DNA from: Bacteroidota bacterium
GTDB taxonomy: Bacteria > Bacteroidota > Bacteroidia > Bacteroidales > JAAUTT01
Direction of reading: 5' to 3'
DNA length: 64,000 nt
Assembly (NCBI GenBank): GCA_023429135.1
Contig: JAEYWD010000115.1
Location: 74,471-138,470 of the forward strand
Shown here: positions 1-64,000 of the stretch, piece after piece
Layout: each line of letters begins with the position of its first letter
Numbering within the stretch: position 1 is the first letter of the stretch
The notes under the pieces: generated by a model
What the model was told of the DNA's origin: nothing
Database searches by the model: none
Seen by the model: the letters and a program-made list of their open reading frames with translations, nothing else
Position numbers and translations under genes: made by a program

Positions 1-1226
1 ATATTACTGAACGTAAAATCATGGAGAGTGAGCTGAAAAATGCAAAGCTTAAGGCCGAAGAATCCGACAGATTAAAATCTGCCTTTCTGGCTAATATGAG
101 CCATGAAATTAGAACACCCCTCAATGGAATTCTTGGCTTTTCGGAATTGCTCAAACACAAGAATCTCAACGCGGAAAAACGCCAGTTTTATATCGATATA
201 ATTTGCTCTAACGGGAAACAACTTCTGAATGTTATTTCGGATATTATTGATATTTCCAGAATCGAGTCGGGGCAGATTACCATTGATAAGAGCAGCTTTT
301 GTCCTGAAACACTACTCAACGACCTGCACGAACACCTTAAGACCGAACTTAAAGCTAAGGGTAAACCTAAAATTGAGACCAGGCAATTACCTGATGTGCG
401 ACTCAGAAATGCTTCCATTGTAGCAGATGAAATTCATTTGAAACAAATTCTCGTGCATTTGATTTCCAATGCCGTTAAGTTTACCAATTCAGGTCAAATT
501 TGTCTGGGGTACGAAATCCGGGAAGATAACATTGAATTCTTTGTTACGGATACCGGAATTGGCATTCAGGCCGATTGTCACAAGCTTATATTTGAGCGTT
601 TCCGGCAGGCAAATGAGAGTGCATCCAGAGAACACGGCGGTACCGGTCTGGGTCTGGCTATTTGTAAAAATCTTGTTGAACTCATGGGAGGAAAAATTTG
701 GGTTATATCGTTCGAAGGTAAAGGATCGGAATTCAGGTTTTCATTACCTTTTGTAACTTCAGTTCAAGTGGAAAACAAACCTGTTGAGACCAAAGGATTT
801 GAATATTCATGGCCAGGGAAAAAAATTCTGATTGTGGAGGATGATAATGCTAGTATGGAACTGCTAAACGAGTCTCTTGCCGAAACTTATGCCATTATTT
901 ATAAAGCCGATGATGGAGAAAAGGCTTTGCTCATGCACAAAAACATTCAGCCTGATATTATTCTTATGGATATCAGGATGCCTAACTTAAACGGTCTTGA
1001 TGCTATACAGATAATAAGGAAGACCGACCCTGCTGTCCCTATCATAGCTATTACCGCAAATGCCTTCGTTGAAGACAAAATAAGCTGCAAAGCTGCCGGG
1101 GCCGACGACTATATTTCAAAGCCGGTGGATCAATCTATTTTGCTTTCAAAAATGGAAAAGTTTTTAGGGCAACCGCTTGAAACCTTCGCCAACATTGCAG
1201 GAGAAGAAGTTGTAAAAAAACAATAA
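1..1226 (+). CDS. Hybrid sensor histidine kinase / response regulator, 5' end outside window
   Basis: The listed ORF 21..1226 stays open to base 1; upstream in-frame codons read ITERKI, a typical PAS-domain end. HisKA H-box SHEIRTPLNGILGF. HATPase_c boxes DTGIGI and [12 protein letters not shown]-terminal receiver motifs ILIVEDD, DIRMPNLNG, ITANA. Confidence 0.9.
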   Translation, partial: ITERKIMESELKNAKLKAEESDRLKSAFLANMSHEIRTPLNGILGFSELLKHKNLNAEKRQFYIDIICSNGKQLLNVISDIIDISRIESGQITIDKSSFCPETLLNDLHEHLKTELKAKGKPKIETRQLPDVRLRNASIVADEIHLKQILVHLISNAVKFTNSGQICLGYEIREDNIEFFVTDTGIGIQADCHKLIFERFRQANESASREHGGTGLGLAICKNLVELMGGKIWVISFEGKGSEFRFSLPFVTSVQVENKPVETKGFEYSWPGKKILIVEDDNASMELLNESLAETYAIIYKADDGEKALLMHKNIQPDIILMDIRMPNLNGLDAIQIIRKTDPAVPIIAITANAFVEDKISCKAAGADDYISKPVDQSILLSKMEKFLGQPLETFANIAGEEVVKKQ

Positions 1227-1298
1227 AATTATTTGATGCCCGGTTAAACCTTTTGCCGGAGAAATTATCAAAGAGCTATAAACAAAAAAACAATAGCC

Positions 1299-1622
1299 AT
1301 GAAAAAGATAATTTTGACAGCAGCAATCATGATAGCCATGAGTTTTTCGGTAAAGTCCATTGCTCAAACCGCAACTCCGGGGGTAACTAAAAAGCAGATA
1401 AGTCAGGAAGCCCGCATTCAGGAAGGTAAACAAAGCGGAGAGTTAACGCGTCGCGAAAAACGAAATTTGCAATTGCAACAAGCAGAAATTCAGCACGACA
1501 AAAAAGTTGCTAAAGCTGATGGCGTAGTTACTCCCGCTGAGCGCCGGCATTTAAGAAAGGAACAGCGCAGGGCAAGTGCAAATATTTACCATCAGAAGCA
1601 CGACTCGCAAACTCGGAATTAA
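1299..1622 (+). CDS. Small secreted basic protein, function unknown
   Basis: 107 aa with a signal peptide (MKKIILTAAIMIAMSFSVKSIAQ) and a K/R/Q/E-rich mature part. A clean terminator follows. No family recognised. Confidence 0.6.
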   Translation: MKKIILTAAIMIAMSFSVKSIAQTATPGVTKKQISQEARIQEGKQSGELTRREKRNLQLQQAEIQHDKKVAKADGVVTPAERRHLRKEQRRASANIYHQKHDSQTRN

Positions 1623-1637
1623 TAATATAAAAGAAAA

Positions 1638-1661
1638 AGCCGGATCCAGCCGGCTTTTTTT
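1638..1661. terminator. Bidirectional rho-independent terminator between convergent genes
   Basis: Stem AGCCGG (1638-1643) pairs with CCGGCT (1650-1655) around a 6-nt loop. An A-run lies upstream and a T-run (1655-1661) downstream. Confidence 0.7.
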
Positions 1662-1679
1662 ATCGCATTAAGATCAAAT

Positions 1680-2414
1680 TTACAGCACTTTCATTTTACC
1701 GGCCCAGACAATTGCATAAACCAGATGCTGCATTACAAGAGGTTCCAGGTAATTGTCGTCACGGTGACCAACTCCGGTGTAGAAAGCGCGTCCACCATCA
1801 AATTCATGATACCATATAAAAGGGTGTTTTTCGCCGTTGGCTCCACCTTCGTAAGTGCTTTCGTCCAGGTAAGCAAGCACTTTAACATCGGGATTCATAT
1901 CCTTAAAATTGTACCATTCGTCGGTGCGTTCCCACTTCTCAGGAAGAAAAGAGGTAGCCTGGTGACTTTTGTCCACTACATTGATTACAGCTTTTTGCTG
2001 TTTGGGATGAGAAAGAAAATACGCTCCAACAAGTTTGTTGTACCAGGGCCAGCCATATTCGGTATCGCTGGCGGCATGAATTCCAACAAATCCGCCACCA
2101 GCCTTAATGTAGTCCTCAAACGCTTTTTGCTGACCTTCGTCCAGAATATCTCCACTGGTGTTCAGGAAAATAACACACCGGTATTTCTTAAGATTGGCGG
2201 CAGTAAAGGCTAATGCATTTCGGGTAGTATCGGCTATAATACTTTTTTTACCCAAAGCAATAGTAAGAAGTGGCATCGCTTTTTCAATGGATTCGTGATG
2301 GAATCCTGCAGTTTTTGCAAATATCAGAACTCTTTTTGGCTGACTGAATGCGTAGAACGGAATGGCTAGCACCAGAATAGCTATGGCAAGTTTTTGTGTA
2401 AGGTTTTTTTGCAT
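1680..2414 (-). CDS. ThuA-domain (trehalose-utilisation-like) secreted protein
   Basis: ThuA-like motifs KTAGFHHESI, GGGFVGIHAASDT and WYHEFDGGRAFYTGVGH. I chose the internal ATG at 2412-2414 (MQKNLTQKLAIAILVLAIPFYAFSQ, a signal peptide) over the longer ORF start at 2471. Confidence 0.8.
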   Translation of the reverse strand: MQKNLTQKLAIAILVLAIPFYAFSQPKRVLIFAKTAGFHHESIEKAMPLLTIALGKKSIIADTTRNALAFTAANLKKYRCVIFLNTSGDILDEGQQKAFEDYIKAGGGFVGIHAASDTEYGWPWYNKLVGAYFLSHPKQQKAVINVVDKSHQATSFLPEKWERTDEWYNFKDMNPDVKVLAYLDESTYEGGANGEKHPFIWYHEFDGGRAFYTGVGHRDDNYLEPLVMQHLVYAIVWAGKMKVL

Positions 2415-2565
2415 GGCAGTTGTTTTAAATATTATCAAATTTAATGTTTTGTCGCGATTTCGGAAAGACATCTGTTTCGAATTTCAATAGTAGGAGAAAA
2501 TTTGAGATTCGTCGAGATTTTTTCTTAAACAGTCTTAAATAATCCTTCAACATTTTACGGTTTAC

Positions 2566-2573
2566 TATCTTTG
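2566..2573 (+). promoter_or_regulatory. Candidate Bacteroidota -7 promoter box (TAnnTTTG)
   Basis: TATCTTTG lies 22 nt upstream of the lytS-like ATG at 2595 and matches the Bacteroidota housekeeping -7 consensus TAnnTTTG. Confidence 0.4.
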
Positions 2574-2594
2574 ATAAGTTTAAACCATAAGTAA

Positions 2595-3800
2595 ATGGCT
2601 TTAATTCTTGATAAAATCAGGGCAAGTGTCAATTACAGAAAAGTTTTCAGCCGTTCACTGCTGATTGTTATTCTCCATCTGGCAGCCTGGGGGATTTTTA
2701 TTTTCTATCCTTTCATTTTTTTTCAGATAAGGGTGCTCGATCCTGAATTTTATTACAAACAGATTATTAATGCTGCATTTCTTGCCGGAGTTTTTTATTT
2801 CAGCTCATATTACCTGTTTCCACGATTGATAAAAAAGGTGAAACTACTGTTTCATGTTGTTCTGCTTTTAGGATTAATTGCTTTTATTCCTCTCCAGCAG
2901 TATTTGCTGGAGTATTATTTTTTTCGTCGTGTCGAGAACCATTTACAGATAATTTCGCCGCTTTCGAAAGTGAAAATTGCTGAATTTCGCTCCGTCACAG
3001 CCCGAAAGGAGTTGCGTGTGATTATTCGGAAAGACAGTGCTGCTGTTACCGACCGGTTCTTTCATCTTCCTTTACCTGCGCACAGGTTGTTTTTTAACGA
3101 AACCCTCCAAACGTCCTTTTCTTCGGTATTGTTCGTGCTTTTGGTTAGTGGTTTTGTAAGCGTAGCCGGAGAACTGTTTCGTACCGAGAAAAAGCGAAAG
3201 GAACTGGAAAATCAAAGATTAAATGCTGAGCTGGCCTTCCTGAAATCGCAGGTGAATCCTCATTTCTTTTTCAATACCTTAAATACAATATATCTTTTGG
3301 CGCATAAAAAATCGGACCAAACGGAACATGTTGTGGTTAAGCTCTCGGAAATTATGCGTTATATGATTTACGACTCGAATGCCGCAGAGGTAAGTCTTTC
3401 GCGGGAATTGAACTATCTTAAGGATTATATCGATTTACAACGATTGCGTCTGTCTAAAAAAGTTGATGTTCAGTTTCTGGTAAGCGGAAACGCCGATGGA
3501 CTTCTTATTGCTCCCATGATGCTGATTCCTTTTGTGGAAAACGTGTTTAAGCATGGAGTAAGTTATGCTGGCGAAACTTTTATTCACATAGAGATTGCTA
3601 TTGAAAATAATTCGCTCTCTTTTTCAACCCGAAACAGGATTTTTGCACGGAAAGATGAGCCAGAGCAATCGTCGGGTGTTGGTTTGGTTAATGTTCAAAA
3701 GCGGTTGCTGTTGCTCTATCCTGATCGCCATAACCTGATCATCAAAACTGATAATGATGAATTTGCCGTTAACCTGAAAATAGACCTTAACCATGATTAG
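2595..3800 (+). CDS. LytS/YehU-type sensor histidine kinase
   Basis: Multi-pass hydrophobic N-terminus, then the His_kinase (PF06580-type) motif NPHFFFNTLNTI and a HATPase region (PFVENVFKHGV, SGVGLVNVQKRL). It overlaps the downstream LytTR regulator by 8 nt. Confidence 0.9.
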   Translation: MALILDKIRASVNYRKVFSRSLLIVILHLAAWGIFIFYPFIFFQIRVLDPEFYYKQIINAAFLAGVFYFSSYYLFPRLIKKVKLLFHVVLLLGLIAFIPLQQYLLEYYFFRRVENHLQIISPLSKVKIAEFRSVTARKELRVIIRKDSAAVTDRFFHLPLPAHRLFFNETLQTSFSSVLFVLLVSGFVSVAGELFRTEKKRKELENQRLNAELAFLKSQVNPHFFFNTLNTIYLLAHKKSDQTEHVVVKLSEIMRYMIYDSNAAEVSLSRELNYLKDYIDLQRLRLSKKVDVQFLVSGNADGLLIAPMMLIPFVENVFKHGVSYAGETFIHIEIAIENNSLSFSTRNRIFARKDEPEQSSGVGLVNVQKRLLLLYPDRHNLIIKTDNDEFAVNLKIDLNHD

Positions 3801-4509
3801 GTGCATTGTTGTCGACGATGAGCCTCTGGCCATTGAACTGCTCGAGGACTTTATCCGCAAAGTTCCCTTTCTTCAGCTTACTCATACATGCGAAAGCGCT
3901 CTGGAAGCTCTCGAAATTCTTAAGAAGGGAAATGTCGATCTTATGTTTCTTGATATCAAAATGCCCGATATTAACGGCCTCGACTTGCTTAAAAGTCTCA
4001 AACGTCCGCCTGTGGTAATTTTTACTACTGCTTACAGCGAGTATGCCGTGGAAAGTTACAATCTGGACGCTGTGGATTATTTGCTGAAACCCATTCCGTT
4101 CGACCGGTTTCTTCGTGCGGTGAATAAAGCCCGGGAGTATATCGAAGAAATTCATATGGAACCTCCATCTGAACCCTTAGTCGAAAAAGCTGAAAAGGAG
4201 TACATATTTGTGAAAGCAAATTATCAGATTCTGAAAATAAACTTCCGTGATATTCTATATCTGGAAGGTTTGAAGGATTATGTGAAGATATATTGTGGGT
4301 CAAAACCAGTGATTACCAATCAGAGCATGAAATATTTCGAGGAAAAACTTCCCTCGAAAATATTTGTTCGTGTTCACCGGTCGTTCATTGTATCGATGGA
4401 AAAAATAACTTCCATAACCAAAAATCGCATTGTAATCGGCGACAAGTACATTCCTGTGAGCGGTAGCTTTAAAGATGCATTTTTTCAATTAATCGACAAA
4501 AATCTTTAA
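3793..4509 (+). CDS. LytTR-family response regulator
   Basis: Receiver motifs IVVDDEPLA, FLDIKMPDINGL, FTTAY and LLKP, followed by a C-terminal LytTR DNA-binding domain (YLEGLKDYVKIY, VRVHRSFIV). Confidence 0.92.
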   Translation: MIRCIVVDDEPLAIELLEDFIRKVPFLQLTHTCESALEALEILKKGNVDLMFLDIKMPDINGLDLLKSLKRPPVVIFTTAYSEYAVESYNLDAVDYLLKPIPFDRFLRAVNKAREYIEEIHMEPPSEPLVEKAEKEYIFVKANYQILKINFRDILYLEGLKDYVKIYCGSKPVITNQSMKYFEEKLPSKIFVRVHRSFIVSMEKITSITKNRIVIGDKYIPVSGSFKDAFFQLIDKNL

Positions 4510-4604
4510 ACCGTCGAGATCCTTTTTGTCATAATCTAGTTCATTTGCTAATCCTTGCAGGGGCTTCTAATTTTGATCCAGTTAACTCACTTAAAATTAG
4601 AGCC

Positions 4605-5350
4605 ATGTTAAAACAATTTATCTTCAAGGTATTAGTTCTTTTCCTCATTTGTAATACACAGTTTTTAAGAAGTCAGAATCTTGTTGCCACCTACACCGAA
4701 ACGCGCAAGTTCGAAGGTAAAATGCCCGATGACCCAGATCCTAAAATCAGAGAACTTGTAAAGAATGCCGGAACCCATACAAGGAACTTTTATCCAGTGC
4801 TGGAACTTCCATTTATCAGGAAAAGCAGGCCGAAATGGAAGAAGGTCCCGAACACCGCATTGTTATCCGCATCGGTGACGACGATCGCGGGTCAGTTTAC
4901 AAGAATCTTTTACAGAAAAAGTTGATTAGACAGCATGAATTCTTTGGCCGTAACTTCCTTATCAAAGAGGCTTTAAAGCCTATCAACTGGAAACTCGAAA
5001 ACGAACAGAAAACCATTGGCAGTTATAATTGCCGCAAAGCCTCGGCAAGCATCGATACTATGAAGGTTATTGCCTGGTACTGCCCTGATATTGCTATAAA
5101 TGACGGACCTGATATTTTCTGGGGACTGCCCGGATTAATTCTCGAAGTGAATGTTGATAACGGCAAAAAAACAATTGTTGTCAATACGGTCAAAATTACC
5201 AACGAAGCTGTAGCCGTGGCAATTCCCGATAAGGGAAAGGAAGTTACCCAGCAGGAATTTAGTGCTATTAAGAAAGAGAAAATGGAAGAAATGCGAAAAT
5301 CCCATTCGAATGGTTCGCCCGACCGGGTTGAAATACGCGTAGTACATTAA
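4605..5350 (+). pseudogene. GLPGLI-family protein, apparently frameshifted
   Basis: ORF 4545..4925 supplies the signal peptide (MLKQFIFKVLVLFLICNTQFLRSQ). ORF 4835..5350, in another frame, supplies the family body, including the eponymous GLPGLILEV and IGSYNCRKA. The second frame is already family-like from about 4778 (YKELLSSAGTSIYQEK), which places an indel near 4770-4790. Confidence 0.6.
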
Positions 5351-5374
5351 TTCCTGATTTTAATTCCCGAAGCT

Positions 5375-8062
5375 ATGAAAAGCATTTTCAGATTTTTTTA
5401 TATCCTCGTTTTTTTGGGAGCTTTTATACCCAATGTTGTTGCCCAATCGAAAATAAGAGGAAAGATTACCGACTCCATTCAGAATCCGCTTCCTTTTGCC
5501 AATGTACAGGTGTTCGATAAAGACGATAATGTGGTGAGCTATGCCATAGCCAACGACAAAGGCGAATACTCTCTTGATATTGAAAGGGTCGGGGAATACA
5601 GGGTTAAAGCTGGTTGTCTTGGTATGTTTCCAAAGGAGCAGAATGTCTCGGTAGGTTCACTGGTGATACAGCTCGACTTTGTTTTAACAGCCAATCCCGA
5701 ACTGCTTAAGGAAGTGGTTGTATCGAGGGATGTTGCTGCGCGTGTCCGCTCCGATACTGTGACTTATAATGTTGGCAAGTATTTAACCGGCGACGAAAAA
5801 GTGCTGAAGGATGTGCTTAACAAACTTCCGGGTATTGAGGTGAAGGAGGATGGGAAGGTTAAAGCTTATGGCAAGGATGTGGATAAAATCCTGGTAGAGG
5901 GCGACGATTTCTTTTTCGATCAGCAGAAGATGGCAACTGAAAATCTATCGGCAGAGGCTGTGGATCAGGTACAGGTACTCAATAATTATCAGGCAAACAG
6001 CTTGCAGAAGGATTTTAGTCAGGGTGGCCAAACTGCTTTGAATATTAATGTTAAGGAAGAGTTTCGCAATAAACTAAGCGGGAATTTATCTGCTGGCGGA
6101 GGTTATAAGGACCGGTATTCCGCGAATGCCAATCTGTATCAGTTTGGGAAAAAGTTAAAGGCCAGTTTTATTGCCAATACTAATAATACCGGCGAAGAAA
6201 CTTTCTCGATGCAGGATTACATGAGTTTTGGCAGTGGTGTTCAGCAACTCATGGAGAATAGCGATAATTCAAGCGGAATGATCCAGATTAATCCAAGCGA
6301 TTTTTCTTCGGGTATCTCCGGGGGAAATGATGCTAACCGCAAAAAGGTTGCTTTGGGCGCGCTTAACCTGAATTATAAACCATCTGAAAAGTTTAAGATT
6401 AGCAATAGTCTTATTTTGAGTGCAACCAATCGGTCAGAGTTTGAAAGTATTTACCGTACTTTTCTTAAGGGCAATCTCAATCCCCTGCGTACCACCCTGA
6501 ATGCAAGCAGAGAACTATTTCTGGGAAATATTAACCTGAGCGCCAATTACAAGCCGCGATCCAATATGTATTTTAACTATCGGGCTAACGGCGGGCTGAA
6601 CAATGTCGACAGCAAAACCGGTATTGATAACGAGGGCGCAAGAAATTTCTTTCTGAAAGAAAATCAGGATGTGCAAACTCTCAAAGTAAGCCAATATCTG
6701 GATTATTCATGGAAGCCTTCGTCCAGGTCACTTGTCAATGCAGGCTTTTTTCATGAATATCGCAACAAGTCGGTAAATGAGTTTTTAATTTCCGATTCCT
6801 TGTTTCTGGGATTAAATCTGAAGACTACTCCATACCAGGTAACCCAGGATTTGGCGTCAGCAAGGCAGCAGTATGGGTTTAATGCATCCTTATCCTACAA
6901 GCTGGGAAAACTAATTCTTAAAAATATCAGTGGAATTACGTGGGTAAATCAGCCATTTAATTCCAGTCTCTCGCAATTGGCTACAGATAATGGTTTGGGT
7001 TATGATGATTTTACGAACGATCTTTCCTATAAAATTCGCGATTACAGAACAGCTTTTTATCTCACCAAAAACAGAGGCCTGATACAGTTTAATCTGGGTC
7101 CGTCACTTCATTATTATCAAGCGAATACGAATTTCGGTGGCGATCTAAATAAACTGCTCGTTACTCCCGACCTGAGATTCAGTTTGAAGTTTACGGATAC
7201 CCACAGTCTGAATTTTTCTTTCAACCAGCGCATGGTTTTACCAGCTCCCGAAGAATTGCTGATGAACCAGTATGTGAAAAATTACCGGACCATTGCAACC
7301 GGTGGACTCAGCCCCGAAAATTATTCCACATACAATCAGTTCAACGGGCATTACATGATTTTCGATGCTTTTTCGAATACCATGTTTTCCATTGCCGGTT
7401 TTTATATGAAGAAAGCAAATCCAGTGTCGGTAGTTTCAGGCCTGGGAGCCGATTACAATGTGCAGCGCTCGGTTCAGGTCCCGTTTGAAGAGTCGTATGG
7501 CGGCATGATTTATTTTGACAAGAGATTGCGGAAAGCACCATTGTCGGTTCGTCTTAACTCTAATTATAACAAGAGCTTTGGCTATAATTACCTGCAGGAA
7601 GTTTTAAATGGTATAGAACAACAGAATATAGGTTCATCGGGAAGCATAACAACCAGGTTTAATTTCCTTCTGAACATGGAGACCGGAGTTGCTGCCTCTT
7701 TTTCACAAAGCAGAAGTTCATTGTTGAATAAGACAAATAATTTCGAAAGTTATCAGCCTTATTTAAAACTGTTGCTTTATCATAAAGCTGGTTTTTCCGG
7801 ATTTGTAAGCTATTCAAACCTTAGCTATCAGTCGGGGGGGCAGGATAAAAGTTACAAAGTATTAAGCTCTACGCTCCGCTACAACTGGGAGAAAAAGAAT
7901 CTTGAGTTTTCTGTTTCTGTTTCGAATTTGCTCAATATCGACAGTTATTATGGTGTAGACACGCAAATCAGAGAAAACTTCTATCAGGAGCGGCAGTACA
8001 GTATTTTACCCGGTTATGCTTTGTTCAGGATAAAATATACGTTGAAAGGATTAAGTTATTAA
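5375..8062 (+). CDS. Outer-membrane beta-barrel / TonB-dependent-receptor-like protein with CarboxypepD_reg domain
   Basis: 895 aa with a signal peptide. The N-terminal carboxypeptidase-regulatory-like domain reads [23 protein letters not shown], followed by a plug-like segment ([30 protein letters not shown]). The long C-terminus is aromatic-rich and ends in an aromatic residue. It pairs typically with a GLPGLI gene. Confidence 0.8.
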
Positions 8063-8504
8063 AAAACAAAAAAGAGCTTTTCTCACGAAGAACTCTTTTA
8101 CAACTACTAACTAAAACTAACTACATTTAAACTACATTGCAAAGATAATGCGCAAAACCTTTCTCAATGTTAACTTAATGTTTCCTTTTCTATAATAAAT
8201 TATTATCTCTGCAAACAGAGGCACATTCCTTGTAAACTCAGTAAAACAGAGTTGTTAATTTATAAGTTAAGCGAAAAACCGGTTGTTAATCTGTTGTTAC
8301 CTGAATTGTTTCCAATTGTACCCATTAGGGGCTTATATTTCTACATTACATTGTTTTAGATTCTGAAAGTTTGCCAACCTGTATTTGCCATATACCCAAA
8401 GGTAGGTTTCGATTTCATATTTATTTTAAATCCCAGCATGTTTTTGGTATGACTCCTGAGGAAGATAATAGAGAAAGGTTGAATTATTAAAAAAAAAATT
8501 GATT

Positions 8505-9041
8505 ATGAAAATTCGAAACTTAAAGTATTTTTTTATTGCAGCAGTTGTTTTAGGTTTTGCGGCTTGTAAAGACGACGATGATGATAACGGTGGCCCGGAG
8601 GGGAAAAATAAGGCTGCAATTTCCGATTTTGCTTATTCCAATAATGCTGAAGTAGATATGGGACAACTTGCAAATACCAAAGGTACAAGTACCGGCGTTA
8701 AGGCTTTTGCCCAGATGCTGGTGATGGAACATCAGAAAGCACAAAATGATCTGGATACCATTGCCGACAAAAGAAATATTGATTTGCCAGATGTATTGAA
8801 AACTATGGATAAGGCGACCCGCGACAGTATTAACGGATTAACCGGGGCAAGATTCGACAGCGCTTATATAAAAAGTCAGATCGTTGCCCATACCCGTACC
8901 AAAAATATGTTTACAGCTTTTCGCGATTCGAGTACCGATGCTGGTTTGAAAGCTTATGTCAACAGGTATTTGCCAAAGGTACAATTGCATCTGCAAAAAG
9001 CCGACAGTATTTTTAACGTCATTAAAAATACTCCAAAATAA
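8505..9041 (+). CDS. DUF4142-like lipoprotein
   Basis: Lipobox LGFAAC, plus KAFAQMLVMEHQKAQNDL and a second helical repeat typical of DUF4142. The ATG at 8505 is preferred over the TTG at 8499. Confidence 0.7.
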   Translation: MKIRNLKYFFIAAVVLGFAACKDDDDDNGGPEGKNKAAISDFAYSNNAEVDMGQLANTKGTSTGVKAFAQMLVMEHQKAQNDLDTIADKRNIDLPDVLKTMDKATRDSINGLTGARFDSAYIKSQIVAHTRTKNMFTAFRDSSTDAGLKAYVNRYLPKVQLHLQKADSIFNVIKNTPK

Positions 9042-9107
9042 GGTGTTTTGTGGTTAATTCAGGTTAAGTTAGATGGTTTGGGAGTGAGGTGCGGATTTTT
9101 TCCGGCC

Positions 9108-9680
9108 TCATTCTTTTTTTCCTACCTGGAACTTATAGGCAAGCCCAATGCCGGCAAACCATTTCATGTAATCGTCTATTACAGGATGAAAGAATATAGT
9201 TGGTTCAAGAAGGTCCCTGTCTGATAGTTTTATCTGCTTCGAAACGGAAAAAATCAAACCAAGAGATGTTCCATATTCGGAAGATGTGTAACTGGCTATC
9301 TTATCCGATTCGTTTGCTGTCCATCCAAGATATTGGTTTATTGACATGCCTGCTGAAAAACAGAGCTTCGAGGAATAAAACTTATACGATAGAGGTAATG
9401 AGAGATAATGACGTGTAATTTTAATATTACCTATGTAGCTGTAGTCGTCATAAATGGGGAATGAGTTTTTCTCCGGGTAATAAATTAGACCTGTTTCCAC
9501 TCCATGATGTCCACTGTAAATTCTGTTTAAAGTCAGGTTTAACGAAGGTTCTGTTTTCAAAAAATCATGAAGGCTGAATCGGGCATCCACTTTAATTCCT
9601 ATCATTGTTTTCGATTGTGAATGTGCAAAAAAGACAAAGTATAAAATGCCAACCAGTGTTAATAGACTTTTTTTAAGCAT
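9108..9680 (-). CDS. Small outer-membrane beta-barrel protein (hypothetical)
   Basis: From the internal ATG the protein begins with a signal peptide (MLKKSLLTLVGILYFVFFAHSQ). Alternating aromatic/hydrophobic beta-strand pattern with a C-terminal aromatic (YKFQVGKKE). The longer listed ORF (to 9794) lacks a signal peptide. Confidence 0.55.
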   Translation of the reverse strand: MLKKSLLTLVGILYFVFFAHSQSKTMIGIKVDARFSLHDFLKTEPSLNLTLNRIYSGHHGVETGLIYYPEKNSFPIYDDYSYIGNIKITRHYLSLPLSYKFYSSKLCFSAGMSINQYLGWTANESDKIASYTSSEYGTSLGLIFSVSKQIKLSDRDLLEPTIFFHPVIDDYMKWFAGIGLAYKFQVGKKE

Positions 9681-9790
9681 TTGGAATAATTGAGATGAAT
9701 ATTGGTGTTTTAAATTTTTAAGTTCAATTGTTTTGTCAGCCCCTTCACTAAATTCAACTTCGCTTAGCAAATCTAATACATTTTTTGGGA

Positions 9791-10669
9791 TCATGGCGTA
9801 ATTACCTGTAAAGCATGCTTAATTATTTCGGCATTTACACTTTGTTGTTTCCCAAGCAATTCACCATCCACTTGTAATTCCTGACTTGGACGAACCATAA
9901 TTTTGGCCGATGTGCATTCGTAGGTTGCAATATTGGGTTGGTTGTGGAAGTTTCCTGTAAAGGCAGCAATGGCGTTACGGATTATCCAGTGTCGCTTAGG
10001 CTTCAGTACAATTATTTCGAAACGGCCATCGTCTTTTTTGTGTGTTGGATTTATCACTGCTCCTGAACGATAACTTCCCGAGTTGGCAATTACTACCATT
10101 AATGCCCTGTGAATATAGGTTTTAACCGGTGTTTCAATAATACAGCGGAAGCTCTTCGGAGTTCTTAAAACTCTTATAAAATGTTTAAAGTATCCTCTGA
10201 ATCCTCGTTTCCCTTCCTTTTCAAAACCTTTGATAACTCTGGCGTTCATGCCAAAGTCGCTCAGATGCAGGCTTATATGTGTATCGTTGATTCTTACTGC
10301 ATCCAATGGTTGAGGTTTGCCTGAAAACAGATTTTCTATCGCATCTTCAATTTTCTGTGGTATTCCCAGCTCAAAAGCCAAACCGTTTGCTGATCCTAAA
10401 GGCAAAATTCCCATCGCTGTCTTAAATCCGATAAGTGAGGCTGCAACCAGGTTTACTGTACCATCGCCACCTGCGGCAACTGCAATTCCCGGTTTGTATT
10501 TTTTAAGCAAATTACCAAGGCTATTCTTGTCGGTAGCTTTTTCGAGTTCATGAACATGGAAGGTAACCTGCTTTTTCGACATTACTTTCCTGATAATATC
10601 AGACGGATTTGCTTTATTGTCGGCACCTGAATTGGGATTGACAAAGAACAGTATTTTCACAGGCTTCAT
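9791..10669 (-). CDS. Diacylglycerol-kinase-family lipid kinase (YegS/BmrU type)
   Basis: Motifs ILFFVNPNSG and AAGGDGTVN, plus the PLGSANG catalytic-domain signatures. The ATG at 10667-10669 is preferred over the TTG at 10690. Confidence 0.85.
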   Translation of the reverse strand: MKPVKILFFVNPNSGADNKANPSDIIRKVMSKKQVTFHVHELEKATDKNSLGNLLKKYKPGIAVAAGGDGTVNLVAASLIGFKTAMGILPLGSANGLAFELGIPQKIEDAIENLFSGKPQPLDAVRINDTHISLHLSDFGMNARVIKGFEKEGKRGFRGYFKHFIRVLRTPKSFRCIIETPVKTYIHRALMVVIANSGSYRSGAVINPTHKKDDGRFEIIVLKPKRHWIIRNAIAAFTGNFHNQPNIATYECTSAKIMVRPSQELQVDGELLGKQQSVNAEIIKHALQVITP

Positions 10670-10719
10670 GTCTGAATTTTTTGAACTCAAATTGTTTCAA
10701 TTATGTTAACAAAGGTGAA

Positions 10720-11859
10720 ATGGAAACGACGCGTGTAATTTTGAAAAAAGCCCGAAATTTTTTTACCAGGCTTAGTCTTTACATTAAAATTAAAATGGGA
10801 TGGCTGGGCGTGCCGAAGGTGATTCCATTTCTGGGGTTTAGTAATGGAACCAATACCTTTGTTACAGGCACCGTTGTGGAGGATAATGGTATTTCGCGGC
10901 CCATAGAAGGACAAAGCAAGTGGAAAAACGCCCGGATAATGTTCCAACGCTATTTTATCGATGACTTTGCCGGAGTGAAAGTTGAGGTGAACTTTTTTGG
11001 ACAGTCAAAAGTTGTTGTAACCAATAAATTCGGCGTTTTTAACTGCAGTTTTCAGCATTTGCCTAAAGAAATTCCTGAGGGGATTTGGCAGAAGGTTACA
11101 TTTGAGTTGCCCGAAAAGATACATGCGAAGCAGAAGCACGGCAATTTTGTTGGAGAAGTGATGGTAATACGTCGTAAACCACAGTTTGGGGTTATTTCGG
11201 ACATTGACGATACAATTCTTATATCGTATGCAACAACCAAATTGATGAAATTTCGCCTTATGTTTCTGAATAATGCCCTCACACGGATGCCTTTTGAAGG
11301 TGTTTCGGCATTTTACCAGTCGTTGCAAAACGGGACAGCAGATGGTGCTTTTAATCCTCTTTTTTATCTTTCGAACAGCGAATGGAATCTTTATGATCTT
11401 CTGCATGAGTTTATTGAGTTTAACCGGATTCCGAAAGGTCCTCTTTTATTGCGTGAAATGGAGATCAGGGTATTAAGATTCTGGAAGATGATGGAGTACA
11501 GTAAAAATCATAAAATTGAAAAGTTGCGACAGCTCATGATTTTTTTTGGCGATATGAAATTTATTCTCATTGGCGATAGTGGGCAGAAAGACCCGGAAGT
11601 ATATTCAGAAATAGTTCGCGAGTTTCCAGGGAGGGTGCTGGCAGTTTATATTCGCGATATTGGTATTCCTCAAAAAACAATCCGGATAAAAACAATTTCC
11701 GAGGCCATGAATAAAGAATTTGATACTGAAATGATTCTTGTGAAAGATACCGAAGCCGCTGCTAAACATGCAGTAAAAAAAGGCTTTATAAAACAACAGG
11801 AGATCTCTCACATTAAATCAGAGAAAATGAAGGATCTTGGAGGTGTTTACAATCAATAG
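10720..11859 (+). CDS. App1-like phosphatidate phosphatase (DUF2183)
   Basis: DxDxT motif ISDIDDTIL and downstream LIGDSGQKDPEVY, typical of App1/DUF2183 phosphatases. The ATG at 10720 is preferred over the TTG at 10681. Confidence 0.75.
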   Translation: METTRVILKKARNFFTRLSLYIKIKMGWLGVPKVIPFLGFSNGTNTFVTGTVVEDNGISRPIEGQSKWKNARIMFQRYFIDDFAGVKVEVNFFGQSKVVVTNKFGVFNCSFQHLPKEIPEGIWQKVTFELPEKIHAKQKHGNFVGEVMVIRRKPQFGVISDIDDTILISYATTKLMKFRLMFLNNALTRMPFEGVSAFYQSLQNGTADGAFNPLFYLSNSEWNLYDLLHEFIEFNRIPKGPLLLREMEIRVLRFWKMMEYSKNHKIEKLRQLMIFFGDMKFILIGDSGQKDPEVYSEIVREFPGRVLAVYIRDIGIPQKTIRIKTISEAMNKEFDTEMILVKDTEAAAKHAVKKGFIKQQEISHIKSEKMKDLGGVYNQ

Positions 11860-11976
11860 TTTAAAGATTTGTTCTTTGCTTTTACAAAGGTGTTTTATTT
11901 ATCCTAATTATTTACTAAATTCATTAAATGCTATTTAGAAAATAAAGGAGTTGAAAGCCTGAATTGTTGAGAGCCA

Positions 11977-12612
11977 ATGGTGAACATTATCTTAGTATCG
12001 AAGAATAGGTTATTCCGGCAATGTCTCAAGGTATGTCTTGAAGATGCGAATTTATGTAAAATCATAAATCATTACTGTCTCATTGAAGATATGTTGCAGC
12101 AGGAGGAAGCACCAGGGATTGTGATTGCCGACCTGGCTTATGAATTTCGCAGTTTCCAGTCGATCAGTAATCTGCTTCAAAAACACCCGGACTCAAAAGT
12201 GCTTGTAATTGCAAATAATCTTCTATTGGAAGAATATCGTCAACTGATTGATTTGGGAGTTAAAGGTGCTGTTTCGGCTCAGGATGATTTTGAAGAACTG
12301 GTTAAAGCGGTTAAAGAACTCGCCGCCGGAAAAATTTTTTATCCTTACGATACGCTACAGCAAATAATGATAAATAAGCCGATGGCATCGAATAAACAAA
12401 CTTCTGGTTTAACCGACCGTGAAATTGAAATATTACTTATGCTTTGCGAGGGGCTTTCAAATGAGCAAATTTCTGAAAAAATCCATCTTAGTTACGATAC
12501 CGTAAAATGGCACAGAAGCAATATTTTGAATAAATGTGAATGCAAGAATATTTTGTCTCTCTATAAATACGCCATAAAAAACAACCTTGTACCAGTAGCG
12601 AAGGTGCGTTGA
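11977..12612 (+). CDS. LuxR/FixJ-type DNA-binding protein with degenerate receiver domain
   Basis: C-terminal GerE/LuxR helix-turn-helix (LTDREIEILLMLCEGLSNEQISEKIHLSYDTVKWHRSNI). The N-terminal receiver-like fold has SKN in place of the acidic DD pair. Confidence 0.8.
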   Translation: MVNIILVSKNRLFRQCLKVCLEDANLCKIINHYCLIEDMLQQEEAPGIVIADLAYEFRSFQSISNLLQKHPDSKVLVIANNLLLEEYRQLIDLGVKGAVSAQDDFEELVKAVKELAAGKIFYPYDTLQQIMINKPMASNKQTSGLTDREIEILLMLCEGLSNEQISEKIHLSYDTVKWHRSNILNKCECKNILSLYKYAIKNNLVPVAKVR

Positions 12613-12801
12613 TGTTTATAATAATCAGGTTATTTATTCTTCCGAATTCGGAAAATCAATTTTTTTAGTTAATTTAAAGATCCAATTTATACAACTGTAA
12701 AACTAAATGAACCATCCATGATAAAGATAAACTTTGACACACACGCCAAAGATTGTTTTCATGGATGCTTCGTCTGACTTTTGAAAAATAAAAATTAACA
12801 G

Positions 12802-14244
12802 ATGAATCAGTCGGAAGCTGGCGGAAAAAATGTAATCTTATATGTAGACGACGACGAATACAACCTGATGTTGTTTGAAGAATTTATGAAGGTTGATTAT
12901 GAAGTCCTTACTGCGGTTTCGCCGGCAGATGCTTATGAACTACTGAAAAAGCGTAAAGTAAAGGTGTTGATATCCGACCAGCGCATGCCCGACGAAACTG
13001 GCCTTGAATTTATCAACCGTATTACACCTGAGTTTCCCGATCTTGTTAAAATTATTTTTACGGCGCATGTTGATCACGATGCGGCTTTAATGGCTATCAA
13101 TCAAGGCGGTATTTACCGGTATGTGCTTAAGCCCTGGAATTTCCCCGAAATGAGGCAGACGCTTCAGAATGCAATTCGCGAATTCGATCTGAAAACTGAG
13201 AACCAGAACCTTATTAAGCAGTTGGTCTCTAAAAATGTGGTTTTGGAAAGGGCTTACCTTCAAATTAAAGAAAGCGAGAAGAAATTTACAGGCATTTTTC
13301 AGGCTTCATCCGATGGAATGATGCTGCTTCGCGATGATAAGATTCTTGAGGTTAACGATGCCTTTGTTAAAATTGCAGGTTTTGAACCAGGCAACTTTTC
13401 ACGTGAAAAATTAAAGCTATTAATTGAAAGGGAAATTCCTGCTGTTTTTTCTTTTACAAATGCTAAGATTGTTGAAAATCAGAATTTTTCAACTTTCGAG
13501 TTTATTAATGCAAAGATGGAACGCAAATATGTTGAACTTCATTACCAGGTATTCGATTTAGCCGGACAAATGGTGGTGTTGGTTGTGGTTCACGATGTTA
13601 CCGAGCGGAAAATGATGGAGCAGAAAATAATGGAAGCTATTTTTCGTACCCAGGAAGAGTCGCAGGGCAGGTATGCTCAGGAACTGCACGATGGCCTTGG
13701 GCCGGTGTTGTCAACAGTGAAGATGTATATCGAATGGCTTTGCAGTGACAAAAACACAATTAATCGCGATCTGATTAAAAATAACTCTATTCACGCTGTA
13801 GATGAAGCTATTAATCAGGCTAAGGAGATTGCCAATAACCTGAGTCCTCATGTTTTGCAACGTTTCGGACTAATAAATGCATTGAAAAATCATGCTGACA
13901 GGCTTAAAGATAAATCGGCTATTGCCATTTATTCCAAAATAACAGACAGGATGCCTGCTGATGTTGAGATAATGCTCTACCGGGTACTGCTCGAATGTAT
14001 TAACAATTCCATTAAACATGCACATGCCGAAAATATATCCATTCATCTTGATAAAGAGGTTCAGAAAATTTTAGTAACTTATAAAGATAATGGGAAAGGG
14101 TTTGATGTTGAAAAAACCATGAAGGAAACCAATGGTATGGGGCTTTTTAATATAGAGAACAGAATTAAGCTGATAGGAGGGGAGATTAATATTCAATCTA
14201 CAATTGGTAAAGGAACTTGTATTGATATTATTTTAACAAAATAA
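12802..14244 (+). CDS. Receiver-PAS-histidine kinase (HisKA_3 / NarX-DegS type)
   Basis: N-terminal receiver (LYVDDDEYN, ISDQRMPDETG, KPW), a PAS-like middle ending in HDVTERK, a HisKA_3 H-box ELHDGLGPVLS, and a HATPase region (NGMGLFNIENR, GKGT). Confidence 0.9.
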   Translation: MNQSEAGGKNVILYVDDDEYNLMLFEEFMKVDYEVLTAVSPADAYELLKKRKVKVLISDQRMPDETGLEFINRITPEFPDLVKIIFTAHVDHDAALMAINQGGIYRYVLKPWNFPEMRQTLQNAIREFDLKTENQNLIKQLVSKNVVLERAYLQIKESEKKFTGIFQASSDGMMLLRDDKILEVNDAFVKIAGFEPGNFSREKLKLLIEREIPAVFSFTNAKIVENQNFSTFEFINAKMERKYVELHYQVFDLAGQMVVLVVVHDVTERKMMEQKIMEAIFRTQEESQGRYAQELHDGLGPVLSTVKMYIEWLCSDKNTINRDLIKNNSIHAVDEAINQAKEIANNLSPHVLQRFGLINALKNHADRLKDKSAIAIYSKITDRMPADVEIMLYRVLLECINNSIKHAHAENISIHLDKEVQKILVTYKDNGKGFDVEKTMKETNGMGLFNIENRIKLIGGEINIQSTIGKGTCIDIILTK

Positions 14245-14246
14245 AA

Positions 14247-14903
14247 ATGAGTAATAAAATTCGAATCTTTTTAGTTGACGATCACGATATGTTTCGTGAT
14301 GGTGTTAAGTTGTTATTGTCGAGCGATAATTTAGCTGAAGTAGTAGCAGAAGCCCGTAACGGAAAAGAGTTTCTTGAAAAGGTAGAACAGGTTAATCCCG
14401 ACATTGTTTTAATGGATATTTCCATGCCCGAAATGGACGGTATTGAAGCTTCCCGAATAGCTCATGAAAAATATCCCCAGTTGAAGATTCTTGCTTTGAC
14501 CATGTTTGGAGACGAAAAATATTATTACCAAATGATCCAGACCGGGATAAAAGGATTTGTGCTTAAATCGGCAGGTATCAGCGAACTTATTAAAGCTATT
14601 ACCGAGGTGTCGAAAGGCGAAAATTATTTCTCGGGAGAATTGCTTTACAAATTGATTCAGAATATTAACTCAAATAAAGGGACAGTTAACGGATCCTCGT
14701 CCGAGAAGCTTTCGACCCGCGAAATTGAAGTGCTGAAATTGATATCCTCCGGGTTGTCGAATGAGGATATTGCAAGCCAACTGAATATTAGTCTTGCAAC
14801 TGTAAAAACCCACCGAAGCGCCCTGTTATCGAAAACTGGTTCTAATAATACTGCCAGTTTAATTATGTATGCGCTAAAAAATAAGTTAATTGATCTGGTA
14901 TAA
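14247..14903 (+). CDS. NarL/FixJ-family response regulator
   Basis: Receiver motifs FLVDDHDMF, LMDISMPEMDG, LTMF and VLKS, plus a LuxR helix-turn-helix (LSTREIEVLKLISSGLSNEDIASQLNISLATVKTHR). It starts 2 nt after the upstream kinase. Confidence 0.93.
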   Translation: MSNKIRIFLVDDHDMFRDGVKLLLSSDNLAEVVAEARNGKEFLEKVEQVNPDIVLMDISMPEMDGIEASRIAHEKYPQLKILALTMFGDEKYYYQMIQTGIKGFVLKSAGISELIKAITEVSKGENYFSGELLYKLIQNINSNKGTVNGSSSEKLSTREIEVLKLISSGLSNEDIASQLNISLATVKTHRSALLSKTGSNNTASLIMYALKNKLIDLV

Positions 14904-15121
14904 AATTTATTGAATTAGGCTCTTTAGAAATAGGTTTGTCCACAGTCCTCAGACCACAGACGTCAGCTAACAGCCATGGCAAATTTTAAAAATCAGTGTT
15001 ATTGACCAAAGCTGTATGGCTGTGGACCGTTGACCGTGGTCTGTCGACCCGCTGTTATGACTATTAATTAAGCGCCTGCTTCAATTAATTCTTAAGGGAT
15101 AAAGAGTTAATAAAAATAGAG

Positions 15122-15159
15122 TGGCTGTGTAATTTTGTCCGGCACTTTTCACACAGCCA
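15122..15159 (-). terminator. Candidate terminator of mcp1
   Basis: 9-bp stem TGGCTGTGT (15122-15130) pairs with ACACAGCCA (15151-15159), 36 nt past the mcp1 stop. On the minus strand a T-rich stretch follows (TCTATTTTTATT). Confidence 0.4.
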
Positions 15160-15194
15160 GCTCCATGTTTCGGTTTAAAATTGGTTAAAGTACA

Positions 15195-17117
15195 CTAAAA
15201 GCTTTCAAAAAGTTTATCATCCTTCTCTGGACTTGACATGTTTACATTTATCCCGTTTGTATGCTCCAACACCGGGAGAGTGAAACGAGAACTATGTACT
15301 GGTTTTTTGGGAGATTTCTGCTGCTTTTGCAACCCGGATGTTTTTAACTTCCTACCCGTGTTAAAGAAGCTAATGGTTTCCTTAAGTAATTCTGCCTGAC
15401 CGGCAAGTTCTTCGGAGCTGGAGCTCATTTCTTCGGCAGCCGCAGCATTCTGTTGTGTAACCTGTGTAAACTGAATTACTGCCTTGGTTATTTGTTCCGA
15501 TCCGGCACGTTGTTCATTGCTCGATGCAGCTATTTCCTTTACAAGTTGTGCTGTTTTTTGTATCTCCGGAATAATTTTCATCATCATGTTTCCTGAGTCT
15601 TCCGTCACTTTCAGACTCGATGCCGAGAGCTCGTTAATTTCCACAGCCGCTTTCTGACTTACTTCAGCAAGTTTTCTTACTTCGGCAGCCACAACGGCAA
15701 AGCCTTTGCCCTGTTCTCCTGCGCGTGCTGCTTCAATGGCGGCATTAATGGCCAGAATATCGGTTTTGCCGGCAATGTCGTTTATAATTCTAATTTTTTC
15801 CGAGATCTGCCTGATGGCCTCCAGGCTCTTTTGTGCTGCGGTATTTACTTCCATCATACCTTGAGCCGAAGCTACGGCAATTTTCTCGGTAGCAATGGAG
15901 TTGTCGCTGTTCTGCTGAATTGATGATGTCATTTCTTCTATCGACGACGACACCTCTTCGGCCGATGCCGATTGCTCGTTGGCTCCCTCGGAAATCTGAA
16001 CTGCCGAGGTACTCATTTCACTACTGCTGATGGCTACATTTTCAGCGGCATCCATCACCTGACCCACAATTTCGCTCAAACGCGTTACCATGTTGGAAAG
16101 TGCTCCCATAAGTTCATCGTTTTCGGAGCGTTTTGCAAGGGTAATCGTTAAATCGCCCTGAGCCACCATTTTTGCTTTGGTGATAATTTCGTTGAATGAT
16201 TTGATTAAACTGTTCAGATTCTGTTTGATGTTGTCGAAATCACCATTGTAATTTTCGGTAATTAGTTCGGGCATATCTCCTTTTGCAATTCTGTCGACAT
16301 ATTCGGCAGCCACATTCAAGGGGGTAATTACAGCATCGAGCGTTTGGTTTATTCCAACCACAATGGCCCGGAATTCAGCATTTGTTTCTTCAGTATTGGC
16401 TCTTACAGTTAGCTTTCCGGCAATTGCCGCATCGATCAGATTTTTTGTTTGGTCTATTACCGATTTTATTATTTTCTGAATATTTGAGGCAATAAGTAAT
16501 CCTAGCGTTATAGCAACCAGAATTCCTGTGATAATTAAAAATATCATGGTTAAGGAAGTACTGTTTGCAAGTTTTGCGTTGTTTTCCGACATTCTTTTAC
16601 CGGTATCCAGGTTGTATTGAGTGCTTTCGTTGATGGATTTTTGCAGAGCTTCGTTAACTTTAAACCAGTTGCCCCGCATTAACTTGTAGGCATTGGTGTG
16701 GTCGTTCGCATAAAGTAATTTTCTGAATTCAGGGAAGTAAGCCGAATATGAATGATAATTCTTCTCCAAAGCTTCGCAATTAGCATGGTCAGTTTCGTCG
16801 ATAGCAGATTTTTTTAAAGTTGAAATGGTGATTTTAAATTCCTGATCGAGTTTGTCCATTTGTCCCAGGTATTTATCCAATTCCTGACGGTCGTCTGCAA
16901 TATAAGCATCGCGTATTAAAACCCGGATTTGCTGATAATAGGTTGTAACTTCTGTGCAGTGACCTAAGGATACAGCAACCGACTCGTATAATGTCGTATC
17001 GGCTTTTTTCATCTTATTCAGACTTAGAATAGAGTATAGCCCTATAACCCCGGCAATCAGGGCTACCAGTATAAAACTCATAAGGAGCTTTGTTCTGATT
17101 TTCATTTTGTTTAGCAT
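15195..17117 (-). CDS. Methyl-accepting chemotaxis protein (MCP1)
   Basis: 640 aa. TM1 ([23 protein letters not shown]), a periplasmic helical-bundle-like region, TM2, and one cytoplasmic HAMP-like module. The canonical signalling hairpin reads [37 protein letters not shown]-rich methylation helices; C-terminus LFESF. Confidence 0.95.
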   Translation of the reverse strand: MLNKMKIRTKLLMSFILVALIAGVIGLYSILSLNKMKKADTTLYESVAVSLGHCTEVTTYYQQIRVLIRDAYIADDRQELDKYLGQMDKLDQEFKITISTLKKSAIDETDHANCEALEKNYHSYSAYFPEFRKLLYANDHTNAYKLMRGNWFKVNEALQKSINESTQYNLDTGKRMSENNAKLANSTSLTMIFLIITGILVAITLGLLIASNIQKIIKSVIDQTKNLIDAAIAGKLTVRANTEETNAEFRAIVVGINQTLDAVITPLNVAAEYVDRIAKGDMPELITENYNGDFDNIKQNLNSLIKSFNEIITKAKMVAQGDLTITLAKRSENDELMGALSNMVTRLSEIVGQVMDAAENVAISSSEMSTSAVQISEGANEQSASAEEVSSSIEEMTSSIQQNSDNSIATEKIAVASAQGMMEVNTAAQKSLEAIRQISEKIRIINDIAGKTDILAINAAIEAARAGEQGKGFAVVAAEVRKLAEVSQKAAVEINELSASSLKVTEDSGNMMMKIIPEIQKTAQLVKEIAASSNEQRAGSEQITKAVIQFTQVTQQNAAAAEEMSSSSEELAGQAELLKETISFFNTGRKLKTSGLQKQQKSPKKPVHSSRFTLPVLEHTNGINVNMSSPEKDDKLFESF

Positions 17118-17425
17118 GACTGTGATTTTAGGTTGATTATTGTTAGAATATGATTGTATAAGAGATGAGACGAGCTAAGTCCGTCCCTGCGAAAGGACGA
17201 ATATTTAGTTTAATGAAATATGATCAGCGTTGTACCGGGCGAAGAAATATATTTTCGTTGCTTCGATACAGATTGAAAATGCGAACATATAAACACCGTA
17301 TTTATATGTCGGATATTAATTGAACTTTTTAAAAGATTAATCCGGGCAAAAGGATTTGTGTTCATATCTGATAACGTGGTAATGAAGAATAAATTTAATA
17401 GAAAGGCAGTGTTTATGCACCATGC

Positions 17426-17461
17426 GAACTAACGGTTTTAATCCTCCTAAAGGATGATTTT
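17426..17461 (-). promoter_or_regulatory. Conserved bipartite che-upstream motif, copy A
   Basis: The + strand reads GAACTAACGGTTTTAATCCTCCTAAAGGATGATTTT, about 310 nt upstream of the mcp1 start. It is near-identical to the copies at 38011 and 40570. Confidence 0.5.
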
Positions 17462-17527
17462 ACTTTTCATGCTTTTGGATGATTATTATAGACTTAGGAA
17501 ATGATTTTGCCGGTGCTGATAAGCAAA

Positions 17528-17555
17528 GGAGCTGTCCGTAGTTGTGGACAGCTCC
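17528..17555 (-). terminator. Candidate terminator of mcp2
   Basis: Perfect 10-bp stem GGAGCTGTCC / GGACAGCTCC with an 8-nt loop, 30 nt past the mcp2 stop. The minus-strand downstream sequence is TTTGCTTAT. Confidence 0.55.
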
Positions 17556-17584
17556 GTAATAAGGTTAAAAACTGGTCAGGGTGT

Positions 17585-19507
17585 TTAAAAACTTTCGAAA
17601 AATTTATCTCCTTTGTCGGTACTTCCCATGTTTACATTTATACCTGAGGCTTGATCCGATGCCGGAATATGCATACGTTGATTATGAACTGGTTTTTTGA
17701 GATTCTTCTGTTGCTTCAGCAATGGTGAAGATTTTACCTGCTTGCCTGTATTGAAGAAACCAATGGTTTCCTTCAGTAGCTCTGCCTGGCTGGCAAGCTC
17801 TTCGGAGCTGGAACTCATTTCTTCGGCAGCGGCCGCATTCTGTTGTGTTACCTGAGTAAACTGAATTACAGCCTTGGTGATCTGTTCCGAACCGGCACGC
17901 TGCTCGTTACTCGAAGCCGCAATTTCTTTTACAAGCTGAGCTGTCTTCTGAATTTCCGGTATTATTTTGTTCATCATACTTCCCGATTCTTCGGTCACCC
18001 TAAGGCTCGATGCCGAAAGTTCGTTAATTTCCACTGCCGCTTTCTGGCTTACCTCAGCCAGTTTCCGCACTTCGGCAGCTACAACGGCAAAGCCTTTACC
18101 CTGTTCTCCGGCACGCGCTGCTTCAATGGCTGCATTAATGGCCAGGATGTCGGTTTTGCCAGCTATATCGTTAATTATTTTGATTTTTTCCGATATCTGT
18201 CTTATGGCCTCCAGGCTTTTCTGAGCGGCTGTATTAACATCAATCATTCCCTGAGCTGAGGTCACCGCAATTTTCTCGGTAGTAATTGAGTTGTCGCTGT
18301 TTTGCTGGATGGTTGAAGCCATTTCTTCTATTGACGACGACACTTCTTCGGCTGATGCCGACTGCTCGTTTGCTCCTTCCGAAATTTGAACTGCAGAGGT
18401 GCTCATTTCATTACTGCTGATGGCTACATTTTCAGCGGCATCCATCACCTGCCCTACAATTTCGCTTAACCGGGCTACCATGTTGGAAAGCGCTCCCATC
18501 AATTCGTCGTTTTCCGAACGTTTGGCAAGGGTAATCGTGAGATCGCCCTGAGCCACCATTTTGGCTTTGGTGATTATTTCGTTAAACGAAATAATAAGAC
18601 TATTGAGGTTATTCTTTAGATTGTTAAAGTCGCCGTTGTAATTATCGGTAATAAGTTCGGGCATATCGCCCTTAGCTATTTTATCAACATAGTTGACGGC
18701 AACATTTAGCGGAGTGATAACTGCATCGAGGGTTTGGTTGATGCCCACCACAATTTCGCGAAACTCAACATTTGTTTCTTCGGCGTTGGCCCTGGTGGTG
18801 AGTTTGCCGGCAACCGCTGAATCAATAAGATTTTTGGTTTGCCCGATAACCGATTTGATAATTTTCTGAATGTTGGCTGAAATTACAAGCCCCAACGTTA
18901 TGGCCAGTATTATTCCGATAACAATCATTACAGTCATCGAAAGGGTTGCCGCAAGTGCCAGGCTCGTATTGTCATCAGATATTTTTTTGCCCGAATCGAC
19001 ATTGTATTGCACAATAAGATCGGTGGCATTCTGCATGGCTTCGTTCGCGTTAAACCAGTCGCCTCTCATAAGCTTGCGGGCATTGTCGTGGTCTTTTGCT
19101 GCAAGAAGCTTCCTGAATTCGGGGAGATATTGGTTGTAATCCGAGCGCGCTTTTTCGAGGGCTTCGATGTTTTTCTTATCGGTTTCGTCCAGAACTGTAG
19201 CCTTTAGCTTTTGTAGGTTTTCAAGAAATGCCTTATCAATATCCTCTATTCTTTTCAGATATGTTTCTGCTTCATTAATACTCTCGGCCATATACGCATC
19301 GCGTATGTTCACCCTTATTCTCTGGAAATTGGTTGCCAGTTCGGTGCAATAACTTAACGATACCGCTACATTTTCATAAAGGTTGGTGTCTGCTTTTTCG
19401 AGTTGGTTCAGGCTGCGTATGGAAAAGATACCGATTACACCTGCGATTAAAGCTACTAAGATGAAACCGGAAAGCAACTTGGTTCTTATTTTTAATCTGT
19501 TAAACAT
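17585..19507 (-). CDS. Methyl-accepting chemotaxis protein (MCP2)
   Basis: 640 aa paralog of MCP1 with the same architecture. The signalling domain is nearly identical at protein level. C-terminus FFESF. It starts 13 nt after the cheW1 stop. Confidence 0.95.
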
Positions 19508-19520
19508 ATTAATGGTTTTA

Positions 19521-19985
19521 TTAGTTAATAGAATTTTCTTTAATTGAACTTAGTTCGGCGTTTGAGAATACCTTTTCTACATTAAGGAGCATAGTAAAAT
19601 GTTTGCCTGTTTTAAAAATACCCTGGAGAAAGTCGGTGTTGAAATTGCTGCTCATGAGGGGCAAGGGCTTGATTTCCTCATCATTCAGCGATATTACATC
19701 TTCAACTTTATCTACAATAGCTCCTAACCTGAAAATGTTTTTGTCGCCGGAAACATCAATAACAATAATGTTGTAGGATGGAGAATCGCTTTTGGTATAA
19801 TTGAAGCGAACTCGGGTGTCGAAAACAGGAAGAACTTCTCCGCGGAAATTAATTATTCCGCTTATAAAAGCCGGAGCATTTGGAACAGGAGTGATATGCC
19901 CGTTTTGCAGTACCTCCAGCACTTTGTTCACATTTACAGCGAAGTTTTCGCCGCAAATGGTAAATGATAAATAGGTGCGAATCAT
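19521..19985 (-). CDS. cheW: Chemotaxis coupling protein CheW (copy 1)
   Basis: 154 aa single CheW-like domain ([45 protein letters not shown]). Confidence 0.9.
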
Positions 19986-20121
19986 ATGAAAGATTTATTT
20001 TATAAGTACAGATTTCGGGAAGAGAATTTTATCCCTGAGATAAGGTTAATAAACCACAGCGGCAGGAGCCGCTGTGGAGATAGAAAAGATCTATAATGAA
20101 AGATTTGATGATTAAAAGAAA

Positions 20122-20147
20122 CTTGGGAATTTCTCCCAAGCTTTTTT
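20122..20147. terminator. Terminator-like hairpin in the cheW1 / ZIP divergent intergenic region
   Basis: CTTGGGA (20122-20128) pairs with TCCCAAG (20134-20140). An A-rich run lies to the left and T6 (20142-20147) to the right. No upstream gene exists for it to terminate on either strand. Confidence 0.45.
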
Positions 20148-20354
20148 AAGTTTATTTTCATTGCCTCTAACGGTTTTTTATTGAATTGAAATTAGTAGAA
20201 AATGATTGCTCATTTGCCATGCAAAAGGGTGGTTTCATCTCATACTAAAGGATGATTGTATGGTCGTACTTAAGGTTTAGTTTGTAATGGAAATGATTTT
20301 TTGTTGAATTTGACGCTTTAGCTTGCAGTCTGTTTATTATTTAAAACTCGTTTT

Positions 20355-21110
20355 ATGTTAAACTGGATTATAGCTGGATTATGGGGGCTCCTTGCCGGCG
20401 GGGCTTTATTGATAGGGGCCATTGTTGGCTACTTTTTTAGAGTGTCATCGCGTATTAGTGCAGGATTTATGGCCTTTGGAAGCGGGGTTCTTATTTCTGC
20501 TCTGGCTTTCGATCTCGTTGAAGAAGCTTTTAAGACCGGGGGAATTATTTCGACAGTTTTGGGCTTTGCTGCTGGTGCCATTATTTTTACGGGAGCAAAT
20601 TATATTTTAACATTAAAAGGAGTTCAGCACAGAAAGCGATCGGGGAACCAGCAACCCGGTAAAGGCGAGGAGGGGAGTGGTTTGGCTCTTGCCATCGGTG
20701 CTTTAATTGATGGCATTCCCGAATCTATTGTTATTGGACTGAGTATGCTTAAAGGCGGATCGGTTAGTATGGTTGCCGTGATTGCAATTTTTCTGTCGAA
20801 TCTTCCCGAAGGACTTTCGAGTGCTGCCGGAATGAAAAAGTCGGGCAGGAAAGCCACTTATATTTTTGGCGTTTGGGGCGCAATTGCTTTTATTTCGGGC
20901 CTGGCTTCCATTGCAGGATTTACTTTATTCGAGAATTTGCCACCGGAAGTTGTTTCTGCTTCCATAGCACTTGCTGCCGGGGCTATCCTCGCAATGATTG
21001 TGGATACCATGATTCCTGAAGCTTTCGCAGAAACACATAATTTCGCCGGTCTGATTACGGTTATTGGGTTTCTGATTGCTTTTTATTTAAGTCAGGTAGC
21101 GGTCCTATAA
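20355..21110 (+). CDS. ZIP-family divalent metal transporter
   Basis: 251 aa polytopic membrane protein with ZIP signatures GIPESIVIGLS and FLSNLPEGLSSA. Confidence 0.85.
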   Translation: MLNWIIAGLWGLLAGGALLIGAIVGYFFRVSSRISAGFMAFGSGVLISALAFDLVEEAFKTGGIISTVLGFAAGAIIFTGANYILTLKGVQHRKRSGNQQPGKGEEGSGLALAIGALIDGIPESIVIGLSMLKGGSVSMVAVIAIFLSNLPEGLSSAAGMKKSGRKATYIFGVWGAIAFISGLASIAGFTLFENLPPEVVSASIALAAGAILAMIVDTMIPEAFAETHNFAGLITVIGFLIAFYLSQVAVL

Positions 21111-21599
21111 AGAATTATTTCTTCCATTCCAACCTCTTTTTAATTTATTCGGGCTGTATACGTAGCTATTGGGAAAAGATAAGTGTGAAATATACTCGTA
21201 TTTTTTTAGTAAGCAATTTTCAGAAATGTGGTTTGGGAATGATAAGTTACTTCAGGAATGATTTTGATTTTTAACTGAATTTTAATTTCATTGGAATTTG
21301 TGAAGTTAAGGTACTCAGGGCTTTTTTTCTTCCGTACAACGATTAGTTTTTACTAAAAATTTATAATTTAGCTCCTGACTGGCAGAACATAATTATACAA
21401 TTCCAGATAGAAGATTCAGATTTACCCGGGAGCCAAAGAGATTTATTGTATAATCCGTTTTTGCAAAAGCGAAGTAAAAATTGTACTTGAATCGTTAATA
21501 AATTAACATGCCTGCAACTCACTTTTTCCAATGTGCGCGTTCTCCCGATGCCGGGCACACTTCCAATTATCCGGTGCTTTGCTATTCAGAAAAATCCCT

Positions 21600-21878
21600 G
21601 GATACATTTTACACATGCAAAACGCTTCCTGGCTCCGGCCAGCCTGCAAATTACACGTGCAAAATACATGCTGGCGCTGGCCACCCCCATATTGAACAAT
21701 GCAAAACCTGCCTGGCTGCAGCCAGAATCAGATTTACCCGTGCAAAATGCTACCTGGCTGCAGCCAGATCGTTATTTACACGTGTAAAATGGCACCTGGC
21801 TTTAGCCAGCTTGGTATTGCACCGTGTAATTTCATCCTGGCTGCAGCCAGCATGGTATTGCACCTCGAGATTTGTATA
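21600..21878. repeat. Tandem array of about 6.5 units of a 41-42-bp repeat carrying two alternating 14-bp palindromes
   Basis: CTGGCTGCAGCCAG-type palindromes sit at 21629, 21671, 21712, 21754, 21796 and 21837 (spacings 42, 41, 42, 42, 41). TTACACGTGCAAAA-type elements lie midway between them; the best copy is TTTACACGTGTAAA at 21775-21788. A degenerate copy lies further left, near 21414. Confidence 0.85.
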
Positions 21879-22002
21879 AAAACCCTTTAAAACCAATAAA
21901 ATGTAATGCCTTTCATCAGGAATTTAACATCATGCTGCCGGGCGGCAGGGTCTTAAGCTCCTGATAACTTTCGAATATTTTAACTCCTAATTTTTTTTAA
22001 TT

Positions 22003-22752
22003 ATGATAGATGCCTTGAATTACAGATTGATTGAAAGCGACCAGTTATTAACTTTTGGAAAAGCTTTCAATCAGATTTTTGCAGGTTTCGACGAAACCCG
22101 CGATCCTTATATTCTCGCTCCTTTTGTAAAAAGATGTGTTACCACCTATACCGAGTTCAGCAAAGCCTTTGAACGCGAAGCTACCAACCCTTTTACAGGA
22201 AAACTCCGCGGCGCCGACTCGCAACGCGATGGTGCCTTCCTCGGTTACCGTAGTTTTATCGAAAGTTGCACTCACGACGATGATTCTGTCGTAAAGGAAG
22301 CTGCCGTGCGGTTACTCGCCGTAATAGTGAAGCATGGCTGGTCGGCACATAGCTTCGGTTATAAAAAGCAAACTGCGGCCATTACAAAAATCATTAACGA
22401 AACCCGCGACTTTTATCTTGCCGATGTTCAAACTGCCGGTGCCACAGCAAAGTTTAACCTGATGGAAACCCGCCAGACAGCTTTCGAAAAACTGCAAAAC
22501 GACAGTGTAACCCGCGAACCTTCGGGTTTACCAACGCTTTTGGAAACACGCCCCAATGTTATCTTCGCCATACGTAAGCTTATAAACGTTGTTGATTGTC
22601 ATTATAGCGAAAAGCCCGACGATGAACAGCTTAAAGGTTATGTGAATGCCATTAACGAGTTGATAACATTAACCATGAGCACCGCCCGTGCTGCGCAAAC
22701 CCGCGAGGAAAACCAAAAGAAAGATACAGGAACAAAGCCGCAGAGCGTTTGA
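22003..22752 (+). CDS. Hypothetical protein (predicted all-helical; possibly a Bacteroidota DUF family)
   Basis: 249 aa ORF with no signal peptide, no TM segment and no catalytic motif that I recognise. The C-terminus is low-complexity and charged. Confidence 0.55.
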   Translation: MIDALNYRLIESDQLLTFGKAFNQIFAGFDETRDPYILAPFVKRCVTTYTEFSKAFEREATNPFTGKLRGADSQRDGAFLGYRSFIESCTHDDDSVVKEAAVRLLAVIVKHGWSAHSFGYKKQTAAITKIINETRDFYLADVQTAGATAKFNLMETRQTAFEKLQNDSVTREPSGLPTLLETRPNVIFAIRKLINVVDCHYSEKPDDEQLKGYVNAINELITLTMSTARAAQTREENQKKDTGTKPQSV

Positions 22753-22758
22753 GTAAAG

Positions 22759-22782
22759 CGTTGTGCAAGCCCGGGCACAACG
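22759..22782 (+). terminator. Hairpin immediately after the hypothetical gene
   Basis: 8-bp stem CGTTGTGC (22759-22766) pairs with GCACAACG (22775-22782) around an 8-nt loop. No clear T-run follows. Confidence 0.35.
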
Positions 22783-23033
22783 CCCTAAATACAACAACCT
22801 CTACAAGGTTCTGGAAATCATTAGTCTCATTTAACCACAAATATGCAACCTCTACAAGGTTATTTTTGCCTTTTACACAAGCTCTGTAGTCCGACGAAGG
22901 GGAAATATATTTTTAATTCTGTTATTGTTGTCAATGTGATAAAACTCGTGTTTTTTACCACACACTCATAAAAAAACAGGAAATATTTCGTTGATGTTTG
23001 TTATTATAAATAAGTTTAGGACATGAATTTACT

Positions 23034-23041
23034 TATATTTG
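23034..23041 (+). promoter_or_regulatory. Candidate Bacteroidota -7 box upstream of kaiC
   Basis: TATATTTG matches TAnnTTTG and lies 67 nt upstream of the kaiC ATG. Confidence 0.35.
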
Positions 23042-23107
23042 TTTGTGAGACGATAAAAATGTAACCCGGAATGAAGTACATGCTTCCGTATTTTTTCTGA
23101 ATATATT

Positions 23108-24796
23108 ATGAATATAACCCGAAACAAACTACTTAAAGCTCCCACGGGAATACCCGGATTTGATGAAATTACCGGAGGAGGATTGCCGCAGGGCCGACCA
23201 ACCCTTGTATGTGGTGATGCCGGCTGCGGGAAAACACTTTTTTCCATGGAATTTCTTGTGCGTGGAGCTATGGAATTCAACGAACCAGGAGTATTTATGG
23301 CTTTTGAGGAAACTGAACAGGAACTTACAACCAACGTTTCTTCGCTTGGCTACGATCTCAACGATTTGGTTGCACGCAAATTATTGCTGCTCGACCATGT
23401 TCATGTTGAACGCAGCGAGATTGAAGAAACCGGCGAATACGACCTCGAAGGACTTTTTATCCGCCTTAATTTGGCAATAGACTCCATAAATGCAAAAAGA
23501 GTGGTACTGGATACCATTGAGTCTCTTTTTGCAGGTCTACCCAACGAGGCAATTCTGCGTGCCGAATTACGCCGTTTGTTCAGATGGCTTAAGGATAAGG
23601 GAGTTACCGTAATTATTACAGGCGAAAGAGGGAACGGAACCTACACACGCCATGGCCTCGAAGAGTATGTTTCCGATTGCGTAATCGTACTGGATCATCG
23701 TGTAACCAATCAAAGTTCTACCCGCAGGCTGCGGGTTGTTAAATACCGCGGATCAGCCCATGGTACCAACGAATATCCTTTCCTTATCGACAATACGGGT
23801 TTCTCAGTCCTTCCTATAACTTCGCTGGGTCTCGATCATCAGGTATCGTCCGAAAGAATTTCTTCCGGAATACCCGAGCTTGATGAAATGATGGGAGGCG
23901 AAGGATATTATGTTGGAAGCAGTGTTCTGGCTTCAGGTACCGCAGGTACCGGCAAAAGCAGCCTGGCTGCCCATCTGGTTCATGCCACATGTTCCCGGGG
24001 CGAAAAGGTTGTTTACTTTTCATTTGAAGAGTCTCCCAAACAAATTATGCGGAATATGCTTACAATCGGAATTGATATGGAGCCGTTTGTATCGGGAGGC
24101 CTGTTAAAATTTCATTCCACAAGACCTACTTTTTTTGGATTGGAGATGCACCTTACCGCAATGTATAAGGAAATACGCGATTTTAAGCCGTCGGTTGTAG
24201 TTGTGGATCCATTGAACAGTTTTGTTACTGGCGATAATGAGCTTGAAGCTAAGTCAGTTTCGATGCGACTGATCGATTATCTGAAAATGAATAAAATTAC
24301 AGGATTCTTTACAAGTCTTACCGCTGGAGGAAGTAACCTGGAAAGTACGGATATTTTCGTGTCATCATTAATCGATACCTGGATTCTTTTGCGCGATATA
24401 GAATCTGGAGGCGAGCGTAACCGTGGTATATACATTCTTAAATCGCGGGGTATGGCTCATTCGAACCAGATACGTGAGTTTATAGTTTCCAACAAAGGCA
24501 TTAAACTCGAGGATGTTTATGTAGGAATGGAAGGCGTGCTCACCGGTAGTGCCCGTATAGCCCAGGAATCGAGGGATGCTGCCGAGCATGAACTTTTGCA
24601 GCAGGAAATTGAACAGAAAAAATTTGTACTGGACCGGAAGCGACAGGCACTTTTGGCACAAATAGAATCCATGAAAACTGAATTTGAAGCTGAAGAATCG
24701 GAAATATTAAAAGGTATTGAATCAGAAAACAAGCAACTCGAGCGTTTTCATGAAAACAGAAAGCGAATGGCTCAAAGCCGCGGTGGTGAAAAATAA
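23108..24796 (+). CDS. kaiC: Circadian-clock-type ATPase/autokinase KaiC homolog with C-terminal extension
   Basis: 562 aa with duplicated RecA/KaiC domains. Walker A motifs GDAGCGKT and GTAGTGKS. Catalytic EE pairs MAFEE and [17 protein letters not shown] aligns by eye with cyanobacterial HISTITDTIILL. Also [16 protein letters not shown]. The tail is charged and heptad-like. Confidence 0.93.
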
Positions 24797-24807
24797 AAAT
24801 TTGTACA

Positions 24808-25128
24808 ATGATAAATCAAGATGACTTTAACGATAATCTAACTGAAGATGCCTGGATATTGAGGTTATATGTGGCAGGACAAACTCCCAAATGTTTACTT
24901 GCCTTTGCAAATTTGAAGAAGATTTGCGAAACTCAATTAAAAGGTAAATATAAAATAGAAGTGATTGACCTTCTTGTAAATCCTCAACTCAGCAAGGACG
25001 ATCAGATTCTTGCTATTCCTACACTGGTTCGAAAGTTACCCGTTCCCGTCAGGAAAATAATTGGAGATCTTTCGAATACCGAAAAGGTATTGGTGGGTTT
25101 GGACCTTATGCACAATAGAAATAATTAA
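24808..25128 (+). CDS. kaiB: KaiB (copy 1)
   Basis: 106 aa. Motifs [75 protein letters not shown]. Confidence 0.93.
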
Positions 25129-25132
25129 AAGT

Positions 25133-25474
25133 ATGGATGAATCGGTAACACCTCGGTTTTCGACTGATGACTTTGAAGACCCGGCTAGAAAAACAGATGG
25201 TGAAAAATTTATACTCCGGCTGTATGTTACCGGCTCTACACCTCAATCTATCAGGGCTATAGGAAATATTCAAAAGATTTGCGAAGAAAACCTTCCCGGA
25301 AATTATAACCTGGAGGTTATTAATTTATACGAAAACCCCGAAATGGCTAAAACCGAACAAATAATAGCAGCGCCTACCCTCGTTAAACAATTGCCTTTGC
25401 CTTTGCGGCGTATTATTGGCGATCTTTCCGATTCTGAAAAGGTTTTGGTGGGTCTCGGCCTCAGGGTTATGTAA
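25133..25474 (+). CDS. kaiB: KaiB (copy 2)
   Basis: 113 aa from the ATG at 25133. Motifs LRLYVTGSTPQSIRAIGNIQKICE, LEVINLYENPEMAKTEQIIAAPTLVKQLPLPLRRIIGDLSDSEKVLVGLGL. The listed longer ORF start (25061) overlaps kaiB1. Confidence 0.9.
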   Translation: MDESVTPRFSTDDFEDPARKTDGEKFILRLYVTGSTPQSIRAIGNIQKICEENLPGNYNLEVINLYENPEMAKTEQIIAAPTLVKQLPLPLRRIIGDLSDSEKVLVGLGLRVM

Positions 25475-25489
25475 CATAAAAAATTAAGT

Positions 25490-26782
25490 ATGCCGGAATC
25501 TATCCAGCAAGATGTTTTGCTCGAAAACGAACAATTGAAGGCCCGTCTGGCCGAAACAGAAGCCACACTCGAAGCCATAAGGAACGGGGAGGTGGACGCT
25601 ATTGTCGTTTCGGGAAAGGACGGAGATAAAATATTTACACTTACCTCAGCCGAAACTCCATACCGTATTATTATCGAAGAAATGGAGGAAGGAGCCGTTA
25701 CCGTATCCGACGAGGGCATTATTCTTTTCTGTAACCGCAGGTTCTCGCAAATGATTGGTCAGCCAATGAGTCAGATCATTGGAAAGAGATATGTTGAGTT
25801 TCTCGAAATATGCGAGCATGAAAAATTTGGTATTATGCTCCGCGAAGCCATCAACGGAAGAATAAAAGATGAAATTACCCGATTGGATAAATATGGCGAG
25901 TTGTTTTACTTTCATATTTCTATGTGTGCCCTTCCTGAAGGTATGCTTGGTAAAGCTTGTATTATTGTAACCGATATCACCGAATTAAAAAAACACCAGC
26001 AAAATCTCGAATCCCTCGTAATGGAACGAACTGCCGAAATTAATAAGGCAAATCTTGAGCTGGGTGAATTGAATTCTACTAAGGATAAGTTGTTTTCTAT
26101 TATTGCGCACGATTTGCGGGGGCCGTTTACAAGCTTACTTGGGTTCACCGATCTGCTAATCGAAAATCTGGATAAATACGATCGTCAAAAATTCGAACAA
26201 ATTGTAATGCATATAAGCAAGGCTGCTAAAAATGCTTTCTCGTTGCTCGAAAATCTTTTATTGTGGGCCCGGTCGCAAAACAATCAAATGCTATTTACAC
26301 CCCGAACAACCAACTTGTTTAATGTTACCCGTGATGTTATTCTTAGCTTAACATCACTTGGTTCTATTAAAAATATCAGGATGATTAACAAGGTTCCCGG
26401 AGAATTAAAAGCTTATGCCGATATAAATATGCTAACTGCTATTCTCAGGAATCTGATATCGAATGCAATAAAGTTCAGTAATTCTGGCGGTGAGGTCGAA
26501 ATTGAAGCTCTTTCAACCGGGTATGCAGTTGAAATTTCGATTAAAGACAATGGCATAGGAATGAACGAAGAAATTAGAAACAGTCTGTTTCAAACCATAA
26601 GCAATAATACACGTGCAGGTACGGCAAATGAAAAAGGTACCGGACTTGGATTGATGATTTGTAAGGAGTTTATCGACAAACATCATGGGAAAATCTGGCT
26701 GGAGAGCGAAGTTGGCAAAGGAACCAAATTTACTTTCAGTCTGCCTTTTACAGTCACTTCGACAAGCTCAGTGACCGACTAG
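25490..26782 (+). CDS. PAS-domain sensor histidine kinase (Kai-associated output-kinase candidate)
   Basis: 430 aa. N-terminal coiled coil, a PAS region (GAVTVSDEGIILFCNRRFSQMIG ... VTDITELK), HisKA H-box FSIIAHDLRGPFTSLLGF, and HATPase boxes ISNAIKFS, DNGIGM, GTGLGLMICK. It starts 15 nt after kaiB2. Confidence 0.9.
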   Translation: MPESIQQDVLLENEQLKARLAETEATLEAIRNGEVDAIVVSGKDGDKIFTLTSAETPYRIIIEEMEEGAVTVSDEGIILFCNRRFSQMIGQPMSQIIGKRYVEFLEICEHEKFGIMLREAINGRIKDEITRLDKYGELFYFHISMCALPEGMLGKACIIVTDITELKKHQQNLESLVMERTAEINKANLELGELNSTKDKLFSIIAHDLRGPFTSLLGFTDLLIENLDKYDRQKFEQIVMHISKAAKNAFSLLENLLLWARSQNNQMLFTPRTTNLFNVTRDVILSLTSLGSIKNIRMINKVPGELKAYADINMLTAILRNLISNAIKFSNSGGEVEIEALSTGYAVEISIKDNGIGMNEEIRNSLFQTISNNTRAGTANEKGTGLGLMICKEFIDKHHGKIWLESEVGKGTKFTFSLPFTVTSTSSVTD

Positions 26783-27249
26783 AGGCTCAGTGACCGAAAC
26801 GTGGTCGTTAAGCTTGTCGAAACGTAAAATTGAAGAAAACACTATTGCCCGTTAGAATATTGGTTCCATTATCGCAATAAAATGGTGGTTCTATTTGTAA
26901 ACCGGAACCAGCACCGGGTATAAGCTTTTTAAGAGGTATAATAATAACTGATAATTGGGCTCTATGTTCGATTGAGGCGTTGGAGTTATAAATTATTCAG
27001 TCTTTAATATCACCATAATTTTATCCCGACTGTTTATTTTATTGAATTAGGCACATGATGAATAGAAATGGTTTTCAATAAACCCAGAGGGTTTAAATGT
27101 TTATAGCTAATTAGAGGAAGAAATATTCGACCCCGGCTGGGGGCGCACTAAAATCCTACTCTCATGTTTCTATAAACATTTGATACCTCCGGTATCATTC
27201 AGCATTAATTAAGAGCCAAATTCAATTATTTTATTAAAAGGCTATTTTA

Positions 27250-27963
27250 ATGACTGCATTCTCCGAACCGGCACAATTCAGATTATTAAAGTTTTGCTCC
27301 TGGTTTATGTTCAATAATAACACCAAGGATGCAATCAAAATCTTTAAAAACGATCTGGCAAAAATTTCGTCGCTTGATGCATTAAAGGTATTCACCTGGA
27401 TGGCGCAAAGCGATTATAACATTCAAACAGTTTCAAATAAAATTGATAAGCTTACAAGTATTTTTTTCAAACCTCTGAAAAATGATTTGAAACCTTTTCC
27501 CAGCAAACATTTTCTGATTTCTTATCATTACGAAAATTTTGTTTTGCTGAAACGGATGGAGGAAATGAGGCCAAAGTTGAGAGAGATATTAAAGAACCAT
27601 GATCCCTCCATGTTATCCGAATTTCAGAAGTTTGCGGATACTTTGAAGAATCATGTCATGCAATTTCAAAGGTTGGAGGTTCATGTTTTCCCGCTTTTTG
27701 AAAGAGTACTTCCGCAATATGGTGCATTTTATCGTTTCGAAAGGATGTTTCACAACGATTTTAAGCAAATGTTAAGGGATATTGAATACTTGTTTACCAT
27801 ACAGCCATTTAATTATGCGAATTTTAACCAGTTGGTAGGATGTTTGTATTTTCGTCTAAGTTTAAGGCTTTATCGCGAAAATCTCATTCTTTTTCCGGTG
27901 GGCTGTCAGTTTATTCATTCCAGATTTTACCAGTTAACCTTCGTAAAGGAGTATTTTGAATGA
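27250..27963 (+). CDS. Hypothetical helical protein (weak hemerythrin/DUF438-like resemblance)
   Basis: 237 aa. His/Glu-containing helical motifs (HVMQFQRLEVHVFPLFERV, FERMFHNDFKQM) resemble the HHE-type H..xE..lFP pattern. The assignment is tentative. Confidence 0.45.
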   Translation: MTAFSEPAQFRLLKFCSWFMFNNNTKDAIKIFKNDLAKISSLDALKVFTWMAQSDYNIQTVSNKIDKLTSIFFKPLKNDLKPFPSKHFLISYHYENFVLLKRMEEMRPKLREILKNHDPSMLSEFQKFADTLKNHVMQFQRLEVHVFPLFERVLPQYGAFYRFERMFHNDFKQMLRDIEYLFTIQPFNYANFNQLVGCLYFRLSLRLYRENLILFPVGCQFIHSRFYQLTFVKEYFE

Positions 27964-28063
27964 TAAATGAAAAGAGAGGATCGTAGTTTTTGCGATCTTC
28001 CCAGATCGAGTTGACTTACAAATTCAGCTCAGCGTTTTAGCTTATAAACTAAGTTGTACGCTA

Positions 28064-28084
28064 GGCGGAATTTGCAATTCCGCC
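28064..28084. terminator. Hairpin between convergent genes (27250..27963 and mcp3)
   Basis: Perfect 9-bp stem GGCGGAATT / AATTCCGCC with loop TGC. The flanks are only moderately T/A-rich. Confidence 0.4.
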
Positions 28085-28132
28085 ATAAATTGTCTTTTCA
28101 CACAACCTCTTTTTAGATATTCTGTGGAGCGC

Positions 28133-31039
28133 TTAGAAACTTTCGAACAAGTTATCGCTCTGCCCCATTTTGTCCATTTCTATGTTGATGCCGGAAGTTT
28201 TTCCTGTATGTTTATCGTCTTTTGCCGCAAACCCTTGCCTTTTTGCGGATTTATGAGCAGGCTTAACAGGTTGGGACATGTTAAGTTTCCGGCCGGTATT
28301 GAAGAAACTGATGGTTTCTTTTAACTGTTCGGCCTGGCTGGCCAGTTCTTCGGAGCTGGAACTCATCTCTTCAGCCGCAGCCGCATTTTGCTGTGTTACC
28401 TGAGTGAATTGAATAACGGCTTTCGTTATCTGTTCCGATCCAAGGCGTTGCTCATTGCTCGAGGCTGCAATTTCCTTTACCAGTTCGGCCGTTTTTTGAA
28501 TTTCGGGAATTATTTTTTGCATCATGTCACCCGATTCTTCCGTCGTTTTTAAACTGGACGCTGATAACTCGTTAATTTCAACAGCAGCTTTCTGGCTTAC
28601 TTCGGCAAGTTTGCGCACCTCGGCTGCAACTACGGCAAAACCTTTGCCCTGTTCGCCCGCCCGGGCTGCTTCAATAGCTGCATTAATAGCCAGAATGTCC
28701 GTTTTACCGGCAATATCGTTAATGATTTTAATTTTTTCCGATATCTGTTTCATGGCATCCAGGCTTCTTTTAACTGATATATTAAAATCCAGCATGCTTT
28801 TGGCCGATTCAATAGCAATTTTTTCAGTGATAGCAGAATTGTCGCTGTTCTGCTGAATTGTCGATGCCATCTCTTCTATTGACGACGAAACTTCCTCTGC
28901 CGAAGCCGATTGCTCGCTGGCTCCTTCCGAAATCTGGATGGAGGATCGGCTCATTTCGTTACTGCTGATGGCTACATTTTCGGCAGCTTCCATTACCTGA
29001 CCAACAATTTCGCTTAAGCGCGAAACCATATCGGAAAGAGCACCCATTAAATCGTCATTTTCTGAGCGTCGGGCCAGGGTAACAGTAAGGTCTCCCTGTG
29101 CAATCATCTTGGCTTTTGTTATTATTTCGTTAAAAGCATGGATAAGGCTGTTGAGATTATTTTTAATATTATTGAAATCGCCGTTGTAGTTGTCGGTGAT
29201 GAGCTGAGGCATGTCGCCTTTCGAAATTCTTTCGACATAAAGGGCGGCAACGTTTAATGGTCCAATAACGGCATCGAGCGTGCTGTTAACACCTTCAACA
29301 ATTTTACGGTAATCTCCCAGATGCCTTTCTGCATTGGCTCTGGTTTCCAGGCGGCCTTCCAAAGCGGCTTTTACAAGCATGTTTGCATCGTCCGAGAGCC
29401 TATTAATGGCTGCTACCGAAACATTTACAGCATGATTTATCGTGTCGAACATTTTTTGCGCTTCCAAAGTATCGTTGTCGGCCTCTTCGGTTTTAAGGTC
29501 AAACATCAGGTCGCCTTTGGAAAGGCTTGTTAAACCTTCAGTTAGCTTTACAGCTTCATTGGTCTGATATTTTTCAATTTTTTCGGCTTTCCTCATCGCT
29601 AGCTTTATGGCTGTTTGATCGCTCACTACCTCAAAGGCTCCGATAACACTACCCTCTTTGTTTCGGAGTGGAACAGCAGAATACTGAATTTCAAGTTCCA
29701 GATTCCCGGGACGTGCTACAGTTTCGCTTTTTTGGTTGGCATTGGTTTGTATAGATTTGGCGCAGGCACAGTTTTGGGTTTTGCAGTCACCTGTTCTGAA
29801 GTGATCGTAACATTTGGTTCCTATTAATTGGTGCTGTATTTTATTGCCTACCTGGGCGCCTATATGGTTGATGTAATTTATTTCGAAATTATTGTTGATA
29901 AGCATTGCTGGTGTTGGCATTGCGTCCAGTAGGCCAACAAGAGTGTTGAGGGTGTCGTTTACTCCATCAACAATTTTTTTGAAATCGCCCGAATGCCTTT
30001 CTGCATTGGCGCGAGTATGAAGTTTTCCTTCAATGGCAGCACTACTGAGCATGTTTGCATCACTAATAAGCATTTTAACAGCCTCGATGCATTTGTTGAG
30101 GCTGTTTTTTATTTCGTTGAAATCGCCATTGTAATTGTCAGTAATTTTATCGGGGATATCACCGTTCGAAATTCGGTCGACATATTCGGCTGCCACATTT
30201 AATGGCTCAATTACAGCATCCAGAGTTTTGTTGAATCCGGAAATAATTTCCCGGAACTCCTCGTTTGTTTCCTCAATTTTTGCCCTTGTTGATAACTTCC
30301 CTTCGAGTGCTGCTTCTGTCAGTTTTTTGGTTTGTGCAATGATGGATTGTATTATTTTCTGAATGTTCGCTGAAATAAATATTCCGGATAGGATGGCTAT
30401 GATCAGTCCTGCAATTATCGTCAGAATTATAAAGCTTTGAGATGAAGTTCCTGAGGATACGGTTTCATCTACCATTTTACCGGTGTTCTTGATGTTGTTG
30501 GATTTTAGCAGCTCAAAAGTTTCACCCATTGTATTTGAAATTGGTACCATTAGGGCGTAAGTCGCTTCATATTCCGATTTGAGTGTTTGAAGGGAATTAC
30601 TATCTGCAGTGGTCATTTGAGCAATTAACTGGTCAAGAGTGATGTAGATATTACGCCAATCTTTGTATTCTGCTCGTATTTTGGCCTGAAGTCTCAATCC
30701 TTCGGCGCTCTGACGGGGAATGGATTCGGATAATTTCCAAAATTTGTCTACTTTTTCCCAGGAAGCAAGTCTTTTTTGTTGAATGTTTTGAAGTTCCTTT
30801 CTGAATTGCTGGATGTCTTTCTGGTTAAAGGCAAGCATTACCTCAAGCGTTTGCGAACGGATAACCATTCGTTCTTCATTGATCCCTGAAAATGCTTCCA
30901 TGGATGGGATTCGGTTGTCGCGGATGTTTAAAGTGCTGTTGTTTTGGTTTTTAATTGAGTAATAGCCAATAAGACCGATTATGCCAGCAATTATTGCTGT
31001 TACAGTAAAACCGGTCATTATTTTTGTTCTGATTTTCAT
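28133..31039 (-). CDS. Methyl-accepting chemotaxis protein with extended multi-module cytoplasmic region and Cys-rich PAS-like insert (MCP3)
   Basis: 968 aa. TM1, periplasmic helical region, TM2, then repeated HAMP-like modules flanking a PAS-like domain with [17 protein letters not shown]. The signalling domain is the same as in MCP1/2. C-terminus LFESF. Confidence 0.93.
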
Positions 31040-31115
31040 TTTTATTTTTGTTTACATTTTTGTTAACGGATACTCTGTTGAGAATTGCAGGACAGTTTTG
31101 GGCTGTTGAGCCGTT

Positions 31116-31155
31116 AAACCAGCTCGGGGTAACTGCTGTTGCCCCAGGCTGGTTT
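31116..31155 (-). terminator. Imperfect long hairpin between mcp4 and mcp3 (terminator/attenuator or processing site candidate)
   Basis: AAACCAGCTCGGGGTAAC pairs with GTTGCCCCAGGCTGGTTT, about 15 of 18 positions paired around loop TGCT. No T-run follows on the minus strand. Confidence 0.3.
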
Positions 31156-31204
31156 GGATGTGGTAGGAACAGAATTCTCTATTCCTGATCGCCTCTTTCG
31201 AAGT

Positions 31205-34072
31205 TTAGAAGTTTTCGAACATTTTGTCGTCCTTGTCTATACCATTGAGGTCGACATTAACTCCCACGGCATGATCGGTCTGCCGGGCAGTTTTCCCCTG
31301 CAAACTTCCTCTTTTGCCTGCTTTGTGAGTAGGCTTCATCGGTTGGGTTATTTTGATCTGCCGTCCGGTGTTGAAGAAACTGATGGTTTCCTTCAGCAAC
31401 TCGGCCTGGCTTGCCAGTTCTTCGGAACTGGAGCTCATTTCCTCTGCTGCTGCTGCATTTTGCTGGGTTACCTGTGTAAACTGAATCACAGCTTTTGTGA
31501 TCTGTTCCGAACCCATTCTTTGCTCGTTGCTCGATGCTGCAATTTCCTTCACCAATTGAGCCGTCTTCTGGATTTCGGGAATTATCTTCATCATCATGCT
31601 TCCCGACTCCTCGGTAACGCGCAGACTTGAAGCCGACAATTCGTTAATTTCAACCGCTGCTTTTTGGCTTACTTCTGCAAGCTTACGCACTTCGGCAGCT
31701 ACCACCGCAAAGCCTTTGCCCTGTTCGCCGGCACGCGCTGCTTCAATTGCTGCATTAATGGCAAGAATGTCAGTTTTTCCGGCAATGTCGTTGATGATTT
31801 TGATTTTTTCCGATATCTGACGCATGGCTTCAAGGCTTTTTTGGGCAGCGGTGTTTACATCCATCATTCCCTGAGCCGAAGCAACAGCAATCTTTTCGGT
31901 CGTAATGGAGTTGTCGCTGTTCTGCTGGATTGTGGACGACATTTCCTCAATTGATGAGGATACTTCTTCTGCCGATGCCGATTGCTCGCTTGCACCTTCC
32001 GAGATCTGAACTGCCGAGGTGCTCATTTCGTTACTACTGGTAGCTACATTCTGAGCGGCTTCCATTACCTGGCTAACAATTTCGCTCAATCGGGCAACCA
32101 TTTCGGAGAGTGCTCCCATTAACTCATCATTTTCTGAACGCTTGGCAAGGGTAATGGTTAAGTCCCCCTGAGCCACCATTTTGGCTTTGGTTATTATTTC
32201 GTTGAAAGCATTGATGAGGCTGTTAAGATTATTTTTGATGCTGTTAAAGTCGCCGTTGTAATTGTCGGTTATCAAATCCGGCATATCACCTTTGGCTATT
32301 TTATCCACATACATGGCGGCCACGTTCAATGGACCAATTACTGCATCTAGCGTATTATTCACTCCTTCAACAATTTTGCGGAAATCGCCCTGATGACGCG
32401 AAGCATCTGCGCGGGTAGCGAGCTTCCCTTCTACGGCAGCGTTAGAGAGGAGGGTTGCATCGCTGACAAGTTCACTCACAGCTTCCTTAACTTGTTGTAA
32501 GCTGTTGTTAATTCTTTCGAACTGTTTCTTTACTTCCTGGGTATGTTCATCGGCCTCTCTGATGTTGAGGTTGAATTCCAGACTTCCTTTTGAAAGATGC
32601 CTGAGGTTGCCTTCTATTCTTTCAACCTCAGATTTTGTATAATCACTTACTCTGATTATTGATGTTAAATCGGTTACAACTTCAACAAAGCCGGTATTCT
32701 CGCCTTTTGCATTTTTTAGGTAAGCGGTATCCTGTTTACAACTCATTCCACACCAATCGAAGAAACTTTGATTAGTACCTTTTAATAATTGCTTTATTCC
32801 GCAATTTGCTGTGTTGCATATATTTGCTCCGGCATTACTGCATGCTTTTCCATAACCCGATTCACGGTCTTTTATAACGCCCTGATCAATCATCAGCCTC
32901 TCAAATTCTTTATTCATGTAGGTCCACGTCATATTTTCGTCGGTTACATGAATCGGGAATGGGACAGCATCAATGATGGATTCGTACCACACAGTTTTAT
33001 CTACAACCGTATCCAGGGTGGCATTAACTCCTTCTACAGTTTTACGAAATTCACCCTGATGATTCTGGGCATTGGCTCTGGTAGAGAATTTACCCTCTAT
33101 TGCTGCATTGGAAAGCATCTTGGAGTCTGTAACAAGTAGGTTTATAGCATCGATACACTGATTGAGGTTGCTCTTTATCTCATTGAAGTCGCCATTGTAA
33201 TTGTCGGTGATTTTCTCGGGTATGTTACCTTTGGAAATGCGGTCCACGTATTCGGCAGCTACATTGAGGGGCCCAATAACGGCATCGAGGGTCTTATTGA
33301 TACCTACCACAATTTCGCGGAATTCTTCGTTGGTGTCCTCGGTTTTGGCGCGCGTGGCAAGACGACCTGCTACGGCAGCATCAACCAGATCTTTGGTTTG
33401 TTTAATAACCGATTTGATGATGTTCTGAATGTTGGTGGCAATAATGAAACCGAGCACTATAGCTGCTAGCAGCGAAAGCGCCACCAAAGCAATCATGAAC
33501 GTTGTTGCGTTATCTGCTAAAGCTGTGTTTCCATCGGAAGTTTCTTTGGCCAGGGTTAGCTTACTTTGCTGCAGCTCATCCAGAGCTTTCTGGCAAACAT
33601 CATTATCCGATTTCATTTTGCCGTTCATAATCATTACCGCGCCATTAATGTTGTCATCCTTCAACATTTTTTTGATGTCAGGTACCGAAGACACGTAAGC
33701 GTCAAAAGATTCGTTCACTTTTTTAACAATTTCTTTACCTGCTTCAGTCAGCGTTGTTGCTTCTACCTTTGCTTCCGAATTTCGGAAAGTTTTGCTCAGC
33801 TCTTCAATCCGGGCCAGTTTTGCTTCACGATCTTCGTTATTTGTGGCATAAACGGCATCGCGCACATTTACTCTTACTCGCTGAAACGAAGTGGACATGT
33901 CCATCATATCGGCCATTGGTACTGTAATTTTTTCGTATAATTTTTTATCGGCAGCATCCAGTTGTTTTATTCTGGAAATGCCCATGTAACCTATTACACC
34001 TGCCAATGAAGCCACTAATAGAAAGCTTACCAGTAATTTTGTGCGAATTTTCATGTTTTTAACCCAGTTCAT
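31205..34072 (-). CDS. Methyl-accepting chemotaxis protein with extended multi-module cytoplasmic region and Cys-rich PAS-like insert (MCP4)
   Basis: 955 aa with the same layout as MCP3. The insert carries CSNAGANICNTANCGIKQ...FFDWCGMSCKQD. C-terminus MFENF. Confidence 0.93.
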   Translation of the reverse strand: MNWVKNMKIRTKLLVSFLLVASLAGVIGYMGISRIKQLDAADKKLYEKITVPMADMMDMSTSFQRVRVNVRDAVYATNNEDREAKLARIEELSKTFRNSEAKVEATTLTEAGKEIVKKVNESFDAYVSSVPDIKKMLKDDNINGAVMIMNGKMKSDNDVCQKALDELQQSKLTLAKETSDGNTALADNATTFMIALVALSLLAAIVLGFIIATNIQNIIKSVIKQTKDLVDAAVAGRLATRAKTEDTNEEFREIVVGINKTLDAVIGPLNVAAEYVDRISKGNIPEKITDNYNGDFNEIKSNLNQCIDAINLLVTDSKMLSNAAIEGKFSTRANAQNHQGEFRKTVEGVNATLDTVVDKTVWYESIIDAVPFPIHVTDENMTWTYMNKEFERLMIDQGVIKDRESGYGKACSNAGANICNTANCGIKQLLKGTNQSFFDWCGMSCKQDTAYLKNAKGENTGFVEVVTDLTSIIRVSDYTKSEVERIEGNLRHLSKGSLEFNLNIREADEHTQEVKKQFERINNSLQQVKEAVSELVSDATLLSNAAVEGKLATRADASRHQGDFRKIVEGVNNTLDAVIGPLNVAAMYVDKIAKGDMPDLITDNYNGDFNSIKNNLNSLINAFNEIITKAKMVAQGDLTITLAKRSENDELMGALSEMVARLSEIVSQVMEAAQNVATSSNEMSTSAVQISEGASEQSASAEEVSSSIEEMSSTIQQNSDNSITTEKIAVASAQGMMDVNTAAQKSLEAMRQISEKIKIINDIAGKTDILAINAAIEAARAGEQGKGFAVVAAEVRKLAEVSQKAAVEINELSASSLRVTEESGSMMMKIIPEIQKTAQLVKEIAASSNEQRMGSEQITKAVIQFTQVTQQNAAAAEEMSSSSEELASQAELLKETISFFNTGRQIKITQPMKPTHKAGKRGSLQGKTARQTDHAVGVNVDLNGIDKDDKMFENF

Positions 34073-34163
34073 AATTTTTCTTTTAATAATTATACTTTAT
34101 AATTCCCTTCTTCACTTTGCTCTTGTTCCGGTTAACATTTTAAATTCTTAGGCATAACGAGTT

Positions 34164-34754
34164 TTAAATACTTGTGATTCTTTCGCTTTTCATAAGCTCA
34201 AAATTTCTGTCGTTAAAGCATAACATGGCCCCATGACCAGGATAAATTGAATTTATTTTCCTTTTTTTCAAACGTGTCAATGCTTTCTCGTTTTCGGCGA
34301 AAAGAGTAGCATTAGTTTGAGAAATTGGAAATGATGTGTCTCCTGAGAAAAGAATTCCTTCTTTCTCATTGTACAGACAAATTGAATCGTAACTATGATA
34401 GGTGATATGGAAAACTTCAAATTGCTGGTCACCTATCTTCAATATTTCACCATCGTGTAAAACATGATCTACATGTTTCAGGTGAGAATTGAATGCATAA
34501 ATTTTTGGATGATAGGCTAGTTTTATTTCCTGTAGAATTGCTGCATGGTCCGAATGGCTGTGTGTTAATATCACCTGATCGATTTTATTTTTACCAAGGC
34601 CTGTATTAATACACTCGATTTTGCGGATAATGTTTATGTCACTGCCTACATCGATAAGTGTATTAAGATCATCCATGGCATTCCATGTTCCCATGACCAG
34701 AAAAACGTTGGCTGTGTAAAGATTGCTGTTGTGGGTAAGGTTGGCGATTTTCAT
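34164..34754 (-). CDS. MBL-fold metallo-hydrolase
   Basis: 196 aa with the metallo-beta-lactamase signature ILTHSHSDHAA, a downstream His/Asp (FSGDT) and PGHG. It lies between cheR and mcp4 on the same strand. Confidence 0.85.
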   Translation of the reverse strand: MKIANLTHNSNLYTANVFLVMGTWNAMDDLNTLIDVGSDINIIRKIECINTGLGKNKIDQVILTHSHSDHAAILQEIKLAYHPKIYAFNSHLKHVDHVLHDGEILKIGDQQFEVFHITYHSYDSICLYNEKEGILFSGDTSFPISQTNATLFAENEKALTRLKKRKINSIYPGHGAMLCFNDRNFELMKSERITSI

Positions 34755-34837
34755 CCGATAATAAATTTAAAGGTTGTGGTTTAGCATCACCGCATGTTGA
34801 TTGATGATTTTTAGTTGGGACATGCAGGTGCCTTAAT

Positions 34838-35443
34838 TTATATTTTTTCGTGTAATTGTGCGTAATCGAGCAACTTTCTGAATTTTCCGCTTAGTTCTTC
34901 GGGCATGGACTGGGTGTTTTCCATAGCCAGAAGTCCTCCGGTAAGTAACATGTCGTGATATAAAGAAAGAACTTCAACACGTTGAGGATAACTAAAATGT
35001 AGCAGTACATTTTTACAGATAATAAGGCTGTAATCGTTACGCAATGGTTTTAAATTCAGTAAATCATGTTTTTTGAATGTTACAAGACTTCTTAACTCCT
35101 GATTGACAATGAAGTGATCTTCTTTTTCGTGCGGACTGAAATACTTCTGAAAGAGGGGCGTTGGTATGCGTTGCAAGTGATCCTTATGGTAAATTCCTTC
35201 TGTAACGGTTTTCCCGAAGTCAACATTTTCGTTATCGATGTCGATAGCAAGAATTTTAACATTACGGAGTGCGAATTTTCCCATACTTTCGGCTAAAAGG
35301 ATGGCAAATGTGTAAGTTTCCATTCCCATAGCGCAACCAGCATTCAGAATGTGGATACTGCTGCGGCCCATTGATAACGGAACCAGCTTTTGCACTGTCT
35401 GTGTGAGTATTTGTTCGTCCCTGAAAAAGAATGTGAATGCCAT
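34838..35443 (-). CDS. cheR: CheR-type receptor methyltransferase lacking the N-terminal helical domain
   Basis: 201 aa. It aligns by eye to the E. coli CheR catalytic domain from the FFR motif onward: FFFRDEQ, ILNAGCAMGMETYTFAILLAE, AIDID, EGIY, IICKNVLLHF, GGLLAMENTQ. Only 4 nt separate it from the cheW2 stop, leaving no room for a CheR_N domain. Confidence 0.85.
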   Translation of the reverse strand: MAFTFFFRDEQILTQTVQKLVPLSMGRSSIHILNAGCAMGMETYTFAILLAESMGKFALRNVKILAIDIDNENVDFGKTVTEGIYHKDHLQRIPTPLFQKYFSPHEKEDHFIVNQELRSLVTFKKHDLLNLKPLRNDYSLIICKNVLLHFSYPQRVEVLSLYHDMLLTGGLLAMENTQSMPEELSGKFRKLLDYAQLHEKI

Positions 35444-35447
35444 TAAA

Positions 35448-35936
35448 TCAGGAATTTGCTAAGGTGCCGTTTAATTCGTTTGTTTCTTTAATCGTTTTCA
35501 GTTCGGTACCTGAGAATACACGTTCTACATTGAGCAGCATAATAAATTCATTGCCGAGTTTGTAAATTCCGTGCAGAAAATCGGTATTAAACTCTTTGCT
35601 CATAGCTGGTACGGGTTTAATATCAGCATCTTCGATGGATATCACGTCTTTCACTTTGTCTACAACAGCTCCCAAACGGAACATGTCCACTCCTTCCGAA
35701 ACATCGAGAACGATGATATTGTACGATTCGTCATCGTTTCTTTCGGGTAAGTTAAAACGCACACGTGTTTCGAAAACTGGTACTACATCGCCCCGGAAAT
35801 TGATAATGCCACGGATATAAGTCGGGGCGTTGGGAACAGGGGTAATGTGTTCTTCCTGCAATACTTCCAGTACTTTGGCTACATTTACAGCGTAATGGTC
35901 ACCGCAAATGGTAAACGATAGATAAGTTCTGATCAT
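35448..35936 (-). CDS. cheW: Chemotaxis coupling protein CheW (copy 2)
   Basis: 162 aa paralog of CheW1 ([35 protein letters not shown]). Confidence 0.9.
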   Translation of the reverse strand: MIRTYLSFTICGDHYAVNVAKVLEVLQEEHITPVPNAPTYIRGIINFRGDVVPVFETRVRFNLPERNDDESYNIIVLDVSEGVDMFRLGAVVDKVKDVISIEDADIKPVPAMSKEFNTDFLHGIYKLGNEFIMLLNVERVFSGTELKTIKETNELNGTLANS

Positions 35937-35955
35937 AGTTTTAATGTATTAAAGG

Positions 35956-37956
35956 TTATAGACTTTCGGCTGTTAAGAATAATTCGTTTGTATCCATCAT
36001 AAAAGCAAGTTTGCCGTCACCAAGCTGACTGGCTGCACCAATGCACTTCTGATCCCGGAAAAGATTCCCCAGCGGTTTGAGCACTGCCTGGTGTCCACCA
36101 ATAATGGTGTCGGTGAGAAGGGCTAACTGACGGTCGTTATTCCTGAGGATAATGGCTTTTGTAATTTCGTGGTAAGTTCCACCCAAATGAAATTGATTTC
36201 GAATATCAACAAACGGGATAAGTTGGTTTTCAAAAGGAATGGTACAGGTATGCTTTCTTTTTTCAATTTCTTTCGATGGAATTTGCATACAGATGTTGAT
36301 GTCGGAAATCGGAACGGTGAAGAAAGTGTCCTGAACTTTAAATAGCAGGGTGTCTATTATAGCGATGGATTGTTGTAACTTCAAGGTGAAAGATGTGCCA
36401 ACGCCTGTCTCGGTATCAACTATTACTTCGCCGCGAAGCTCCATAATTTTACGTTTTACAACATCCATTCCTACACCACGACCCGATACTTCGGTGAGGT
36501 TTTGGGCAGTAGAAAATCCTGGCATGAAAATCATATCCAGCAGTTCGCTTCTTGTAGGTTTGTCGGTGGCTTTGATAATGCCTTTTTCTACAGCCTTTTT
36601 CTGAATTTTTTCCAAATCAACACCGCTACCATCATCTTCAATCCTGATTACAACAACATTGCCATTATTACTTGCTGATATTTTAATGGTTCCCGACTCT
36701 GGTTTTCCTTTTTGCCTTCTTATGTGAGGCATTTCAATGCCATGATCAATGCAGTTGCGGATAATATGCATAAGCGGATCGCTTAACTGATCAATGGTGC
36801 CTTTGTCAACCTCAGTGTCAATGCCTTCGGTAATAAGTTCCACATCTTTGTCGAGCTGGCGTGAAAGATCGCGGATTAATCTCTTGAATCTCAGGATAGA
36901 TTCACTCAACGGTACCAGTCGTATGTCGAGTGCATTGTTCCGGAACTGCTTGGAGAGATTGTCGAGTCTTTCGGTATAGGGCCATATTTTTTCGAATTTA
37001 CTGTCGCTGGTATTAAGATTAAATTGTGAGTTAAGTGTAATTAGCTCGCTCACCAGGTACATTAAATGATCCAGTTTTGCAGAATCTACGGAGATACGTT
37101 TAACCTGTTTTTTGCCATTATCGGCTTTCTCAGTTGATTTTTCGCACGGGTTCTGATTCTGTGCTGTAGAAGAAGTGTCTCTTTTCTCCTGGTATTCCAC
37201 AAATTCGATGATCGATTGTTCGTTATCCATGCTTATGGGCATTGCATCTTCAAACAGGTTGCGGTTGGTTAACCTGGTGATAGTACAATCGTCCTCTATA
37301 AACATAAATACTTCGCGGATATCATTCTCGCTTGCACTGCTGTATAGAATAATGCTCCATGTATCTATCCCCTCATTACTCAGGTGATCGAGACGCGAAA
37401 TCTCAAATTGTCCTAACGATGCAAGGTCATGAAATAAACTGGTAATGCTGATGCCCCGGAAGTAGATCTGTTCATTCGCTCTGATGAGAATATGCCACGT
37501 GCTTGGGGTGATTTTAGAGCTTGAATTATTTTCTTCGCTAACTGATGAGCCGGACATAATAGCAGGAATAACTTCCAATATAGCTTTAATTTCGGCCATA
37601 ATGCTGTTTTGATTTGCCTGGTTCTCTGGCACCTGAAGTTGCTCGTCGTTCAGGAGTTTGCGAATATGGTCAACCGAATGGAAAGTAATGTCGAAGATCT
37701 TTTTGTCAAAACGTGCTATCTTATCGCGAATAGCCTGATAAAGGCTCTCGAGATTATGGGTGAACTCACTTACATAATCGAAACCATACATGCCGCTAAC
37801 CCCTTTGATGGTGTGCATGGCCCGGAATGCAGATTCAATTAGATCCTTGTCCTCCGGTGAAGCTTCAAGGTCCAGAAGATCTTTTTCCAACTGGTCCAAT
37901 AGTCCCGACGCTTCTTCCAGGAATACTAATTTGAATTTTTGTAAAATTGGGTCCAT
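35956..37956 (-). CDS. cheA: Chemotaxis histidine kinase CheA (no fused receiver)
   Basis: 666 aa from the ATG at 37954-37956. Hpt/P1 domain with FRAMHTIKGVSGMYGF, a dimerisation region (VDSAKLDHLMYLVSELI), HATPase boxes (HIIRNCIDHGIE, DDGSGVD, GRGVGMDVV), and a C-terminal CheW-like P5 domain. Confidence 0.93.
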   Translation of the reverse strand: MDPILQKFKLVFLEEASGLLDQLEKDLLDLEASPEDKDLIESAFRAMHTIKGVSGMYGFDYVSEFTHNLESLYQAIRDKIARFDKKIFDITFHSVDHIRKLLNDEQLQVPENQANQNSIMAEIKAILEVIPAIMSGSSVSEENNSSSKITPSTWHILIRANEQIYFRGISITSLFHDLASLGQFEISRLDHLSNEGIDTWSIILYSSASENDIREVFMFIEDDCTITRLTNRNLFEDAMPISMDNEQSIIEFVEYQEKRDTSSTAQNQNPCEKSTEKADNGKKQVKRISVDSAKLDHLMYLVSELITLNSQFNLNTSDSKFEKIWPYTERLDNLSKQFRNNALDIRLVPLSESILRFKRLIRDLSRQLDKDVELITEGIDTEVDKGTIDQLSDPLMHIIRNCIDHGIEMPHIRRQKGKPESGTIKISASNNGNVVVIRIEDDGSGVDLEKIQKKAVEKGIIKATDKPTRSELLDMIFMPGFSTAQNLTEVSGRGVGMDVVKRKIMELRGEVIVDTETGVGTSFTLKLQQSIAIIDTLLFKVQDTFFTVPISDINICMQIPSKEIEKRKHTCTIPFENQLIPFVDIRNQFHLGGTYHEITKAIILRNNDRQLALLTDTIIGGHQAVLKPLGNLFRDQKCIGAASQLGDGKLAFMMDTNELFLTAESL

Positions 37957-38010
37957 ATGAATGTGATTTGTAAATAAAATTACTATTAAGGCTGGGCAAA
38001 AAAGCAATCC

Positions 38011-38047
38011 AAACTGACGGTTTTAGGTCGGTAAAAAGTATGATTTT
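38011..38047 (-). promoter_or_regulatory. Conserved bipartite che-upstream motif, copy D
   Basis: The + strand reads AAACTGACGGTTTTAGGTCGGTAAAAAGTATGATTTT, 55 nt upstream of the cheA start. Confidence 0.5.
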
Positions 38048-38190
38048 TCCGGCGACTAAAGTATTACCAATGGACTCATGCGGTTTTCCAATAAATTGTG
38101 AAGTCAGTTTTGGGAAAGAGGATTGTAGCAGGCATTGAATCTTAAATTCTCATTACCATTACAATCCTCTTTAATTTGCAGGGCTATTTG

Positions 38191-40416
38191 TCAGAAATTT
38201 TCAAACAGCTTATCATCTTTATCAGTTACATCGAGATTTACATTTATGCCTGGATTGTGTTCTCCTGTTTTAATATTCTTCGGTTGTTGTGTGCTTTTCC
38301 TGAAATTTTTAGGAGAAGCTTTAGTCGGTTGAATCGTTTTTACCTGACGTCCTGTATTGAAGAAACTTATTGTTTCTCTGAGCAACTCGGCCTGGCCGGC
38401 TAATTCTTCTGCGCTGGAACTCATTTCTTCAGCCGATGCTGCATTTTCCTGAGTAACCTGTGTAAACTGGTTAACAGCCTTGGTGATTTGATCAGATCCC
38501 ATACGTTGCTCGTTGCTCGATGCTGCAATTTCTTTAACAAGTTGCGCTGTTTTTTGGATTTCAGGAATTATCTTCATCATCATACTGCCCGATTCCTCTG
38601 TTACTTTTAAGCTTGATGCTGAAAGCTCGTTTATTTCTACAGCAGCTTTTTGGCTAACCTCAGCAAGTTTGCGGACTTCAGCAGCCACTACTGCAAAACC
38701 TTTGCCTTGTTCTCCTGCACGGGCAGCTTCAATGGCTGCGTTAATGGCTAAAATGTCGGTTTTGCCTGCAATATCATTTATTATCTTAATTTTTTCCGAA
38801 ATTTTTCTGATTGCTTCCAGGCTTTTCTGTGCAGCATTATTTACATCAATCATACCCTGAGCAGATGCTACTGCTATTTTTTCTGTGGCTACAGAGTTAT
38901 CACTGTTTTGTTGAATACTTGAAGCCATTTCTTCAATAGAGGAGGAAACCTCTTCAGCCGAGGCCGATTGCTCGTTAGCACCTTCGGCAATTTGAACTGC
39001 CGAAGAACTCATTTGATTACTACTTGTGGAAACATTCTGCGCTGCTTCCATAACTTGGCTAACAATTTCACTAAGTCGTACAACCATGTCGGAAAGAGCA
39101 CCCATTAACTCGTCATTTTCTGAGCGTTTTGTAAGTGTTACCGTCAGATCGCCTTGTGCAACCATTTTAGCCTTGGTAATAATTTCATTGAAGGCGTTAA
39201 TAAGAATATTTAAGTTGTTTTTAATTGCATTGAAATCGCCATTGTAATTTTCAACGATAATTCCAGGCATATCGCCTTTCGATATTTTTTCAACATATGA
39301 AGCTGCTACATTTAACGGCCCGATAACAGCGTCGAGTGTGTAGTTTACTCCCTCTACAATTTTTCTGAAGTCGCCCTCATGCCTGCCTGCGTCAGCTCGT
39401 GTTATGAGTTTGCCTTCCACTGCCGCCTTTGTAAGCGAGGCAGCGTCTTCAATGAGTAGATTTATCGCATCTATACAGGTGTTGAGATTGTTTTTAATTT
39501 CGTTAAAATCGCCATTATAACTATCTGTAATTTTAGGAGGGATGTGTCCTTTAGAGATACGATCTACATAATTGGCTGCAACATTAAGCGGGTTAATAAC
39601 AGCATCGAGAGTTTTGTTAATGCCAATTACTATTTCCCGAAATTCTTCATTTGTATCTTCCGGTCTGGCTCTTACTGATAATTTCCCTGCTACTGCTGAG
39701 TCGACCAATTCTTTTGTTTGTTTTACAACAGATTTAATAATGCTTTGAATATTAGCAGCAATAAAAAAACCAAATATTAAAGCAAGTACAACAGCGAATA
39801 ATAGCGCAGTAACTAAAATATTTATTGAACTGGAGGCATGGTCGTTTGCGTCTTTTACACTTTGAGCGGCAACCTTTTTGTTAATTTCTACAAGGTTGTT
39901 CAATAGTTTCTCTGCATTGGAAAAGGGATCTGCTATAGTAATCAAAGCATAATCACTATATAGTTGGTAAGTTTTGTCGGAGGGGTCGGCATCGTAATTA
40001 AGTGACAATTGAACCCCTTGAAGGTGCAGATTCCAATAAATATCCCATGCTTTAACAAAATCTTTCCAAACTTTTGCTTCTTCTTCCGTTTGAGGAAGTG
40101 CCTCGTAAATGTTCCGTGCATCGTCATACCTTTTTTTTGCATTGTCAAATCTCTGGTAAGCAGCCTTCCGGGCTTCTTTGGAGGCGATTCTCGAAAGCAG
40201 GGCATTCTCTGCAGCATCAACAGCGGTTTGAGCTTCACTCATAATTAAAAGCGATTCGATACTTGGCATTCTAACCTGGGCTATCTCGTCCTGAGAGGCT
40301 TTAATAGTTTTCATGCCATTGTATCCTATATAGCCGGTTAAGCAAGCTAAGGATACCACTATAACAAAACTCATTAAAAGTTTTGTTCTTATTTTCATCT
40401 TGTTAAACCATTTCAT
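38191..40416 (-). CDS. Methyl-accepting chemotaxis protein with two cytoplasmic HAMP-like modules (MCP5)
   Basis: 741 aa from the ATG at 40414-40416 (MKWFNKMKIRTKLL, compare MCP4 MNWVKNMKIRTKLL); the listed ORF start is a TTG. The signalling domain is the same as in the other MCPs. C-terminus LFENF. Confidence 0.93.
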   Translation of the reverse strand: MKWFNKMKIRTKLLMSFVIVVSLACLTGYIGYNGMKTIKASQDEIAQVRMPSIESLLIMSEAQTAVDAAENALLSRIASKEARKAAYQRFDNAKKRYDDARNIYEALPQTEEEAKVWKDFVKAWDIYWNLHLQGVQLSLNYDADPSDKTYQLYSDYALITIADPFSNAEKLLNNLVEINKKVAAQSVKDANDHASSSINILVTALLFAVVLALIFGFFIAANIQSIIKSVVKQTKELVDSAVAGKLSVRARPEDTNEEFREIVIGINKTLDAVINPLNVAANYVDRISKGHIPPKITDSYNGDFNEIKNNLNTCIDAINLLIEDAASLTKAAVEGKLITRADAGRHEGDFRKIVEGVNYTLDAVIGPLNVAASYVEKISKGDMPGIIVENYNGDFNAIKNNLNILINAFNEIITKAKMVAQGDLTVTLTKRSENDELMGALSDMVVRLSEIVSQVMEAAQNVSTSSNQMSSSAVQIAEGANEQSASAEEVSSSIEEMASSIQQNSDNSVATEKIAVASAQGMIDVNNAAQKSLEAIRKISEKIKIINDIAGKTDILAINAAIEAARAGEQGKGFAVVAAEVRKLAEVSQKAAVEINELSASSLKVTEESGSMMMKIIPEIQKTAQLVKEIAASSNEQRMGSDQITKAVNQFTQVTQENAASAEEMSSSAEELAGQAELLRETISFFNTGRQVKTIQPTKASPKNFRKSTQQPKNIKTGEHNPGINVNLDVTDKDDKLFENF

Positions 40417-40569
40417 ATCCAATAGTTTTTGTGTTTAAAAAAATGTGCTCAATATTTACTGAATGGTCATTAAATTCAGAATGTCCTACATGATTCTATG
40501 AGACAGAAATCCAAAGGCTTTACAATTTCAATGTAAATTTACATTAGAAAAGTGCCGAAAAAACCGTAT

Positions 40570-40606
40570 GAACTAACTGTTTTTGGTCAATATAAAGGAT
40601 GATTTT
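40570..40606 (-). promoter_or_regulatory. Conserved bipartite che-upstream motif, copy C
   Basis: The + strand reads GAACTAACTGTTTTTGGTCAATATAAAGGATGATTTT, about 155 nt upstream of the mcp5 start. Confidence 0.5.
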
Positions 40607-40867
40607 TTTCAAACCAAAGTATTGCTTTTTTATTCAATATTTCAATTATTGCACTGTTATTCAAGGTTATGTCGGGTTTTATGATATGAAAACTTTCATA
40701 GCTAATTTTTAGTCAAGTGGTATGTTAATTTGAAAAGGAGAAAATCGGAATTCGGCCTCTTTTTTTCTTATTCCGTCAACTTGTAAATAACTAATTAATG
40801 GTTGTTTCTATATTGGATTTTAAAAATGCTATGTTTGTACCGACTGCTTTAACTAATTCAAAATAAT

Positions 40868-41140
40868 ATGTATCAATATTCTCTCAAGGGGCATTGCCCT
40901 GAAAAAAGGGAAAAAGCATTTGGTGAAGTGGAGGAAATAATAAGAAGTTATGGGTGGATAGTTGCTTTTAACCATTCGACGGAATCGTCGTTAAATTTAG
41001 TTGTTGAATTGCCTAACTGTAAGGCCGACAAACTGCTTAACGGCCTTGGAAAGAAAATGAATCTTTCAGATATAAAGCTGAAAGAAACGCAGCGGAAAAC
41101 CTGCTGCGAGATGCTGATTAATTTGTCGTTTCAAAACTGA
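40868..41140 (+). CDS. Small hypothetical protein
   Basis: 90 aa ORF with an ATG start and no recognisable motif. It is the only ORF in an otherwise empty interval and converges on the aspartate kinase gene. Confidence 0.35.
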   Translation: MYQYSLKGHCPEKREKAFGEVEEIIRSYGWIVAFNHSTESSLNLVVELPNCKADKLLNGLGKKMNLSDIKLKETQRKTCCEMLINLSFQN

Positions 41141-41153
41141 GGAGATATGGGCG

Positions 41154-42413
41154 TTATTCGCCCATATCCTTTACTACCAACTGTATGGTTCGTTTGTTTT
41201 TCTGTTCCAGCACGAGCTGTTTGTTTATCATTACCCTTTCTATTGTAGCGGTGTCGTAATAACGAATGGTTATAAGTTCCAGACCTTCTTCAAACGAGGT
41301 GGTAAAAGTCTTTTCAAGTTCGGTCATAAGTTCTTTAATACGGTCCATTCTGTTATTAACGAGCGCCATAAAACTAACCGCCGAGTTTTGCATCAGGTTA
41401 ATTCTGATGCCGTGGCGTGCAAAGGTTTCGAAAATTTCGGTTAAACTGGCTTCGGCAATAAAGGAAAAGTCGCGGGGTGAGATGTGTATCAATACCTGGT
41501 CCATTTTAAAGATAAAAGATGGAATAAGCGATTCGTACTGAACATCGCCAATAATGGTTCCCGGGTCGTTGGGATATACAAACGATTTTACATGTAACTT
41601 AATGTTTTTATTTTGCAGCGGCTTAATAGTTTTCGGGTGAATTACACTGGCACCGTAATATGCAAGCTCAATAGCATCGAGATAAGATAGTTGTCCTAAC
41701 CTTACTGTATTGTCAAAGTATTTGGGGTCTGCGTTCAGAACACCAGGCACATCTTTCCATATAACAACTTTTTCGGCTTCCAGGATATGTGCTAAAATAG
41801 CAGCCGTGTAGTCAGATCCTTCTCTTCCAAGGGTGGTGGTTAATCCGGTGTCGTCAAAGCCCAGAAATCCCTGGGTGATATGAATTTTTTCTTTTTTTAT
41901 ATTGAAATTTTCTTTTACAAGTCGTTCCGAAACTTCCCAATCAACTACTGCTTCGCGCCAGGTTGAATCTGTTTTCAGGCATTTGCGAACATCTGTCCAC
42001 TTGTTTTTTATGCCGCGTTCGTTTAAAAAAGCGCTTACAATTTTGGTCGACAAAACTTCGCCAAACGAAACAATCTGATCGTATTGCTGGTCGTAAGCAC
42101 CTTTATCTTCTTTCATCAAAATACTGCGCATCAGGTCAAACTCCTGGTTAATTTCAGCAAAAACAGCATGCTTTTCCTGTTGAAATAGTTCTTTAAGAAT
42201 ACCAATATGATATTCTTTTAAAGCGGTGAATTCCATGTCGAACGATTGGCCTTTGTAAGCCTGATCGTGAATTTTTTCGAGACTGTTGGTGGTCTTTCCG
42301 AATGCGGAAATTACTATCACCAGAGGTTCTTTGAACGATTCAATGATATGGGCCAGATTTAAAATCCCGCCCGATGTTTTTACCGATGCTCCCCCGAATT
42401 TGAATACAAGCAT
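41154..42413 (-). CDS. lysC: Aspartate kinase
   Basis: 419 aa from the ATG at 42411-42413. Amino-acid-kinase N-terminus VFKFGGASV, plus GFLGFDDTGLTTTLGREGSDYTAA, and C-terminal ACT-like repeats. The listed longer start is a TTG. Confidence 0.88.
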   Translation of the reverse strand: MLVFKFGGASVKTSGGILNLAHIIESFKEPLVIVISAFGKTTNSLEKIHDQAYKGQSFDMEFTALKEYHIGILKELFQQEKHAVFAEINQEFDLMRSILMKEDKGAYDQQYDQIVSFGEVLSTKIVSAFLNERGIKNKWTDVRKCLKTDSTWREAVVDWEVSERLVKENFNIKKEKIHITQGFLGFDDTGLTTTLGREGSDYTAAILAHILEAEKVVIWKDVPGVLNADPKYFDNTVRLGQLSYLDAIELAYYGASVIHPKTIKPLQNKNIKLHVKSFVYPNDPGTIIGDVQYESLIPSFIFKMDQVLIHISPRDFSFIAEASLTEIFETFARHGIRINLMQNSAVSFMALVNNRMDRIKELMTELEKTFTTSFEEGLELITIRYYDTATIERVMINKQLVLEQKNKRTIQLVVKDMGE

Positions 42414-42565
42414 AATTGTTATCTTTATTTTTTTCAAATATATATAACGACCAAAGGCAATAAAATGATAAAGTTAAGTTTCTTAACATAAATTAAGAAT
42501 TGATACTGTAACAAACATATTTCGGGATCGTCTTAGCTCAAATCCTAAACAAAAACCTTTTACTT

Positions 42566-45199
42566 ATGCAATTCTTTTTACGCGCCAGTTTTCTTTTTAC
42601 TTTTATTCTAATGGCCAATTTATCCTACTCACAGGGAGTTAAAGGGCGATTAACCGACTCCAAAAACAATCCGATACCATTTGCCGCCGTTTACGACGAA
42701 AGTACATATGCCGGCACAACAAGTAATGCTGAGGGATTTTACGAACTCCGGCTTGCCGCCGGAAAGCATTCGCTTGTATTTAAGTCATTGGGTTATTTTG
42801 TTGAAAGACGAATGATAGAGGTTACTACAGGGTTTCTGACTTTAAATCTGAAATTAAGTGAACAGGCTTACGAACTTAAAGATGTTGTTGTAACGCCCGG
42901 CAAGGAAGATCCCGCCTACGCCATTATGCGGAAGGTTATTGGTTTGGCTCCTTACCATCTGCATCAGGTGAAGGAGTATTCGGCCGATGTTTATCTGCGT
43001 GGATCAATTCATATTATTAAGATGCCCAAATTTATTTCGAAAAGAATTGAGGTAAATGGAAAGAAAGGCGTTGTCAAAAGCGGCGATGTTTATATGGAAG
43101 AATCTCTTAACCAGATTGATTTTACAGCACCTGATAAATATAATCAAAAGGTTAAATCCTTCCGGACTAATTTTCCGGGAGAAAACAGCGTGAGTCCGAT
43201 GCAGATTGTACGTTCAAGTTTTTATCAGCCTAAAATAGATGAGGCTATTTCGCCTTTGGCGCCCAACGCTTTCAGTTTTTATAAATACCGGTACGAAGGA
43301 CATTCTAAAGACGGTGCTTTTACCATATTTAAAATAAAGGTTATTCCTAAACGGAACAGTCAACAGTTGGTAAGTGGATATATATTCGTGATCGATCAGC
43401 TTTGGTGTTTACACTCTGTGGATGTTTCGCAGGAAATGTTTTTCGGGAAACTTGATTATAAGGAAATATTTTCTCCTGTGAAAGGCGAAGCCTGGCTGCC
43501 CATAAGCTATGTATTTTATGTAAATGCCGGAATAATGGGTATTAAGGCCGATTTTAAATATACAAGTTCGGTAAAGTACCAGAAAGTTTTATTGAACGAC
43601 AAAAAAGCTATAAAGCCAGTTAAAGTTGAAGATGCAAAGGAAACACCCGAAATACCCGTTAAGAAAACTGATCCTAAAAAGCAGAAGCGACAGGAAGAAA
43701 TTGAGCGTTTAATGGCTAAGGAGAATTTGAATAACCGGGATATGGTTAAACTTTCAGGCCTTATGGAAAAAGAAGCTCCCCCGGATACTGCCAGAACCAA
43801 ATCGCTCGAATTAAAACCGTGGAACAATACAAAGGTCGAAATTGAGAAAGATGCTATGAAAAAGGATACATCGTACTGGAATACTGTGCGGCCTATCCCC
43901 CTTACATCTATGGAATCCGGGCTGTCCGATTCGATAAAGCTGCCAAAAAAGGATACCATCGTCAAAAAAGATACAGCCAGGAAAGAGAATAAAACAATGA
44001 AAAAGATTGGTAGAATTGCTTTTGGTGGTGCCGGTTTCGAAATGTTCGATTCTACCACTCGAGTTAATTATAATGGGCTAATTGGTTTAAAGAATTTTGG
44101 ATTCAATACAGTAGATGGTTTCGTTTTTAAGCAATCCGTTGGAATAAGGGTAAAGGTTGATTCTATCAGGCAGTTGAGAATTGACCCGGGAGTTGCATAT
44201 GCATTTAGCAGAAAGAGCTTTATGTGGTGGGTAAATGTAAATTTCGAATACGATCCGATGAGGGGAGGGGAATTTAAAGTGAAATACGAAAAATCATCAA
44301 CCGACTACAATTCAAATTATCCTATGAGCGATGAGTTAAATGCTTTGACTTCACTCTTTCTGAGAAAAAATTACAAAAAATTCTACGAAACTCATCATAT
44401 CGAATTGTCGAATAGTATTGATATTGTAAATGGCATGAAGTTTACAGCCAAGTTGGGTTATAGCAGCGAGCAACTACTTACAAATCATAGCGACTATTCT
44501 TTTTTCTACCAGAGTACGCGCGATTATTCTTCTAACATCCCTGAGACCGATGCCTTGGCTCTTTTGAATAATCAAAGCAATAAAGAAGCATATTTCAATT
44601 TAATGATTGAGTATACACCTCAGTATTATTACCGGGTATGGAAAGGGCGCAAACGCTATTCACATTCAAAATATCCAACTTTTTTTGCGGTTTACCGGAA
44701 AGCCATTCCCGGTGTTTTAAACTCTACGGCCAATTTCGACTATTTGGAGATTGGGGCGCGGCAATCAAAAGAATGGGGGATGATGCATAGTTTTAATTGG
44801 AATATTGTCGCTGGTAAATACTTGAACCGGAGTAAAATGTATCTTAGCGATTACCGGTTTTTTAATAATCAGCCACTTTCGGTGATGTTTAATAAATCGG
44901 ATAATTCATTTTTTCTCCCCGGTTTGTATGCAAATGCCACAAATGACAGTTTTGTCGAAGGACACATGACTTTCACCACTCCCTATCTCTTAATAAAGTA
45001 CCTTCCGTTTTTGAGTAATAAAATCTGGCTCGAGAATCTTCATCTGAATTATTTATATACACCGCAAACAGGGCATTATTGGGAAACAGGGTACAGTATC
45101 AGTCAGATTTATGCAATCGGAGGTATTGGGGTTTATGCAGGTTTTAATGGATCAAAGTATAGCTCGGTGGGAGTGAAGGTTACTCTTGCTTTTGATTAA
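42566..45199 (+). CDS. DUF5686-type outer-membrane protein with CarboxypepD_reg domain
   Basis: 877 aa with a signal peptide. The N-terminal carboxypeptidase-regulatory-like domain reads GVKGRLTDSKNNPIPFAAVYDE ... YELRL. A long beta-rich C-terminus is typical of the Bacteroidota DUF5686 family. Confidence 0.75.
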   Translation: MQFFLRASFLFTFILMANLSYSQGVKGRLTDSKNNPIPFAAVYDESTYAGTTSNAEGFYELRLAAGKHSLVFKSLGYFVERRMIEVTTGFLTLNLKLSEQAYELKDVVVTPGKEDPAYAIMRKVIGLAPYHLHQVKEYSADVYLRGSIHIIKMPKFISKRIEVNGKKGVVKSGDVYMEESLNQIDFTAPDKYNQKVKSFRTNFPGENSVSPMQIVRSSFYQPKIDEAISPLAPNAFSFYKYRYEGHSKDGAFTIFKIKVIPKRNSQQLVSGYIFVIDQLWCLHSVDVSQEMFFGKLDYKEIFSPVKGEAWLPISYVFYVNAGIMGIKADFKYTSSVKYQKVLLNDKKAIKPVKVEDAKETPEIPVKKTDPKKQKRQEEIERLMAKENLNNRDMVKLSGLMEKEAPPDTARTKSLELKPWNNTKVEIEKDAMKKDTSYWNTVRPIPLTSMESGLSDSIKLPKKDTIVKKDTARKENKTMKKIGRIAFGGAGFEMFDSTTRVNYNGLIGLKNFGFNTVDGFVFKQSVGIRVKVDSIRQLRIDPGVAYAFSRKSFMWWVNVNFEYDPMRGGEFKVKYEKSSTDYNSNYPMSDELNALTSLFLRKNYKKFYETHHIELSNSIDIVNGMKFTAKLGYSSEQLLTNHSDYSFFYQSTRDYSSNIPETDALALLNNQSNKEAYFNLMIEYTPQYYYRVWKGRKRYSHSKYPTFFAVYRKAIPGVLNSTANFDYLEIGARQSKEWGMMHSFNWNIVAGKYLNRSKMYLSDYRFFNNQPLSVMFNKSDNSFFLPGLYANATNDSFVEGHMTFTTPYLLIKYLPFLSNKIWLENLHLNYLYTPQTGHYWETGYSISQIYAIGGIGVYAGFNGSKYSSVGVKVTLAFD

Positions 45200-45267
45200 T
45201 TAATAGCTATTGTCCGGTTAAAATATTAATAAGAATCTAAAGAGTAGATTTACTTTTGGTGAGATAA

Positions 45268-45306
45268 GGAGACTTAGTGGGCGGCTTCGTCGCCCACTAA
45301 GTCTCC
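45268..45306. terminator. Strong hairpin between convergent genes
   Basis: Perfect 16-bp stem GGAGACTTAGTGGGCG (45268-45283) pairs with CGCCCACTAAGTCTCC (45291-45306) around a 7-nt loop, followed by CTCCCTTTT. Confidence 0.6.
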
Positions 45307-45399
45307 TCCCTTTTACCCCCCCCATGAAAGCCTTGTCATTTAGACCACCGGGAGAAATCTTATATTTTAACGGAGATCATTATTACTCTATTGTATTGT

Positions 45400-46014
45400 T
45401 CATGAGCCCGATCCCTGTTTTCGGTATTTATTTAGTTCGGCCAGGTGATTGCGCGATAATTCCTGTTCACGTTGTAAAGCACGTTTTCTGAACTTCTCAA
45501 ATTCGTCTCTGGTCTCCTGGAGGTCCTGTTTATTCTGGATGGTTACTTTATTGCTTCTTTTAAATAGTATAATAAATATTACAAGCACAATTGCTAACAG
45601 GCCTATAATAATCCACATGGTTCTGGAGTAAGCTTCCTTGCTCATAAGTATTCCCAGGAACCGGATACTGTTTTTCTCTTTAAATGTATTGTCGAGCTTG
45701 TCATTAGTGGACTTTAGCTGTGCTTTAACCGAGTCCATGTTGGATTTGTGCGCAGCAATTGTATTATTTGAGTTATTGAGTGTAGCTCTGAGTTTTTTTA
45801 ATGTATCCAGAACGTTGGTCCTTAGGGAATTTAACGAAACCTCCTTAACAACTTTAAAGTCCTGGTACCGCGAGGAGGTTTCAAATATTGTCCGGAACTG
45901 ATCCTCAATAGATCCCTTACTTTGCTGAGCATAGCTGCTTGGTGCAAATGCCAGCGAAATGCCCAAAATAGCCAGGACTGTGAAAAATGTTAGTTTAGTT
46001 CTTATCAGATTCAT
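45400..46014 (-). CDS. Secreted/membrane-anchored coiled-coil protein, function unknown
   Basis: 204 aa. Signal peptide (LAILGISLAFAPSSYAQ), a heptad-like central region, one TM helix (MWIIIGLLAIVLVIFIILF), and a charged C-terminal tail. Confidence 0.6.
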   Translation of the reverse strand: MNLIRTKLTFFTVLAILGISLAFAPSSYAQQSKGSIEDQFRTIFETSSRYQDFKVVKEVSLNSLRTNVLDTLKKLRATLNNSNNTIAAHKSNMDSVKAQLKSTNDKLDNTFKEKNSIRFLGILMSKEAYSRTMWIIIGLLAIVLVIFIILFKRSNKVTIQNKQDLQETRDEFEKFRKRALQREQELSRNHLAELNKYRKQGSGS

Positions 46015-46333
46015 ATGCTTTGATTTAATTATTATCCAACTTTGATTTTATAAATGCTTTAACGTTATCTGTTTTTAAAAATTGCCTGTAAAAACATCTA
46101 TTCTTTTTTATTTTCTAAGGGTTTGGCAATTCTCCGGCATTTTTGCCGATGGCTTTGATCTACAGCATAGTTTGTAAAATACTTCTGCAATAGATGTTTA
46201 TTCAAATTACCAAATAAGAAACAGATCAAACTTTTTTAAGTTTTCAAATTTTTATTCATTGTTTTATTATAAAATTCTATCTTCATTTTTTTGTTTTCGT
46301 TATAGTCGTTTTGTTTTACATGTAAGTTGTTTA

Positions 46334-47443
46334 ATGAATTTACGATTTTTTTTTCATATCAGTATTCTTTTGTCTGTAATTTGTTCAACATTGAGTTCTC
46401 AAAGTTCATCATGGAAGGAAAGAGTTTATGTCGATGTTAACTATCAGTATGGATTCGTGATGCCTCATCTCGATTACATTTCGTTTTTTGTTAAGGAACA
46501 TATACAAGGTTTTCAGATTAACATGGGCTTGTTTACCAATGGGGCGAAAAGTTGGCACAAATCATACAATTATCCTCAATTAGGCATTGGTTACCATTAT
46601 TCGGGTTTGTCTAATTATGATGTCTACGGAAGTATGAACGCTATCTATGGTTATGTGGACCGATATTATTTAAACCGAAAGAACAGATTTAACTTTGGAA
46701 ACAAACTCTCTCTCGGGGGGGCTTATATCAACAAAAAATTCGATCTGGAAAATAACGGGACCAACCTGGCAATTGGATCAAAACTGAATGCCTATGTTAA
46801 TTATAGTTTTGAAGGAAAATTCAGGATTACACCGGAAATTGATATGAAACTGGGGACTGGCATAACGCATGTTTCGAACGGAAGTTTTAAGCAACCCAAT
46901 AAAGGTCTTAATTTCTTTACCGTATTTTCAGGTTTTTCTTATTCATTTAGTCCAAATATGGCTTATGAACCTTTAATTCCGGAAGCAGATTCATCAAAAC
47001 ATCAGTTTTTATTGGTCACCTGCATGGGGTACAAGCAAATTTCTAGAAAATACGATTATAGCTATATGGTAAACGGGATTTCGGGAGAGTATGCTCATCT
47101 TATTACTGGCAACAGTTGGGGAGGAGCTGCATTAACTTTTTACTACGACCCATCTCTCAAAAAGGAAATATGGATGGACGATACCATACAGGCAAAGTTT
47201 ATCGATAATGTTCGTGTAGCTCTTAATCTTTCTTATGAACTTAAAATGGGTCGTATATCTTATGTTTTTCAGCCAGGTTTTTATCTGAAGAATTTATATA
47301 AAAAATCGGGAGTTATTTCGAATCGTCTTTCGGTTCGTTATCAGTTAACTCACAGGTTTTACGCTTCATTTACAATTAAGGCTCATTGGTTTGCAATTGC
47401 CGATTTTTTTGAATGGGGGATTGGTTATAGATGGAAAAAATAA
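46334..47443 (+). CDS. Acyloxyacyl hydrolase / PagL-like lipid A deacylase family protein
   Basis: 369 aa from the ATG at 46334 (signal peptide MNLRFFFHISILLSVICSTLSSQ). PagL-like THVSNGSFKQPNKGLN (HxSN motif) and a beta-barrel-like pattern. The listed longer start is a TTG. Confidence 0.65.
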   Translation: MNLRFFFHISILLSVICSTLSSQSSSWKERVYVDVNYQYGFVMPHLDYISFFVKEHIQGFQINMGLFTNGAKSWHKSYNYPQLGIGYHYSGLSNYDVYGSMNAIYGYVDRYYLNRKNRFNFGNKLSLGGAYINKKFDLENNGTNLAIGSKLNAYVNYSFEGKFRITPEIDMKLGTGITHVSNGSFKQPNKGLNFFTVFSGFSYSFSPNMAYEPLIPEADSSKHQFLLVTCMGYKQISRKYDYSYMVNGISGEYAHLITGNSWGGAALTFYYDPSLKKEIWMDDTIQAKFIDNVRVALNLSYELKMGRISYVFQPGFYLKNLYKKSGVISNRLSVRYQLTHRFYASFTIKAHWFAIADFFEWGIGYRWKK

Positions 47444-48171
47444 TGTCAATGAAAATCAAAAACTACATATATTTTATTGCCCTGTTTATTGGGACATCCT
47501 GCATTGACGATGCCTTGTTTAACGGCGGAGAAGTTGTTTCAAAAACCTTGGATTTGCCCGATTACTCTACAATAGAAGTTGAGAGTACTTTTGAGATTGA
47601 GCTTTTAAATGATACAATTAATAAAGTTGTTGTGCGCTGCGGCGAAAATCTGCATCCATATATTAAGATCGAAGTCGTGAATGATATTCTTTACCTGAAA
47701 CACGAAATTAAGAATAACTGGTCGCGAAAATATGAACGGGTTAAACTGGAACTTCATACAAAGCCTTTTGGAAATTTTAATGTTCGTAAGCCGGTTAGAA
47801 TTTATACAAATCAGGTTTATAAAGCTCCATATTTTGGCTTTATAGATTTTATGAAATACAGCGAACTCGATATAAATATTGATGTTGAAGATTGCTTGAT
47901 AGCTATGTCGTCCGATAATTTTGGACAATTTAAAGTTAAAGGTAGGGCGAGTCGTGCTCATTTATGGGGCTGGGGCTCCTGCTTGGTCAATGCCGATAGT
48001 CTGCAAACCAATTATTGTTATGTACTCCATCGGGGTATGGGGAATGTGTTTGTTAATACAACCGGGCAATTGGACGCCGATATTCAGTTCACCGGTAATG
48101 TTTATTATTCAGGAAATCCGGCACAAGTAAACTTACAGCGAACAGGTTCAGGTAATCTTATAAAGAAATGA
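47443..48171 (+). CDS. DUF2807 / head-GIN-domain lipoprotein
   Basis: Lipobox FIGTSC, repeated beta-helix-like segments, and a C-terminal GNVYYSGNPAQVNLQRTGSGNLIKK typical of DUF2807. The start ATG overlaps the upstream TAA (TAATG). Confidence 0.65.
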   Translation: MSMKIKNYIYFIALFIGTSCIDDALFNGGEVVSKTLDLPDYSTIEVESTFEIELLNDTINKVVVRCGENLHPYIKIEVVNDILYLKHEIKNNWSRKYERVKLELHTKPFGNFNVRKPVRIYTNQVYKAPYFGFIDFMKYSELDINIDVEDCLIAMSSDNFGQFKVKGRASRAHLWGWGSCLVNADSLQTNYCYVLHRGMGNVFVNTTGQLDADIQFTGNVYYSGNPAQVNLQRTGSGNLIKK

Positions 48172-48308
48172 TCTTTCGGTCGCATATTTCATAAATTTCT
48201 TATTTCCCCGTTTTTTTCTTACCTTAAACAGTCTTTATGTTTTCGGGTGCAGATATACATATTTTGTTGTGTTTCAGTGTTTCCTGAAATTGCTAATGTT
48301 AAGCGCTT

Positions 48309-50978
48309 ATGGAAAATGTGATTTTAAACTCTACTGATCTATTCTATTCTTTTTTTGATACTTCTCCATTGTATATATGGATCAAGGATACCAATAATAA
48401 TCTTATCAGGCTTAATAAGGCTGCTGCGATTTTAGAGCAAAAACCTGTTGAGGAACTGGAAGGCAGGTCGTGTTACGATATATACCCAGAAGACAGAGCT
48501 AAGGCCTTTTGGGCCGACGATCAGGAAGTCATAACAACCGGTCTGCCCAAACTATCCTATTACGAGAAACATATCCTTCCCGATTCTGATAAAAGCCGGT
48601 GGTTGCAGGTTAATAAAATGCCAATAAGGAACGATTTGGGCATAATTACCGGGGTTATGGTTTATGCAGTGGATGTTACCGACATTAAAGATGCCGAAGA
48701 AAAAATCAGAATAAGGGAAGAAAAAAATCAAAAGCTTCTTTACGAAAAATCTCTTGCAGAGCAAAAACTCTGGCATGAGCGGAATTTGCTGCGAACTGTT
48801 ATTGAAAACATTCCGGCACATATTTATTTTAAGGATCAGGAAAGCCGTTTTGTTCTTTGTAATCAAGCTACTGCCGCTTTTATGGGTGTCGACTCGCCCA
48901 ATGATATTATTGGCAAAACTGATTTTGAATTTTTCCCCCAGGAAATGGCCAGGGTGTTTCATAAAGAAGAGCGGGAGCTCATGAGAAATCATAAGCCAGT
49001 CATTAATTCGGTGCATAAACATTTTAAGGAAAATTCCGATAAATTTCTGGAGATTACTAAAGTTCCTCTGTACGATTCCCAAAATCAAATTATTGGCGTG
49101 GTTGGAATTAATCGGGATATTACTGAGAGAAGGCGTGCAGAAGAAGCCCTATTGGAAAGTGAAGCCAAATATCGTATTTTGACTGAGTATATGACCGACG
49201 TTGTTTGGCAGTTGTCGCCCGATATGACTTACATTTATCTTAGTCCCTCTTTTACGCAGCTTACAGGTTTTAAAACCACCGATTTTCTGGGAAAGCCAAT
49301 CTGGTCGTTGCTTACAAAAGAATCTTCCGAATATCTTCAGGACATGGTATTAAGACGAAAATCAATGCCTTTTGAAGAAAGAAAGAAAAGCCTCGCGTTT
49401 GAAGCTAGTTTATATGACACCAATAGAAATCTGATATGGACTGAAATTGTTTCTAATCCTGTTTTTAATGAGGCGGGAGAACTTCTTTTTTTTCAGGGAA
49501 TGAGTCGGGATATTACTCAACGAAAACTTGCCGAGGTTGCTTTAAAGGAAAGTCAGGAAAAATTGGGCGTTATTATCGCCAATGCGCCAATGGTTTTGTT
49601 TCAGATCGACAAAGAAGGTATCTTCAGGTTTTCAGATGGTAAAGGACTTGAAAAACTGGGATTGAAACCTGGTCAGGTAGTCGGACTATCAGCGTTTGAT
49701 GTCTATAAAGATTTTCCAAATATCTGTCAGCAGGTTAAAGATGCTCTTACTGGTAAAGTCGTAACGGATATAATAAATGTTCTCAATATTTATTTTGAAA
49801 TACTGTATAATCCTGTGCTGAATGCTGAAGGAGAGGTTACCAGTGTTATCGGCATTGCATTCGATATTTCGGAGCGAATGGCAGCTCAGTATGCTTTACA
49901 GGAGAGTGAGATCCGATTTAAAACTCTTTTTCACGAAATGGCCGAAGGCGTTGCTTTGCACGAGCTCGTGTTTGATGAGGAGAAAAAACCTGTTGACTAC
50001 TGCATTGTAGAAGTGAATCCAAGTTATCAGGTTCATACAGGAATAGATGTAAAAAATATCCGGAATGAGTTGGCTTCGGTTTTATATGGTACTTCCAAAC
50101 CTCCTTATCTGGAAGAATTTTCTTCAGTTGCAATTAATGGTACGAAGTATAAGTTTGAAACTTATTTTGAACCATTAGAGAAGTATTTTAAAATATCGGC
50201 TGTTGCTATCGGTCCCAACAGATTTGCTACTGTTTTTGAGGATGTTTCGGTTCAAAAGAAGCATGAAAAAGAGTTACGCGACAAAAACGATGAATTGGAG
50301 CGCTTTACTTACACCGTTTCGCACGACCTTAAGAGTCCCCTGGTTACTATAAGAGGGTTTATCGGAATGCTGGAGCAGGACCTGAAGCATAATCATCAGG
50401 AGAATATTGCCGATGATATTCAGCGTATTAAGTCGGCTACCGATAAAATGACCGATCTTCTGAACGATCTGCTCACGCTGTCGCGGGTGGGCAGGAAAAT
50501 CAATCCTCCTGTTAAAATGTCCATGTATTCAATAGTTAGTGAGGCTCTGGAGTTACTTTCAGGTACATTAACCGAAAATGATGTTAAAGTTGAAGTTGAT
50601 AATGAACTTCCGGAAGTTTATGTGGATAAGCAGAGGATGGTAGAAGTTTGGTTAAACCTTATTGAAAACGCAGTGAAATTTTCTCTTAAACATGAAAAAC
50701 CTCAAATAAAAATAGATTTTATTAAAGAAGATACTAAATTTATATTCAATATCAGGGATAATGGTATTGGAATAGATAAAAAATATCATTCAACCGTCTT
50801 CGGCCTATTTAATAAATTGGATAATAAAACTTCTGGAACCGGCATAGGTTTGGCATTGGTTAAAAGAATAATTGAGGTGCATGGGGGAGATATCTGGGTG
50901 GATTCGGATGGAATAGGGAAAGGCACAAAATTCAGCTTTTCGTTGCCAATAAAAATGCCGAGAAAAAATGAAAACTAA
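48309..50978 (+). CDS. Multi-PAS sensor histidine kinase
   Basis: 889 aa with at least five PAS/PAC-like repeats, each ending in a D(I/V)T-type motif (VDVTDIK, RDITERRR, RDITQRK, FDISERM). HisKA H-box FTYTVSHDLKSPL. HATPase boxes IENAVKFS, DNGIGID, GTGIGLALVK. Confidence 0.9.
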   Translation: MENVILNSTDLFYSFFDTSPLYIWIKDTNNNLIRLNKAAAILEQKPVEELEGRSCYDIYPEDRAKAFWADDQEVITTGLPKLSYYEKHILPDSDKSRWLQVNKMPIRNDLGIITGVMVYAVDVTDIKDAEEKIRIREEKNQKLLYEKSLAEQKLWHERNLLRTVIENIPAHIYFKDQESRFVLCNQATAAFMGVDSPNDIIGKTDFEFFPQEMARVFHKEERELMRNHKPVINSVHKHFKENSDKFLEITKVPLYDSQNQIIGVVGINRDITERRRAEEALLESEAKYRILTEYMTDVVWQLSPDMTYIYLSPSFTQLTGFKTTDFLGKPIWSLLTKESSEYLQDMVLRRKSMPFEERKKSLAFEASLYDTNRNLIWTEIVSNPVFNEAGELLFFQGMSRDITQRKLAEVALKESQEKLGVIIANAPMVLFQIDKEGIFRFSDGKGLEKLGLKPGQVVGLSAFDVYKDFPNICQQVKDALTGKVVTDIINVLNIYFEILYNPVLNAEGEVTSVIGIAFDISERMAAQYALQESEIRFKTLFHEMAEGVALHELVFDEEKKPVDYCIVEVNPSYQVHTGIDVKNIRNELASVLYGTSKPPYLEEFSSVAINGTKYKFETYFEPLEKYFKISAVAIGPNRFATVFEDVSVQKKHEKELRDKNDELERFTYTVSHDLKSPLVTIRGFIGMLEQDLKHNHQENIADDIQRIKSATDKMTDLLNDLLTLSRVGRKINPPVKMSMYSIVSEALELLSGTLTENDVKVEVDNELPEVYVDKQRMVEVWLNLIENAVKFSLKHEKPQIKIDFIKEDTKFIFNIRDNGIGIDKKYHSTVFGLFNKLDNKTSGTGIGLALVKRIIEVHGGDIWVDSDGIGKGTKFSFSLPIKMPRKNEN

Positions 50979-50984
50979 AAAACA

Positions 50985-51410
50985 ATGAATGGAGAACCAC
51001 TAACTATTTTACTGATCGAGGATAATCCTGATCACGCCACACTGGTTATTCGCAACCTGAAGAATTTTCTCGTAGCAAACACTATTATTCATCTGGAGGA
51101 TGGAGAACTTGCTATGGAATATCTGGACCGTATTGGGAAAGGGAATGTGAAGCCTCATTTGGTTTTACTTGATCTGAGATTGCCAAAAGTGGATGGACTC
51201 GAAATATTATGCCGTATAAAAAACGATCCTGAAATGACTGGCATACCGGTAGTTGTTCTTACAACATCTGACGCGGAGAGAGATATGGCCAGAGCTTGCA
51301 AGTGCCATGCCAATAGCTATTTAATTAAACCTGTCGACTTCGAAAAGTTTACTGAATTGATGAGTGTTTTGGGATTTTATTGGATTTGTTGGAACAGAAA
51401 CCCATTTTAA
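50985..51410 (+). CDS. Single-domain response regulator (Rcp/phytochrome-associated type)
   Basis: 141 aa. Motifs ILLIEDNPDHA, VLLDLRLPKVDG, VVVLTTS, ANSYLIKP. Confidence 0.88.
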   Translation: MNGEPLTILLIEDNPDHATLVIRNLKNFLVANTIIHLEDGELAMEYLDRIGKGNVKPHLVLLDLRLPKVDGLEILCRIKNDPEMTGIPVVVLTTSDAERDMARACKCHANSYLIKPVDFEKFTELMSVLGFYWICWNRNPF

Positions 51411-51424
51411 AAAAAGCTTAGCCA

Positions 51425-53386
51425 ATGAGCATTCGTTACAAAGTTCTGGTGGTGGATGATGAAGACGATCATCTTGTTCTGATTCAGCGTTCTTTTAAAT
51501 ATTCAGAAAACTACATCCTTGAGTTTGTATCGTCTTTAAATAGTGCATTTGCTATAATTCCCGATTTTGCTCCCGATGTAATTCTTTCCGACTTTAAACT
51601 GCCCGATGGCGATGCTCGTGAATTAATTGCCAGATATTCGCAAAAAATACCCATAGTAATTATGACCAGCTATGGAAACGAAGCATTGGCGGTGGAACTG
51701 ATTAAGGCAGGAGCTATGGATTATTTTATTAAATCTCCCGATACCTTCGGAAACGTAAGCTGGATAATTGAGCGGGTATATCGCGAATGGACTCTTATAA
51801 CCGACCGCCGTAAAATTGAAGAAGATAAAAAGTTGCTGGCCGAACTACTGGAAATGGCTCCTGCATCCTTTGTTGTTCACGATGAAAAAGGGAAGTTCCT
51901 ATACGCCAACCAGCGGGCAATTGAACTTCAAAAAAAACAGGATGGATCTTTTAATAGTAAAGATGTGCTAAGCGAAATTCTGATAAATAAGTTGAAAAAT
52001 GGCGGAAATGACGAAATTAATTACGAGCTGGAATTTAAACGCGATAATGGTAATTTGGTGCCGTTAAATGTTTATTCGAGGAAAATAGACTGGAATAATC
52101 ATAAGTTCTTTCTGACAGTTACAACCGATATTACCGAAATTAAAAAGTACCAGGAAGAGATACTTCGAAAAAATAAGGAAATTGAGATTCAAAATCAGGA
52201 GTACATTAAATTGATGAGCGAGTTGGTTAAATCCAAAGAGAAAGCTGAGGAAAGCGACAGGTTGAAATCTGCTTTTCTTGCCAATATGAGTCACGAAATT
52301 CGAACACCCATGAATGGCATTATTGGATTTGCCGATTTACTCGAGGAAGAGGACCTGGACAATGAAAAGAAAAAACAGTTTCTTCAGATAATTAAAAATT
52401 CGGGACTGCAATTACTCAATATTATAAACGACATTATTGATATTTCGAAAATTGAAACAGGCCAGATAAAATTTCTGGAAGAAAAGGTGCATCTTACTTC
52501 AATGATAAAGGAGATTTATTCGTTTTTCAGACCGATAACTTCAGGGAAAAATCTTGGTTTCGATATCCTGATAAACGATCAGGGCAGCTTTGATGAATGC
52601 ATTACCGATGGGGTTAAATTACGTCAGATACTTACTAACCTTATTAATAATGCCATAAAGTTTACTCATTTGGGACAAATCGAAGTTACGGTTGAACCAG
52701 GTAACGAATACCTGTTATTCGCTATCAAAGATTCAGGATGTGGAATTTCAAAAGAAGATCAGGAGGTTGTGTTTGACCGTTTTCGACAAGCCGAAAACGG
52801 AAGCGGAACTTTACAGGTAGGGACCGGGTTAGGACTGGCAATATGTAAGGCGTATATTGAAATGAACGGAGGTAGTATATGGGTTACCTCGGAAATTGGA
52901 AAAGGAAGCATTTTTTCTTTTACATGGCCATATAAACCCGTTTGTCAACGCGTAAATTCTATCGCAGGTGCGGGGAATATGCGAAAATCGGATCAGGAGA
53001 TTTCTTTGCTTTATCATTGGAAAAACAAAACGATACTTGTTGCAGAAGATGAAGCAGTGAATTTTTATTACGTAAAGGAATTATTGGTTCCAACAGAAGC
53101 TGAGGTTATTAAAGTTATAAATGGAACGGAAGTTTTGAACTATCTGGCAAAAAATCCTGCTCCCGATATTATTCTTATGGATTTAAAAATGCCCTTAATG
53201 AATGGTTTTGAAACTACAGTCGGAGTTCGTAAATTGAATACTGATATTCCAATTATCGCTGTGACAGCTTATGCCTTTGCGGGCGAAAAGGATAAGGCTC
53301 TTGATGCTGGATGTAATGCTTTTATTCATAAACCCTTCCGGAAAGAAGAATTACTGGAGACAATTTCTAAGTTTATTGATAAATAA
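51425..53386 (+). CDS. Hybrid receiver-PAS-histidine kinase-receiver protein
   Basis: 653 aa. N-terminal receiver ([25 protein letters not shown]), a PAS region (TTDITEIK), H-box [14 protein letters not shown], HATPase ([17 protein letters not shown]), and a C-terminal receiver ([29 protein letters not shown]). Confidence 0.9.
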
Positions 53387-53500
53387 ACAGATTGTTTGAA
53401 AATTGTACCTTTATCTCCATAATCGCAAAAAATGGAATAATTGTATTTTTTATACTTGTTTTGTTTATATTGCACAGGTCATTTCTTCCAAAAACTATAA

Positions 53501-54058
53501 ATGCCAGATCGGAATAGCAATTGGCTAACTGAATTAATTCAAGGGAATAAGGATATTTTTCAGAAAATATATTTTGAATTTTATCCCAGGTTATATCATT
53601 TTTCGTACGACCTTGTCAGAAGTAACGATATTGCCAAGGATATTGTGAATGAAACGTTTATTAAACTGTGGGAAACAAAAAGTGAATTACGTCCCGATTC
53701 AAACCTTGAAGCTTATTTGATAACTATTTCCAGGAATAAATGCCTCAATTTTCTTAAACATAAAAAAATCATTCTTCAATATCAGGAAACTGCAGGACTT
53801 GCCGAACTGGATCTTTGGGAACAACTGTTTAACGATAATATTTATGCAAATATCGATTATGATTTGCTAAGAAAAAAAGTTGAGACTGCTATTAATAACC
53901 TTCCTGAACAATGTCGGAGAGTATTTCAGCTTAGCCGCTTCAAAAAGAAAAAATACAGCGAAATAGCTACTATTCTTAATATTTCTCCAAAAACCGTTGA
54001 GGCTCATATTTCATTGGCTTTAAGGAGACTTAAAGAAGATCTTAAAAATTATTTATAA
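53501..54058 (+). CDS. ECF (sigma-70 family) RNA polymerase sigma factor
   Basis: 185 aa with region 2 (YFEFYPRLYHFSYDLV, AKDIVNETFIKLW) and region 4 (LPEQCRRVFQLSRFKKKKYSEIATILNISPKTVEAHI). Confidence 0.9.
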   Translation: MPDRNSNWLTELIQGNKDIFQKIYFEFYPRLYHFSYDLVRSNDIAKDIVNETFIKLWETKSELRPDSNLEAYLITISRNKCLNFLKHKKIILQYQETAGLAELDLWEQLFNDNIYANIDYDLLRKKVETAINNLPEQCRRVFQLSRFKKKKYSEIATILNISPKTVEAHISLALRRLKEDLKNYL

Positions 54059-54121
54059 AAAAACGTTTTTCAACTAAGGGTAAAGATTTATACAGTTGTT
54101 TATGCTGTATAATTAAATTTA

Positions 54122-55210
54122 ATGGAAGATAGTTTTTTTAAATATTTTGATTCTGAATTATCCGATAAGGAAAGAGAAAAGCTTATTCTGGAAATTATTA
54201 AGGATTCAGCAAGAAAGGCAGAATTCGAGCAGCTTTTAAGATCATGGTCAATTTCTGGTTTATCTGCTACTTCAGTCGAAAATGTTGATATTGCCGAAGA
54301 GTATAGGAGCATCATAAATGAAATTAACAAATCCGAAATTCAATATAATAAAAAATCAGCGGTATTAGTTCCTCTTAAATCTGTTTTAAGATATGCTGCT
54401 CTGTTCATCCTTCTTTTAGGAATGGGTATTACATCTTATTTTTACCTGCAACCAGAAGAAGAAATTGCTTATAACGAAATCTCTACCAAAACAGGAGAAA
54501 AAGCTCAAGTTAAACTTAGCGACGGAACCAGCATCTGGTTAAATGCTTCCAGTAAATTGAGATATCCCAATAAACTTAATAGCAAAAAAGTGGATGTATA
54601 TCTTCAGGGCGAAGCTTATTTTGATGTCACACATGTTGGAAACCGACTGTTCCAGGTTCATACTGCCGATTTGAATATTAAAGTACTGGGTACAGCTTTT
54701 AATGTTAAATCCTATCCTGAGGAGAAAATTACCGAAACAACACTGGTTCGTGGAAAAGTAAGAATTGAAGGTAAGTCGGCCGACGCCAATGATTTTGTAA
54801 TTCTTTTGCCAAATCAAAAAGCGAGCTATCTTGGAAATCATTCCAGGTTAATTGTAACCGAGTCGGTTAGTAAAAATATGGAAGCACGGTCCGACGATAT
54901 GCACCAATTGAAGGAAATAGCCTCTCGTACCAACGCCACAGTTGTGCTATCAAACAATGTAAATACCAAGTTTGAGACTTCCTGGAAAGATGGTCGTCTT
55001 GAATTTGCTGACGAACAGTTTTCTTCCTTAGTAATTAAAATGGAGCGTTGGTTTGGTGTTAATATTTCAATTAATGACCCCAATCTTCAGTCTGTCCGGT
55101 ATACCGGAACCTTTGAAAAAGAGAATATAGAACAAGCTCTTAAAGCATTAAGTATAAGTTTGCCTTTTAAATATAAAATTCTAAAAGACTCAATTATAAT
55201 AAAGGAATAA
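54122..55210 (+). CDS. FecR-family anti-sigma factor
   Basis: 362 aa. Cytoplasmic N-terminus, a single TM helix (YAALFILLLGMGITSYFYL), and a periplasmic FecR domain (LSDGTSIWLNASSKLRYP, VYLQGEAYFDV, VLGTAFNV). Confidence 0.88.
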   Translation: MEDSFFKYFDSELSDKEREKLILEIIKDSARKAEFEQLLRSWSISGLSATSVENVDIAEEYRSIINEINKSEIQYNKKSAVLVPLKSVLRYAALFILLLGMGITSYFYLQPEEEIAYNEISTKTGEKAQVKLSDGTSIWLNASSKLRYPNKLNSKKVDVYLQGEAYFDVTHVGNRLFQVHTADLNIKVLGTAFNVKSYPEEKITETTLVRGKVRIEGKSADANDFVILLPNQKASYLGNHSRLIVTESVSKNMEARSDDMHQLKEIASRTNATVVLSNNVNTKFETSWKDGRLEFADEQFSSLVIKMERWFGVNISINDPNLQSVRYTGTFEKENIEQALKALSISLPFKYKILKDSIIIKE

Positions 55211-55357
55211 CTACAATTATTAACTAAAATTACTAAATGCCTATGGTGTAAAAACGTCCTATTAAAACAAAAAAACAGGAAATGCCCTCACATTCCCTGT
55301 CTTGTTACAAAACCCAATAAAGGGTATTTATTGTGAAACTTATAACCCTGTAAAATT

Positions 55358-58300
55358 ATGAAAAAAATACAGAGCAACTATTTTTTTGTCTCTAAAAATG
55401 GAGTAAAAAAAATTCTACTGACTATGAAAATCACCTTTTTACTGTTAATGGCAGGTCTCATGCAGATTAGTGCAAATGTTAATTCGCAAACTCGCATTAG
55501 CCTTAAAGCCAAAAATGCAACCATTAAACAGGTATTTGCCGAAATTGAAAAAGTAAGCGAATTCCGGTTTCTCTATCATGATGGAATTAGCGATCTCAAT
55601 AAGCTGGTTACCTTAAATGTAGATGAGGAAAATGTAACCGATGTGCTGGATAAAGTATTCAATAAAACTTCTTCTTCATATCGCGTTTTAGAAAATAATC
55701 TTGTTGTTATTGTTCCCGTATCAGCCCCTGTTCAAGCAATTAAAGTTACAGGAACCGTAAGTGATGCTGCAACAAAGGAAGCCCTTCCTGGGGTAAATGT
55801 TACAGTTGAAGGTACAACCATTGGGGTAAATACCGATATGGATGGAAAGTATACCTTAGATGTTCCTTCTCAAAATTCGGTTCTTGTTTTTTCTTATATT
55901 GGCTATACCACAGAGAAAGTCTTGCTGGGAAGTCAATCGGTTATTGATATCCAATTGGTTCCGGATATTAAAAATCTGGAGGAAGTTGTTGTTGTTGGAT
56001 ATGGAATTCAGAAAAGAGAAGTAGTTACAGGCTCCGTTTCAACGGTTAAGGGGAAAGAGCTTTTAAAATCTCCGGCTATCAACCTTTCTAATTCAATAGC
56101 TGGTCGCATGCCTGGTGTTGTTACAATGCAATCTACAGGGGAGCCTGGATATGATGGTTCGAAAATCAGGATCCGCGGTTCTAATACTTTAGGTAATAAC
56201 GACCCTTTGGTTGTAATTGATGGTGTTGCTGCACGTACAGGTGGGTTAGAAAGACTTGATCCTGCTGATATTGAAAATATGTCGGTATTAAAGGATGCCT
56301 CTGCTGCTATTTATGGTGCACGTGCTGCTAATGGTGTTATTCTTATTACAACCAAAAGGGGAAGATCGGGCAAGCCTACAGTTAACTATTCGTTTAATCA
56401 AGGCTGGGCTCAACCTACAACTTATCCTAAAATGGCCGATGCTGCTCAATGGGCTACCATGATAAATGAGTTAAATTATAACTCGGTAATGAAAAATCCG
56501 GCGAAAAATCCGGGTTACGACGTAAACCAGGCTTATAAACCTAGTTATAGTGCTGATGACATACAGAAATACAGAGATGGTTCGGATCCATGGGGGCATC
56601 CTAATACCGATTGGTATGGTGAGGTTTTTAAAACCTGGTCGCCACAGAGTCATCACTCTTTACAACTTGATGGAGGATCCGATAAAGTAAAATATTTTAC
56701 CACTTTGGGTTATAAAAAAGAAGATGCATATTATAAAAAATCCGCCACTGGTTATGAACAGTTTAATGGTCGAATTAACCTTGATGCTGAGGTAAATAAG
56801 TATGTTAAAACCAGCATCGATCTGGTTGCACGTCAGGAAAACAGAAGTTTCCCTATGAGAGGAGCTGGAGATATTTTCAGGTTCGTTGCAAGGGGCAGAC
56901 CTACCGACCCTGCATACTGGCCAAACGGCCTTCCTGGCCCTGATCAGGAATATGGCGATAATCCGGTTGTTACTACTACCGATGCTACTGGTTACGATAA
57001 GGATAAAAGGTATTACCTACAAACAAATGGTAAACTTGTGTTAACTCAACCCTGGGTTGAAGGTTTGAAATTTACAGGGTCAGTTTCTTTTGACAAGTAT
57101 ATCAAACATCAGAAGAAATTTATTACTCCATGGTATTTATATACTTGGGATGGAAAAACTTATGAAGCTGATGGTGTAACACCAAAACTGAACAAGGGTC
57201 TTCGTGGACCGAATATAGATAAGCCTCAACTTACTATGGGTTCGGAAGATCAATCGAATTTAACTTTAAGTGGAATATTAAGTTACGATCGTACTGTTGG
57301 TGATCATACAATTGCTTTTATTGCCGGTGCTGAAAAGGAAACTTCCGAAAACGAATACTTTGATGCATTTCGCAAATATTATTTGTCCAATGCCGTTCAG
57401 ACACTCAGTGCTGGAGGCGATCTGGAAAAAACAAACAGTGGTAACGCATGGGAGCGCGCACGTATGAATTATTTCGGTCGTGTTTCCTACAATTTTAAAG
57501 AAACATACCTTGCTGAATTTGTGTGGCGTTATGACGGATCCTATATGTTTCCTGAAGATAAAAGATTCGGGTTCTTCCCGGGGATTTTGTTAGGATATAG
57601 AATTTCCAATGAAGATTTTTGGAAAAACAATATCACTTTTATGGATTATTTCAAGATCAGAGCTTCCTGGGGACAATTAGGAAACGACCAGATATGGTTC
57701 AACGATGCATTGCAGGAATACCAGTATATGTCCATGTATAAGTACGAATGGGGGTATATTATCGATAACAAGGATGTTAAAGGATTGCGTATTGCTCAAT
57801 TCCCTAACATGAATGTCACGTGGGAAATTGCAAACAATTACAATGTTGGTATTGAGGGAAGAATTTTCAGTAAGTTAAATTTCGAACTTGAAGGTTTCTA
57901 TAACAAACGTACCAATATTTTATGGCGACGCAATGCATCAGTTCCTCAAACAACCGGATTAACCCTTCCTGCTGAAAATATTGGCAAGGTGGATAATCGT
58001 GGATTTGATTTCAAGCTCGAATGGTATGACAAAGCTGGAACTGATTTCAGCTATTCAATTGGGGTCAACGGTGGATATGCTAAAAATAAAATCAAATATT
58101 GGGACGAAGCACCTGGCGCTCCTGAATGGCAGAAATCAACAGGTCATCCTATGGACACAAGGCTATACTATGTTTATGATGGCATATTTAAAAGTTGGGA
58201 CGAAATTAATGATCCCAATAGACCCAAATATGAAATTACTAACGACGATGGTCTGCGGCCTGGTGATATGAAATTCAAGGATGTGGATGGTAATGGTAAA

Positions 58301-58816
58301 ATTACTGCCGACGATCAGAAACGATATGATAAAAACCGTCAACCAACTTTTAATGGAGGACTTAATATCGCTATGCAGTACAAGGGTTTTGATCTTACCG
58401 TATTATTTCAGGGTGCTGCAGGTTCCTGGAGCCGGTTTTTTACCGAATCAGGAACTATTGGAAATTATACACAACGTTTCGCTGAAGATCATTGGAGCAT
58501 AAATAATCCCGATAGCGACAGTCCTCGTGCTTTCGACCGTGGTGGTGATTATTGGGGTGGCGGCAATGCCGGAAATAATACTTACTGGATGCAAAAAACC
58601 GATTACGTGAGATTGAAAAATCTTGAATTAGGTTATACCCTTCCGAAGAATCTGATTTCAAAGATCGGTTTTGCAAATGCAAGACTGTATTTAAACGGAT
58701 TAAACCTGTTTACAATTACTCCTGCAAAGGATGTGGATCCTGAAAGTACTTCGGATAATGGACAGTATTATCCTCAAGCTCGGGTTTGTAATGTTGGTTT
58801 TTCACTCACTTTTTAA
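55358..58816 (+). CDS. SusC/RagA-family TonB-linked outer-membrane transporter with N-terminal signalling (STN) extension
   Basis: 1152 aa. STN-like segment (ISLKAKNATIKQVFAEIEKVSEFRFLY), CarboxypepD_reg (VTGTVSDAATKEALPGVNVTVEGT), plug (VVVGYGIQKREVVTGSV, SIAGRMPGV, IRIRGSNTLG, PLVVIDGV), and a C-terminal ...GFSLTF. Confidence 0.93.
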   Translation: MKKIQSNYFFVSKNGVKKILLTMKITFLLLMAGLMQISANVNSQTRISLKAKNATIKQVFAEIEKVSEFRFLYHDGISDLNKLVTLNVDEENVTDVLDKVFNKTSSSYRVLENNLVVIVPVSAPVQAIKVTGTVSDAATKEALPGVNVTVEGTTIGVNTDMDGKYTLDVPSQNSVLVFSYIGYTTEKVLLGSQSVIDIQLVPDIKNLEEVVVVGYGIQKREVVTGSVSTVKGKELLKSPAINLSNSIAGRMPGVVTMQSTGEPGYDGSKIRIRGSNTLGNNDPLVVIDGVAARTGGLERLDPADIENMSVLKDASAAIYGARAANGVILITTKRGRSGKPTVNYSFNQGWAQPTTYPKMADAAQWATMINELNYNSVMKNPAKNPGYDVNQAYKPSYSADDIQKYRDGSDPWGHPNTDWYGEVFKTWSPQSHHSLQLDGGSDKVKYFTTLGYKKEDAYYKKSATGYEQFNGRINLDAEVNKYVKTSIDLVARQENRSFPMRGAGDIFRFVARGRPTDPAYWPNGLPGPDQEYGDNPVVTTTDATGYDKDKRYYLQTNGKLVLTQPWVEGLKFTGSVSFDKYIKHQKKFITPWYLYTWDGKTYEADGVTPKLNKGLRGPNIDKPQLTMGSEDQSNLTLSGILSYDRTVGDHTIAFIAGAEKETSENEYFDAFRKYYLSNAVQTLSAGGDLEKTNSGNAWERARMNYFGRVSYNFKETYLAEFVWRYDGSYMFPEDKRFGFFPGILLGYRISNEDFWKNNITFMDYFKIRASWGQLGNDQIWFNDALQEYQYMSMYKYEWGYIIDNKDVKGLRIAQFPNMNVTWEIANNYNVGIEGRIFSKLNFELEGFYNKRTNILWRRNASVPQTTGLTLPAENIGKVDNRGFDFKLEWYDKAGTDFSYSIGVNGGYAKNKIKYWDEAPGAPEWQKSTGHPMDTRLYYVYDGIFKSWDEINDPNRPKYEITNDDGLRPGDMKFKDVDGNGKITADDQKRYDKNRQPTFNGGLNIAMQYKGFDLTVLFQGAAGSWSRFFTESGTIGNYTQRFAEDHWSINNPDSDSPRAFDRGGDYWGGGNAGNNTYWMQKTDYVRLKNLELGYTLPKNLISKIGFANARLYLNGLNLFTITPAKDVDPESTSDNGQYYPQARVCNVGFSLTF

Positions 58817-58897
58817 AATCTCTTATGTAATTTCCTTGGTCAGTGAATATCTGATAAAGGATTGCTCATGTGATGTTAAACTTCAAAAATTGTACAG

Positions 58898-60772
58898 ATG
58901 AAATACATAAAAAAGAATATACTTATCCTTGCAACAGGATTAATTGCCTTATTCGGATCTTCATGTAACGATGATTTTCTGAATACTCAACCATTAACTC
59001 AAATTACGTCTGATGCCATTTGGAAAGATGTTAATCTTGCGGAAGCATATATGTTTGATATCTATTTCTGCTTTCAGGATGCCGGGTTTGCTGAAACAAT
59101 GCAGTCGTCAGTAACTGATGAATCTCTTTTTATTCACAATTATGGACAGAAAATGTCGAATGAGGCTGCTTATAATGAAACAGATTTAGGTTGGTTCAGT
59201 GAAGATCGCTCCAGTGGACATCAATGGGGACGTCTTTACAGGAACATCCGTAACTGTAACGACTTTATCGAAAATATTGATAAAGCTGAATTTGATGCTG
59301 CCAAAAAGCAACAGTTAAAGGGTGAAGCGTATTTTCTAAGAGCTTATTTTTTACATAGACTTACCCGTGGTTTTGGTGGGGTACCTATTATTTCCAAAGT
59401 TAGCCAACTTGGTCAGTCTGATTATACTCTTCCCAGAAATACCTATACCCAATGTGTCGATTCTGTTGTGAGTGATATTGATAAGGCATCTGTTTTACTC
59501 GAAAACTTCAAATTTGCCAATACACAGAAAGGACGTGCTACCTATGAAGCTTGCCTGGCTCTAAAGTCGAGAGTTCTTCTTGATGCCGCAAGCGATCTTC
59601 ATGATGAAGCAACGGCAACTGCGAAATCTTCAGTTTTATCCGGTTATTCAAATAAGGATTTGCTCTTTTATAAAAATGGATCAAGAACAGAGCGTTGGAT
59701 TGCTGCTAAAAATGCCGCCAAAACTTTAATTGACAATTCTTCTAGTCGTGGTTTTGCTACATTTTCTTCTACAACTGTTGAAGATAGAGCCAAGGAATTT
59801 CAAAATTTCTTCTTAAAGGAGAATGTTGAAACCATATTTGCCCGGTATTTTATAAACACCAAGGACGAAAGCGGCAACTGGCCTGCTCGTTTCAATGGTC
59901 CATGTGGATATCATACATGGGGTGGTAATGTTCCAATACAAGAGTTAGTGGATGATTATGAAATGGCCGATGGTTCCAAATTTGATTGGAATAATTCTGC
60001 GCATAGTTCAGGAATATACAAGAACAGAGAGGCCCGTTTTTATGCTTCCATTATGTATGATGGGATGCAGCACCGCCCTCGGCCTAGCGATTATGGTGTT
60101 TACGATCCATACGGACAGATTCAGACCGGATATTATCAGACAGATCCTTCTCAAACTACTGTAGATAAGTATTGGCAGGGAATGGACACCCGCACAGGTA
60201 AAGGAGAAAAATGGAATGGAACATATACTGGATACTATCTTAAAAAATTCATTGATGTTAATATTGATCCTCAAAACGAAAAAGCTCAAGTACCTTGGGT
60301 ATTTCTGAGATATACAGAAGTTGTTATGAACTATATTGAGGCTTGCATAGAATTAGGTGGAGCTGACCTGAGTGAGGCTAAAACCTGGCTCAATAAGATT
60401 CGTACCAGAGCTATGCTTCCCGAAATTACCTCCAACGACCAGAATGTTTTGAGAGAAGCTTATCGTCATGAACGGCGCATTGAAATGGCTTTTGAAGAGC
60501 AACGTTATTGGGATGTTCGTCGCTGGATGATTGCACCCACCGTTCCAGGAATTATTGGTATGCATGGTATCAGAGTTGAAGCTACTTTAAAACCCGGACA
60601 AATAGGTCAGGCTATTTATAAGCATGATGAAAATATCTATAAATATACCTATAACAAGTTGGATCTTTCGGCTGTTGAGGCACGGCAGTGGAAGGATAAG
60701 TGTTATTTCCTGCCTATTCATAGAGATGAAATGAATAGGAATGATAAACTGATACAAAACCCAGGTTACTAA
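58898..60772 (+). CDS. SusD/RagB-family nutrient-binding lipoprotein
   Basis: 624 aa. Lipobox LFGSSC, SusD-like TPR core (EAYFLRAYFLHRLTRGFGGVPI, RYTEVVMNYIEACIELG, ERRIEMAFEEQRYWDVRRW), and a C-terminal NPGY. Confidence 0.92.
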   Translation: MKYIKKNILILATGLIALFGSSCNDDFLNTQPLTQITSDAIWKDVNLAEAYMFDIYFCFQDAGFAETMQSSVTDESLFIHNYGQKMSNEAAYNETDLGWFSEDRSSGHQWGRLYRNIRNCNDFIENIDKAEFDAAKKQQLKGEAYFLRAYFLHRLTRGFGGVPIISKVSQLGQSDYTLPRNTYTQCVDSVVSDIDKASVLLENFKFANTQKGRATYEACLALKSRVLLDAASDLHDEATATAKSSVLSGYSNKDLLFYKNGSRTERWIAAKNAAKTLIDNSSSRGFATFSSTTVEDRAKEFQNFFLKENVETIFARYFINTKDESGNWPARFNGPCGYHTWGGNVPIQELVDDYEMADGSKFDWNNSAHSSGIYKNREARFYASIMYDGMQHRPRPSDYGVYDPYGQIQTGYYQTDPSQTTVDKYWQGMDTRTGKGEKWNGTYTGYYLKKFIDVNIDPQNEKAQVPWVFLRYTEVVMNYIEACIELGGADLSEAKTWLNKIRTRAMLPEITSNDQNVLREAYRHERRIEMAFEEQRYWDVRRWMIAPTVPGIIGMHGIRVEATLKPGQIGQAIYKHDENIYKYTYNKLDLSAVEARQWKDKCYFLPIHRDEMNRNDKLIQNPGY

Positions 60773-60789
60773 TTCTGGATTACATTCAG

Positions 60790-60827
60790 GCAAGTACGGG
60801 CAAAATTGTTCGTACTTGCTTTTTTTA
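60790..60827 (+). terminator. Rho-independent terminator after the susD-like gene
   Basis: 9-bp stem GCAAGTACG (60790-60798) pairs with CGTACTTGC (60811-60819) around a 12-nt loop, followed by T8 (60820-60827). Confidence 0.7.
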
Positions 60828-60861
60828 TTTTTAAAAAGGCTAAATTTGAAAATCATATTAA

Positions 60862-64000
<3,139 letters not shown>

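Follow-up and report, generated by a model that had tools for sequence, protein, structure and literature searches.

A chemoreceptor-kinase cluster of Bacteroidales and the histidine kinase/NarL-type regulator pair that adjoins it

The window (the whole 64-kb stretch of DNA that was analysed) contains an eleven-gene chemosensory cluster arranged as unit I, from mcp1 to cheW1, and unit II, from mcp3 to mcp5. Open reading frames and Pfam and NCBIfam domains place all of these genes on the minus strand, at the coordinates originally predicted from the sequence (Table 1). The two CheW proteins are 69% identical, and a terminator-like hairpin (17528-17555) lies 3′ of mcp2. Next to unit I we find a REC-PAS-HisKA_3 kinase and a NarL-type regulator (12802-14903), whose end is 292 bp from mcp1 in convergent orientation. 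Pfam bears out the flanking genes that had been named (SusC/SusD, Porph_ging [GLPGLI], DUF5686, and LytS/LytTR), and the assignment to a Bacteroidales-type genome agrees with the homologues that carry names, which are called Bacteroidales. Pfam searches of nearly all open reading frames of ≥100 aa in the 64 kb confirm the predicted lack of CheZ/C/X, flagellar, and pilus genes; likewise, CheB catalytic domains and CheD from the other fetched loci, used as tblastn queries, gave 0 matches in the window. Seven receiver proteins had been counted, none of them within either unit; their location holds, but Pfam detects only six, the seventh being a GerE protein whose N-terminus resembles a degenerate receiver by eye only.

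Table 1. Positions of the chemosensory genes, the adjoining kinase/regulator genes, and the upstream motif copies in the window
Feature	Position	Strand	Description
LuxR/GerE HTH protein	11977-12612	+	GerE 1.4e-16; 211 aa
Hybrid kinase HK3	12802-14244	+	Receiver-PAS-HisKA_3-HATPase_c (Pfam); 480 aa
NarL-family response regulator	14247-14903	+	Receiver + GerE HTH (Pfam); 218 aa
mcp1	15195-17117	-	4HB_MCP_1 + HAMP_2 + MCPsignal; 34H signalling domain; tail end LFESF
Bipartite motif	17429-17459	-	~310 nt upstream of mcp1
mcp2	17585-19507	-	4HB_MCP_1 + HAMP_2 + MCPsignal; 34H signalling domain; tail end FFESF
cheW1	19521-19985	-	CheW domain; 154 aa
First half of motif (AATCATCCTTTA)	20246-20257	-	~260 nt upstream of cheW1
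mcp3	28133-31039	-	Partial 4HB, HAMP, PAS with 4-Cys motif, three HAMP_2, 34H; tail end LFESF
mcp4	31205-34072	-	4HB, HAMP, Cys-rich PAS-like region, three HAMP_2, 34H; tail end MFENF
MBL-fold hydrolase	34164-34754	-	Lactamase_B 7.6e-20; 196 aa; HSHSDH
Short CheR	34838-35443	-	CheR 1.5e-35; 201 aa; catalytic domain only
cheW2	35448-35936	-	CheW domain; 162 aa
cheA	35956-37956	-	Hpt, H-kinase_dim, HATPase_c, CheW; 666 aa
Bipartite motif	38014-38045	-	Upstream of cheA; 5′ end ~89 nt before ATG
mcp5	38191-40416	-	4HB_MCP_1, two HAMP_2, MCPsignal; 34H signalling domain; tail end LFENF
Bipartite motif	40573-40604	-	~160-190 nt upstream of mcp5

The public gene call for cheA gives an identical 666-aa protein, laid out as P1 with His48, a domain at the P2 position, P3, P4, and P5; as predicted, its Pfam domains include no fused receiver. 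Its catalytic motifs are invariant across 40 homologues, and on sequence grounds CheA appears catalytically complete. In the structural model, the domain at the P2 position is a folded and conserved alpha/beta domain. Distinct CheA clusters at ≥50% identity number at least 120 in public data, the named ones being Bacteroidales, and the closest relatives outside Bacteroidia belong to clusters of Geobacteraceae and Ignavibacteria (35-37% identity). To regard Bacteroidota as lacking Che pathways was too strong a premise, given these CheA clusters, the reported abundance of pentapeptide receptors in Bacteroidetes (PMC7390727), and the full cheY-cheA-cheW-cheR-cheD-cheB cluster of Saccharicrinis aurantiacus, a cultured member of the Marinilabiliaceae.

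All five receptors fall into one signalling class, 34H, with glutamate at every methylation site and a C-terminal pentapeptide x-F-E-x-F. The signalling domain and tail are 75%-88% identical among receptors, against only 21%-55% for the sensors, which are unrelated to one another despite the near-identity of the 34H domains. By Pfam, mcp3 and mcp4 have the 4HB_MCP_1, HAMP_2, and MCPsignal domains plus three HAMP_2 units and PAS; mcp5 is missing from the corresponding position in a 93% relative (L001). Among NCBIfam models, the receptors score highest against that for Vibrio Aer2, at 194-253 bits compared with a family cut-off of 1200. They share with Aer2/McpB of the Pseudomonas aeruginosa Che2 system poly-HAMP arrays with PAS between HAMP units, but they sit in the membrane and have a periplasmic 4HB sensor, are 34H and not 36H, and carry a 4-Cys motif in their PAS, a domain with no match in the PDB. 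We also note Cys-rich PAS domains in both mcp3 and mcp4, and an adjacent hemerythrin-like gene.

The short CheR begins at an FFFRD motif and consists of the SAM domain without the N-terminal helical domain, aligning to residues 83-236 of Bacillus subtilis CheR (5FTW); the start MAFTFF(F/M)RD is common to 13 of 13 family members. The gene for the MBL hydrolase always follows it directly, and the pair recurs in Geobacteraceae and Ignavibacteria. The 14 MBL sequences compared, from three phyla, all have the HxHxDH, H, D, and H motifs, and 41 homologues show no variation at H65, H67, D69, H70, H120, D139, and H174. The model of the hydrolase (pLDDT 88) has YcbL, BLEG-1, and glyoxalase II as nearest folds; judged by sequence and modelled fold, the protein is glyoxalase-II-like, not ODP-like.

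It is highly improbable that the MBL protein is instead an ODP-like metal/oxygen sensor feeding the array, as in Treponema denticola, and not an adaptation enzyme. Like the ODPs of T. denticola and Thermotoga maritima, it is an MBL-fold protein encoded among che genes, a kind of recruitment that is known (PMC7319448, PMC7666581); the Pfam ODP model matches weakly (29.8 bits, cut-off 27.2), and the Cys-rich PAS of mcp3 and mcp4 and the hemerythrin-like gene count in the same direction. However, Lactamase_B scores far higher (72 bits), no entry among the listed matches is named ODP, and YcbL, BLEG-1, and glyoxalase II come nearest in both sequence and fold. The family-wide invariant metal motif is moreover the hydrolase-type HxHxDH, whereas HxExDH is the form used by ODP and flavodiiron proteins. 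The fixed partner also differs: a methyltransferase, the short CheR, here, and a sensor-less receptor for ODP.

The hybrid kinase HK3 shows, by eye, receiver residue D59 (SDQRMP), an H-box (ELHDGLG), and ATP-binding motifs, and the regulator shows D57, T85, and K107. The GerE protein has orthologues (41%-43% identity) at the same position, just 5′ of the hybrid kinase, in L084, L086, and L087; that of L090 keeps the position and gives a weak Response_reg match in Pfam. The output partner had been described as not evident, but homologues of the kinase/regulator pair beside unit I immediately precede cheA in related Bacteroidales contigs, in the same orientation and within a cassette of five to seven genes. 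The conserved order is [REC-PAS-HisKA_3 kinase]-[NarL-type regulator]-cheA-cheW-[short cheR]-[MBL hydrolase]-mcp, found in full (seven genes) on JGI contigs of 7,928 and 22,523 bp. HK3 orthologues lie directly upstream of cheA in L004, L005, L085, L088, L089, and two JGI contigs, the first five having kinase-regulator-cheA-cheW-mcp on one strand between unrelated flanks. The window regulator is 52%-89% identical to the cheA-adjoining regulators of L004, L005, L006, L016, L084, and L085. In L016 the regulator stands alone upstream of cheA.

The convergent arrangement of the window is also seen in L084, L006, L047, and L090. L084, which has two cheA-cheW-mcp triplets, is syntenic with unit I (identities: regulator 89%, kinase 71%, APP1 74%, DAGK 66%). 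The available flanks of L001, L003, and L083 show a unit II type cassette without the pair; in the L083 genome the pair is ~20-35 kb off on the same contig. Between the top-120 homologue lists of CheA and HK3, 27 contigs >5 kb are in common, 21 of them ≤42 kb; shared contigs were counted by exact size match and not by identifier, and one match, at 2,139 bp, is due to chance. Single-domain receivers adjoining cheA in L080, L006, and L082 are 36%-44% identical to the receiver of the window regulator. The cheA-adjoining receivers of this lineage score 76-113 bits to the NarL type versus 37-43 bits to CheY, with one giving no CheY match, while those of Geobacteraceae, Ignavibacteria, and Saccharicrinis are CheY-like. 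As read from these gene arrangements, units I and II and the pair probably form one signalling system, a rearranged Bacteroidales cassette whose output would be transcription and not motor switching.

A bipartite motif of 31 nt, AATCATCCTTT-N9-AAAACCGTTAG, occurs three times in the window, against 0.00 occurrences expected by chance, and its half-site four times (≤1 mismatch; 0.76 expected). Several copies are partly palindromic (ATCAT-N8-10-ATGAT), and the cheA copy is kept ~90-120 nt before cheA in L001, L002, L003, L083, and L084. Since the motif is common to mcp1, cheA, mcp5, and, as a half-site, cheW1, it suggests that the che units are co-regulated. The gap between regulator and cheA in the cassettes (258-490 nt) indicates that cheA may have its own promoter, so the pair could regulate che expression rather than serve as output. 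The CheA acceptor would then be elsewhere, either outside the window or, for example, the receiver at 50985-51410, which is the window's best match to Escherichia coli CheY (29% identity, 2.6e-12). The motif could be the regulator's candidate operator, and in L082 a PAS kinase, a single receiver, and a hybrid kinase, distantly similar to the 50985-51410 module, follow the che genes; this similarity is, however, generic (24%-38%). We consider this reading unlikely. The NarL-type receivers beside cheA in L080, L006, and L082 lack an HTH and cannot act as transcription factors, and so fit phospho-acceptors better, while the N-terminal receiver of HK3 needs a donor, CheA being the only other kinase of the cassette. 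The two roles are also compatible, and feedback is possible.

In the transcriptional-output pathway that we propose, with every link inferred from gene neighbourhood, the five receptors, two CheW proteins, and single CheA would form one array. Phosphorylated CheA would pass phosphate to the NarL-family receiver, to the N-terminal receiver of the hybrid kinase, or to both; HK3 would be both acceptor from CheA and kinase for the NarL-type regulator, through which transcription would be altered. HisKA_3 kinases are the canonical partner type of NarL regulators. Adaptation would involve methylation of the canonical glutamate sites by the short CheR, and since there is no CheB, the strongest candidate for the esterase of the adaptation system is the MBL hydrolase encoded with the short CheR.

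By analogy, this logic resembles that of Rhodospirillum centenum Che3 (CheA3 to the CheS3 receiver to a regulator) and of Myxococcus xanthus Che3/CrdS/CrdA. The R. centenum Che cluster encodes a second histidine kinase that has an N-terminal receiver and PAS. CheA phosphorylates this receiver, the final regulator gets its phosphate from the second kinase and not from CheA, and the CheA3-CheS3-CheY3 cascade has a non-motility output (PMC3868531). The systems differ in several respects: the second kinase is HisKA_3 with one receiver in the window and HWE with two in R. centenum; the last step falls to a DNA-binding NarL-type regulator here and to single-domain CheY3 there; and the window has no receiver fused to CheA, no CheB, and 34H receptors with the pentapeptide. 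The hosts are Bacteroidales and Alphaproteobacteria, respectively, and phosphate flow in the window is a prediction from the genes. The M. xanthus Che-like module modulates a classical kinase/DNA-binding regulator pair, CrdS/CrdA, with gene expression as output (PMC3868531). That module is reported as a phosphatase, and CrdS is membrane-bound without a receiver, unlike the window kinase. CrdA is NtrC-type, not NarL-type.

The clusters of Geobacteraceae and Ignavibacteria share with the window the short-CheR/MBL pair and 34H receptors ending x-F-E-x-F/Y (published consensus EFEKF). They add, however, a CheY-type receiver, full-length CheR, CheD, and CheB; the Bacteroidales cassette is without all four and has the HisKA_3/NarL pair in their place. 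The 34H-pentapeptide combination characterizes the receptors of Geobacter "type 2" clusters, in which CheY, CheB, and CheD are present, and is filed in the literature under class F8. The original prediction of a non-flagellar pathway stands as to the missing CheY, CheB, CheD, and motor genes nearby; a flagellar Che class would count against it, and the receptor type is in part, by name, 'flagellar'. The F8 class name alone does not establish function.

An ordinary but scattered motility chemotaxis system, with CheY, CheB, CheR, and flagellar, gliding, or type IV pili genes elsewhere in the genome and no more than the receptors and the kinase in this region, would fit this receptor type. The pentapeptide suggests, from comparison of CheR loops, a binding partner that may be other than the short CheR, such as full-length CheR or CheB in trans. 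Further CheA loci in related genomes (L006, L082) mean that the source genome may hold other Che parts, and complete clusters occur elsewhere in Bacteroidales (L013, L028, L040). Nevertheless, we regard such a system as very unlikely: CheY-type receivers, CheB, CheD, CheZ/C/X, and motility genes are found neither in the 64 kb nor next to the orthologous cassettes of ~15 relatives with different flanks, and the cheA-adjoining receiver of this lineage is NarL-type. CheB and CheD are absent from 19 of 20 fetched loci of the lineage, the exception (L053) being a more distant cluster in which CheA is fused to a receiver. We know of no flagellated member of the class Bacteroidia.

The eleven-gene cluster is thus a rearranged form of a Bacteroidales chemoreceptor-kinase system that is widespread yet unstudied and whose array most likely signals to the neighbouring histidine kinase and DNA-binding regulator and not to a flagellar motor.

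The original prediction held that a chemosensory gene set split into two units, without flagellar genes and with no evident output partner, occupies this region. Its gene map is reproduced by our ORF list and domain searches: the genes of unit I (cheW1, mcp2, and mcp1) and unit II (mcp5, cheA, cheW2, a short cheR, a small metallo-beta-lactamase-fold [MBL] hydrolase, mcp4, and mcp3) lie where they had been placed, all on the minus strand. Pfam likewise bears out that CheA has no fused receiver, ending in its CheW-like P5 domain, and that nearly all ORFs of at least 100 amino acids (aa) in the 64-kb window include no CheZ, CheC, CheX, flagellar, or pilus gene; CheB catalytic-domain and CheD probes taken from other fetched loci find no match in the window. 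As had also been noted, the flanks carry genes characteristic of Bacteroidia: SusC/SusD (here accompanied by an ECF sigma/FecR pair), Porph_ging, DUF5686, and LytS/LytTR. The window comes from an ENA metagenome contig of 190,644 bp. Flagellar genes were found neither in the window nor in the fetched loci, and the absence of flagella, CheY, and CheB covers the window and the neighborhoods of about 20 related loci. Rfam and tRNA scans gave no matches. For cheA, the longest ORF starts from a TTG at 38007, but public annotation of the identical protein places its start at the ATG at 37956. We rejected a cheA pseudogene at unit I, where tblastn detects no remnant.

Features of the two che units, copies of the bipartite motif, and loci with the short CheR/MBL pair
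Feature	Position in window	Strand	Location
cheW1	19521-19985	-	unit I
mcp2	17585-19507	-	unit I
mcp1	15195-17117	-	unit I
mcp5	38191-40416	-	unit II
cheA	35956-37956	-	unit II
cheW2	35448-35936	-	unit II
short cheR, 201 aa	34838-35443	-	unit II
MBL-fold protein	34164-34754	-	unit II
mcp4	31205-34072	-	unit II
mcp3	28133-31039	-	unit II
bipartite motif	17429-17459	-	upstream of mcp1
bipartite motif	38014-38045	-	upstream of cheA
bipartite motif	40573-40604	-	upstream of mcp5
first half of motif	20246-20257		upstream of cheW1
short CheR + MBL, Bacteroidales			L001, L003, L016, L080, L083, window, two JGI contigs
short CheR + MBL, Geobacteraceae/Desulfuromonadaceae			L009, L010, L011, L033, L041
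short CheR + MBL, Ignavibacteria			L019, L021, L031

A bipartite motif, AATCATCCTTT-N9-10-AAAACCGTTAG (AATCATMCTTT-N9-10-AAAACMGTYAG), occurs three times in the window (0.00 expected), and several of its copies contain an inverted repeat, ATCAT-N8-10-ATGAT. Among the related loci that we fetched (L001-L090), similar elements lie ~90-120 nt before cheA in L001 (the 93% relative), L002, L003, L083, and L084, and before cheW in L090; the motif was not found in the more distant kinase-regulator-cheA cassettes. As a shared element, putatively a promoter or operator, it speaks for joint regulation of units I and II. A terminator-like hairpin at 17528-17555 on the minus strand (10 pairs, seven of them G-C, followed by TTTGCTT) is located ~30 nt past the mcp2 stop; together with the motif copy upstream of mcp1, it suggests that mcp1 is transcribed apart from cheW1-mcp2. 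Scans for sigma-70 promoters and terminators returned counts equal to the shuffled expectation, the promoter tool being one that does not cover Bacteroidota.

All five receptors match MCPsignal at 1e-27 to 1e-29 and share the tip motif AGEQGKGF; there are two CheW adaptor proteins. Identity among the receptors is 75-88% over the signaling domain and tail and drops to 21-55% within the first 200 residues, which points to a single kinase-coupling class with five sensor specificities. Their heptad class, which the original prediction had left to be determined, is 34H: Compared with 36-heptad Tsr (3zx6, 6s1k, and 1qu7), mcp1 has exactly seven residues fewer per arm, symmetrically about AGEQGKGF, and the tip-to-end length is identical in all five. 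Tsr sites 297, 304, 311, and 493 align to (N)EQSAS, EEVSSS, EEM[TAS]S[ST], and EEMSSS in every receptor. With a glutamate at each aligned methylation position, deamidation is not needed. At the C terminus, a basic linker of about 40 residues leads to the pentapeptide LFESF, FFESF, LFESF, MFENF, or LFENF (mcp1-mcp5, respectively), and a pentapeptide of the same x-F-E-x-F type ends receptors of Geobacteraceae, Nitrospirota, and Ignavibacteria loci.

In mcp3 and mcp4, a PAS domain is inserted between HAMP units in an Aer2-like layout; Aer2 is also the best NCBIfam match of the receptors, far under the family cut-off. The mcp3 PAS domain, for which no sequence homolog was found in the PDB, holds a four-Cys motif at residues 410-426 (window 29762-29812, minus strand) and is a possible metal or Fe-S (redox) sensor. 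Poly-HAMP receptors from L002 (Bacteroidales) and from L010, L012, and L033 (Desulfuromonadaceae/Geobacteraceae) contain a nearly identical motif, CYDHF[RK]TxxCKTxxCAC; in mcp4, a different Cys-rich stretch occupies the equivalent place. The mcp5 gene is missing in the 93%-identical L001, where, in the region at 9377-10001, an aspartokinase-like gene is directly followed by the bipartite motif and then cheA. After the MBL gene, L083 has three receptors and L080 has one, of 1559 aa. The absence of mcp5 and the varying receptor numbers indicate that the receptor complement changes quickly.

CheA comprises Hpt, H-kinase_dim (dimerization), HATPase_c, and CheW domains (Pfam). Across 40 homologs, H48 and the N, G1, F, and G2 boxes do not vary, and judged by these residues the kinase appears catalytically complete; a structural model (mean pLDDT 75) predicts P1, P3, P4, and P5 together with a folded alpha/beta domain at residues 152-230, where P2 is normally located. 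When one genome per species is scanned, the close relatives of this CheA come solely from uncultured Bacteroidetes/Bacteroidales bins (93, 79, 74, 62, and 56% identity), followed by those of Geobacteraceae, Desulfuromonadaceae, Nitrospirota, and Ignavibacteria at 32-37%. The protein database contains at least 120 distinct CheA clusters with at least 50% identity, the named ones being Bacteroidales. The bin of L001, the closest relative's genome, has a second Che locus (L006, 1748-12031) with the order NarL-like single receiver (144 aa)-cheA (39%)-cheW-mcp, and facing these genes, in convergent orientation, are a NarL-type regulator and a kinase of 1559 aa whose end is HisKA_3-like. A further CheA locus, L082, is found in a complete relative genome. 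The source genome may hold an extra Che locus like L006 outside the window.

A candidate output partner emerges from gene order in the relatives. Five loci (L004, L005, L085, L088, and L089) carry, on one strand, a REC-PAS-HisKA_3 kinase of ~480 aa, a REC-GerE regulator of ~220 aa, cheA, cheW, and mcp, within unrelated flanks (glycoside hydrolases in two, a TonB receptor and thioredoxin in a third). Two JGI contigs, of 7,928 and 22,523 bp, read kinase-regulator-cheA-cheW-cheR(201)-MBL-mcp and thus have every part of the window system in one row. The cassette kinases and regulators are 41-46% and 58-70% identical, respectively, to the hybrid kinase at 12802-14244 and the NarL-type regulator at 14247-14903 (both plus strand) in the window. 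This window pair ends 292 bp from mcp1 and is convergent with it, a layout also seen in L006, L047, L084, and L090. L084 shares with the window the series DAGK, APP1, LuxR-HTH gene, kinase (71%), regulator (89%), and DUF6261, and has two cheA-cheW-mcp triplets at the position of unit I. L090 and L083, the latter orthologous to unit II, are on one 451-kb contig; the split arrangement is therefore kept in a relative with 77% CheA identity. The top-120 homolog lists of CheA and of the kinase have 27 contigs >5 kb of identical size in common, 21 of these ≤42 kb; an additional shared size of 2,139 bp is a coincidence, since such a contig cannot hold both genes. A metagenome scan with the hybrid kinase yielded two short loci only, both consistent with the window layout and with no che genes within reach.

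Receivers encoded beside cheA point in the same direction. In L016, cheA is preceded by a NarL-type regulator alone, and single-domain receivers adjoin cheA in L080 (a complete 4.47-Mb genome), L006, and L082. These three receivers are 36-44% identical to the window NarL-type receiver (76-113 bits), compared with 25-27% (37-43 bits), or no match, to a hand-entered E. coli CheY sequence. In L009 (Geobacteraceae), L021 (Ignavibacteria), and L028 (Saccharicrinis), by comparison, the receivers next to cheA are of the CheY type (34-40%, 79-96 bits). Together with L016, the comparisons indicate that the genomic partner of CheA in this lineage is a NarL-family receiver, with or without an HTH domain.

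NarL-family regulators usually partner with a HisKA_3 kinase, and an N-terminal receiver on a kinase has to obtain its phosphate from a donor. We consider it reasonably probable that the receptors control CheA, that phosphorylated CheA would act as donor to the receiver of the hybrid kinase and/or directly to that of the NarL-type regulator, and that the regulator would then change transcription. The main rival, that the pair instead regulates che expression, receiving no signal from CheA, seems to us unlikely: The gap of 258-490 nt before cheA and the upstream motif fit such a role, but NarL-type receivers that have no HTH, and the receiver that the kinase itself carries, speak against it as a full explanation. 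Signal output from CheA and regulation of che expression could also both be true at once. A secondary candidate for CheA cross-talk is the module at 48309-53386 (plus strand), which encodes a four-PAS histidine kinase, a single-domain receiver (50985-51410) that is the window's best match to E. coli CheY (29%, 2.6e-12), and a two-receiver hybrid kinase. In L082, cheA-mcp-mcp-cheW-REC is immediately followed by a module of distant similarity (24-38% identity).

The short cheR has the MBL gene immediately behind it wherever either was found, that is, in 13 fetched loci from three phyla, in the window, and in the two JGI contigs, with a 4-bp overlap between the pair in L021. The short CheR is a SAM-dependent catalytic domain (PF01739, 1.5e-35) that aligns to 5FTW and 1BC5, covers residues 83-236 of Bacillus subtilis CheR, and begins at an FFFRD motif. 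It has no N-terminal helical domain (CheR_N), and full-length CheRs extend ~100 residues further at this end. All 13 family members are 198-214 aa long and start with MAFTFF(F/M)RD. Compared with Salmonella and full-length CheRs, its beta-subdomain loop (YFSPHEKEDH) is shorter by two residues, and compared with B. subtilis it is longer by one; the loop is acidic, whereas that of pentapeptide-binding CheRs is basic and has a three-residue insertion.

The MBL protein of the window has HSHSDH followed by the later His, Asp, and His of MBL hydrolase motifs. The HxHxDH, H, D, H series is present in all MBL proteins of short-CheR loci compared, and H65, H67, D69, and H70 are invariant in 41 homologs (1002 are found below E = 1e-10). 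The folds nearest to its predicted structure (pLDDT 88.4) are the enzymes YcbL, BLEG-1, and glyoxalase II, and sequence and profile searches agree with these glyoxalase-II-like matches. We rejected an ODP-like sensor (PF19583), since the protein scores 29.8 bits for ODP (cut-off 27.2) versus 72.1 for Lactamase_B, no ODP-named entry is among the listed PDB sequence, profile, and fold matches, and the ligands are HSHSDH, not HxExDH, the di-iron set of the flavodiiron type.

Clusters with the short CheR/MBL pair in Geobacteraceae and Ignavibacteria also encode a CheY-type regulator, full-length CheR, CheD, and CheB, none of which was found in the window or in orthologous Bacteroidales cassettes. 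A complete Che cluster of another type is present within the class Bacteroidia in the cultured Marinilabiliaceae species Saccharicrinis aurantiacus (L028, 6979-16424; DUF4154-mcp-STAS-cheY-cheA-cheW-cheW-cheR-kinase-cheD-cheB), with a receptor ending in NYEKF, and similar clusters occur in L013 and L040. Because other Bacteroidales carry such complete clusters, trans-acting CheR and CheB are possible in the source genome. Given canonical methylation sites without a known demethylase, the MBL hydrolase is the obvious esterase candidate. We raise tentatively the speculative possibility that short CheR and MBL are an unrecognized writer/eraser pair for receptor glutamate methylation, with MBL as candidate methylesterase. 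If so, the pair would work alongside CheR/CheB in Geobacteraceae and Ignavibacteria and as the sole adaptation system in these Bacteroidales, and MBL would be the first receptor methylesterase other than CheB, possibly docking on the strictly conserved x-F-E-x-F pentapeptide.

Several other genes lie in and around the che units. Between the units sits a KaiBC-type module (23108-26782, plus strand) of KaiC (23108-24796; 731 vs. 408 bits for the NCBIfam PRK09302 cut-off), KaiB (24808-25128), a second KaiB (about 25061-25474), and a PAS histidine kinase (25490-26782). Convergent with mcp3, the gene at 27250-27963 (plus strand) encodes a protein of 237 aa that matches hemerythrin HHE weakly (2.2e-4, under the Pfam cut-off) and was found in the source contig only, not in related loci. 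A functional link to che was rejected for both the Kai-kinase genes and the hemerythrin-like gene, neither having a homolog beside che genes in other fetched loci. The 123-aa ORF at 21508-21879 (plus strand), which is Cys/His/Ala-rich, has no family match, and lies between a ZIP-like gene and DUF6261, may not be a gene. The ECF sigma factor, FecR anti-sigma factor, STN-domain SusC-like TonB receptor, and SusD at 53501-60772 (plus strand) are a standard trans-envelope-signaling polysaccharide utilization locus, unrelated to the che genes.

In systems of the ACF class (Wsp-like), CheA is a hybrid kinase with a fused receiver, and the receptors have no pentapeptide tail. We rejected this class for the window system, which has no CheA-receiver fusion and whose receptors carry both tail and pentapeptide. 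More distant CheA loci (about L054-L078) often have a receiver hit immediately past cheA and tail-less receptors. Receptors with a pentapeptide are abundant in Bacteroidetes (PMC7390727). In receptor length (34H) and pentapeptide, the window system groups with the "type 2 E. coli-like" clusters of Geobacter, which have 34H receptors, an EFEKF consensus, and many non-che ORFs (PMC2577667). Receptors of 34H length are assigned to F8 systems (PMC11253619), and the nearest non-Bacteroidia CheAs come from 34H/pentapeptide clusters; unlike F8/flagellar systems, however, the window system is without a CheY-type regulator, CheB, CheD, and full-length CheR. In its proposed working, it would be most like Che3 of R. 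centenum, in which CheA3 phosphorylates the receiver of CheS3, a REC-REC-PAS-HWE kinase, and CheY3 is phosphorylated only by CheS3 (PMC3868531): A second kinase with N-terminal receiver and PAS domains is encoded beside the che genes. The two differ in kinase family, regulator type, and receptor class, and in that CheB is absent from the window. In M. xanthus, the CrdS/CrdA pair is modulated by Che3 (PMC3868531). Our literature searches found no published Bacteroidota Che system or Che/NarL relay, the one related statement being that on pentapeptide receptors in Bacteroidetes.

Anoxic sediments, digesters, and guts harbor abundant Bacteroidales, which are usually described as being without Che signaling; these data show a widespread, conserved Che-like cassette within the order. 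A multi-receptor array, with gain and methylation memory, appears to be coupled to a classical kinase/regulator pair and hence to gene expression. This would be a third, phylogenetically independent example of such a relay after R. centenum and M. xanthus, with an F8-like rather than an ACF-like ancestor, and it puts forward a specific candidate for the outputs that non-motility Che systems have long been assumed to have but that have rarely been defined. A new adaptation enzyme may be sought in the short CheR/MBL pair, a testable candidate that the window system shares with Geobacter and Ignavibacteria.

Follow-up and report, generated by a model that had tools for sequence, protein, structure and literature searches.

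A KaiBC-type cassette between chemosensory genes in one Bacteroidales clade: probably two independent modules

Layout of the locus

The analysed stretch of DNA (64,000 nucleotides; the window) carries a kai cassette spanning 23108-26782 on the + strand, flanked by mcp1-mcp2-cheW1 on one side and by mcp3-mcp4-MBL-cheR-cheW2-cheA-mcp5 on the other, both on the - strand (Table 1). The gene calls agreed with the original prediction in this arrangement and in its distances, 3123 bp from the cheW1 start to the kaiC start and 1351 bp from the stop of the kinase gene to that of mcp3. The spacers hold the ZIP-like gene, the repeat array and the two hypothetical genes listed before (DUF6261 and a 237-aa ORF), but the remnant of a Mac gene had been overlooked.

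Table 1 Features of the kai-che locus (window coordinates)
Feature	Position	Strand	Evidence
REC-PAS-HisKA_3-type kinase, CheS3-like	12802-14244	+	Pfam Response_reg, PAS, HATPase_c
REC-LuxR (NarL-type) response regulator	14247-14903	+	Pfam Response_reg, GerE
MCP1 (4HB-HAMP-MCP signalling domain)	15195-17117	-	Pfam
MCP2, MCP1 paralog	17585-19507	-	Pfam; ortholog 93% identical in L163, 85% in L174
CheW1	19521-19985	-	Pfam CheW 4.9e-29
cheW1 leader, conserved, terminator-like hairpins	19986-20280		hairpins 20054-20077 and 20119-20143
ZIP/ZupT-like membrane protein	20355-21110	+	Pfam Zip 6e-4 (weak); NCBIfam ZupT 5e-11, below cutoff
Scar of deleted Kai receiver gene (putative)	21128-21311		blastn, aligned with L162 3741-3928, 87% identity
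Lineage-specific 1.7-kb insertion	21312-23013		holds repeat array and DUF6261
DUF6261 gene	22003-22752	+	Pfam 9e-19
KaiC, double-domain, R. sphaeroides type, C-terminal extension	23108-24796	+	Pfam KaiC 1.9e-106, two stretches
KaiB1	24808-25128	+	Pfam KaiB 3e-25; NCBIfam NF006798 115.6 bits, cutoff 110
KaiB2, second KaiB paralog, N-terminal extension	25133-25474	+	Pfam KaiB 9.5e-25
Kai-associated PAS-HisKA-HATPase histidine kinase	25490-26782	+	Pfam
Mac/hexapeptide acetyltransferase pseudogene remnant	26825-26933	-	tblastn 89% identity over 36 aa
237-aa ORF, weak hemerythrin-like match	27250-27963	+	Pfam Hemerythrin 2e-4, below cutoff
MCP3 (4HB, HAMP arrays, PAS, MCP signalling domain)	28133-31039	-	Pfam
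MCP4	31205-34072	-	Pfam
MBL-fold (ODP-like) protein	34164-34754	-	Pfam Lactamase_B 7.6e-20, ODP 6.9e-7
CheR (SAM-binding domain only)	34838-35443	-	Pfam CheR 1.5e-35
CheW2	35448-35936	-	Pfam
CheA (Hpt, dimerisation, HATPase, CheW-like domains; no REC)	35956-38007	-	Pfam
MCP5	38191-40422	-	Pfam

Homology detected by blastn stopped at 20277-20280 in L162, L163 and L174 and was picked up at 20306, inside the ZIP gene, in L175; judged from these alignments, rearrangements have repeatedly had their breakpoint at position 20280. The ZIP-like gene was 91% identical in L175, and the gene distribution marks it as clade-ancestral and lost in L162 and L163. The 1.7-kb insertion was missing in L162, L163 and L175; its tandem repeat array (unit of about 42 bp, ~21608-21873) contains the 14-bp palindrome CTGGCTGCAGCCAG. 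A 123-aa ORF at 21508-21879 is probably not a gene, as it corresponds to the translated array. The Mac gene was intact in L162, L163 and L175, and with its flank the remnant covered 26825-27105 in blastn. For the 237-aa ORF, by the same kind of comparison clade-ancestral, an ortholog with 57% identity was present in L175, and in L168, where the gene is mostly deleted, only the 3' end was retained.

The Kai cassette and its receiver gene

Window KaiC matched NCBIfam NF006799 with 731 bits (cutoff 408) and aligned over its full length with R. sphaeroides KaiC (PDB 8dba, E 3e-200), residues 490-562 included, whereas alignments with cyanobacterial KaiCs stopped at about residue 487. The Ser-Ser pair was present in this alignment (VSSLIDTW in the window, LSSLMDGW in 8dba). 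Sequence comparison places KaiC with the Rhodobacter sphaeroides type. The predicted hourglass was borne out, the module being of the kind without KaiA. KaiB2 scored 101 bits in NCBIfam and thus stayed below the cutoff of 110; a second kaiB was also found in most related loci. All four kai genes are intact ORFs with catalytic motifs kept, and their dN/dS values of 0.06-0.18 (0.07-0.18 for the kinase) indicate purifying selection.

Gene order was compared in a KaiC-centred sample of loci from 80 other species (KaiC 60-71% identical), which spans Bacteroidota, Proteobacteria, Planctomycetota, Acidobacteriota and Archaea. The four-gene cassette, with kaiB and the kinase gene after kaiC, recurred in 62 of the 63 loci that could be evaluated, in bacteria as well as archaea, and the assignment of the kinase to the Kai module was thereby upheld. 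The kaiC-kaiB-kaiB-kinase cassette is an already known, self-contained kind of hourglass.

The kinase had also been described as lacking an adjacent cognate regulator. This is true in the window, but only because a single-domain receiver gene was, as the alignments indicate, cleanly and recently deleted in this lineage; it is kept next to kaiC in L162 and L175 and missing from the window and L163. The scar, joined 17 bp past the ZIP stop codon, is homologous to the sequence upstream of the receiver gene of L162, and the coding sequence itself (L162 3371-3739) had no blastn counterpart in the window. Among 66 single-domain RECs, the L162 and L175 receivers grouped with the RECs found 3' in the sister cassettes (94/100 bootstrap); their bit scores were 66-74 against the latter and at most 44 against CheY-like RECs beside cheA. 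Phylogeny and score assign the receiver to the Kai module, as an ortholog of the cassette 3' REC of the sister lineages, where the order is kaiC-kaiB-kaiB-HK-REC (L164, L169/170, L172) or the cassette comes without REC (L166). Within 6 kb downstream of kaiB and on the same strand, distant cassettes had a REC-containing ORF in 28 of 61 evaluable loci, single-domain in only four. The window kinase is intact, yet without a visible partner; a relocated copy of the receiver was not found in the protein database.

In the cyanobacterial KaiABC-SasA-RpaA system a histidine kinase reads the state of KaiC and phosphorylates a response regulator. The scheme proposed for the window is alike in that a histidine kinase would read KaiC and then act on a response regulator. 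Unlike that system, however, the window has no KaiA, its kinase carries a PAS domain instead of the KaiB-like domain that SasA has at its N-terminus (in NCBIfam, PRK09303 was matched along the kinase core only and below cutoff), and in the Kai cassettes the partner is a single-domain REC, not an OmpR-type protein like RpaA. A KaiBC hourglass was reportedly described in Rhodopseudomonas palustris by Ma et al. in 2016. With the KaiBC hourglasses of R. sphaeroides and R. palustris the window shares the double-domain KaiC with its C-terminal extension of about 50 aa, the Ser-Ser phosphosite pair, an adjacent kaiB, no visible kaiA and a PAS histidine kinase beside the operon. It differs from both of these systems in the two kaiB paralogs after kaiC and in its host, a non-phototrophic Bacteroidales MAG, so that a light-driven change in ATP is unlikely as cue; timekeeping in this host is putative. 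The kinase gene lies downstream within the same operon, whereas in R. rubrum PAS kinases were reported ahead of kaiBC clusters.

Homology with the R. sphaeroides KaiBC hourglass, for which a mechanism has been worked out (Pitsawong et al. 2023, PMC10076222; PDB 8DBA, 8FWI, 8FWJ), suggests that KaiC would autophosphorylate on the Ser-Ser pair without KaiA, via the C-terminal coiled-coil extension. Once the ATP/ADP ratio drops, KaiB binding would bring about KaiC dephosphorylation, giving an hourglass or an energy-state switch. The adjacent PAS kinase would read the KaiC state and pass it to the single-domain receiver whose gene accompanies the cassette in relatives. De Luca et al. 2011 (PMC3164672) defined a 'first kaiC context', kaiC-kaiB preceding either a histidine kinase or else a GGDEF/EAL protein, and read the kaiC-kaiB-kinase order as a Kai output pathway. 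The window has this order, with the signalling kinase directly downstream; unlike in that context, kaiB is duplicated, close relatives encode a single-domain receiver partner, and in one clade the cassette is embedded in a che island.

The chemosensory island and the flanking receiver pair

The che island comprises five MCPs, two CheW, CheA, CheR and the MBL-fold protein, with neither CheY nor CheB. CheW1 orthologs shared 91-92% identity in L162 and L163, but 75% in L175, CheW2 was about 70% identical to the CheW1 orthologs, and identities of MCP3 were 93% in L168 and 83% in L175. An MBL-fold gene between cheR and mcp was also found in L083, L095, L097 and L107 and is typical of such che clusters.

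A search for receiver domains within 15195-40422 returned none, and to this extent the che units indeed lack an obvious response regulator; however, a REC-kinase/REC-LuxR pair (12802-14903) lies 291 bp past the mcp1 stop and is a candidate output. The best NCBIfam kinase matches of its first member were of the NarX/NarQ/LiaS/UhpB type. In the relative L085 a compact, co-oriented cluster encodes a REC-PAS-HisKA_3 kinase, a REC-LuxR protein, CheA, CheW and an MCP. There, the ortholog of the window kinase (41% identity) lies immediately upstream of cheA, with the counterpart of the REC-LuxR gene (58%) between the two; in L175 the two genes were 90% and 96% identical to those of the window. Because the same pair is fused into the cheA operon of L085, it is probably the che output, the kinase probably being the receiver of CheA signalling and the REC-LuxR protein probably the transcriptional output of the island.

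The che module is probably a chemosensory island of the non-motility type. In Rhodospirillum centenum Che3, the hybrid kinase CheS3, which controls CheY3, is phosphorylated by CheA3 on an inhibitory REC (PMC4436063); Che3-CrdSA of Myxococcus xanthus is a related chemosensory system (PMC3147164). As in Che3 systems, the che cluster has no motility CheY and, judged by synteny, developmental or transcriptional output rather than motor control, and CheA phosphoryl groups are likely accepted by a REC-PAS-kinase whose gene lies with those for che, a wiring suggested by synteny only. By analogy with CheA3-CheS3 and from the synteny in the relative, CheA would signal to the REC of the 12802-14244 kinase, which in turn would control the REC-LuxR protein. 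The window kinase differs from CheS3 in having one REC instead of two and in being HisKA_3-type, not HWE; unlike in Che3 systems, the regulator is a REC-LuxR DNA-binding protein and not a single-domain CheY3 or NtrC homolog, CheB is missing and an MBL-fold protein is present. The kai cassette lies inside what appears to be a single pathway, whose two ends are the REC pair and cheA, and this counts against two independent modules.

Origin and meaning of the kai-che adjacency

All co-occurrence counts are based on individual loci. MCP, CheW or CheA genes occurred within 10 kb of kai in none of the 80 KaiC-centred loci (1.13 Mb of flanks searched), and none of the 79 CheA-relative loci had a Kai match. 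The closest CheA relative (L083, 75%) has cheA-cheW-cheR-MBL-mcp and then an unrelated hybrid kinase. In the four sister lineages (KaiC 76-79%) no che genes were found near kai, and the cassette contexts were unrelated. Outside one clade, synteny thus speaks against the claim that a Kai timer gates or resets the che pathway. The sandwich is common to the five lineages of that clade (KaiC 84-90%), the che flanks being shared by L168 (KaiC 90%), L163 (88%), L162 (87%) and L175/L176 (84%). In L175 the whole order reads APP1, LuxR, REC-HK, REC-LuxR, GNAT, mcp, cheW, ZIP, RR, kaiCBB-HK, Mac, Hr, mcp3. The expected conservation of the adjacency was therefore seen as inheritance among five related lineages but not beyond them.

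Within the clade the adjacency persisted to synonymous saturation (dS 1.3-2.0 against L175) and outlasted no fewer than six gains and losses of local genes. Its survival fits selection keeping the modules together, without being evidence for selection. Synteny extended equally to unrelated neighbours, for instance APP1 and the LuxR gene; the adjacency therefore matches what is expected from one rearrangement followed by vertical inheritance. From gene content, no component is demonstrably common to the Kai and che modules. We consider it likely that these are two independent modules which came to lie side by side through one ancestral rearrangement and were inherited within one Bacteroidales clade. 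Overall, the original prediction is partly supported.

A related possibility concerns origin only and fits alongside the two-module reading: the segment that runs from ZIP through the 237-aa ORF (~20281-28000) might be a horizontally acquired island inserted into a contiguous che cluster. Its genes are all on the + strand except for the Mac remnant, opposite to both che units, the che clusters of the outgroups L085 and L083 are compact and without kai, the recurrent breakpoint lies at its edge, and a KaiC 60-71% identical across phyla and domains suggests frequent transfer. Such an insertion nevertheless seems rather unlikely, as the composition is not anomalous (GC 0.36-0.44, similar to the flanks), ORF lists and Pfam scans contained no integrase, no flanking repeats were seen, and no relative with an empty site was recovered among the compared loci.

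It is improbable that the locus forms one functional island in which the output of a Kai timer or energy-state sensor enters the chemosensory pathway, either by the partner-less Kai kinase phosphorylating the REC of the CheS3-like kinase or by the Kai single-domain receiver serving as the missing CheY. The sandwich was kept in five lineages although spacer genes turn over, the only single-domain REC of the ancestral island, which has no CheY, sits between cheW1 and kaiC, having shifted in this clade from the cassette 3' end to the cheW side, and the unpartnered kinase is under purifying selection. Against this stand, in addition to the absence of adjacency outside the clade and the equal synteny of unrelated flanks, the grouping of the REC with those of Kai cassettes rather than che-linked CheYs and its loss in the window and L163, where both modules are still intact. 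Moreover, between the REC position and cheW1 lies a terminator-like hairpin, and the Kai kinase belongs to the HisKA type, while the LuxR-type regulator has its own neighbouring HisKA_3-type kinase. A literature search found no published Kai-Che link.

That the window cassette is a decaying relic, its signalling ended by the receiver deletion and the genes heading for loss, is very improbable: the deletion, the untraced receiver and an indel-rich region with its Mac pseudogene would fit, but L166 also lacks an adjacent REC, fewer than half of the evaluable distant cassettes have a REC-containing ORF downstream, and the intact kai genes of the window and L163, both without the receiver gene, gave dN/dS values of 0.06-0.14.

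Kai and Che proteins encoded in the window

The kai cassette lies on the strand opposite to the two che units that flank it. The gene map and the distances of the original prediction were correct: the starts of cheW1 and kaiC are 3123 bp apart, and the stops of the kinase that follows kaiB2 (the Kai kinase) and of mcp3 are 1351 bp apart. Pfam matches to families typical of Bacteroidota (DUF5686, SusD, CarboxypepD_reg) were also found in the window.

Coordinates of genes and sequence elements of the kai-che locus
Feature	Position	Strand	Basis or remark
REC-PAS-kinase and REC-LuxR regulator	12802-14903		291 bp from mcp1 stop
REC-PAS-kinase of this pair	12802-14244		
REC-LuxR regulator of this pair	14247-14903		
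mcp1	15195-17117	-	Pfam
mcp2	17585-19507	-	Pfam
cheW1	19521-19985	-	Pfam
Terminator-like hairpin	20054-20077		
ZIP-like gene	stop at 21110		spacer
Homolog of REC-upstream sequence	21128-21311		
Gained sequence	21312-23013		
Repeat array, ~42-bp units	21608-21873		spacer
DUF6261 gene			spacer
CAACCTCTACAAGGTT, two copies	22795-22810, 22846-22861		
kaiC	23108-24796	+	Pfam
kaiB1	24808-25128	+	Pfam
kaiB2	25133-25474	+	Pfam
PAS-HisKA-HATPase kinase (Kai kinase)	25490-26782	+	Pfam
Mac remnant	26825-26933		
237-aa ORF			spacer; weak hemerythrin match
mcp3, mcp4, MBL-fold gene, cheR, cheW2, cheA, mcp5	28133-40422	-	Pfam
MBL-fold gene	34164-34754		
cheR	34838-35443		
Second signalling cluster	48309-53386		
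Single-domain REC of this cluster	50985-51410		

KaiC has two RecA-like domains (PF06745 matched in two stretches), and the Walker A motif and catalytic glutamates of each domain are visible in the alignment. The protein scored 731 bits against NCBIfam NF006799 (cutoff 408) and aligned from one end to the other with Rhodobacter sphaeroides KaiC (KaiC_RS, PDB 8dba; E 3e-200; residues 10-562 to 7-558); cyanobacterial KaiCs aligned only to about residue 487 and are without the ~70 C-terminal residues covered here. The C-terminal extension of ~50 residues is of the R. sphaeroides/KaiC2 type, its coiled coil being predicted by homology; in KaiC_RS, the coiled coil makes autophosphorylation independent of KaiA (PMC10076222). 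No KaiA-family match was obtained among ~50 window ORFs scanned with Pfam. A Ser-Ser pair is present in CII, where VSSLIDTW stands opposite LSSLMDGW at the phosphosite position of KaiC_RS (S413/S414; PMC10076222). Two KaiB proteins are encoded next to kaiC; the NCBIfam cutoff was exceeded by KaiB1 and narrowly missed by KaiB2.

At a low ATP/ADP ratio, KaiB promotes dephosphorylation of KaiC_RS, resulting in an hourglass (PMC10076222), and judged by sequence the mechanism of the window KaiC would be the same. The order kaiC-kaiB-kinase has previously been described as a Kai output context in non-cyanobacteria (PMC3164672). As in context 1 of De Luca 2011, a signalling kinase lies directly downstream of kaiB on the same strand in the window, and this kinase presumably reads the state of KaiC/KaiB.

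CheA contains Hpt, dimerisation, HATPase and CheW-like domains (Pfam) and is accompanied by CheW and by MCPs with long HAMP_2 arrays of two to three matched stretches. CheR (201 aa) comprises the SAM-binding domain only, which is present at 122.9 bits; the protein scored under the NCBIfam CheR cutoff. CheB, CheY, CheZ, CheC and CheD were not seen in the 64-kb window, and a domain scan of positions 15195-40422 detected no receiver domain.

The MBL-fold protein of the che island (196 aa) matched Pfam Lactamase_B and, more weakly, the ODP family. Its gene also lies between cheR and mcp in L083 (7855-8454), L095, L097 and L107, which are loci carrying CheA relatives; the protein may be a metal or oxygen sensor. 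The second signalling cluster encodes a multi-PAS histidine kinase of 889 aa, a single-domain REC of 141 aa and a REC-PAS-HisKA-HATPase-REC hybrid of 653 aa.

Genomic neighbourhoods and the Kai receiver

A KaiC scan with one genome per species yielded 80 loci (KaiC 60-71% identical) that span Bacteroidota, Proteobacteria, Planctomycetota, Acidobacteriota, Chloroflexota and Archaea (Methanoperedens, Bathyarchaeota), and all island proteins were searched against them by tblastn. Sixty-three loci were evaluable, and in 62 of these kaiB, usually in two copies, and a kinase follow kaiC. Such identity across phyla and Archaea, together with the same kaiB-kaiB-kinase order, suggests that the cassette as a whole has spread widely by horizontal transfer.

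MCP, CheW and CheA were found by tblastn in none of the 80 KaiC loci, searched over 1.13 Mb of flanks that in 40 of them reach 5 kb or more upstream and 7 kb or more downstream, and Kai genes were found in none of 79 metagenome loci carrying CheA relatives. Nearer KaiC relatives were taken from the protein database. In the four sister lineages among these (L164, L166, L169/170, L172; KaiC 76-79%) the cassette is situated among unrelated genes, e.g. BlaR/BlaI, SDR and tRNA synthetase genes; che genes adjoin it in none of the four, and a single-domain REC gene lies directly 3' of the kinase in three. Thus, the adjacency of Kai and Che does not extend to distant genomes, and the kaiC-kaiB-kaiB-PAS-kinase cassette is documented as an autonomous module common to bacterial phyla and archaea.

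Three variants were noted: L082 has two tandem kaiC-kaiB cassettes (7351-11973), L030 has four consecutive kaiB-like genes downstream of kaiC (6727-8185), and the NCBI protein P0001 (954 aa) spans the whole KaiC at 63% identity with ~390 residues extra.

In close relatives the adjacency was confirmed, and che genes lie beside the cassette in five lineages: L168, L163, L162 and L175/L176 (GCA_021779665.1). In L168 (KaiC 90%) mcp3 (93%) comes next after the kinase, separated from it by no more than a 3' remnant of the 237-aa ORF; in L163 (KaiC 88%) mcp2-cheW1 is divergent from kaiC at a distance of 738 bp; and in L162 (KaiC 87%) the genes divergent from kaiC are mcp, cheW1 and one for a 122-aa REC. 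The complete order was seen in L175/L176 (KaiC 84%, CheW1 75%), namely APP1, LuxR, REC-kinase (90%), REC-LuxR (96%), GNAT, mcp, cheW, ZIP (91%), REC (125 aa), kaiC-kaiB-kaiB-kinase, Mac acetyltransferase, Hr-like ORF and mcp3 (83%). The kaiB-kinase order is kept in every locus of this clade and of the sister lineages. The unrelated flanking genes APP1 and LuxR are equally syntenic across the clade, so the kai-che adjacency is no better conserved than its background.

DNA alignments gave the ancestral order as cheW(-), ZIP(+), REC(-), kaiC to kinase (+), Mac(-), Hr(+), mcp3(-). In the window the coding sequence of REC has disappeared, and its upstream region is retained shortly after the ZIP stop; the window also gained 1.7 kb and had Mac cut down to a remnant. 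ZIP was lost in L162, ZIP and REC in L163, and Mac with most of the Hr ORF in L168. In L174 (CheW1 84%), considered as a candidate relative without kai, homology ends at a common breakpoint, beyond which there are just 480 bp of unrelated sequence.

We placed the REC proteins of L162 and L175 in a neighbour-joining tree built from the 66 non-redundant single-domain RECs of all loci, where they clustered (94/100 bootstrap) with the RECs encoded 3' in the sister cassettes. Their bit scores were 66-74 to the sister-cassette RECs versus at most 44 to the CheY-like RECs beside cheA. Both results argue that this REC is the predicted partner of the Kai kinase, moved to the 5' side in the sharing clade, and not a CheY. 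In the 64-kb window tblastn with the Kai receivers found no such gene, and the single-domain REC of the second signalling cluster was absent from its matches; in the protein database, a word-based search of limited sensitivity for a relocated copy gave no types besides those of L175 and L162. The partner of the cassette in one group of Bacteroidales would be a single-domain receiver, encoded by a gene that changes its place and is readily lost.

The Kai kinase indeed has no adjacent regulator in the window, as originally proposed, but this orphan state is shown to be a recent deletion of a gene kept in L162 and L175. As to the che units, which were likewise described as having no obvious response regulator, the units themselves contain none, but the REC-PAS-kinase/REC-LuxR pair lies just past the mcp1 stop. 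The comparison shows that the two missing regulators side by side are an artefact of the recent deletion and of the coordinate limits of the earlier reading.

The kai genes are under purifying selection (dN/dS 0.06-0.18), also between the two REC-less lineages, the window and L163. Against L162 and L163, dS of the Kai kinase gene was 0.31-0.34, ~3x below the values for kaiC and kaiB in these comparisons (0.76-1.23), which suggests that the kinase gene has recently recombined among the three lineages.

Outputs of the modules and possible cross-talk

In the closest CheA relative, L083 (CheA 75%, CheW2 83%, CheR 82%), the order is cheA-cheW-cheR-MBL-mcp, and the gene that comes next encodes a PAS-GAF hybrid kinase that is unrelated. 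L085 (CheA 56%) has a compact, co-oriented cluster of a REC-PAS-HisKA_3 kinase, REC-LuxR, cheA, cheW and mcp, and in L095, L097, L098, L107 and L115 a REC or REC-LuxR gene comes right after cheA, with cheR-MBL-mcp kept. These arrangements give the che island a plausible output of its own, for which the REC-PAS-kinase/REC-LuxR pair, assigned solely by synteny with L085, is a plausible candidate. The signal would pass from CheA to the REC-kinase and on to REC-LuxR, similar to Che3 of R. centenum, where the hybrid kinase CheS3 has an inhibitory REC that CheA3 phosphorylates (PMC4436063). This points to a CheS3-like output for a CheY-less Bacteroidales chemosensory island.

NarL-type kinase/regulator pairs were also observed directly upstream of kaiC in two Ferruginibacter MAGs and one Prolixibacteraceae MAG (L024, 1726-3780; L034, 1309-3370; L003, 3489-5456), with a single-domain REC upstream of kaiC as well in L024 and L034. 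They were rejected as orthologs of the window pair, which would have tied Kai to Che through a common pair; they share with it only 25-35% identity in generic kinase/REC domains, whereas identity of the L085 pair to it reaches 41% and 58% over the full length.

Of the single functional Kai-Che island in the original prediction, the anatomy and the local synteny stand and the coupling does not. Outside one clade the kai and che modules are shown to be separable everywhere, each with its own candidate output, and the locus is a new instance of systems already known; the original interpretation as a whole is only partly supported. The opposite strands speak against a shared part or co-transcription, as does the sole candidate REC, which groups with Kai-cassette RECs and is missing in the window. 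It is improbable that in the sharing clade a Kai hourglass or energy switch serves as input to a transcription-controlling chemosensory pathway, even though the Kai kinase has no visible partner and the cassette lies between two ends of one che pathway. Such cross-talk could take two routes: the Kai kinase, receiver-less in the window and L163 lineages, might phosphorylate the REC of the CheS3-like kinase, or the single-domain Kai receiver might bind to the CheA/CheW array in place of a CheY. In both cases chemoreceptor signalling would be gated by metabolic time or energy state. A literature search for a link between Kai proteins and chemosensory arrays found none; were the coupling true, a Kai timer would for the first time be seen to feed such an array, and there would be a handle on the role of KaiBC in non-phototrophs.

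Repeats and small elements near the cassette

The repeat array consists of at least five units, each carrying the 14-bp palindrome CTGGCTGCAGCCAG, and is unique within the window (8 matches observed versus 0.06 expected). It sits with DUF6261 in the lineage-specific 1.7-kb insertion, and a 123-aa ORF spanning it is probably spurious. Hairpins lie upstream of cheW1 (20054-20143), and a terminator-like one of these lies between the Kai receiver position and cheW1. The sigma-70 scan, whose model does not cover Bacteroidota promoters, gave 19 sites versus 22 expected. Two exact copies of CAACCTCTACAAGGTT, 51 bp apart and ~250-300 bp upstream of kaiC, lie within the portion not common to L162; the element holds an internal inverted repeat, AACCT-N5-AGGTT, and the pair may be a binding site for a regulator.

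Follow-up and report, generated by a model that had tools for sequence, protein, structure and literature searches.

Organization of the operon

The window analyzed here, a continuous stretch of 64,000 nucleotides, contains four co-directional genes that encode a KaiC protein, two KaiB proteins and a soluble sensor histidine kinase (Table 1). Recomputation of the spacing gave gaps of 11, 4 and 15 nt, the same values as in the earlier note, and a scan of the + strand for terminator-like sites found none between the operon genes. The mechanically called ORF for kaiB-2 begins earlier, at a TTG within kaiB-1; the ATG was taken as the start. None of the six neighbouring ORFs that were scanned matched the KaiA family, in agreement with the claim that a kaiA-like ORF is absent, and the four-gene operon includes no response regulator. 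Read from sequence alone, this tight co-directional cluster of kaiC, kaiB and a PAS-signalling gene is of the purple-bacterial operon type.

Assignment of the host of this KaiBC module to the Bacteroidota is supported. The same window carries a SusC/SusD pair (55358-60772), and the nearest relatives of its KaiC are found in Bacteroidales and Prolixibacteraceae MAGs. No sign of phototrophy was found within the window. Upstream of kaiC, the 16-nt sequence CAACCTCTACAAGGTT occurs twice as a perfect direct repeat, at 22795 and 22846, and TATATTTG, which we take to resemble a Bacteroidetes -7 box (TAnnTTTG), spans 23034-23041. Scans of this upstream region for sigma-70 promoters and terminators returned no more than chance level, and we infer only that the gap could serve as the operon promoter.

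Table 1. Features of the operon, with positions counted from the first nucleotide of the window
Feature	Position	Strand	Description
Intergenic region 5' of kaiC	22753..23107	+	355-nt gap after DUF6261 gene; presumed operon promoter region
kaiC	23108..24796	+	562 aa; double-domain KaiC, KaiC2 / KaiC_RS type
Codons S419 and S420	24362..24367	+	Predicted autophosphorylation sites, from alignment to KaiC_RS S413/S414
KaiC C-terminal extension, residues 490-562	24575..24793	+	Predicted helix joining two hexamers tail to tail
kaiB-1	24808..25128	+	106 aa; groups with first-position KaiBs after kaiC
kaiB-2	25133..25474	+	113 aa; ATG at 25133; second KaiB paralogue group
Soluble sensor histidine kinase	25490..26782	+	430 aa; leader helix, PAS, HisKA, HATPase_c
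Leader-plus-PAS module, kinase residues 1-178	25490..26023	+	Part conserved beside kaiB across phyla

KaiC and its C-terminal tail

KaiC matches the Pfam KaiC family in two stretches (355 bits), corresponding to two tandem ATPase domains, and scores 731 bits against NCBIfam PRK09302 (cut-off 408). The cyanobacterial circ_KaiC model TIGR02655 gives 360.9, under its cut-off of 546.25; with this score, and with no KaiA among the six scanned ORFs, the system falls outside the cyanobacterial KaiC1-type KaiABC group. Residues 10-562, tail included, align with the dodecameric Rhodobacter sphaeroides KaiC (KaiC_RS; 8DBA_A) at 669 bits, compared with ~350-370 bits for other solved KaiCs. Over the full alignment, 54% of residues are identical to 8DBA_A, with higher identity in CI (65%) than in CII (52%). 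The protein belongs to the described KaiC2 clade, of the R. sphaeroides type, one of the clades that the earlier note had considered.

Both Walker A motifs (G36DAGCGKT and G277TAGTGKS) and both catalytic EE pairs (67/68 and 307/308) were recovered as previously described. The proposed phosphosite segment was likewise borne out by alignment, in which V-S419-S420-L-I-D corresponds column for column to L-S413-S414-L-M-D of KaiC_RS, whose S413E/S414E mutant is structure 8FWI. S419 and S420 do not vary among 22 KaiC homologues, and neither does T414, which corresponds to cyanobacterial T426. The KaiC2 / KaiC_RS type is distinguished by a CII phosphosite pair that is Ser-Ser where cyanobacterial KaiC has Ser-Thr (PMC5520375, PMC10076222), and the window KaiC carries the Ser-Ser pair. 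By homology to KaiC_RS, it would be expected to autophosphorylate without KaiA and to undergo ATP:ADP-dependent dephosphorylation that is accelerated by KaiB.

A KaiC2 clade with a C-terminal coiled-coil extension of ~50 aa has been described (Pitsawong 2023, PMC10076222). The window KaiC extends at least about 50 aa beyond cyanobacterial KaiC, alignments of which end at ~487 of the window protein, and its 73-aa tail is homologous to the coil tail: alignment to the 8DBA coiled-coil tail is gapless, with 26% identity and with the hydrophobic nature of the core positions retained. Between 486 and 550 there is no proline and a single glycine. All of the KaiC homologues compared (119/119) carry 71-105 residues beyond position 489; tail positions 501, 508, 515, 519, 522, 526, 537 and 554 are hydrophobic in 97-100% of the 119, and position 534 in 92%. 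The earlier description of a coiled-coil-like tail is supported by homology and by these near-invariant hydrophobic positions. A test for 3.5-residue hydrophobicity periodicity was non-significant (p about 0.3-0.4), a result that says nothing for or against heptads because the KaiC_RS tail, an experimentally established coil, does not pass it either.

The further statement that such a coil supports KaiA-independent autophosphorylation needs correcting, since KaiC_RS with its coil deleted autophosphorylates and exchanges nucleotide almost as before (PMC10076222). In KaiC_RS, KaiA-independent phosphorylation is instead driven by the extended A loop, and the role of the coil lies in dodecamer assembly, stability and an allosteric route to dephosphorylation (PMC10076222).

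Two KaiB paralogue groups

The two KaiB genes, reported previously as full-length and in tandem, both match positions 1-81 of the 82-position Pfam model PF07689 (88.1 bits for kaiB-1 and 87.3 bits for kaiB-2). Against NCBIfam NF006798, kaiB-1 scores 115.6 and passes the cut-off of 110; kaiB-2, at 101, lies just below it. kaiB-1 matches 8FWJ_M at 109.7 bits, and the two window KaiBs score ~108-110 bits against KaiB_RS and 54-64 bits against Legionella KaiB. They are 49.5% identical to one another, compared with 37.5-56.7% for the pairs within other loci (about 48% within a locus).

Position-1 KaiBs share a mean identity of 65.5% between loci, and KaiB_RS groups among them. Position-2 KaiBs have a mean identity of 50.7% among themselves and of 47.2% to position-1 KaiBs; of 38 such copies, 34 have their nearer relatives within the position-2 set, and position-2 copies from different phyla cluster together, as judged from a neighbour-joining (NJ) tree and the identity statistics. 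KaiB-2 is the faster-evolving of the two (mean distance 0.80 vs 0.46 for KaiB-1), with an ORF that is intact in 38 loci and 19 invariant columns in 42 sequences. The signature PTL...LP.P.R.IIGDLS and the G88-equivalent glycine are kept in both groups, and the substitutions that separate the groups are conservative. By these measures, the two positions are occupied by distinct, old paralogue groups, the first of which matches the studied KaiB. As a conserved paralogue of long standing in which every KaiB signature residue is retained, KaiB-2, too, most likely binds the CI ring. We would guess that its function is to adjust when, or at what threshold, the switch responds, or how far the ring is occupied, and not to act as an obligatory kinase adaptor.

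AlphaFold2 models of both KaiBs, built from clade-specific alignments, are ground-state-like over about 88-90 residues at low confidence (pLDDT 61.9 and 64.1), and their match to SasA-N or fold-switched KaiB is limited to the N-terminal ~55 residues, again at a low pLDDT of 62-64. For KaiB-2, the TM values, all from a low-confidence model, were 0.6-0.7 to ground-state KaiB (~89 residues) and 0.32-0.38 to SasA-N (6X61) or fold-switched KaiB (~55-60 residues). Foldseek searches with these low-pLDDT models ranked ground-state KaiB crystal structures first. Legionella KaiB, which was crystallised in a thioredoxin-like form, scored 84.1 bits against the KaiB-2 profile vs 66.9 bits against the KaiB-1 profile. 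As a separate observation, the fold-switching KaiB_RS likewise models as ground-state KaiB.

A leader-plus-PAS module conserved beside kaiB

A Pfam scan of the kinase identified PAS_9 (68-165), HisKA (198-264) and HATPase_c (311-421) but no KaiB domain, confirming the PAS sensor and the lack of a KaiB-like N-terminal domain. Its N-terminus consists of the leader helix and PAS. The fused N-terminal KaiB-like domain of SasA-type kinases is thus absent, and NF006800 matches the kinase core only (residues 176-420). This core is catalytically complete, with H207 and the N, G1 and G2 boxes, and a maximum 19-residue hydropathy of 1.39 indicates that the protein is without a membrane segment.

At 54 of 62 evaluable kaiB-containing loci, the leader-plus-PAS module was matched in register (~6 to ~176) in the gene directly after kaiB, N-terminally and with E values from 1e-7 to 1e-51; across those loci the full module occurred just once outside the post-kaiB gene. 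It is fused to varied outputs (kinase, GGDEF/EAL, HD, or none). In a representative library, 287 clusters carried it at E <= 1e-30, and its position in nearly all of them was N-terminal. A search for a close solved structure of the module found none, the best match being 3A0R at 23 bits. Judged by this pattern of conservation, the conserved partner of kaiC-kaiB is the first ~175 residues, comprising leader helix and PAS, and not the kinase core.

Related loci in many phyla could be compared; of the 74 that were evaluable, 36 share the kaiC-kaiB-kaiB-partner layout and 18 have a kaiC-kaiB-module layout with the first-type KaiB only. All loci with KaiB-2 also have the module (36/36), versus 18/26 single-KaiB loci (Fisher p = 4.6e-4), and the KaiB-2 gene always directly adjoins the module gene. 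Layout tracks the KaiC tree, and in a set of 33 loci the distances for the four proteins are correlated with one another. With KaiC distance controlled, co-variation with the module is 0.26 for KaiB-2 and 0.42 for KaiB-1.

A possible energy-state-driven hourglass

Together, these observations suggest that the operon encodes a KaiA-independent KaiBC module of the KaiC2 / R. sphaeroides type, most likely an hourglass or switch driven by the energy state, with output through the soluble histidine kinase; we assign this reading a probability of roughly 0.6. The hourglass timer or stress switch put forward in the earlier note appears reasonable on the same grounds of homology. If the R. sphaeroides proteins are a guide (PMC10076222), two KaiC hexamers would pair tail to tail to form a dodecamer. 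When ATP is plentiful, the exposed A loop would permit fast autophosphorylation of KaiC, at S420 and then at S419. Fold-switched KaiB would bind the CI ring of phosphorylated KaiC and speed ATP hydrolysis, which would lead to KaiC dephosphorylation as the ATP:ADP ratio falls. Gene linkage and the interaction between KaiC and PAS in Pseudomonas suggest that the leader-plus-PAS module may dock on KaiC or KaiC-KaiB; by the same linkage and analogy, the state of KaiC may set the activity of the kinase and, through it, that of an unlinked response regulator.

That such a system measures time in a non-phototrophic Bacteroidota is an assumption, because KaiC2 relatives in Legionella are tied to stress resistance and not to timekeeping (PMC5520375). 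The operon could instead be a stress or energy-state switch without interval timing, in which KaiC regulates the adjacent kinase in a manner that depends on its own phosphorylation, as has been proposed for KaiC homologues of Legionella and Pseudomonas, and the KaiBs set the on/off balance. Besides the Legionella systems, KaiC homologues in Pseudomonas affect stress resistance and bind the PAS domain of their kinase, as P. putida KaiC does with its neighbouring kinase; the Bacteroidota host shows no sign of phototrophy within the window; and the variety of outputs joined to the module is typical of general signalling. We nevertheless consider this unlikely, as the R. sphaeroides hourglass is by far the nearest characterised relative in bit score, and the Pseudomonas systems lack KaiB whereas two KaiBs are conserved here. 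The two possibilities also overlap, in that an hourglass driven by ATP:ADP is itself an energy-state switch.

Somewhat less probable is that KaiB-2 is a free-standing equivalent of the SasA N-domain, thioredoxin-like on CI, that recruits the PAS kinase while KaiB-1 promotes dephosphorylation. The kinase has no KaiB-like domain of its own, and the confinement of KaiB-2 to loci with a leader-plus-PAS gene, its invariable position next to that gene and the preference of the thioredoxin-like Legionella KaiB for its profile would all suit such an adaptor, as would its faster evolution, which a partner-specific adaptor might show. However, 18 loci, like R. sphaeroides and R. palustris, pair the module with a KaiB-1-type protein alone, so that KaiB-2 is not required by the partner. 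Furthermore, the low-confidence KaiB-2 model is closer to the ground state than to SasA-N or fold-switched KaiB, KaiB-2 co-varies less with the module than KaiB-1 does, the differences between the groups are conservative, and a KaiC homologue in Pseudomonas binds the PAS of the neighbouring kinase directly. The proposal that one KaiB acts as a detached SasA docking domain is thereby left without support. Its faster evolution and its score just under the NCBIfam cut-off would suit a kaiB-2 that is a redundant tandem duplicate without a distinct role, maybe decaying. This is highly improbable, since it is contradicted by the low identity between copies, the grouping of position-2 copies of different phyla, and the intact ORFs and invariant columns, which mark kaiB-2 as an old, maintained paralogue.

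We also advance, tentatively, the possibility that KaiC2-type timers of most phyla are three-protein cores, composed of KaiC and two non-redundant KaiB paralogues, and that single-KaiB systems are reduced derivatives of this ancestral layout. If true, KaiB-2 could form mixed CI rings with KaiB-1, control whether the leader-plus-PAS effector docks, or provide a delay or a second threshold, as KaiA does in cyanobacteria.

Comparison with known systems

The headline features of the operon, namely KaiA independence, kaiC-kaiB-PAS/HK order and occurrence in Bacteroidetes, are already known: kaiC-kaiB-PAS/HK operons were described before (Ma et al. 2016, PMC4794148; De Luca et al. 2011, PMC3164672), as were Bacteroidetes with KaiB2/KaiC2 only (PMC5520375). 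What goes beyond the earlier note is the kaiC-kaiB-kaiB-partner layout with its two old KaiB groups, and the leader-plus-PAS module as the conserved partner.

The R. sphaeroides KaiBC hourglass (8DBA, 8FWI, 8FWJ; Pitsawong et al., Nature 2023, PMC10076222) resembles the window system in its Walker A motifs, EE pairs, Ser-Ser pair and C-terminal extension, and also in the lack of KaiA, in a KaiB that groups with KaiB-1 and in a PAS histidine kinase gene within the operon. This likeness was drawn by sequence comparison, and the biochemistry is that of the R. sphaeroides proteins. The systems differ in host (Bacteroidota versus a purple alphaproteobacterium), in their tails, which are only 26% identical, and in KaiB content, as R. 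sphaeroides has one KaiB whereas a second paralogue lies between kaiB and the kinase gene here. The Rhodopseudomonas palustris operon (PMC4794148) and the 'first kaiC context' of De Luca (PMC3164672) share the order of kaiC, kaiB and a PAS-containing signalling protein. In contrast to the present locus, a single kaiB is described in the searched text of these accounts, which does not mention two KaiB paralogue groups or single out the leader-plus-PAS N-terminal module.

The Legionella pneumophila KaiBC system (KaiB 4KUN) and the Pseudomonas KaiC-histidine kinase pairs likewise lack KaiA and place KaiC beside a signalling kinase. Legionella KaiB leans toward the KaiB-2 profile but is far more distant than KaiB_RS, the Pseudomonas pairs are without KaiB, and among solved KaiCs, KaiC_RS is by a wide margin the nearest to the window KaiC. 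Cyanobacterial KaiABC with SasA/CikA has homologous KaiC and KaiB proteins and a histidine kinase as presumed output. A further similarity is that cyanobacteria, too, seat a second KaiB-fold protein, the SasA N-domain, on the CI ring beside KaiB. The window system differs in its kinase, which begins with PAS and carries no KaiB-like domain, in its lack of KaiA, in its Ser-Ser rather than Ser-Thr pair, in its long KaiC tail and in a KaiC that scores under the TIGR02655 cut-off, and a self-sustained rhythm is not expected of it. Set beside all of these, the remaining point of interest is the second, anciently diverged KaiB, a copy that the studied model systems do without.

Gene content of the kai operon and its surroundings

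The four genes of the KaiA-less operon are co-directional and spaced by 11, 4 and 15 nt; this arrangement is seen both in the ORF list and in the raw sequence, and the operon described in the earlier note is real and was correctly portrayed overall. The KaiC protein matched the Pfam KaiC model in two stretches (355 bits) and the NCBIfam model PRK09302 (731 bits), and its two Walker A motifs and two Glu-Glu pairs are all in place, as had been seen by eye. Each of the two small proteins matched the KaiB domain across the whole model (Pfam, NCBIfam) and is a full-length KaiB. The downstream kinase, previously said to have a PAS sensor and no KaiB-like domain, indeed carries PAS_9, HisKA and HATPase_c domains without a KaiB domain (Pfam/NCBIfam); H207 and the N, G1 and G2 boxes are present, and a membrane segment is absent. 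The DNA, part of a metagenomic contig of 190 kb, is assigned to Bacteroidota because of its SusC/SusD pair and the identity of the closest KaiC relatives.

Coordinates of the kai operon genes and other features of the window
Feature	Position	Strand	Detail
kaiC	23108-24796	+	562 aa; ORF list and raw sequence
First kaiB (KaiB-1)	24808-25128	+	106 aa; ORF list and raw sequence
Second kaiB (KaiB-2)	25133 (ATG)-25474	+	113 aa; ORF list and raw sequence
Kinase gene	25490-26782	+	430 aa; ORF list and raw sequence
REC-PAS-HATPase gene and REC-GerE gene	12802-14903		8 kb upstream of kaiC; REC-GerE gene at 14247-14903
Chemotaxis genes, upstream side	15195-19985		
Chemotaxis genes, downstream side	28133-40422		
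Five methyl-accepting proteins	15195-17117, 17585-19507, 28133-31039, 31205-34072, 38191-40422		repeated HAMP domains
CheW	19521-19985		
CheA-like kinase	35956-38007		
Tandem array	21628-21873		five copies of ~42 nt
ORF overlying the array	21508-21879		123 aa; annotated gene on source contig
Direct repeat CAACCTCTACAAGGTT	22795-22810, 22846-22861		16 nt, perfect; two copies 51 nt apart; intergenic
TATATTTG	23034-23041		67 nt ahead of kaiC start
Inverted repeat	27077-27106, 27170-27199		30 nt; 77% complementary; 63 nt between arms
Hemerythrin-like ORF	27250-27963		weak
SusC/SusD pair	55358-60772		window gene content

Promoter and terminator scans gave counts equal to chance, the sigma-70 model being probably wrong for Bacteroidota. 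Candidate regulator and promoter sites upstream of kaiC are the direct repeat and TATATTTG, a sequence resembling the -7 promoter box of Bacteroidetes. The tandem array lies between the ZIP-like and DUF6261 genes, with the palindrome CTGGCTGCAGCCAG in each unit, and the ORF overlying it is probably not a real gene. The inverted repeat falls in the 467 nt that separate the kinase gene from the hemerythrin-like ORF, and each of its arms includes a short hairpin with AATGTTTATA after it. Chemotaxis genes flank the operon on both sides; across the 80 related loci described below, neither these nor the DUF6261, ZIP-like and hemerythrin-like genes are kept beside kaiC.

A tail-bearing KaiC of the KaiC2 type

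Starting at residue 10, the window KaiC aligned through to its C-terminus with the dodecameric KaiC of Rhodobacter sphaeroides (KaiC_RS, structure 8DBA; 669 bits, E = 3e-200); cyanobacterial KaiCs scored ~350 bits, in alignments that end near residue 487. Identity to KaiC_RS is 54% overall, 65% in CI, 52% in CII and 26% in the tail, where the alignment is gapless. Placement of the phosphosites at S419/S420, made by eye in the earlier note, was right, because V-S419-S420-L-I-D superposes exactly in the alignment on L-S413-S414-L-M-D of KaiC_RS, the phosphosites mutated in structure 8FWI. A large KaiC2 clade combines a C-terminal extension of ~50 aa with Ser-Ser sites, the tail forming a 12-helix bundle that links two hexamers (Pitsawong et al., PMC10076222). 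Judged by its sequence, the window KaiC is a member of this tail-bearing clade.

All 119 of 119 KaiC homologues (68-100% identity) continue for 71-105 residues past position 489, and tail positions 501, 508, 515, 519, 522, 526, 534, 537 and 554, in heptad-like spacing, are nearly always hydrophobic among them. For the tail, a Fourier analysis gave no significant power at the 3.5-residue period, whether computed from the single sequence or from the family hydrophobicity profile; since the solved coil of KaiC_RS fails equally, this test is uninformative and is not evidence against a coil. Such a coil had been described as reported to support KaiA-independent autophosphorylation. The work cited for this credits an exposed A loop instead: deletion of the coil from R. 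sphaeroides KaiC left autophosphorylation and nucleotide exchange near normal, and the coil has roles in assembly, stability and an allosteric path to dephosphorylation (PMC10076222).

One KaiC homologue from NCBI (P0001, 954 aa, on a 12-kb contig) contains a full KaiC at 9-568 and then a second, partial copy that matches window KaiC residues 182-560, CII and tail included (Walker A motifs, n = 3). The protein may be a genuine fusion; the alternative is an artefact of assembly.

Most loci of the clade carry a partner gene, and many a second KaiB

From a scan of a single genome for each species we retained 80 loci with a KaiC sharing 59-71% identity with that of the window, spanning Bacteroidota, Ignavibacteriota, Proteobacteria, Acidobacteriota, Verrucomicrobiota, Planctomycetota, Nitrospirota, Chloroflexota and one archaeal MAG. 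Layouts were counted for the 74 of 80 with enough downstream sequence: kaiC-kaiB-kaiB-partner at 36 loci, kaiC-kaiB-partner at 18, kaiC-kaiB only at 8 and kaiC alone at 12, where the partner is the gene after kaiB that carries the N-terminal module described in the next section. The layout of the window is the commonest in its KaiC clade and no oddity. On a KaiC tree (neighbor joining, midpoint-rooted, without support values) the two-KaiB layout is dispersed throughout, and loci with a single KaiB or no partner group in nested clades. This pattern suggests an old origin of the second KaiB and its repeated loss. The kaiC-kaiB-kaiB-partner cluster also occurs in a Candidatus Methanoperedens MAG (archaeal, L058) and a Candidatus Nealsonbacteria MAG (CPR, L013), with KaiCs 63-67% identical to that of the window; either the whole cluster was transferred horizontally or the contigs were mis-binned.

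The two KaiBs of the window share 49.5% identity, and same-locus pairs range from 37.5% to 56.7%. Between loci, mean identity is 65.5% among first-position copies, 50.7% among second-position copies and 47.2% for first versus second. Nearly every copy is nearest to its own position group (38/38 first-position, 34/38 second-position), the two groups stand apart on a neighbor-joining tree, and single KaiBs, including that of R. sphaeroides, nearly all group with the first position. By these comparisons KaiB-1 and KaiB-2 are old paralogues. A recent tandem duplication of kaiB is ruled out by the identity values and the tree.

The groups differ by conservative substitutions (W/Y, A/T, F/I, I/L, L/Y, D/E, R/K, K/R), and the KaiB signature is retained in both, as is the glycine corresponding to G88 of S. 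elongatus. AlphaFold2 models built from group-specific alignments, in the manner of AF-Cluster, did not discriminate KaiB-1 from KaiB-2 when a fold-switched state was sought for one of them: both were ground-state-like at low confidence (pLDDT 61.9 and 64.1). Foldseek ranked tetrameric ground-state KaiB crystals highest (TM 0.6-0.75 over ~88-90 residues); of the models, just the N-terminal half was matched by fold-switched KaiB, Legionella KaiB and the KaiB-like N-terminal domain of SasA. KaiB of R. sphaeroides, which switches fold, is likewise predicted in the ground state (Wayment-Steele et al.). At this low confidence, the models say only that neither KaiB appears locked in the thioredoxin-like form. 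Legionella KaiB (PDB 4KUN), crystallised in that fold, scored 84.1 bits on the second-position profile and 66.9 on the first; R. sphaeroides KaiB scored about equally on the two profiles (125.9 and 130.1 bits).

The partner is conserved as an N-terminal module

A leader helix, the strongly conserved stretch A-I-R-x-G-E-V-D-A and a PAS domain make up residues ~6-176 of the window kinase. This leader-plus-PAS module (residues 1-178) lines up in register with the N-terminal end of the gene that immediately follows kaiB at 54 other loci (E 1e-7 to 1e-51). Elsewhere within those loci the full module was found just once, and their other PAS domains gave weak matches to the PAS core only. It is the N-terminal module, and not the kinase as such, that is the conserved partner. 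Among 45 complete partner proteins, 29 have HATPase_c, 16 a receiver domain, 5 GGDEF plus EAL and 1 HD, and several Bacteroidales partners are the module and ~60 residues alone. Partners of this module-only kind, 231-250 aa long and devoid of a kinase domain, follow the second kaiB at the Bacteroidota loci L007, L008, L011, L014, L022, L036 and L041. A representative library of 1.84 billion proteins held 287 clusters with the module at E <= 1e-30, almost always at the N-terminus; the proteins concerned range from 174 to 1975 aa. A structure search with the PAS module, which might also have hinted at a cofactor, gave no close solved structure (best match 23 bits).

In loci without the PAS partner, a REC-GerE protein (LuxR-type response regulator) adjoins kaiC. 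Examples are of Ignavibacteria type (L016, L018, L025, L033, L038, L039); at a Prolixibacteraceae locus (L003, 738-5498) such a gene also lies just upstream of kaiC. The REC-GerE proteins of the window and of the Prolixibacteraceae locus share only 35% identity, which makes a link between REC-GerE and the orphan kinase a lead and not a finding.

A possible mechanism and its alternatives

We consider it reasonably probable (about 60%) that the operon encodes a KaiC_RS-like device reporting to a soluble kinase via the leader-plus-PAS module. KaiC would form a tail-joined dodecamer and autophosphorylate at high ATP; a falling ATP:ADP ratio would lead to KaiC dephosphorylation, with KaiB on the CI ring, and the state of KaiC would be passed to the kinase through the module. 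The parts belong to the corresponding protein families, and the activities of KaiC and KaiB are those expected from homology. Coupling of KaiC to the kinase is suggested by gene linkage and by a Pseudomonas precedent, the KaiC homologue of P. putida binding the PAS domain of the adjoining kinase. For KaiB-2, the likeliest role is to bind CI as well and to tune the switch. A pure stress switch, a reading that overlaps with the hourglass and is inseparable from it by sequence, seems unlikely to us.

Somewhat more doubtful still is the proposal of the earlier note that KaiB-2 serves as a detached, SasA-like docking adaptor for the PAS kinase. The module is present at 36/36 second-KaiB loci versus 18/26 single-KaiB loci (p = 4.6e-4), but it also occurs without the second KaiB and so does not need it. 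KaiB-2 is not SasA-like in appearance. In a mirror-tree test, itself weak, all four proteins co-vary and KaiB-2 no more than KaiB-1; with KaiC distance controlled, co-variation with the module was 0.26 for KaiB-2 versus 0.42 for KaiB-1. The adaptor is kept at low confidence for these reasons, and together with the KaiB models they leave it unsupported rather than refuted.

Relation to known Kai systems

Operons of kaiC, kaiB and a PAS/HK gene were noted before in R. palustris and R. sphaeroides (PMC4794148), and outside cyanobacteria a kinase or GGDEF/EAL gene almost invariably comes after kaiC-kaiB clusters (De Luca et al. 2011, PMC3164672). Bacteroidetes with KaiB2/KaiC2-type proteins only, and the Ser-Ser sites of KaiC2, have also been reported (Schmelling et al., PMC5520375). 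The operon thus belongs to a known, structurally explained family whose occurrence in the phylum was already on record, and the locus alone adds little: one more KaiC2-type KaiBC-kinase operon, with a coiled-coil tail that has been explained structurally. Up to four KaiBs occur in some bacteria, and of these a single one has been studied (Wayment-Steele et al.); we found no description of paired KaiB paralogues in KaiC2 operons in the literature covered, which was text only and took in few subscription papers.

The comparative lead worth an experiment is the conserved second KaiB with the N-terminal partner module. For the question of how KaiA-less timers convey their state to the cell, this gives two defined, testable parts, KaiB-2 and kinase residues 1-178, for which a Bacteroidota, or the cultured Mucilaginibacter rivuli (L074), would be a suitable organism. 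More useful than the locus is the comparison around it: the signalling partner is conserved as a specific leader-plus-PAS module with interchangeable outputs, and half of the sampled relatives possess a second, ancient KaiB paralogue that is absent from every model system.
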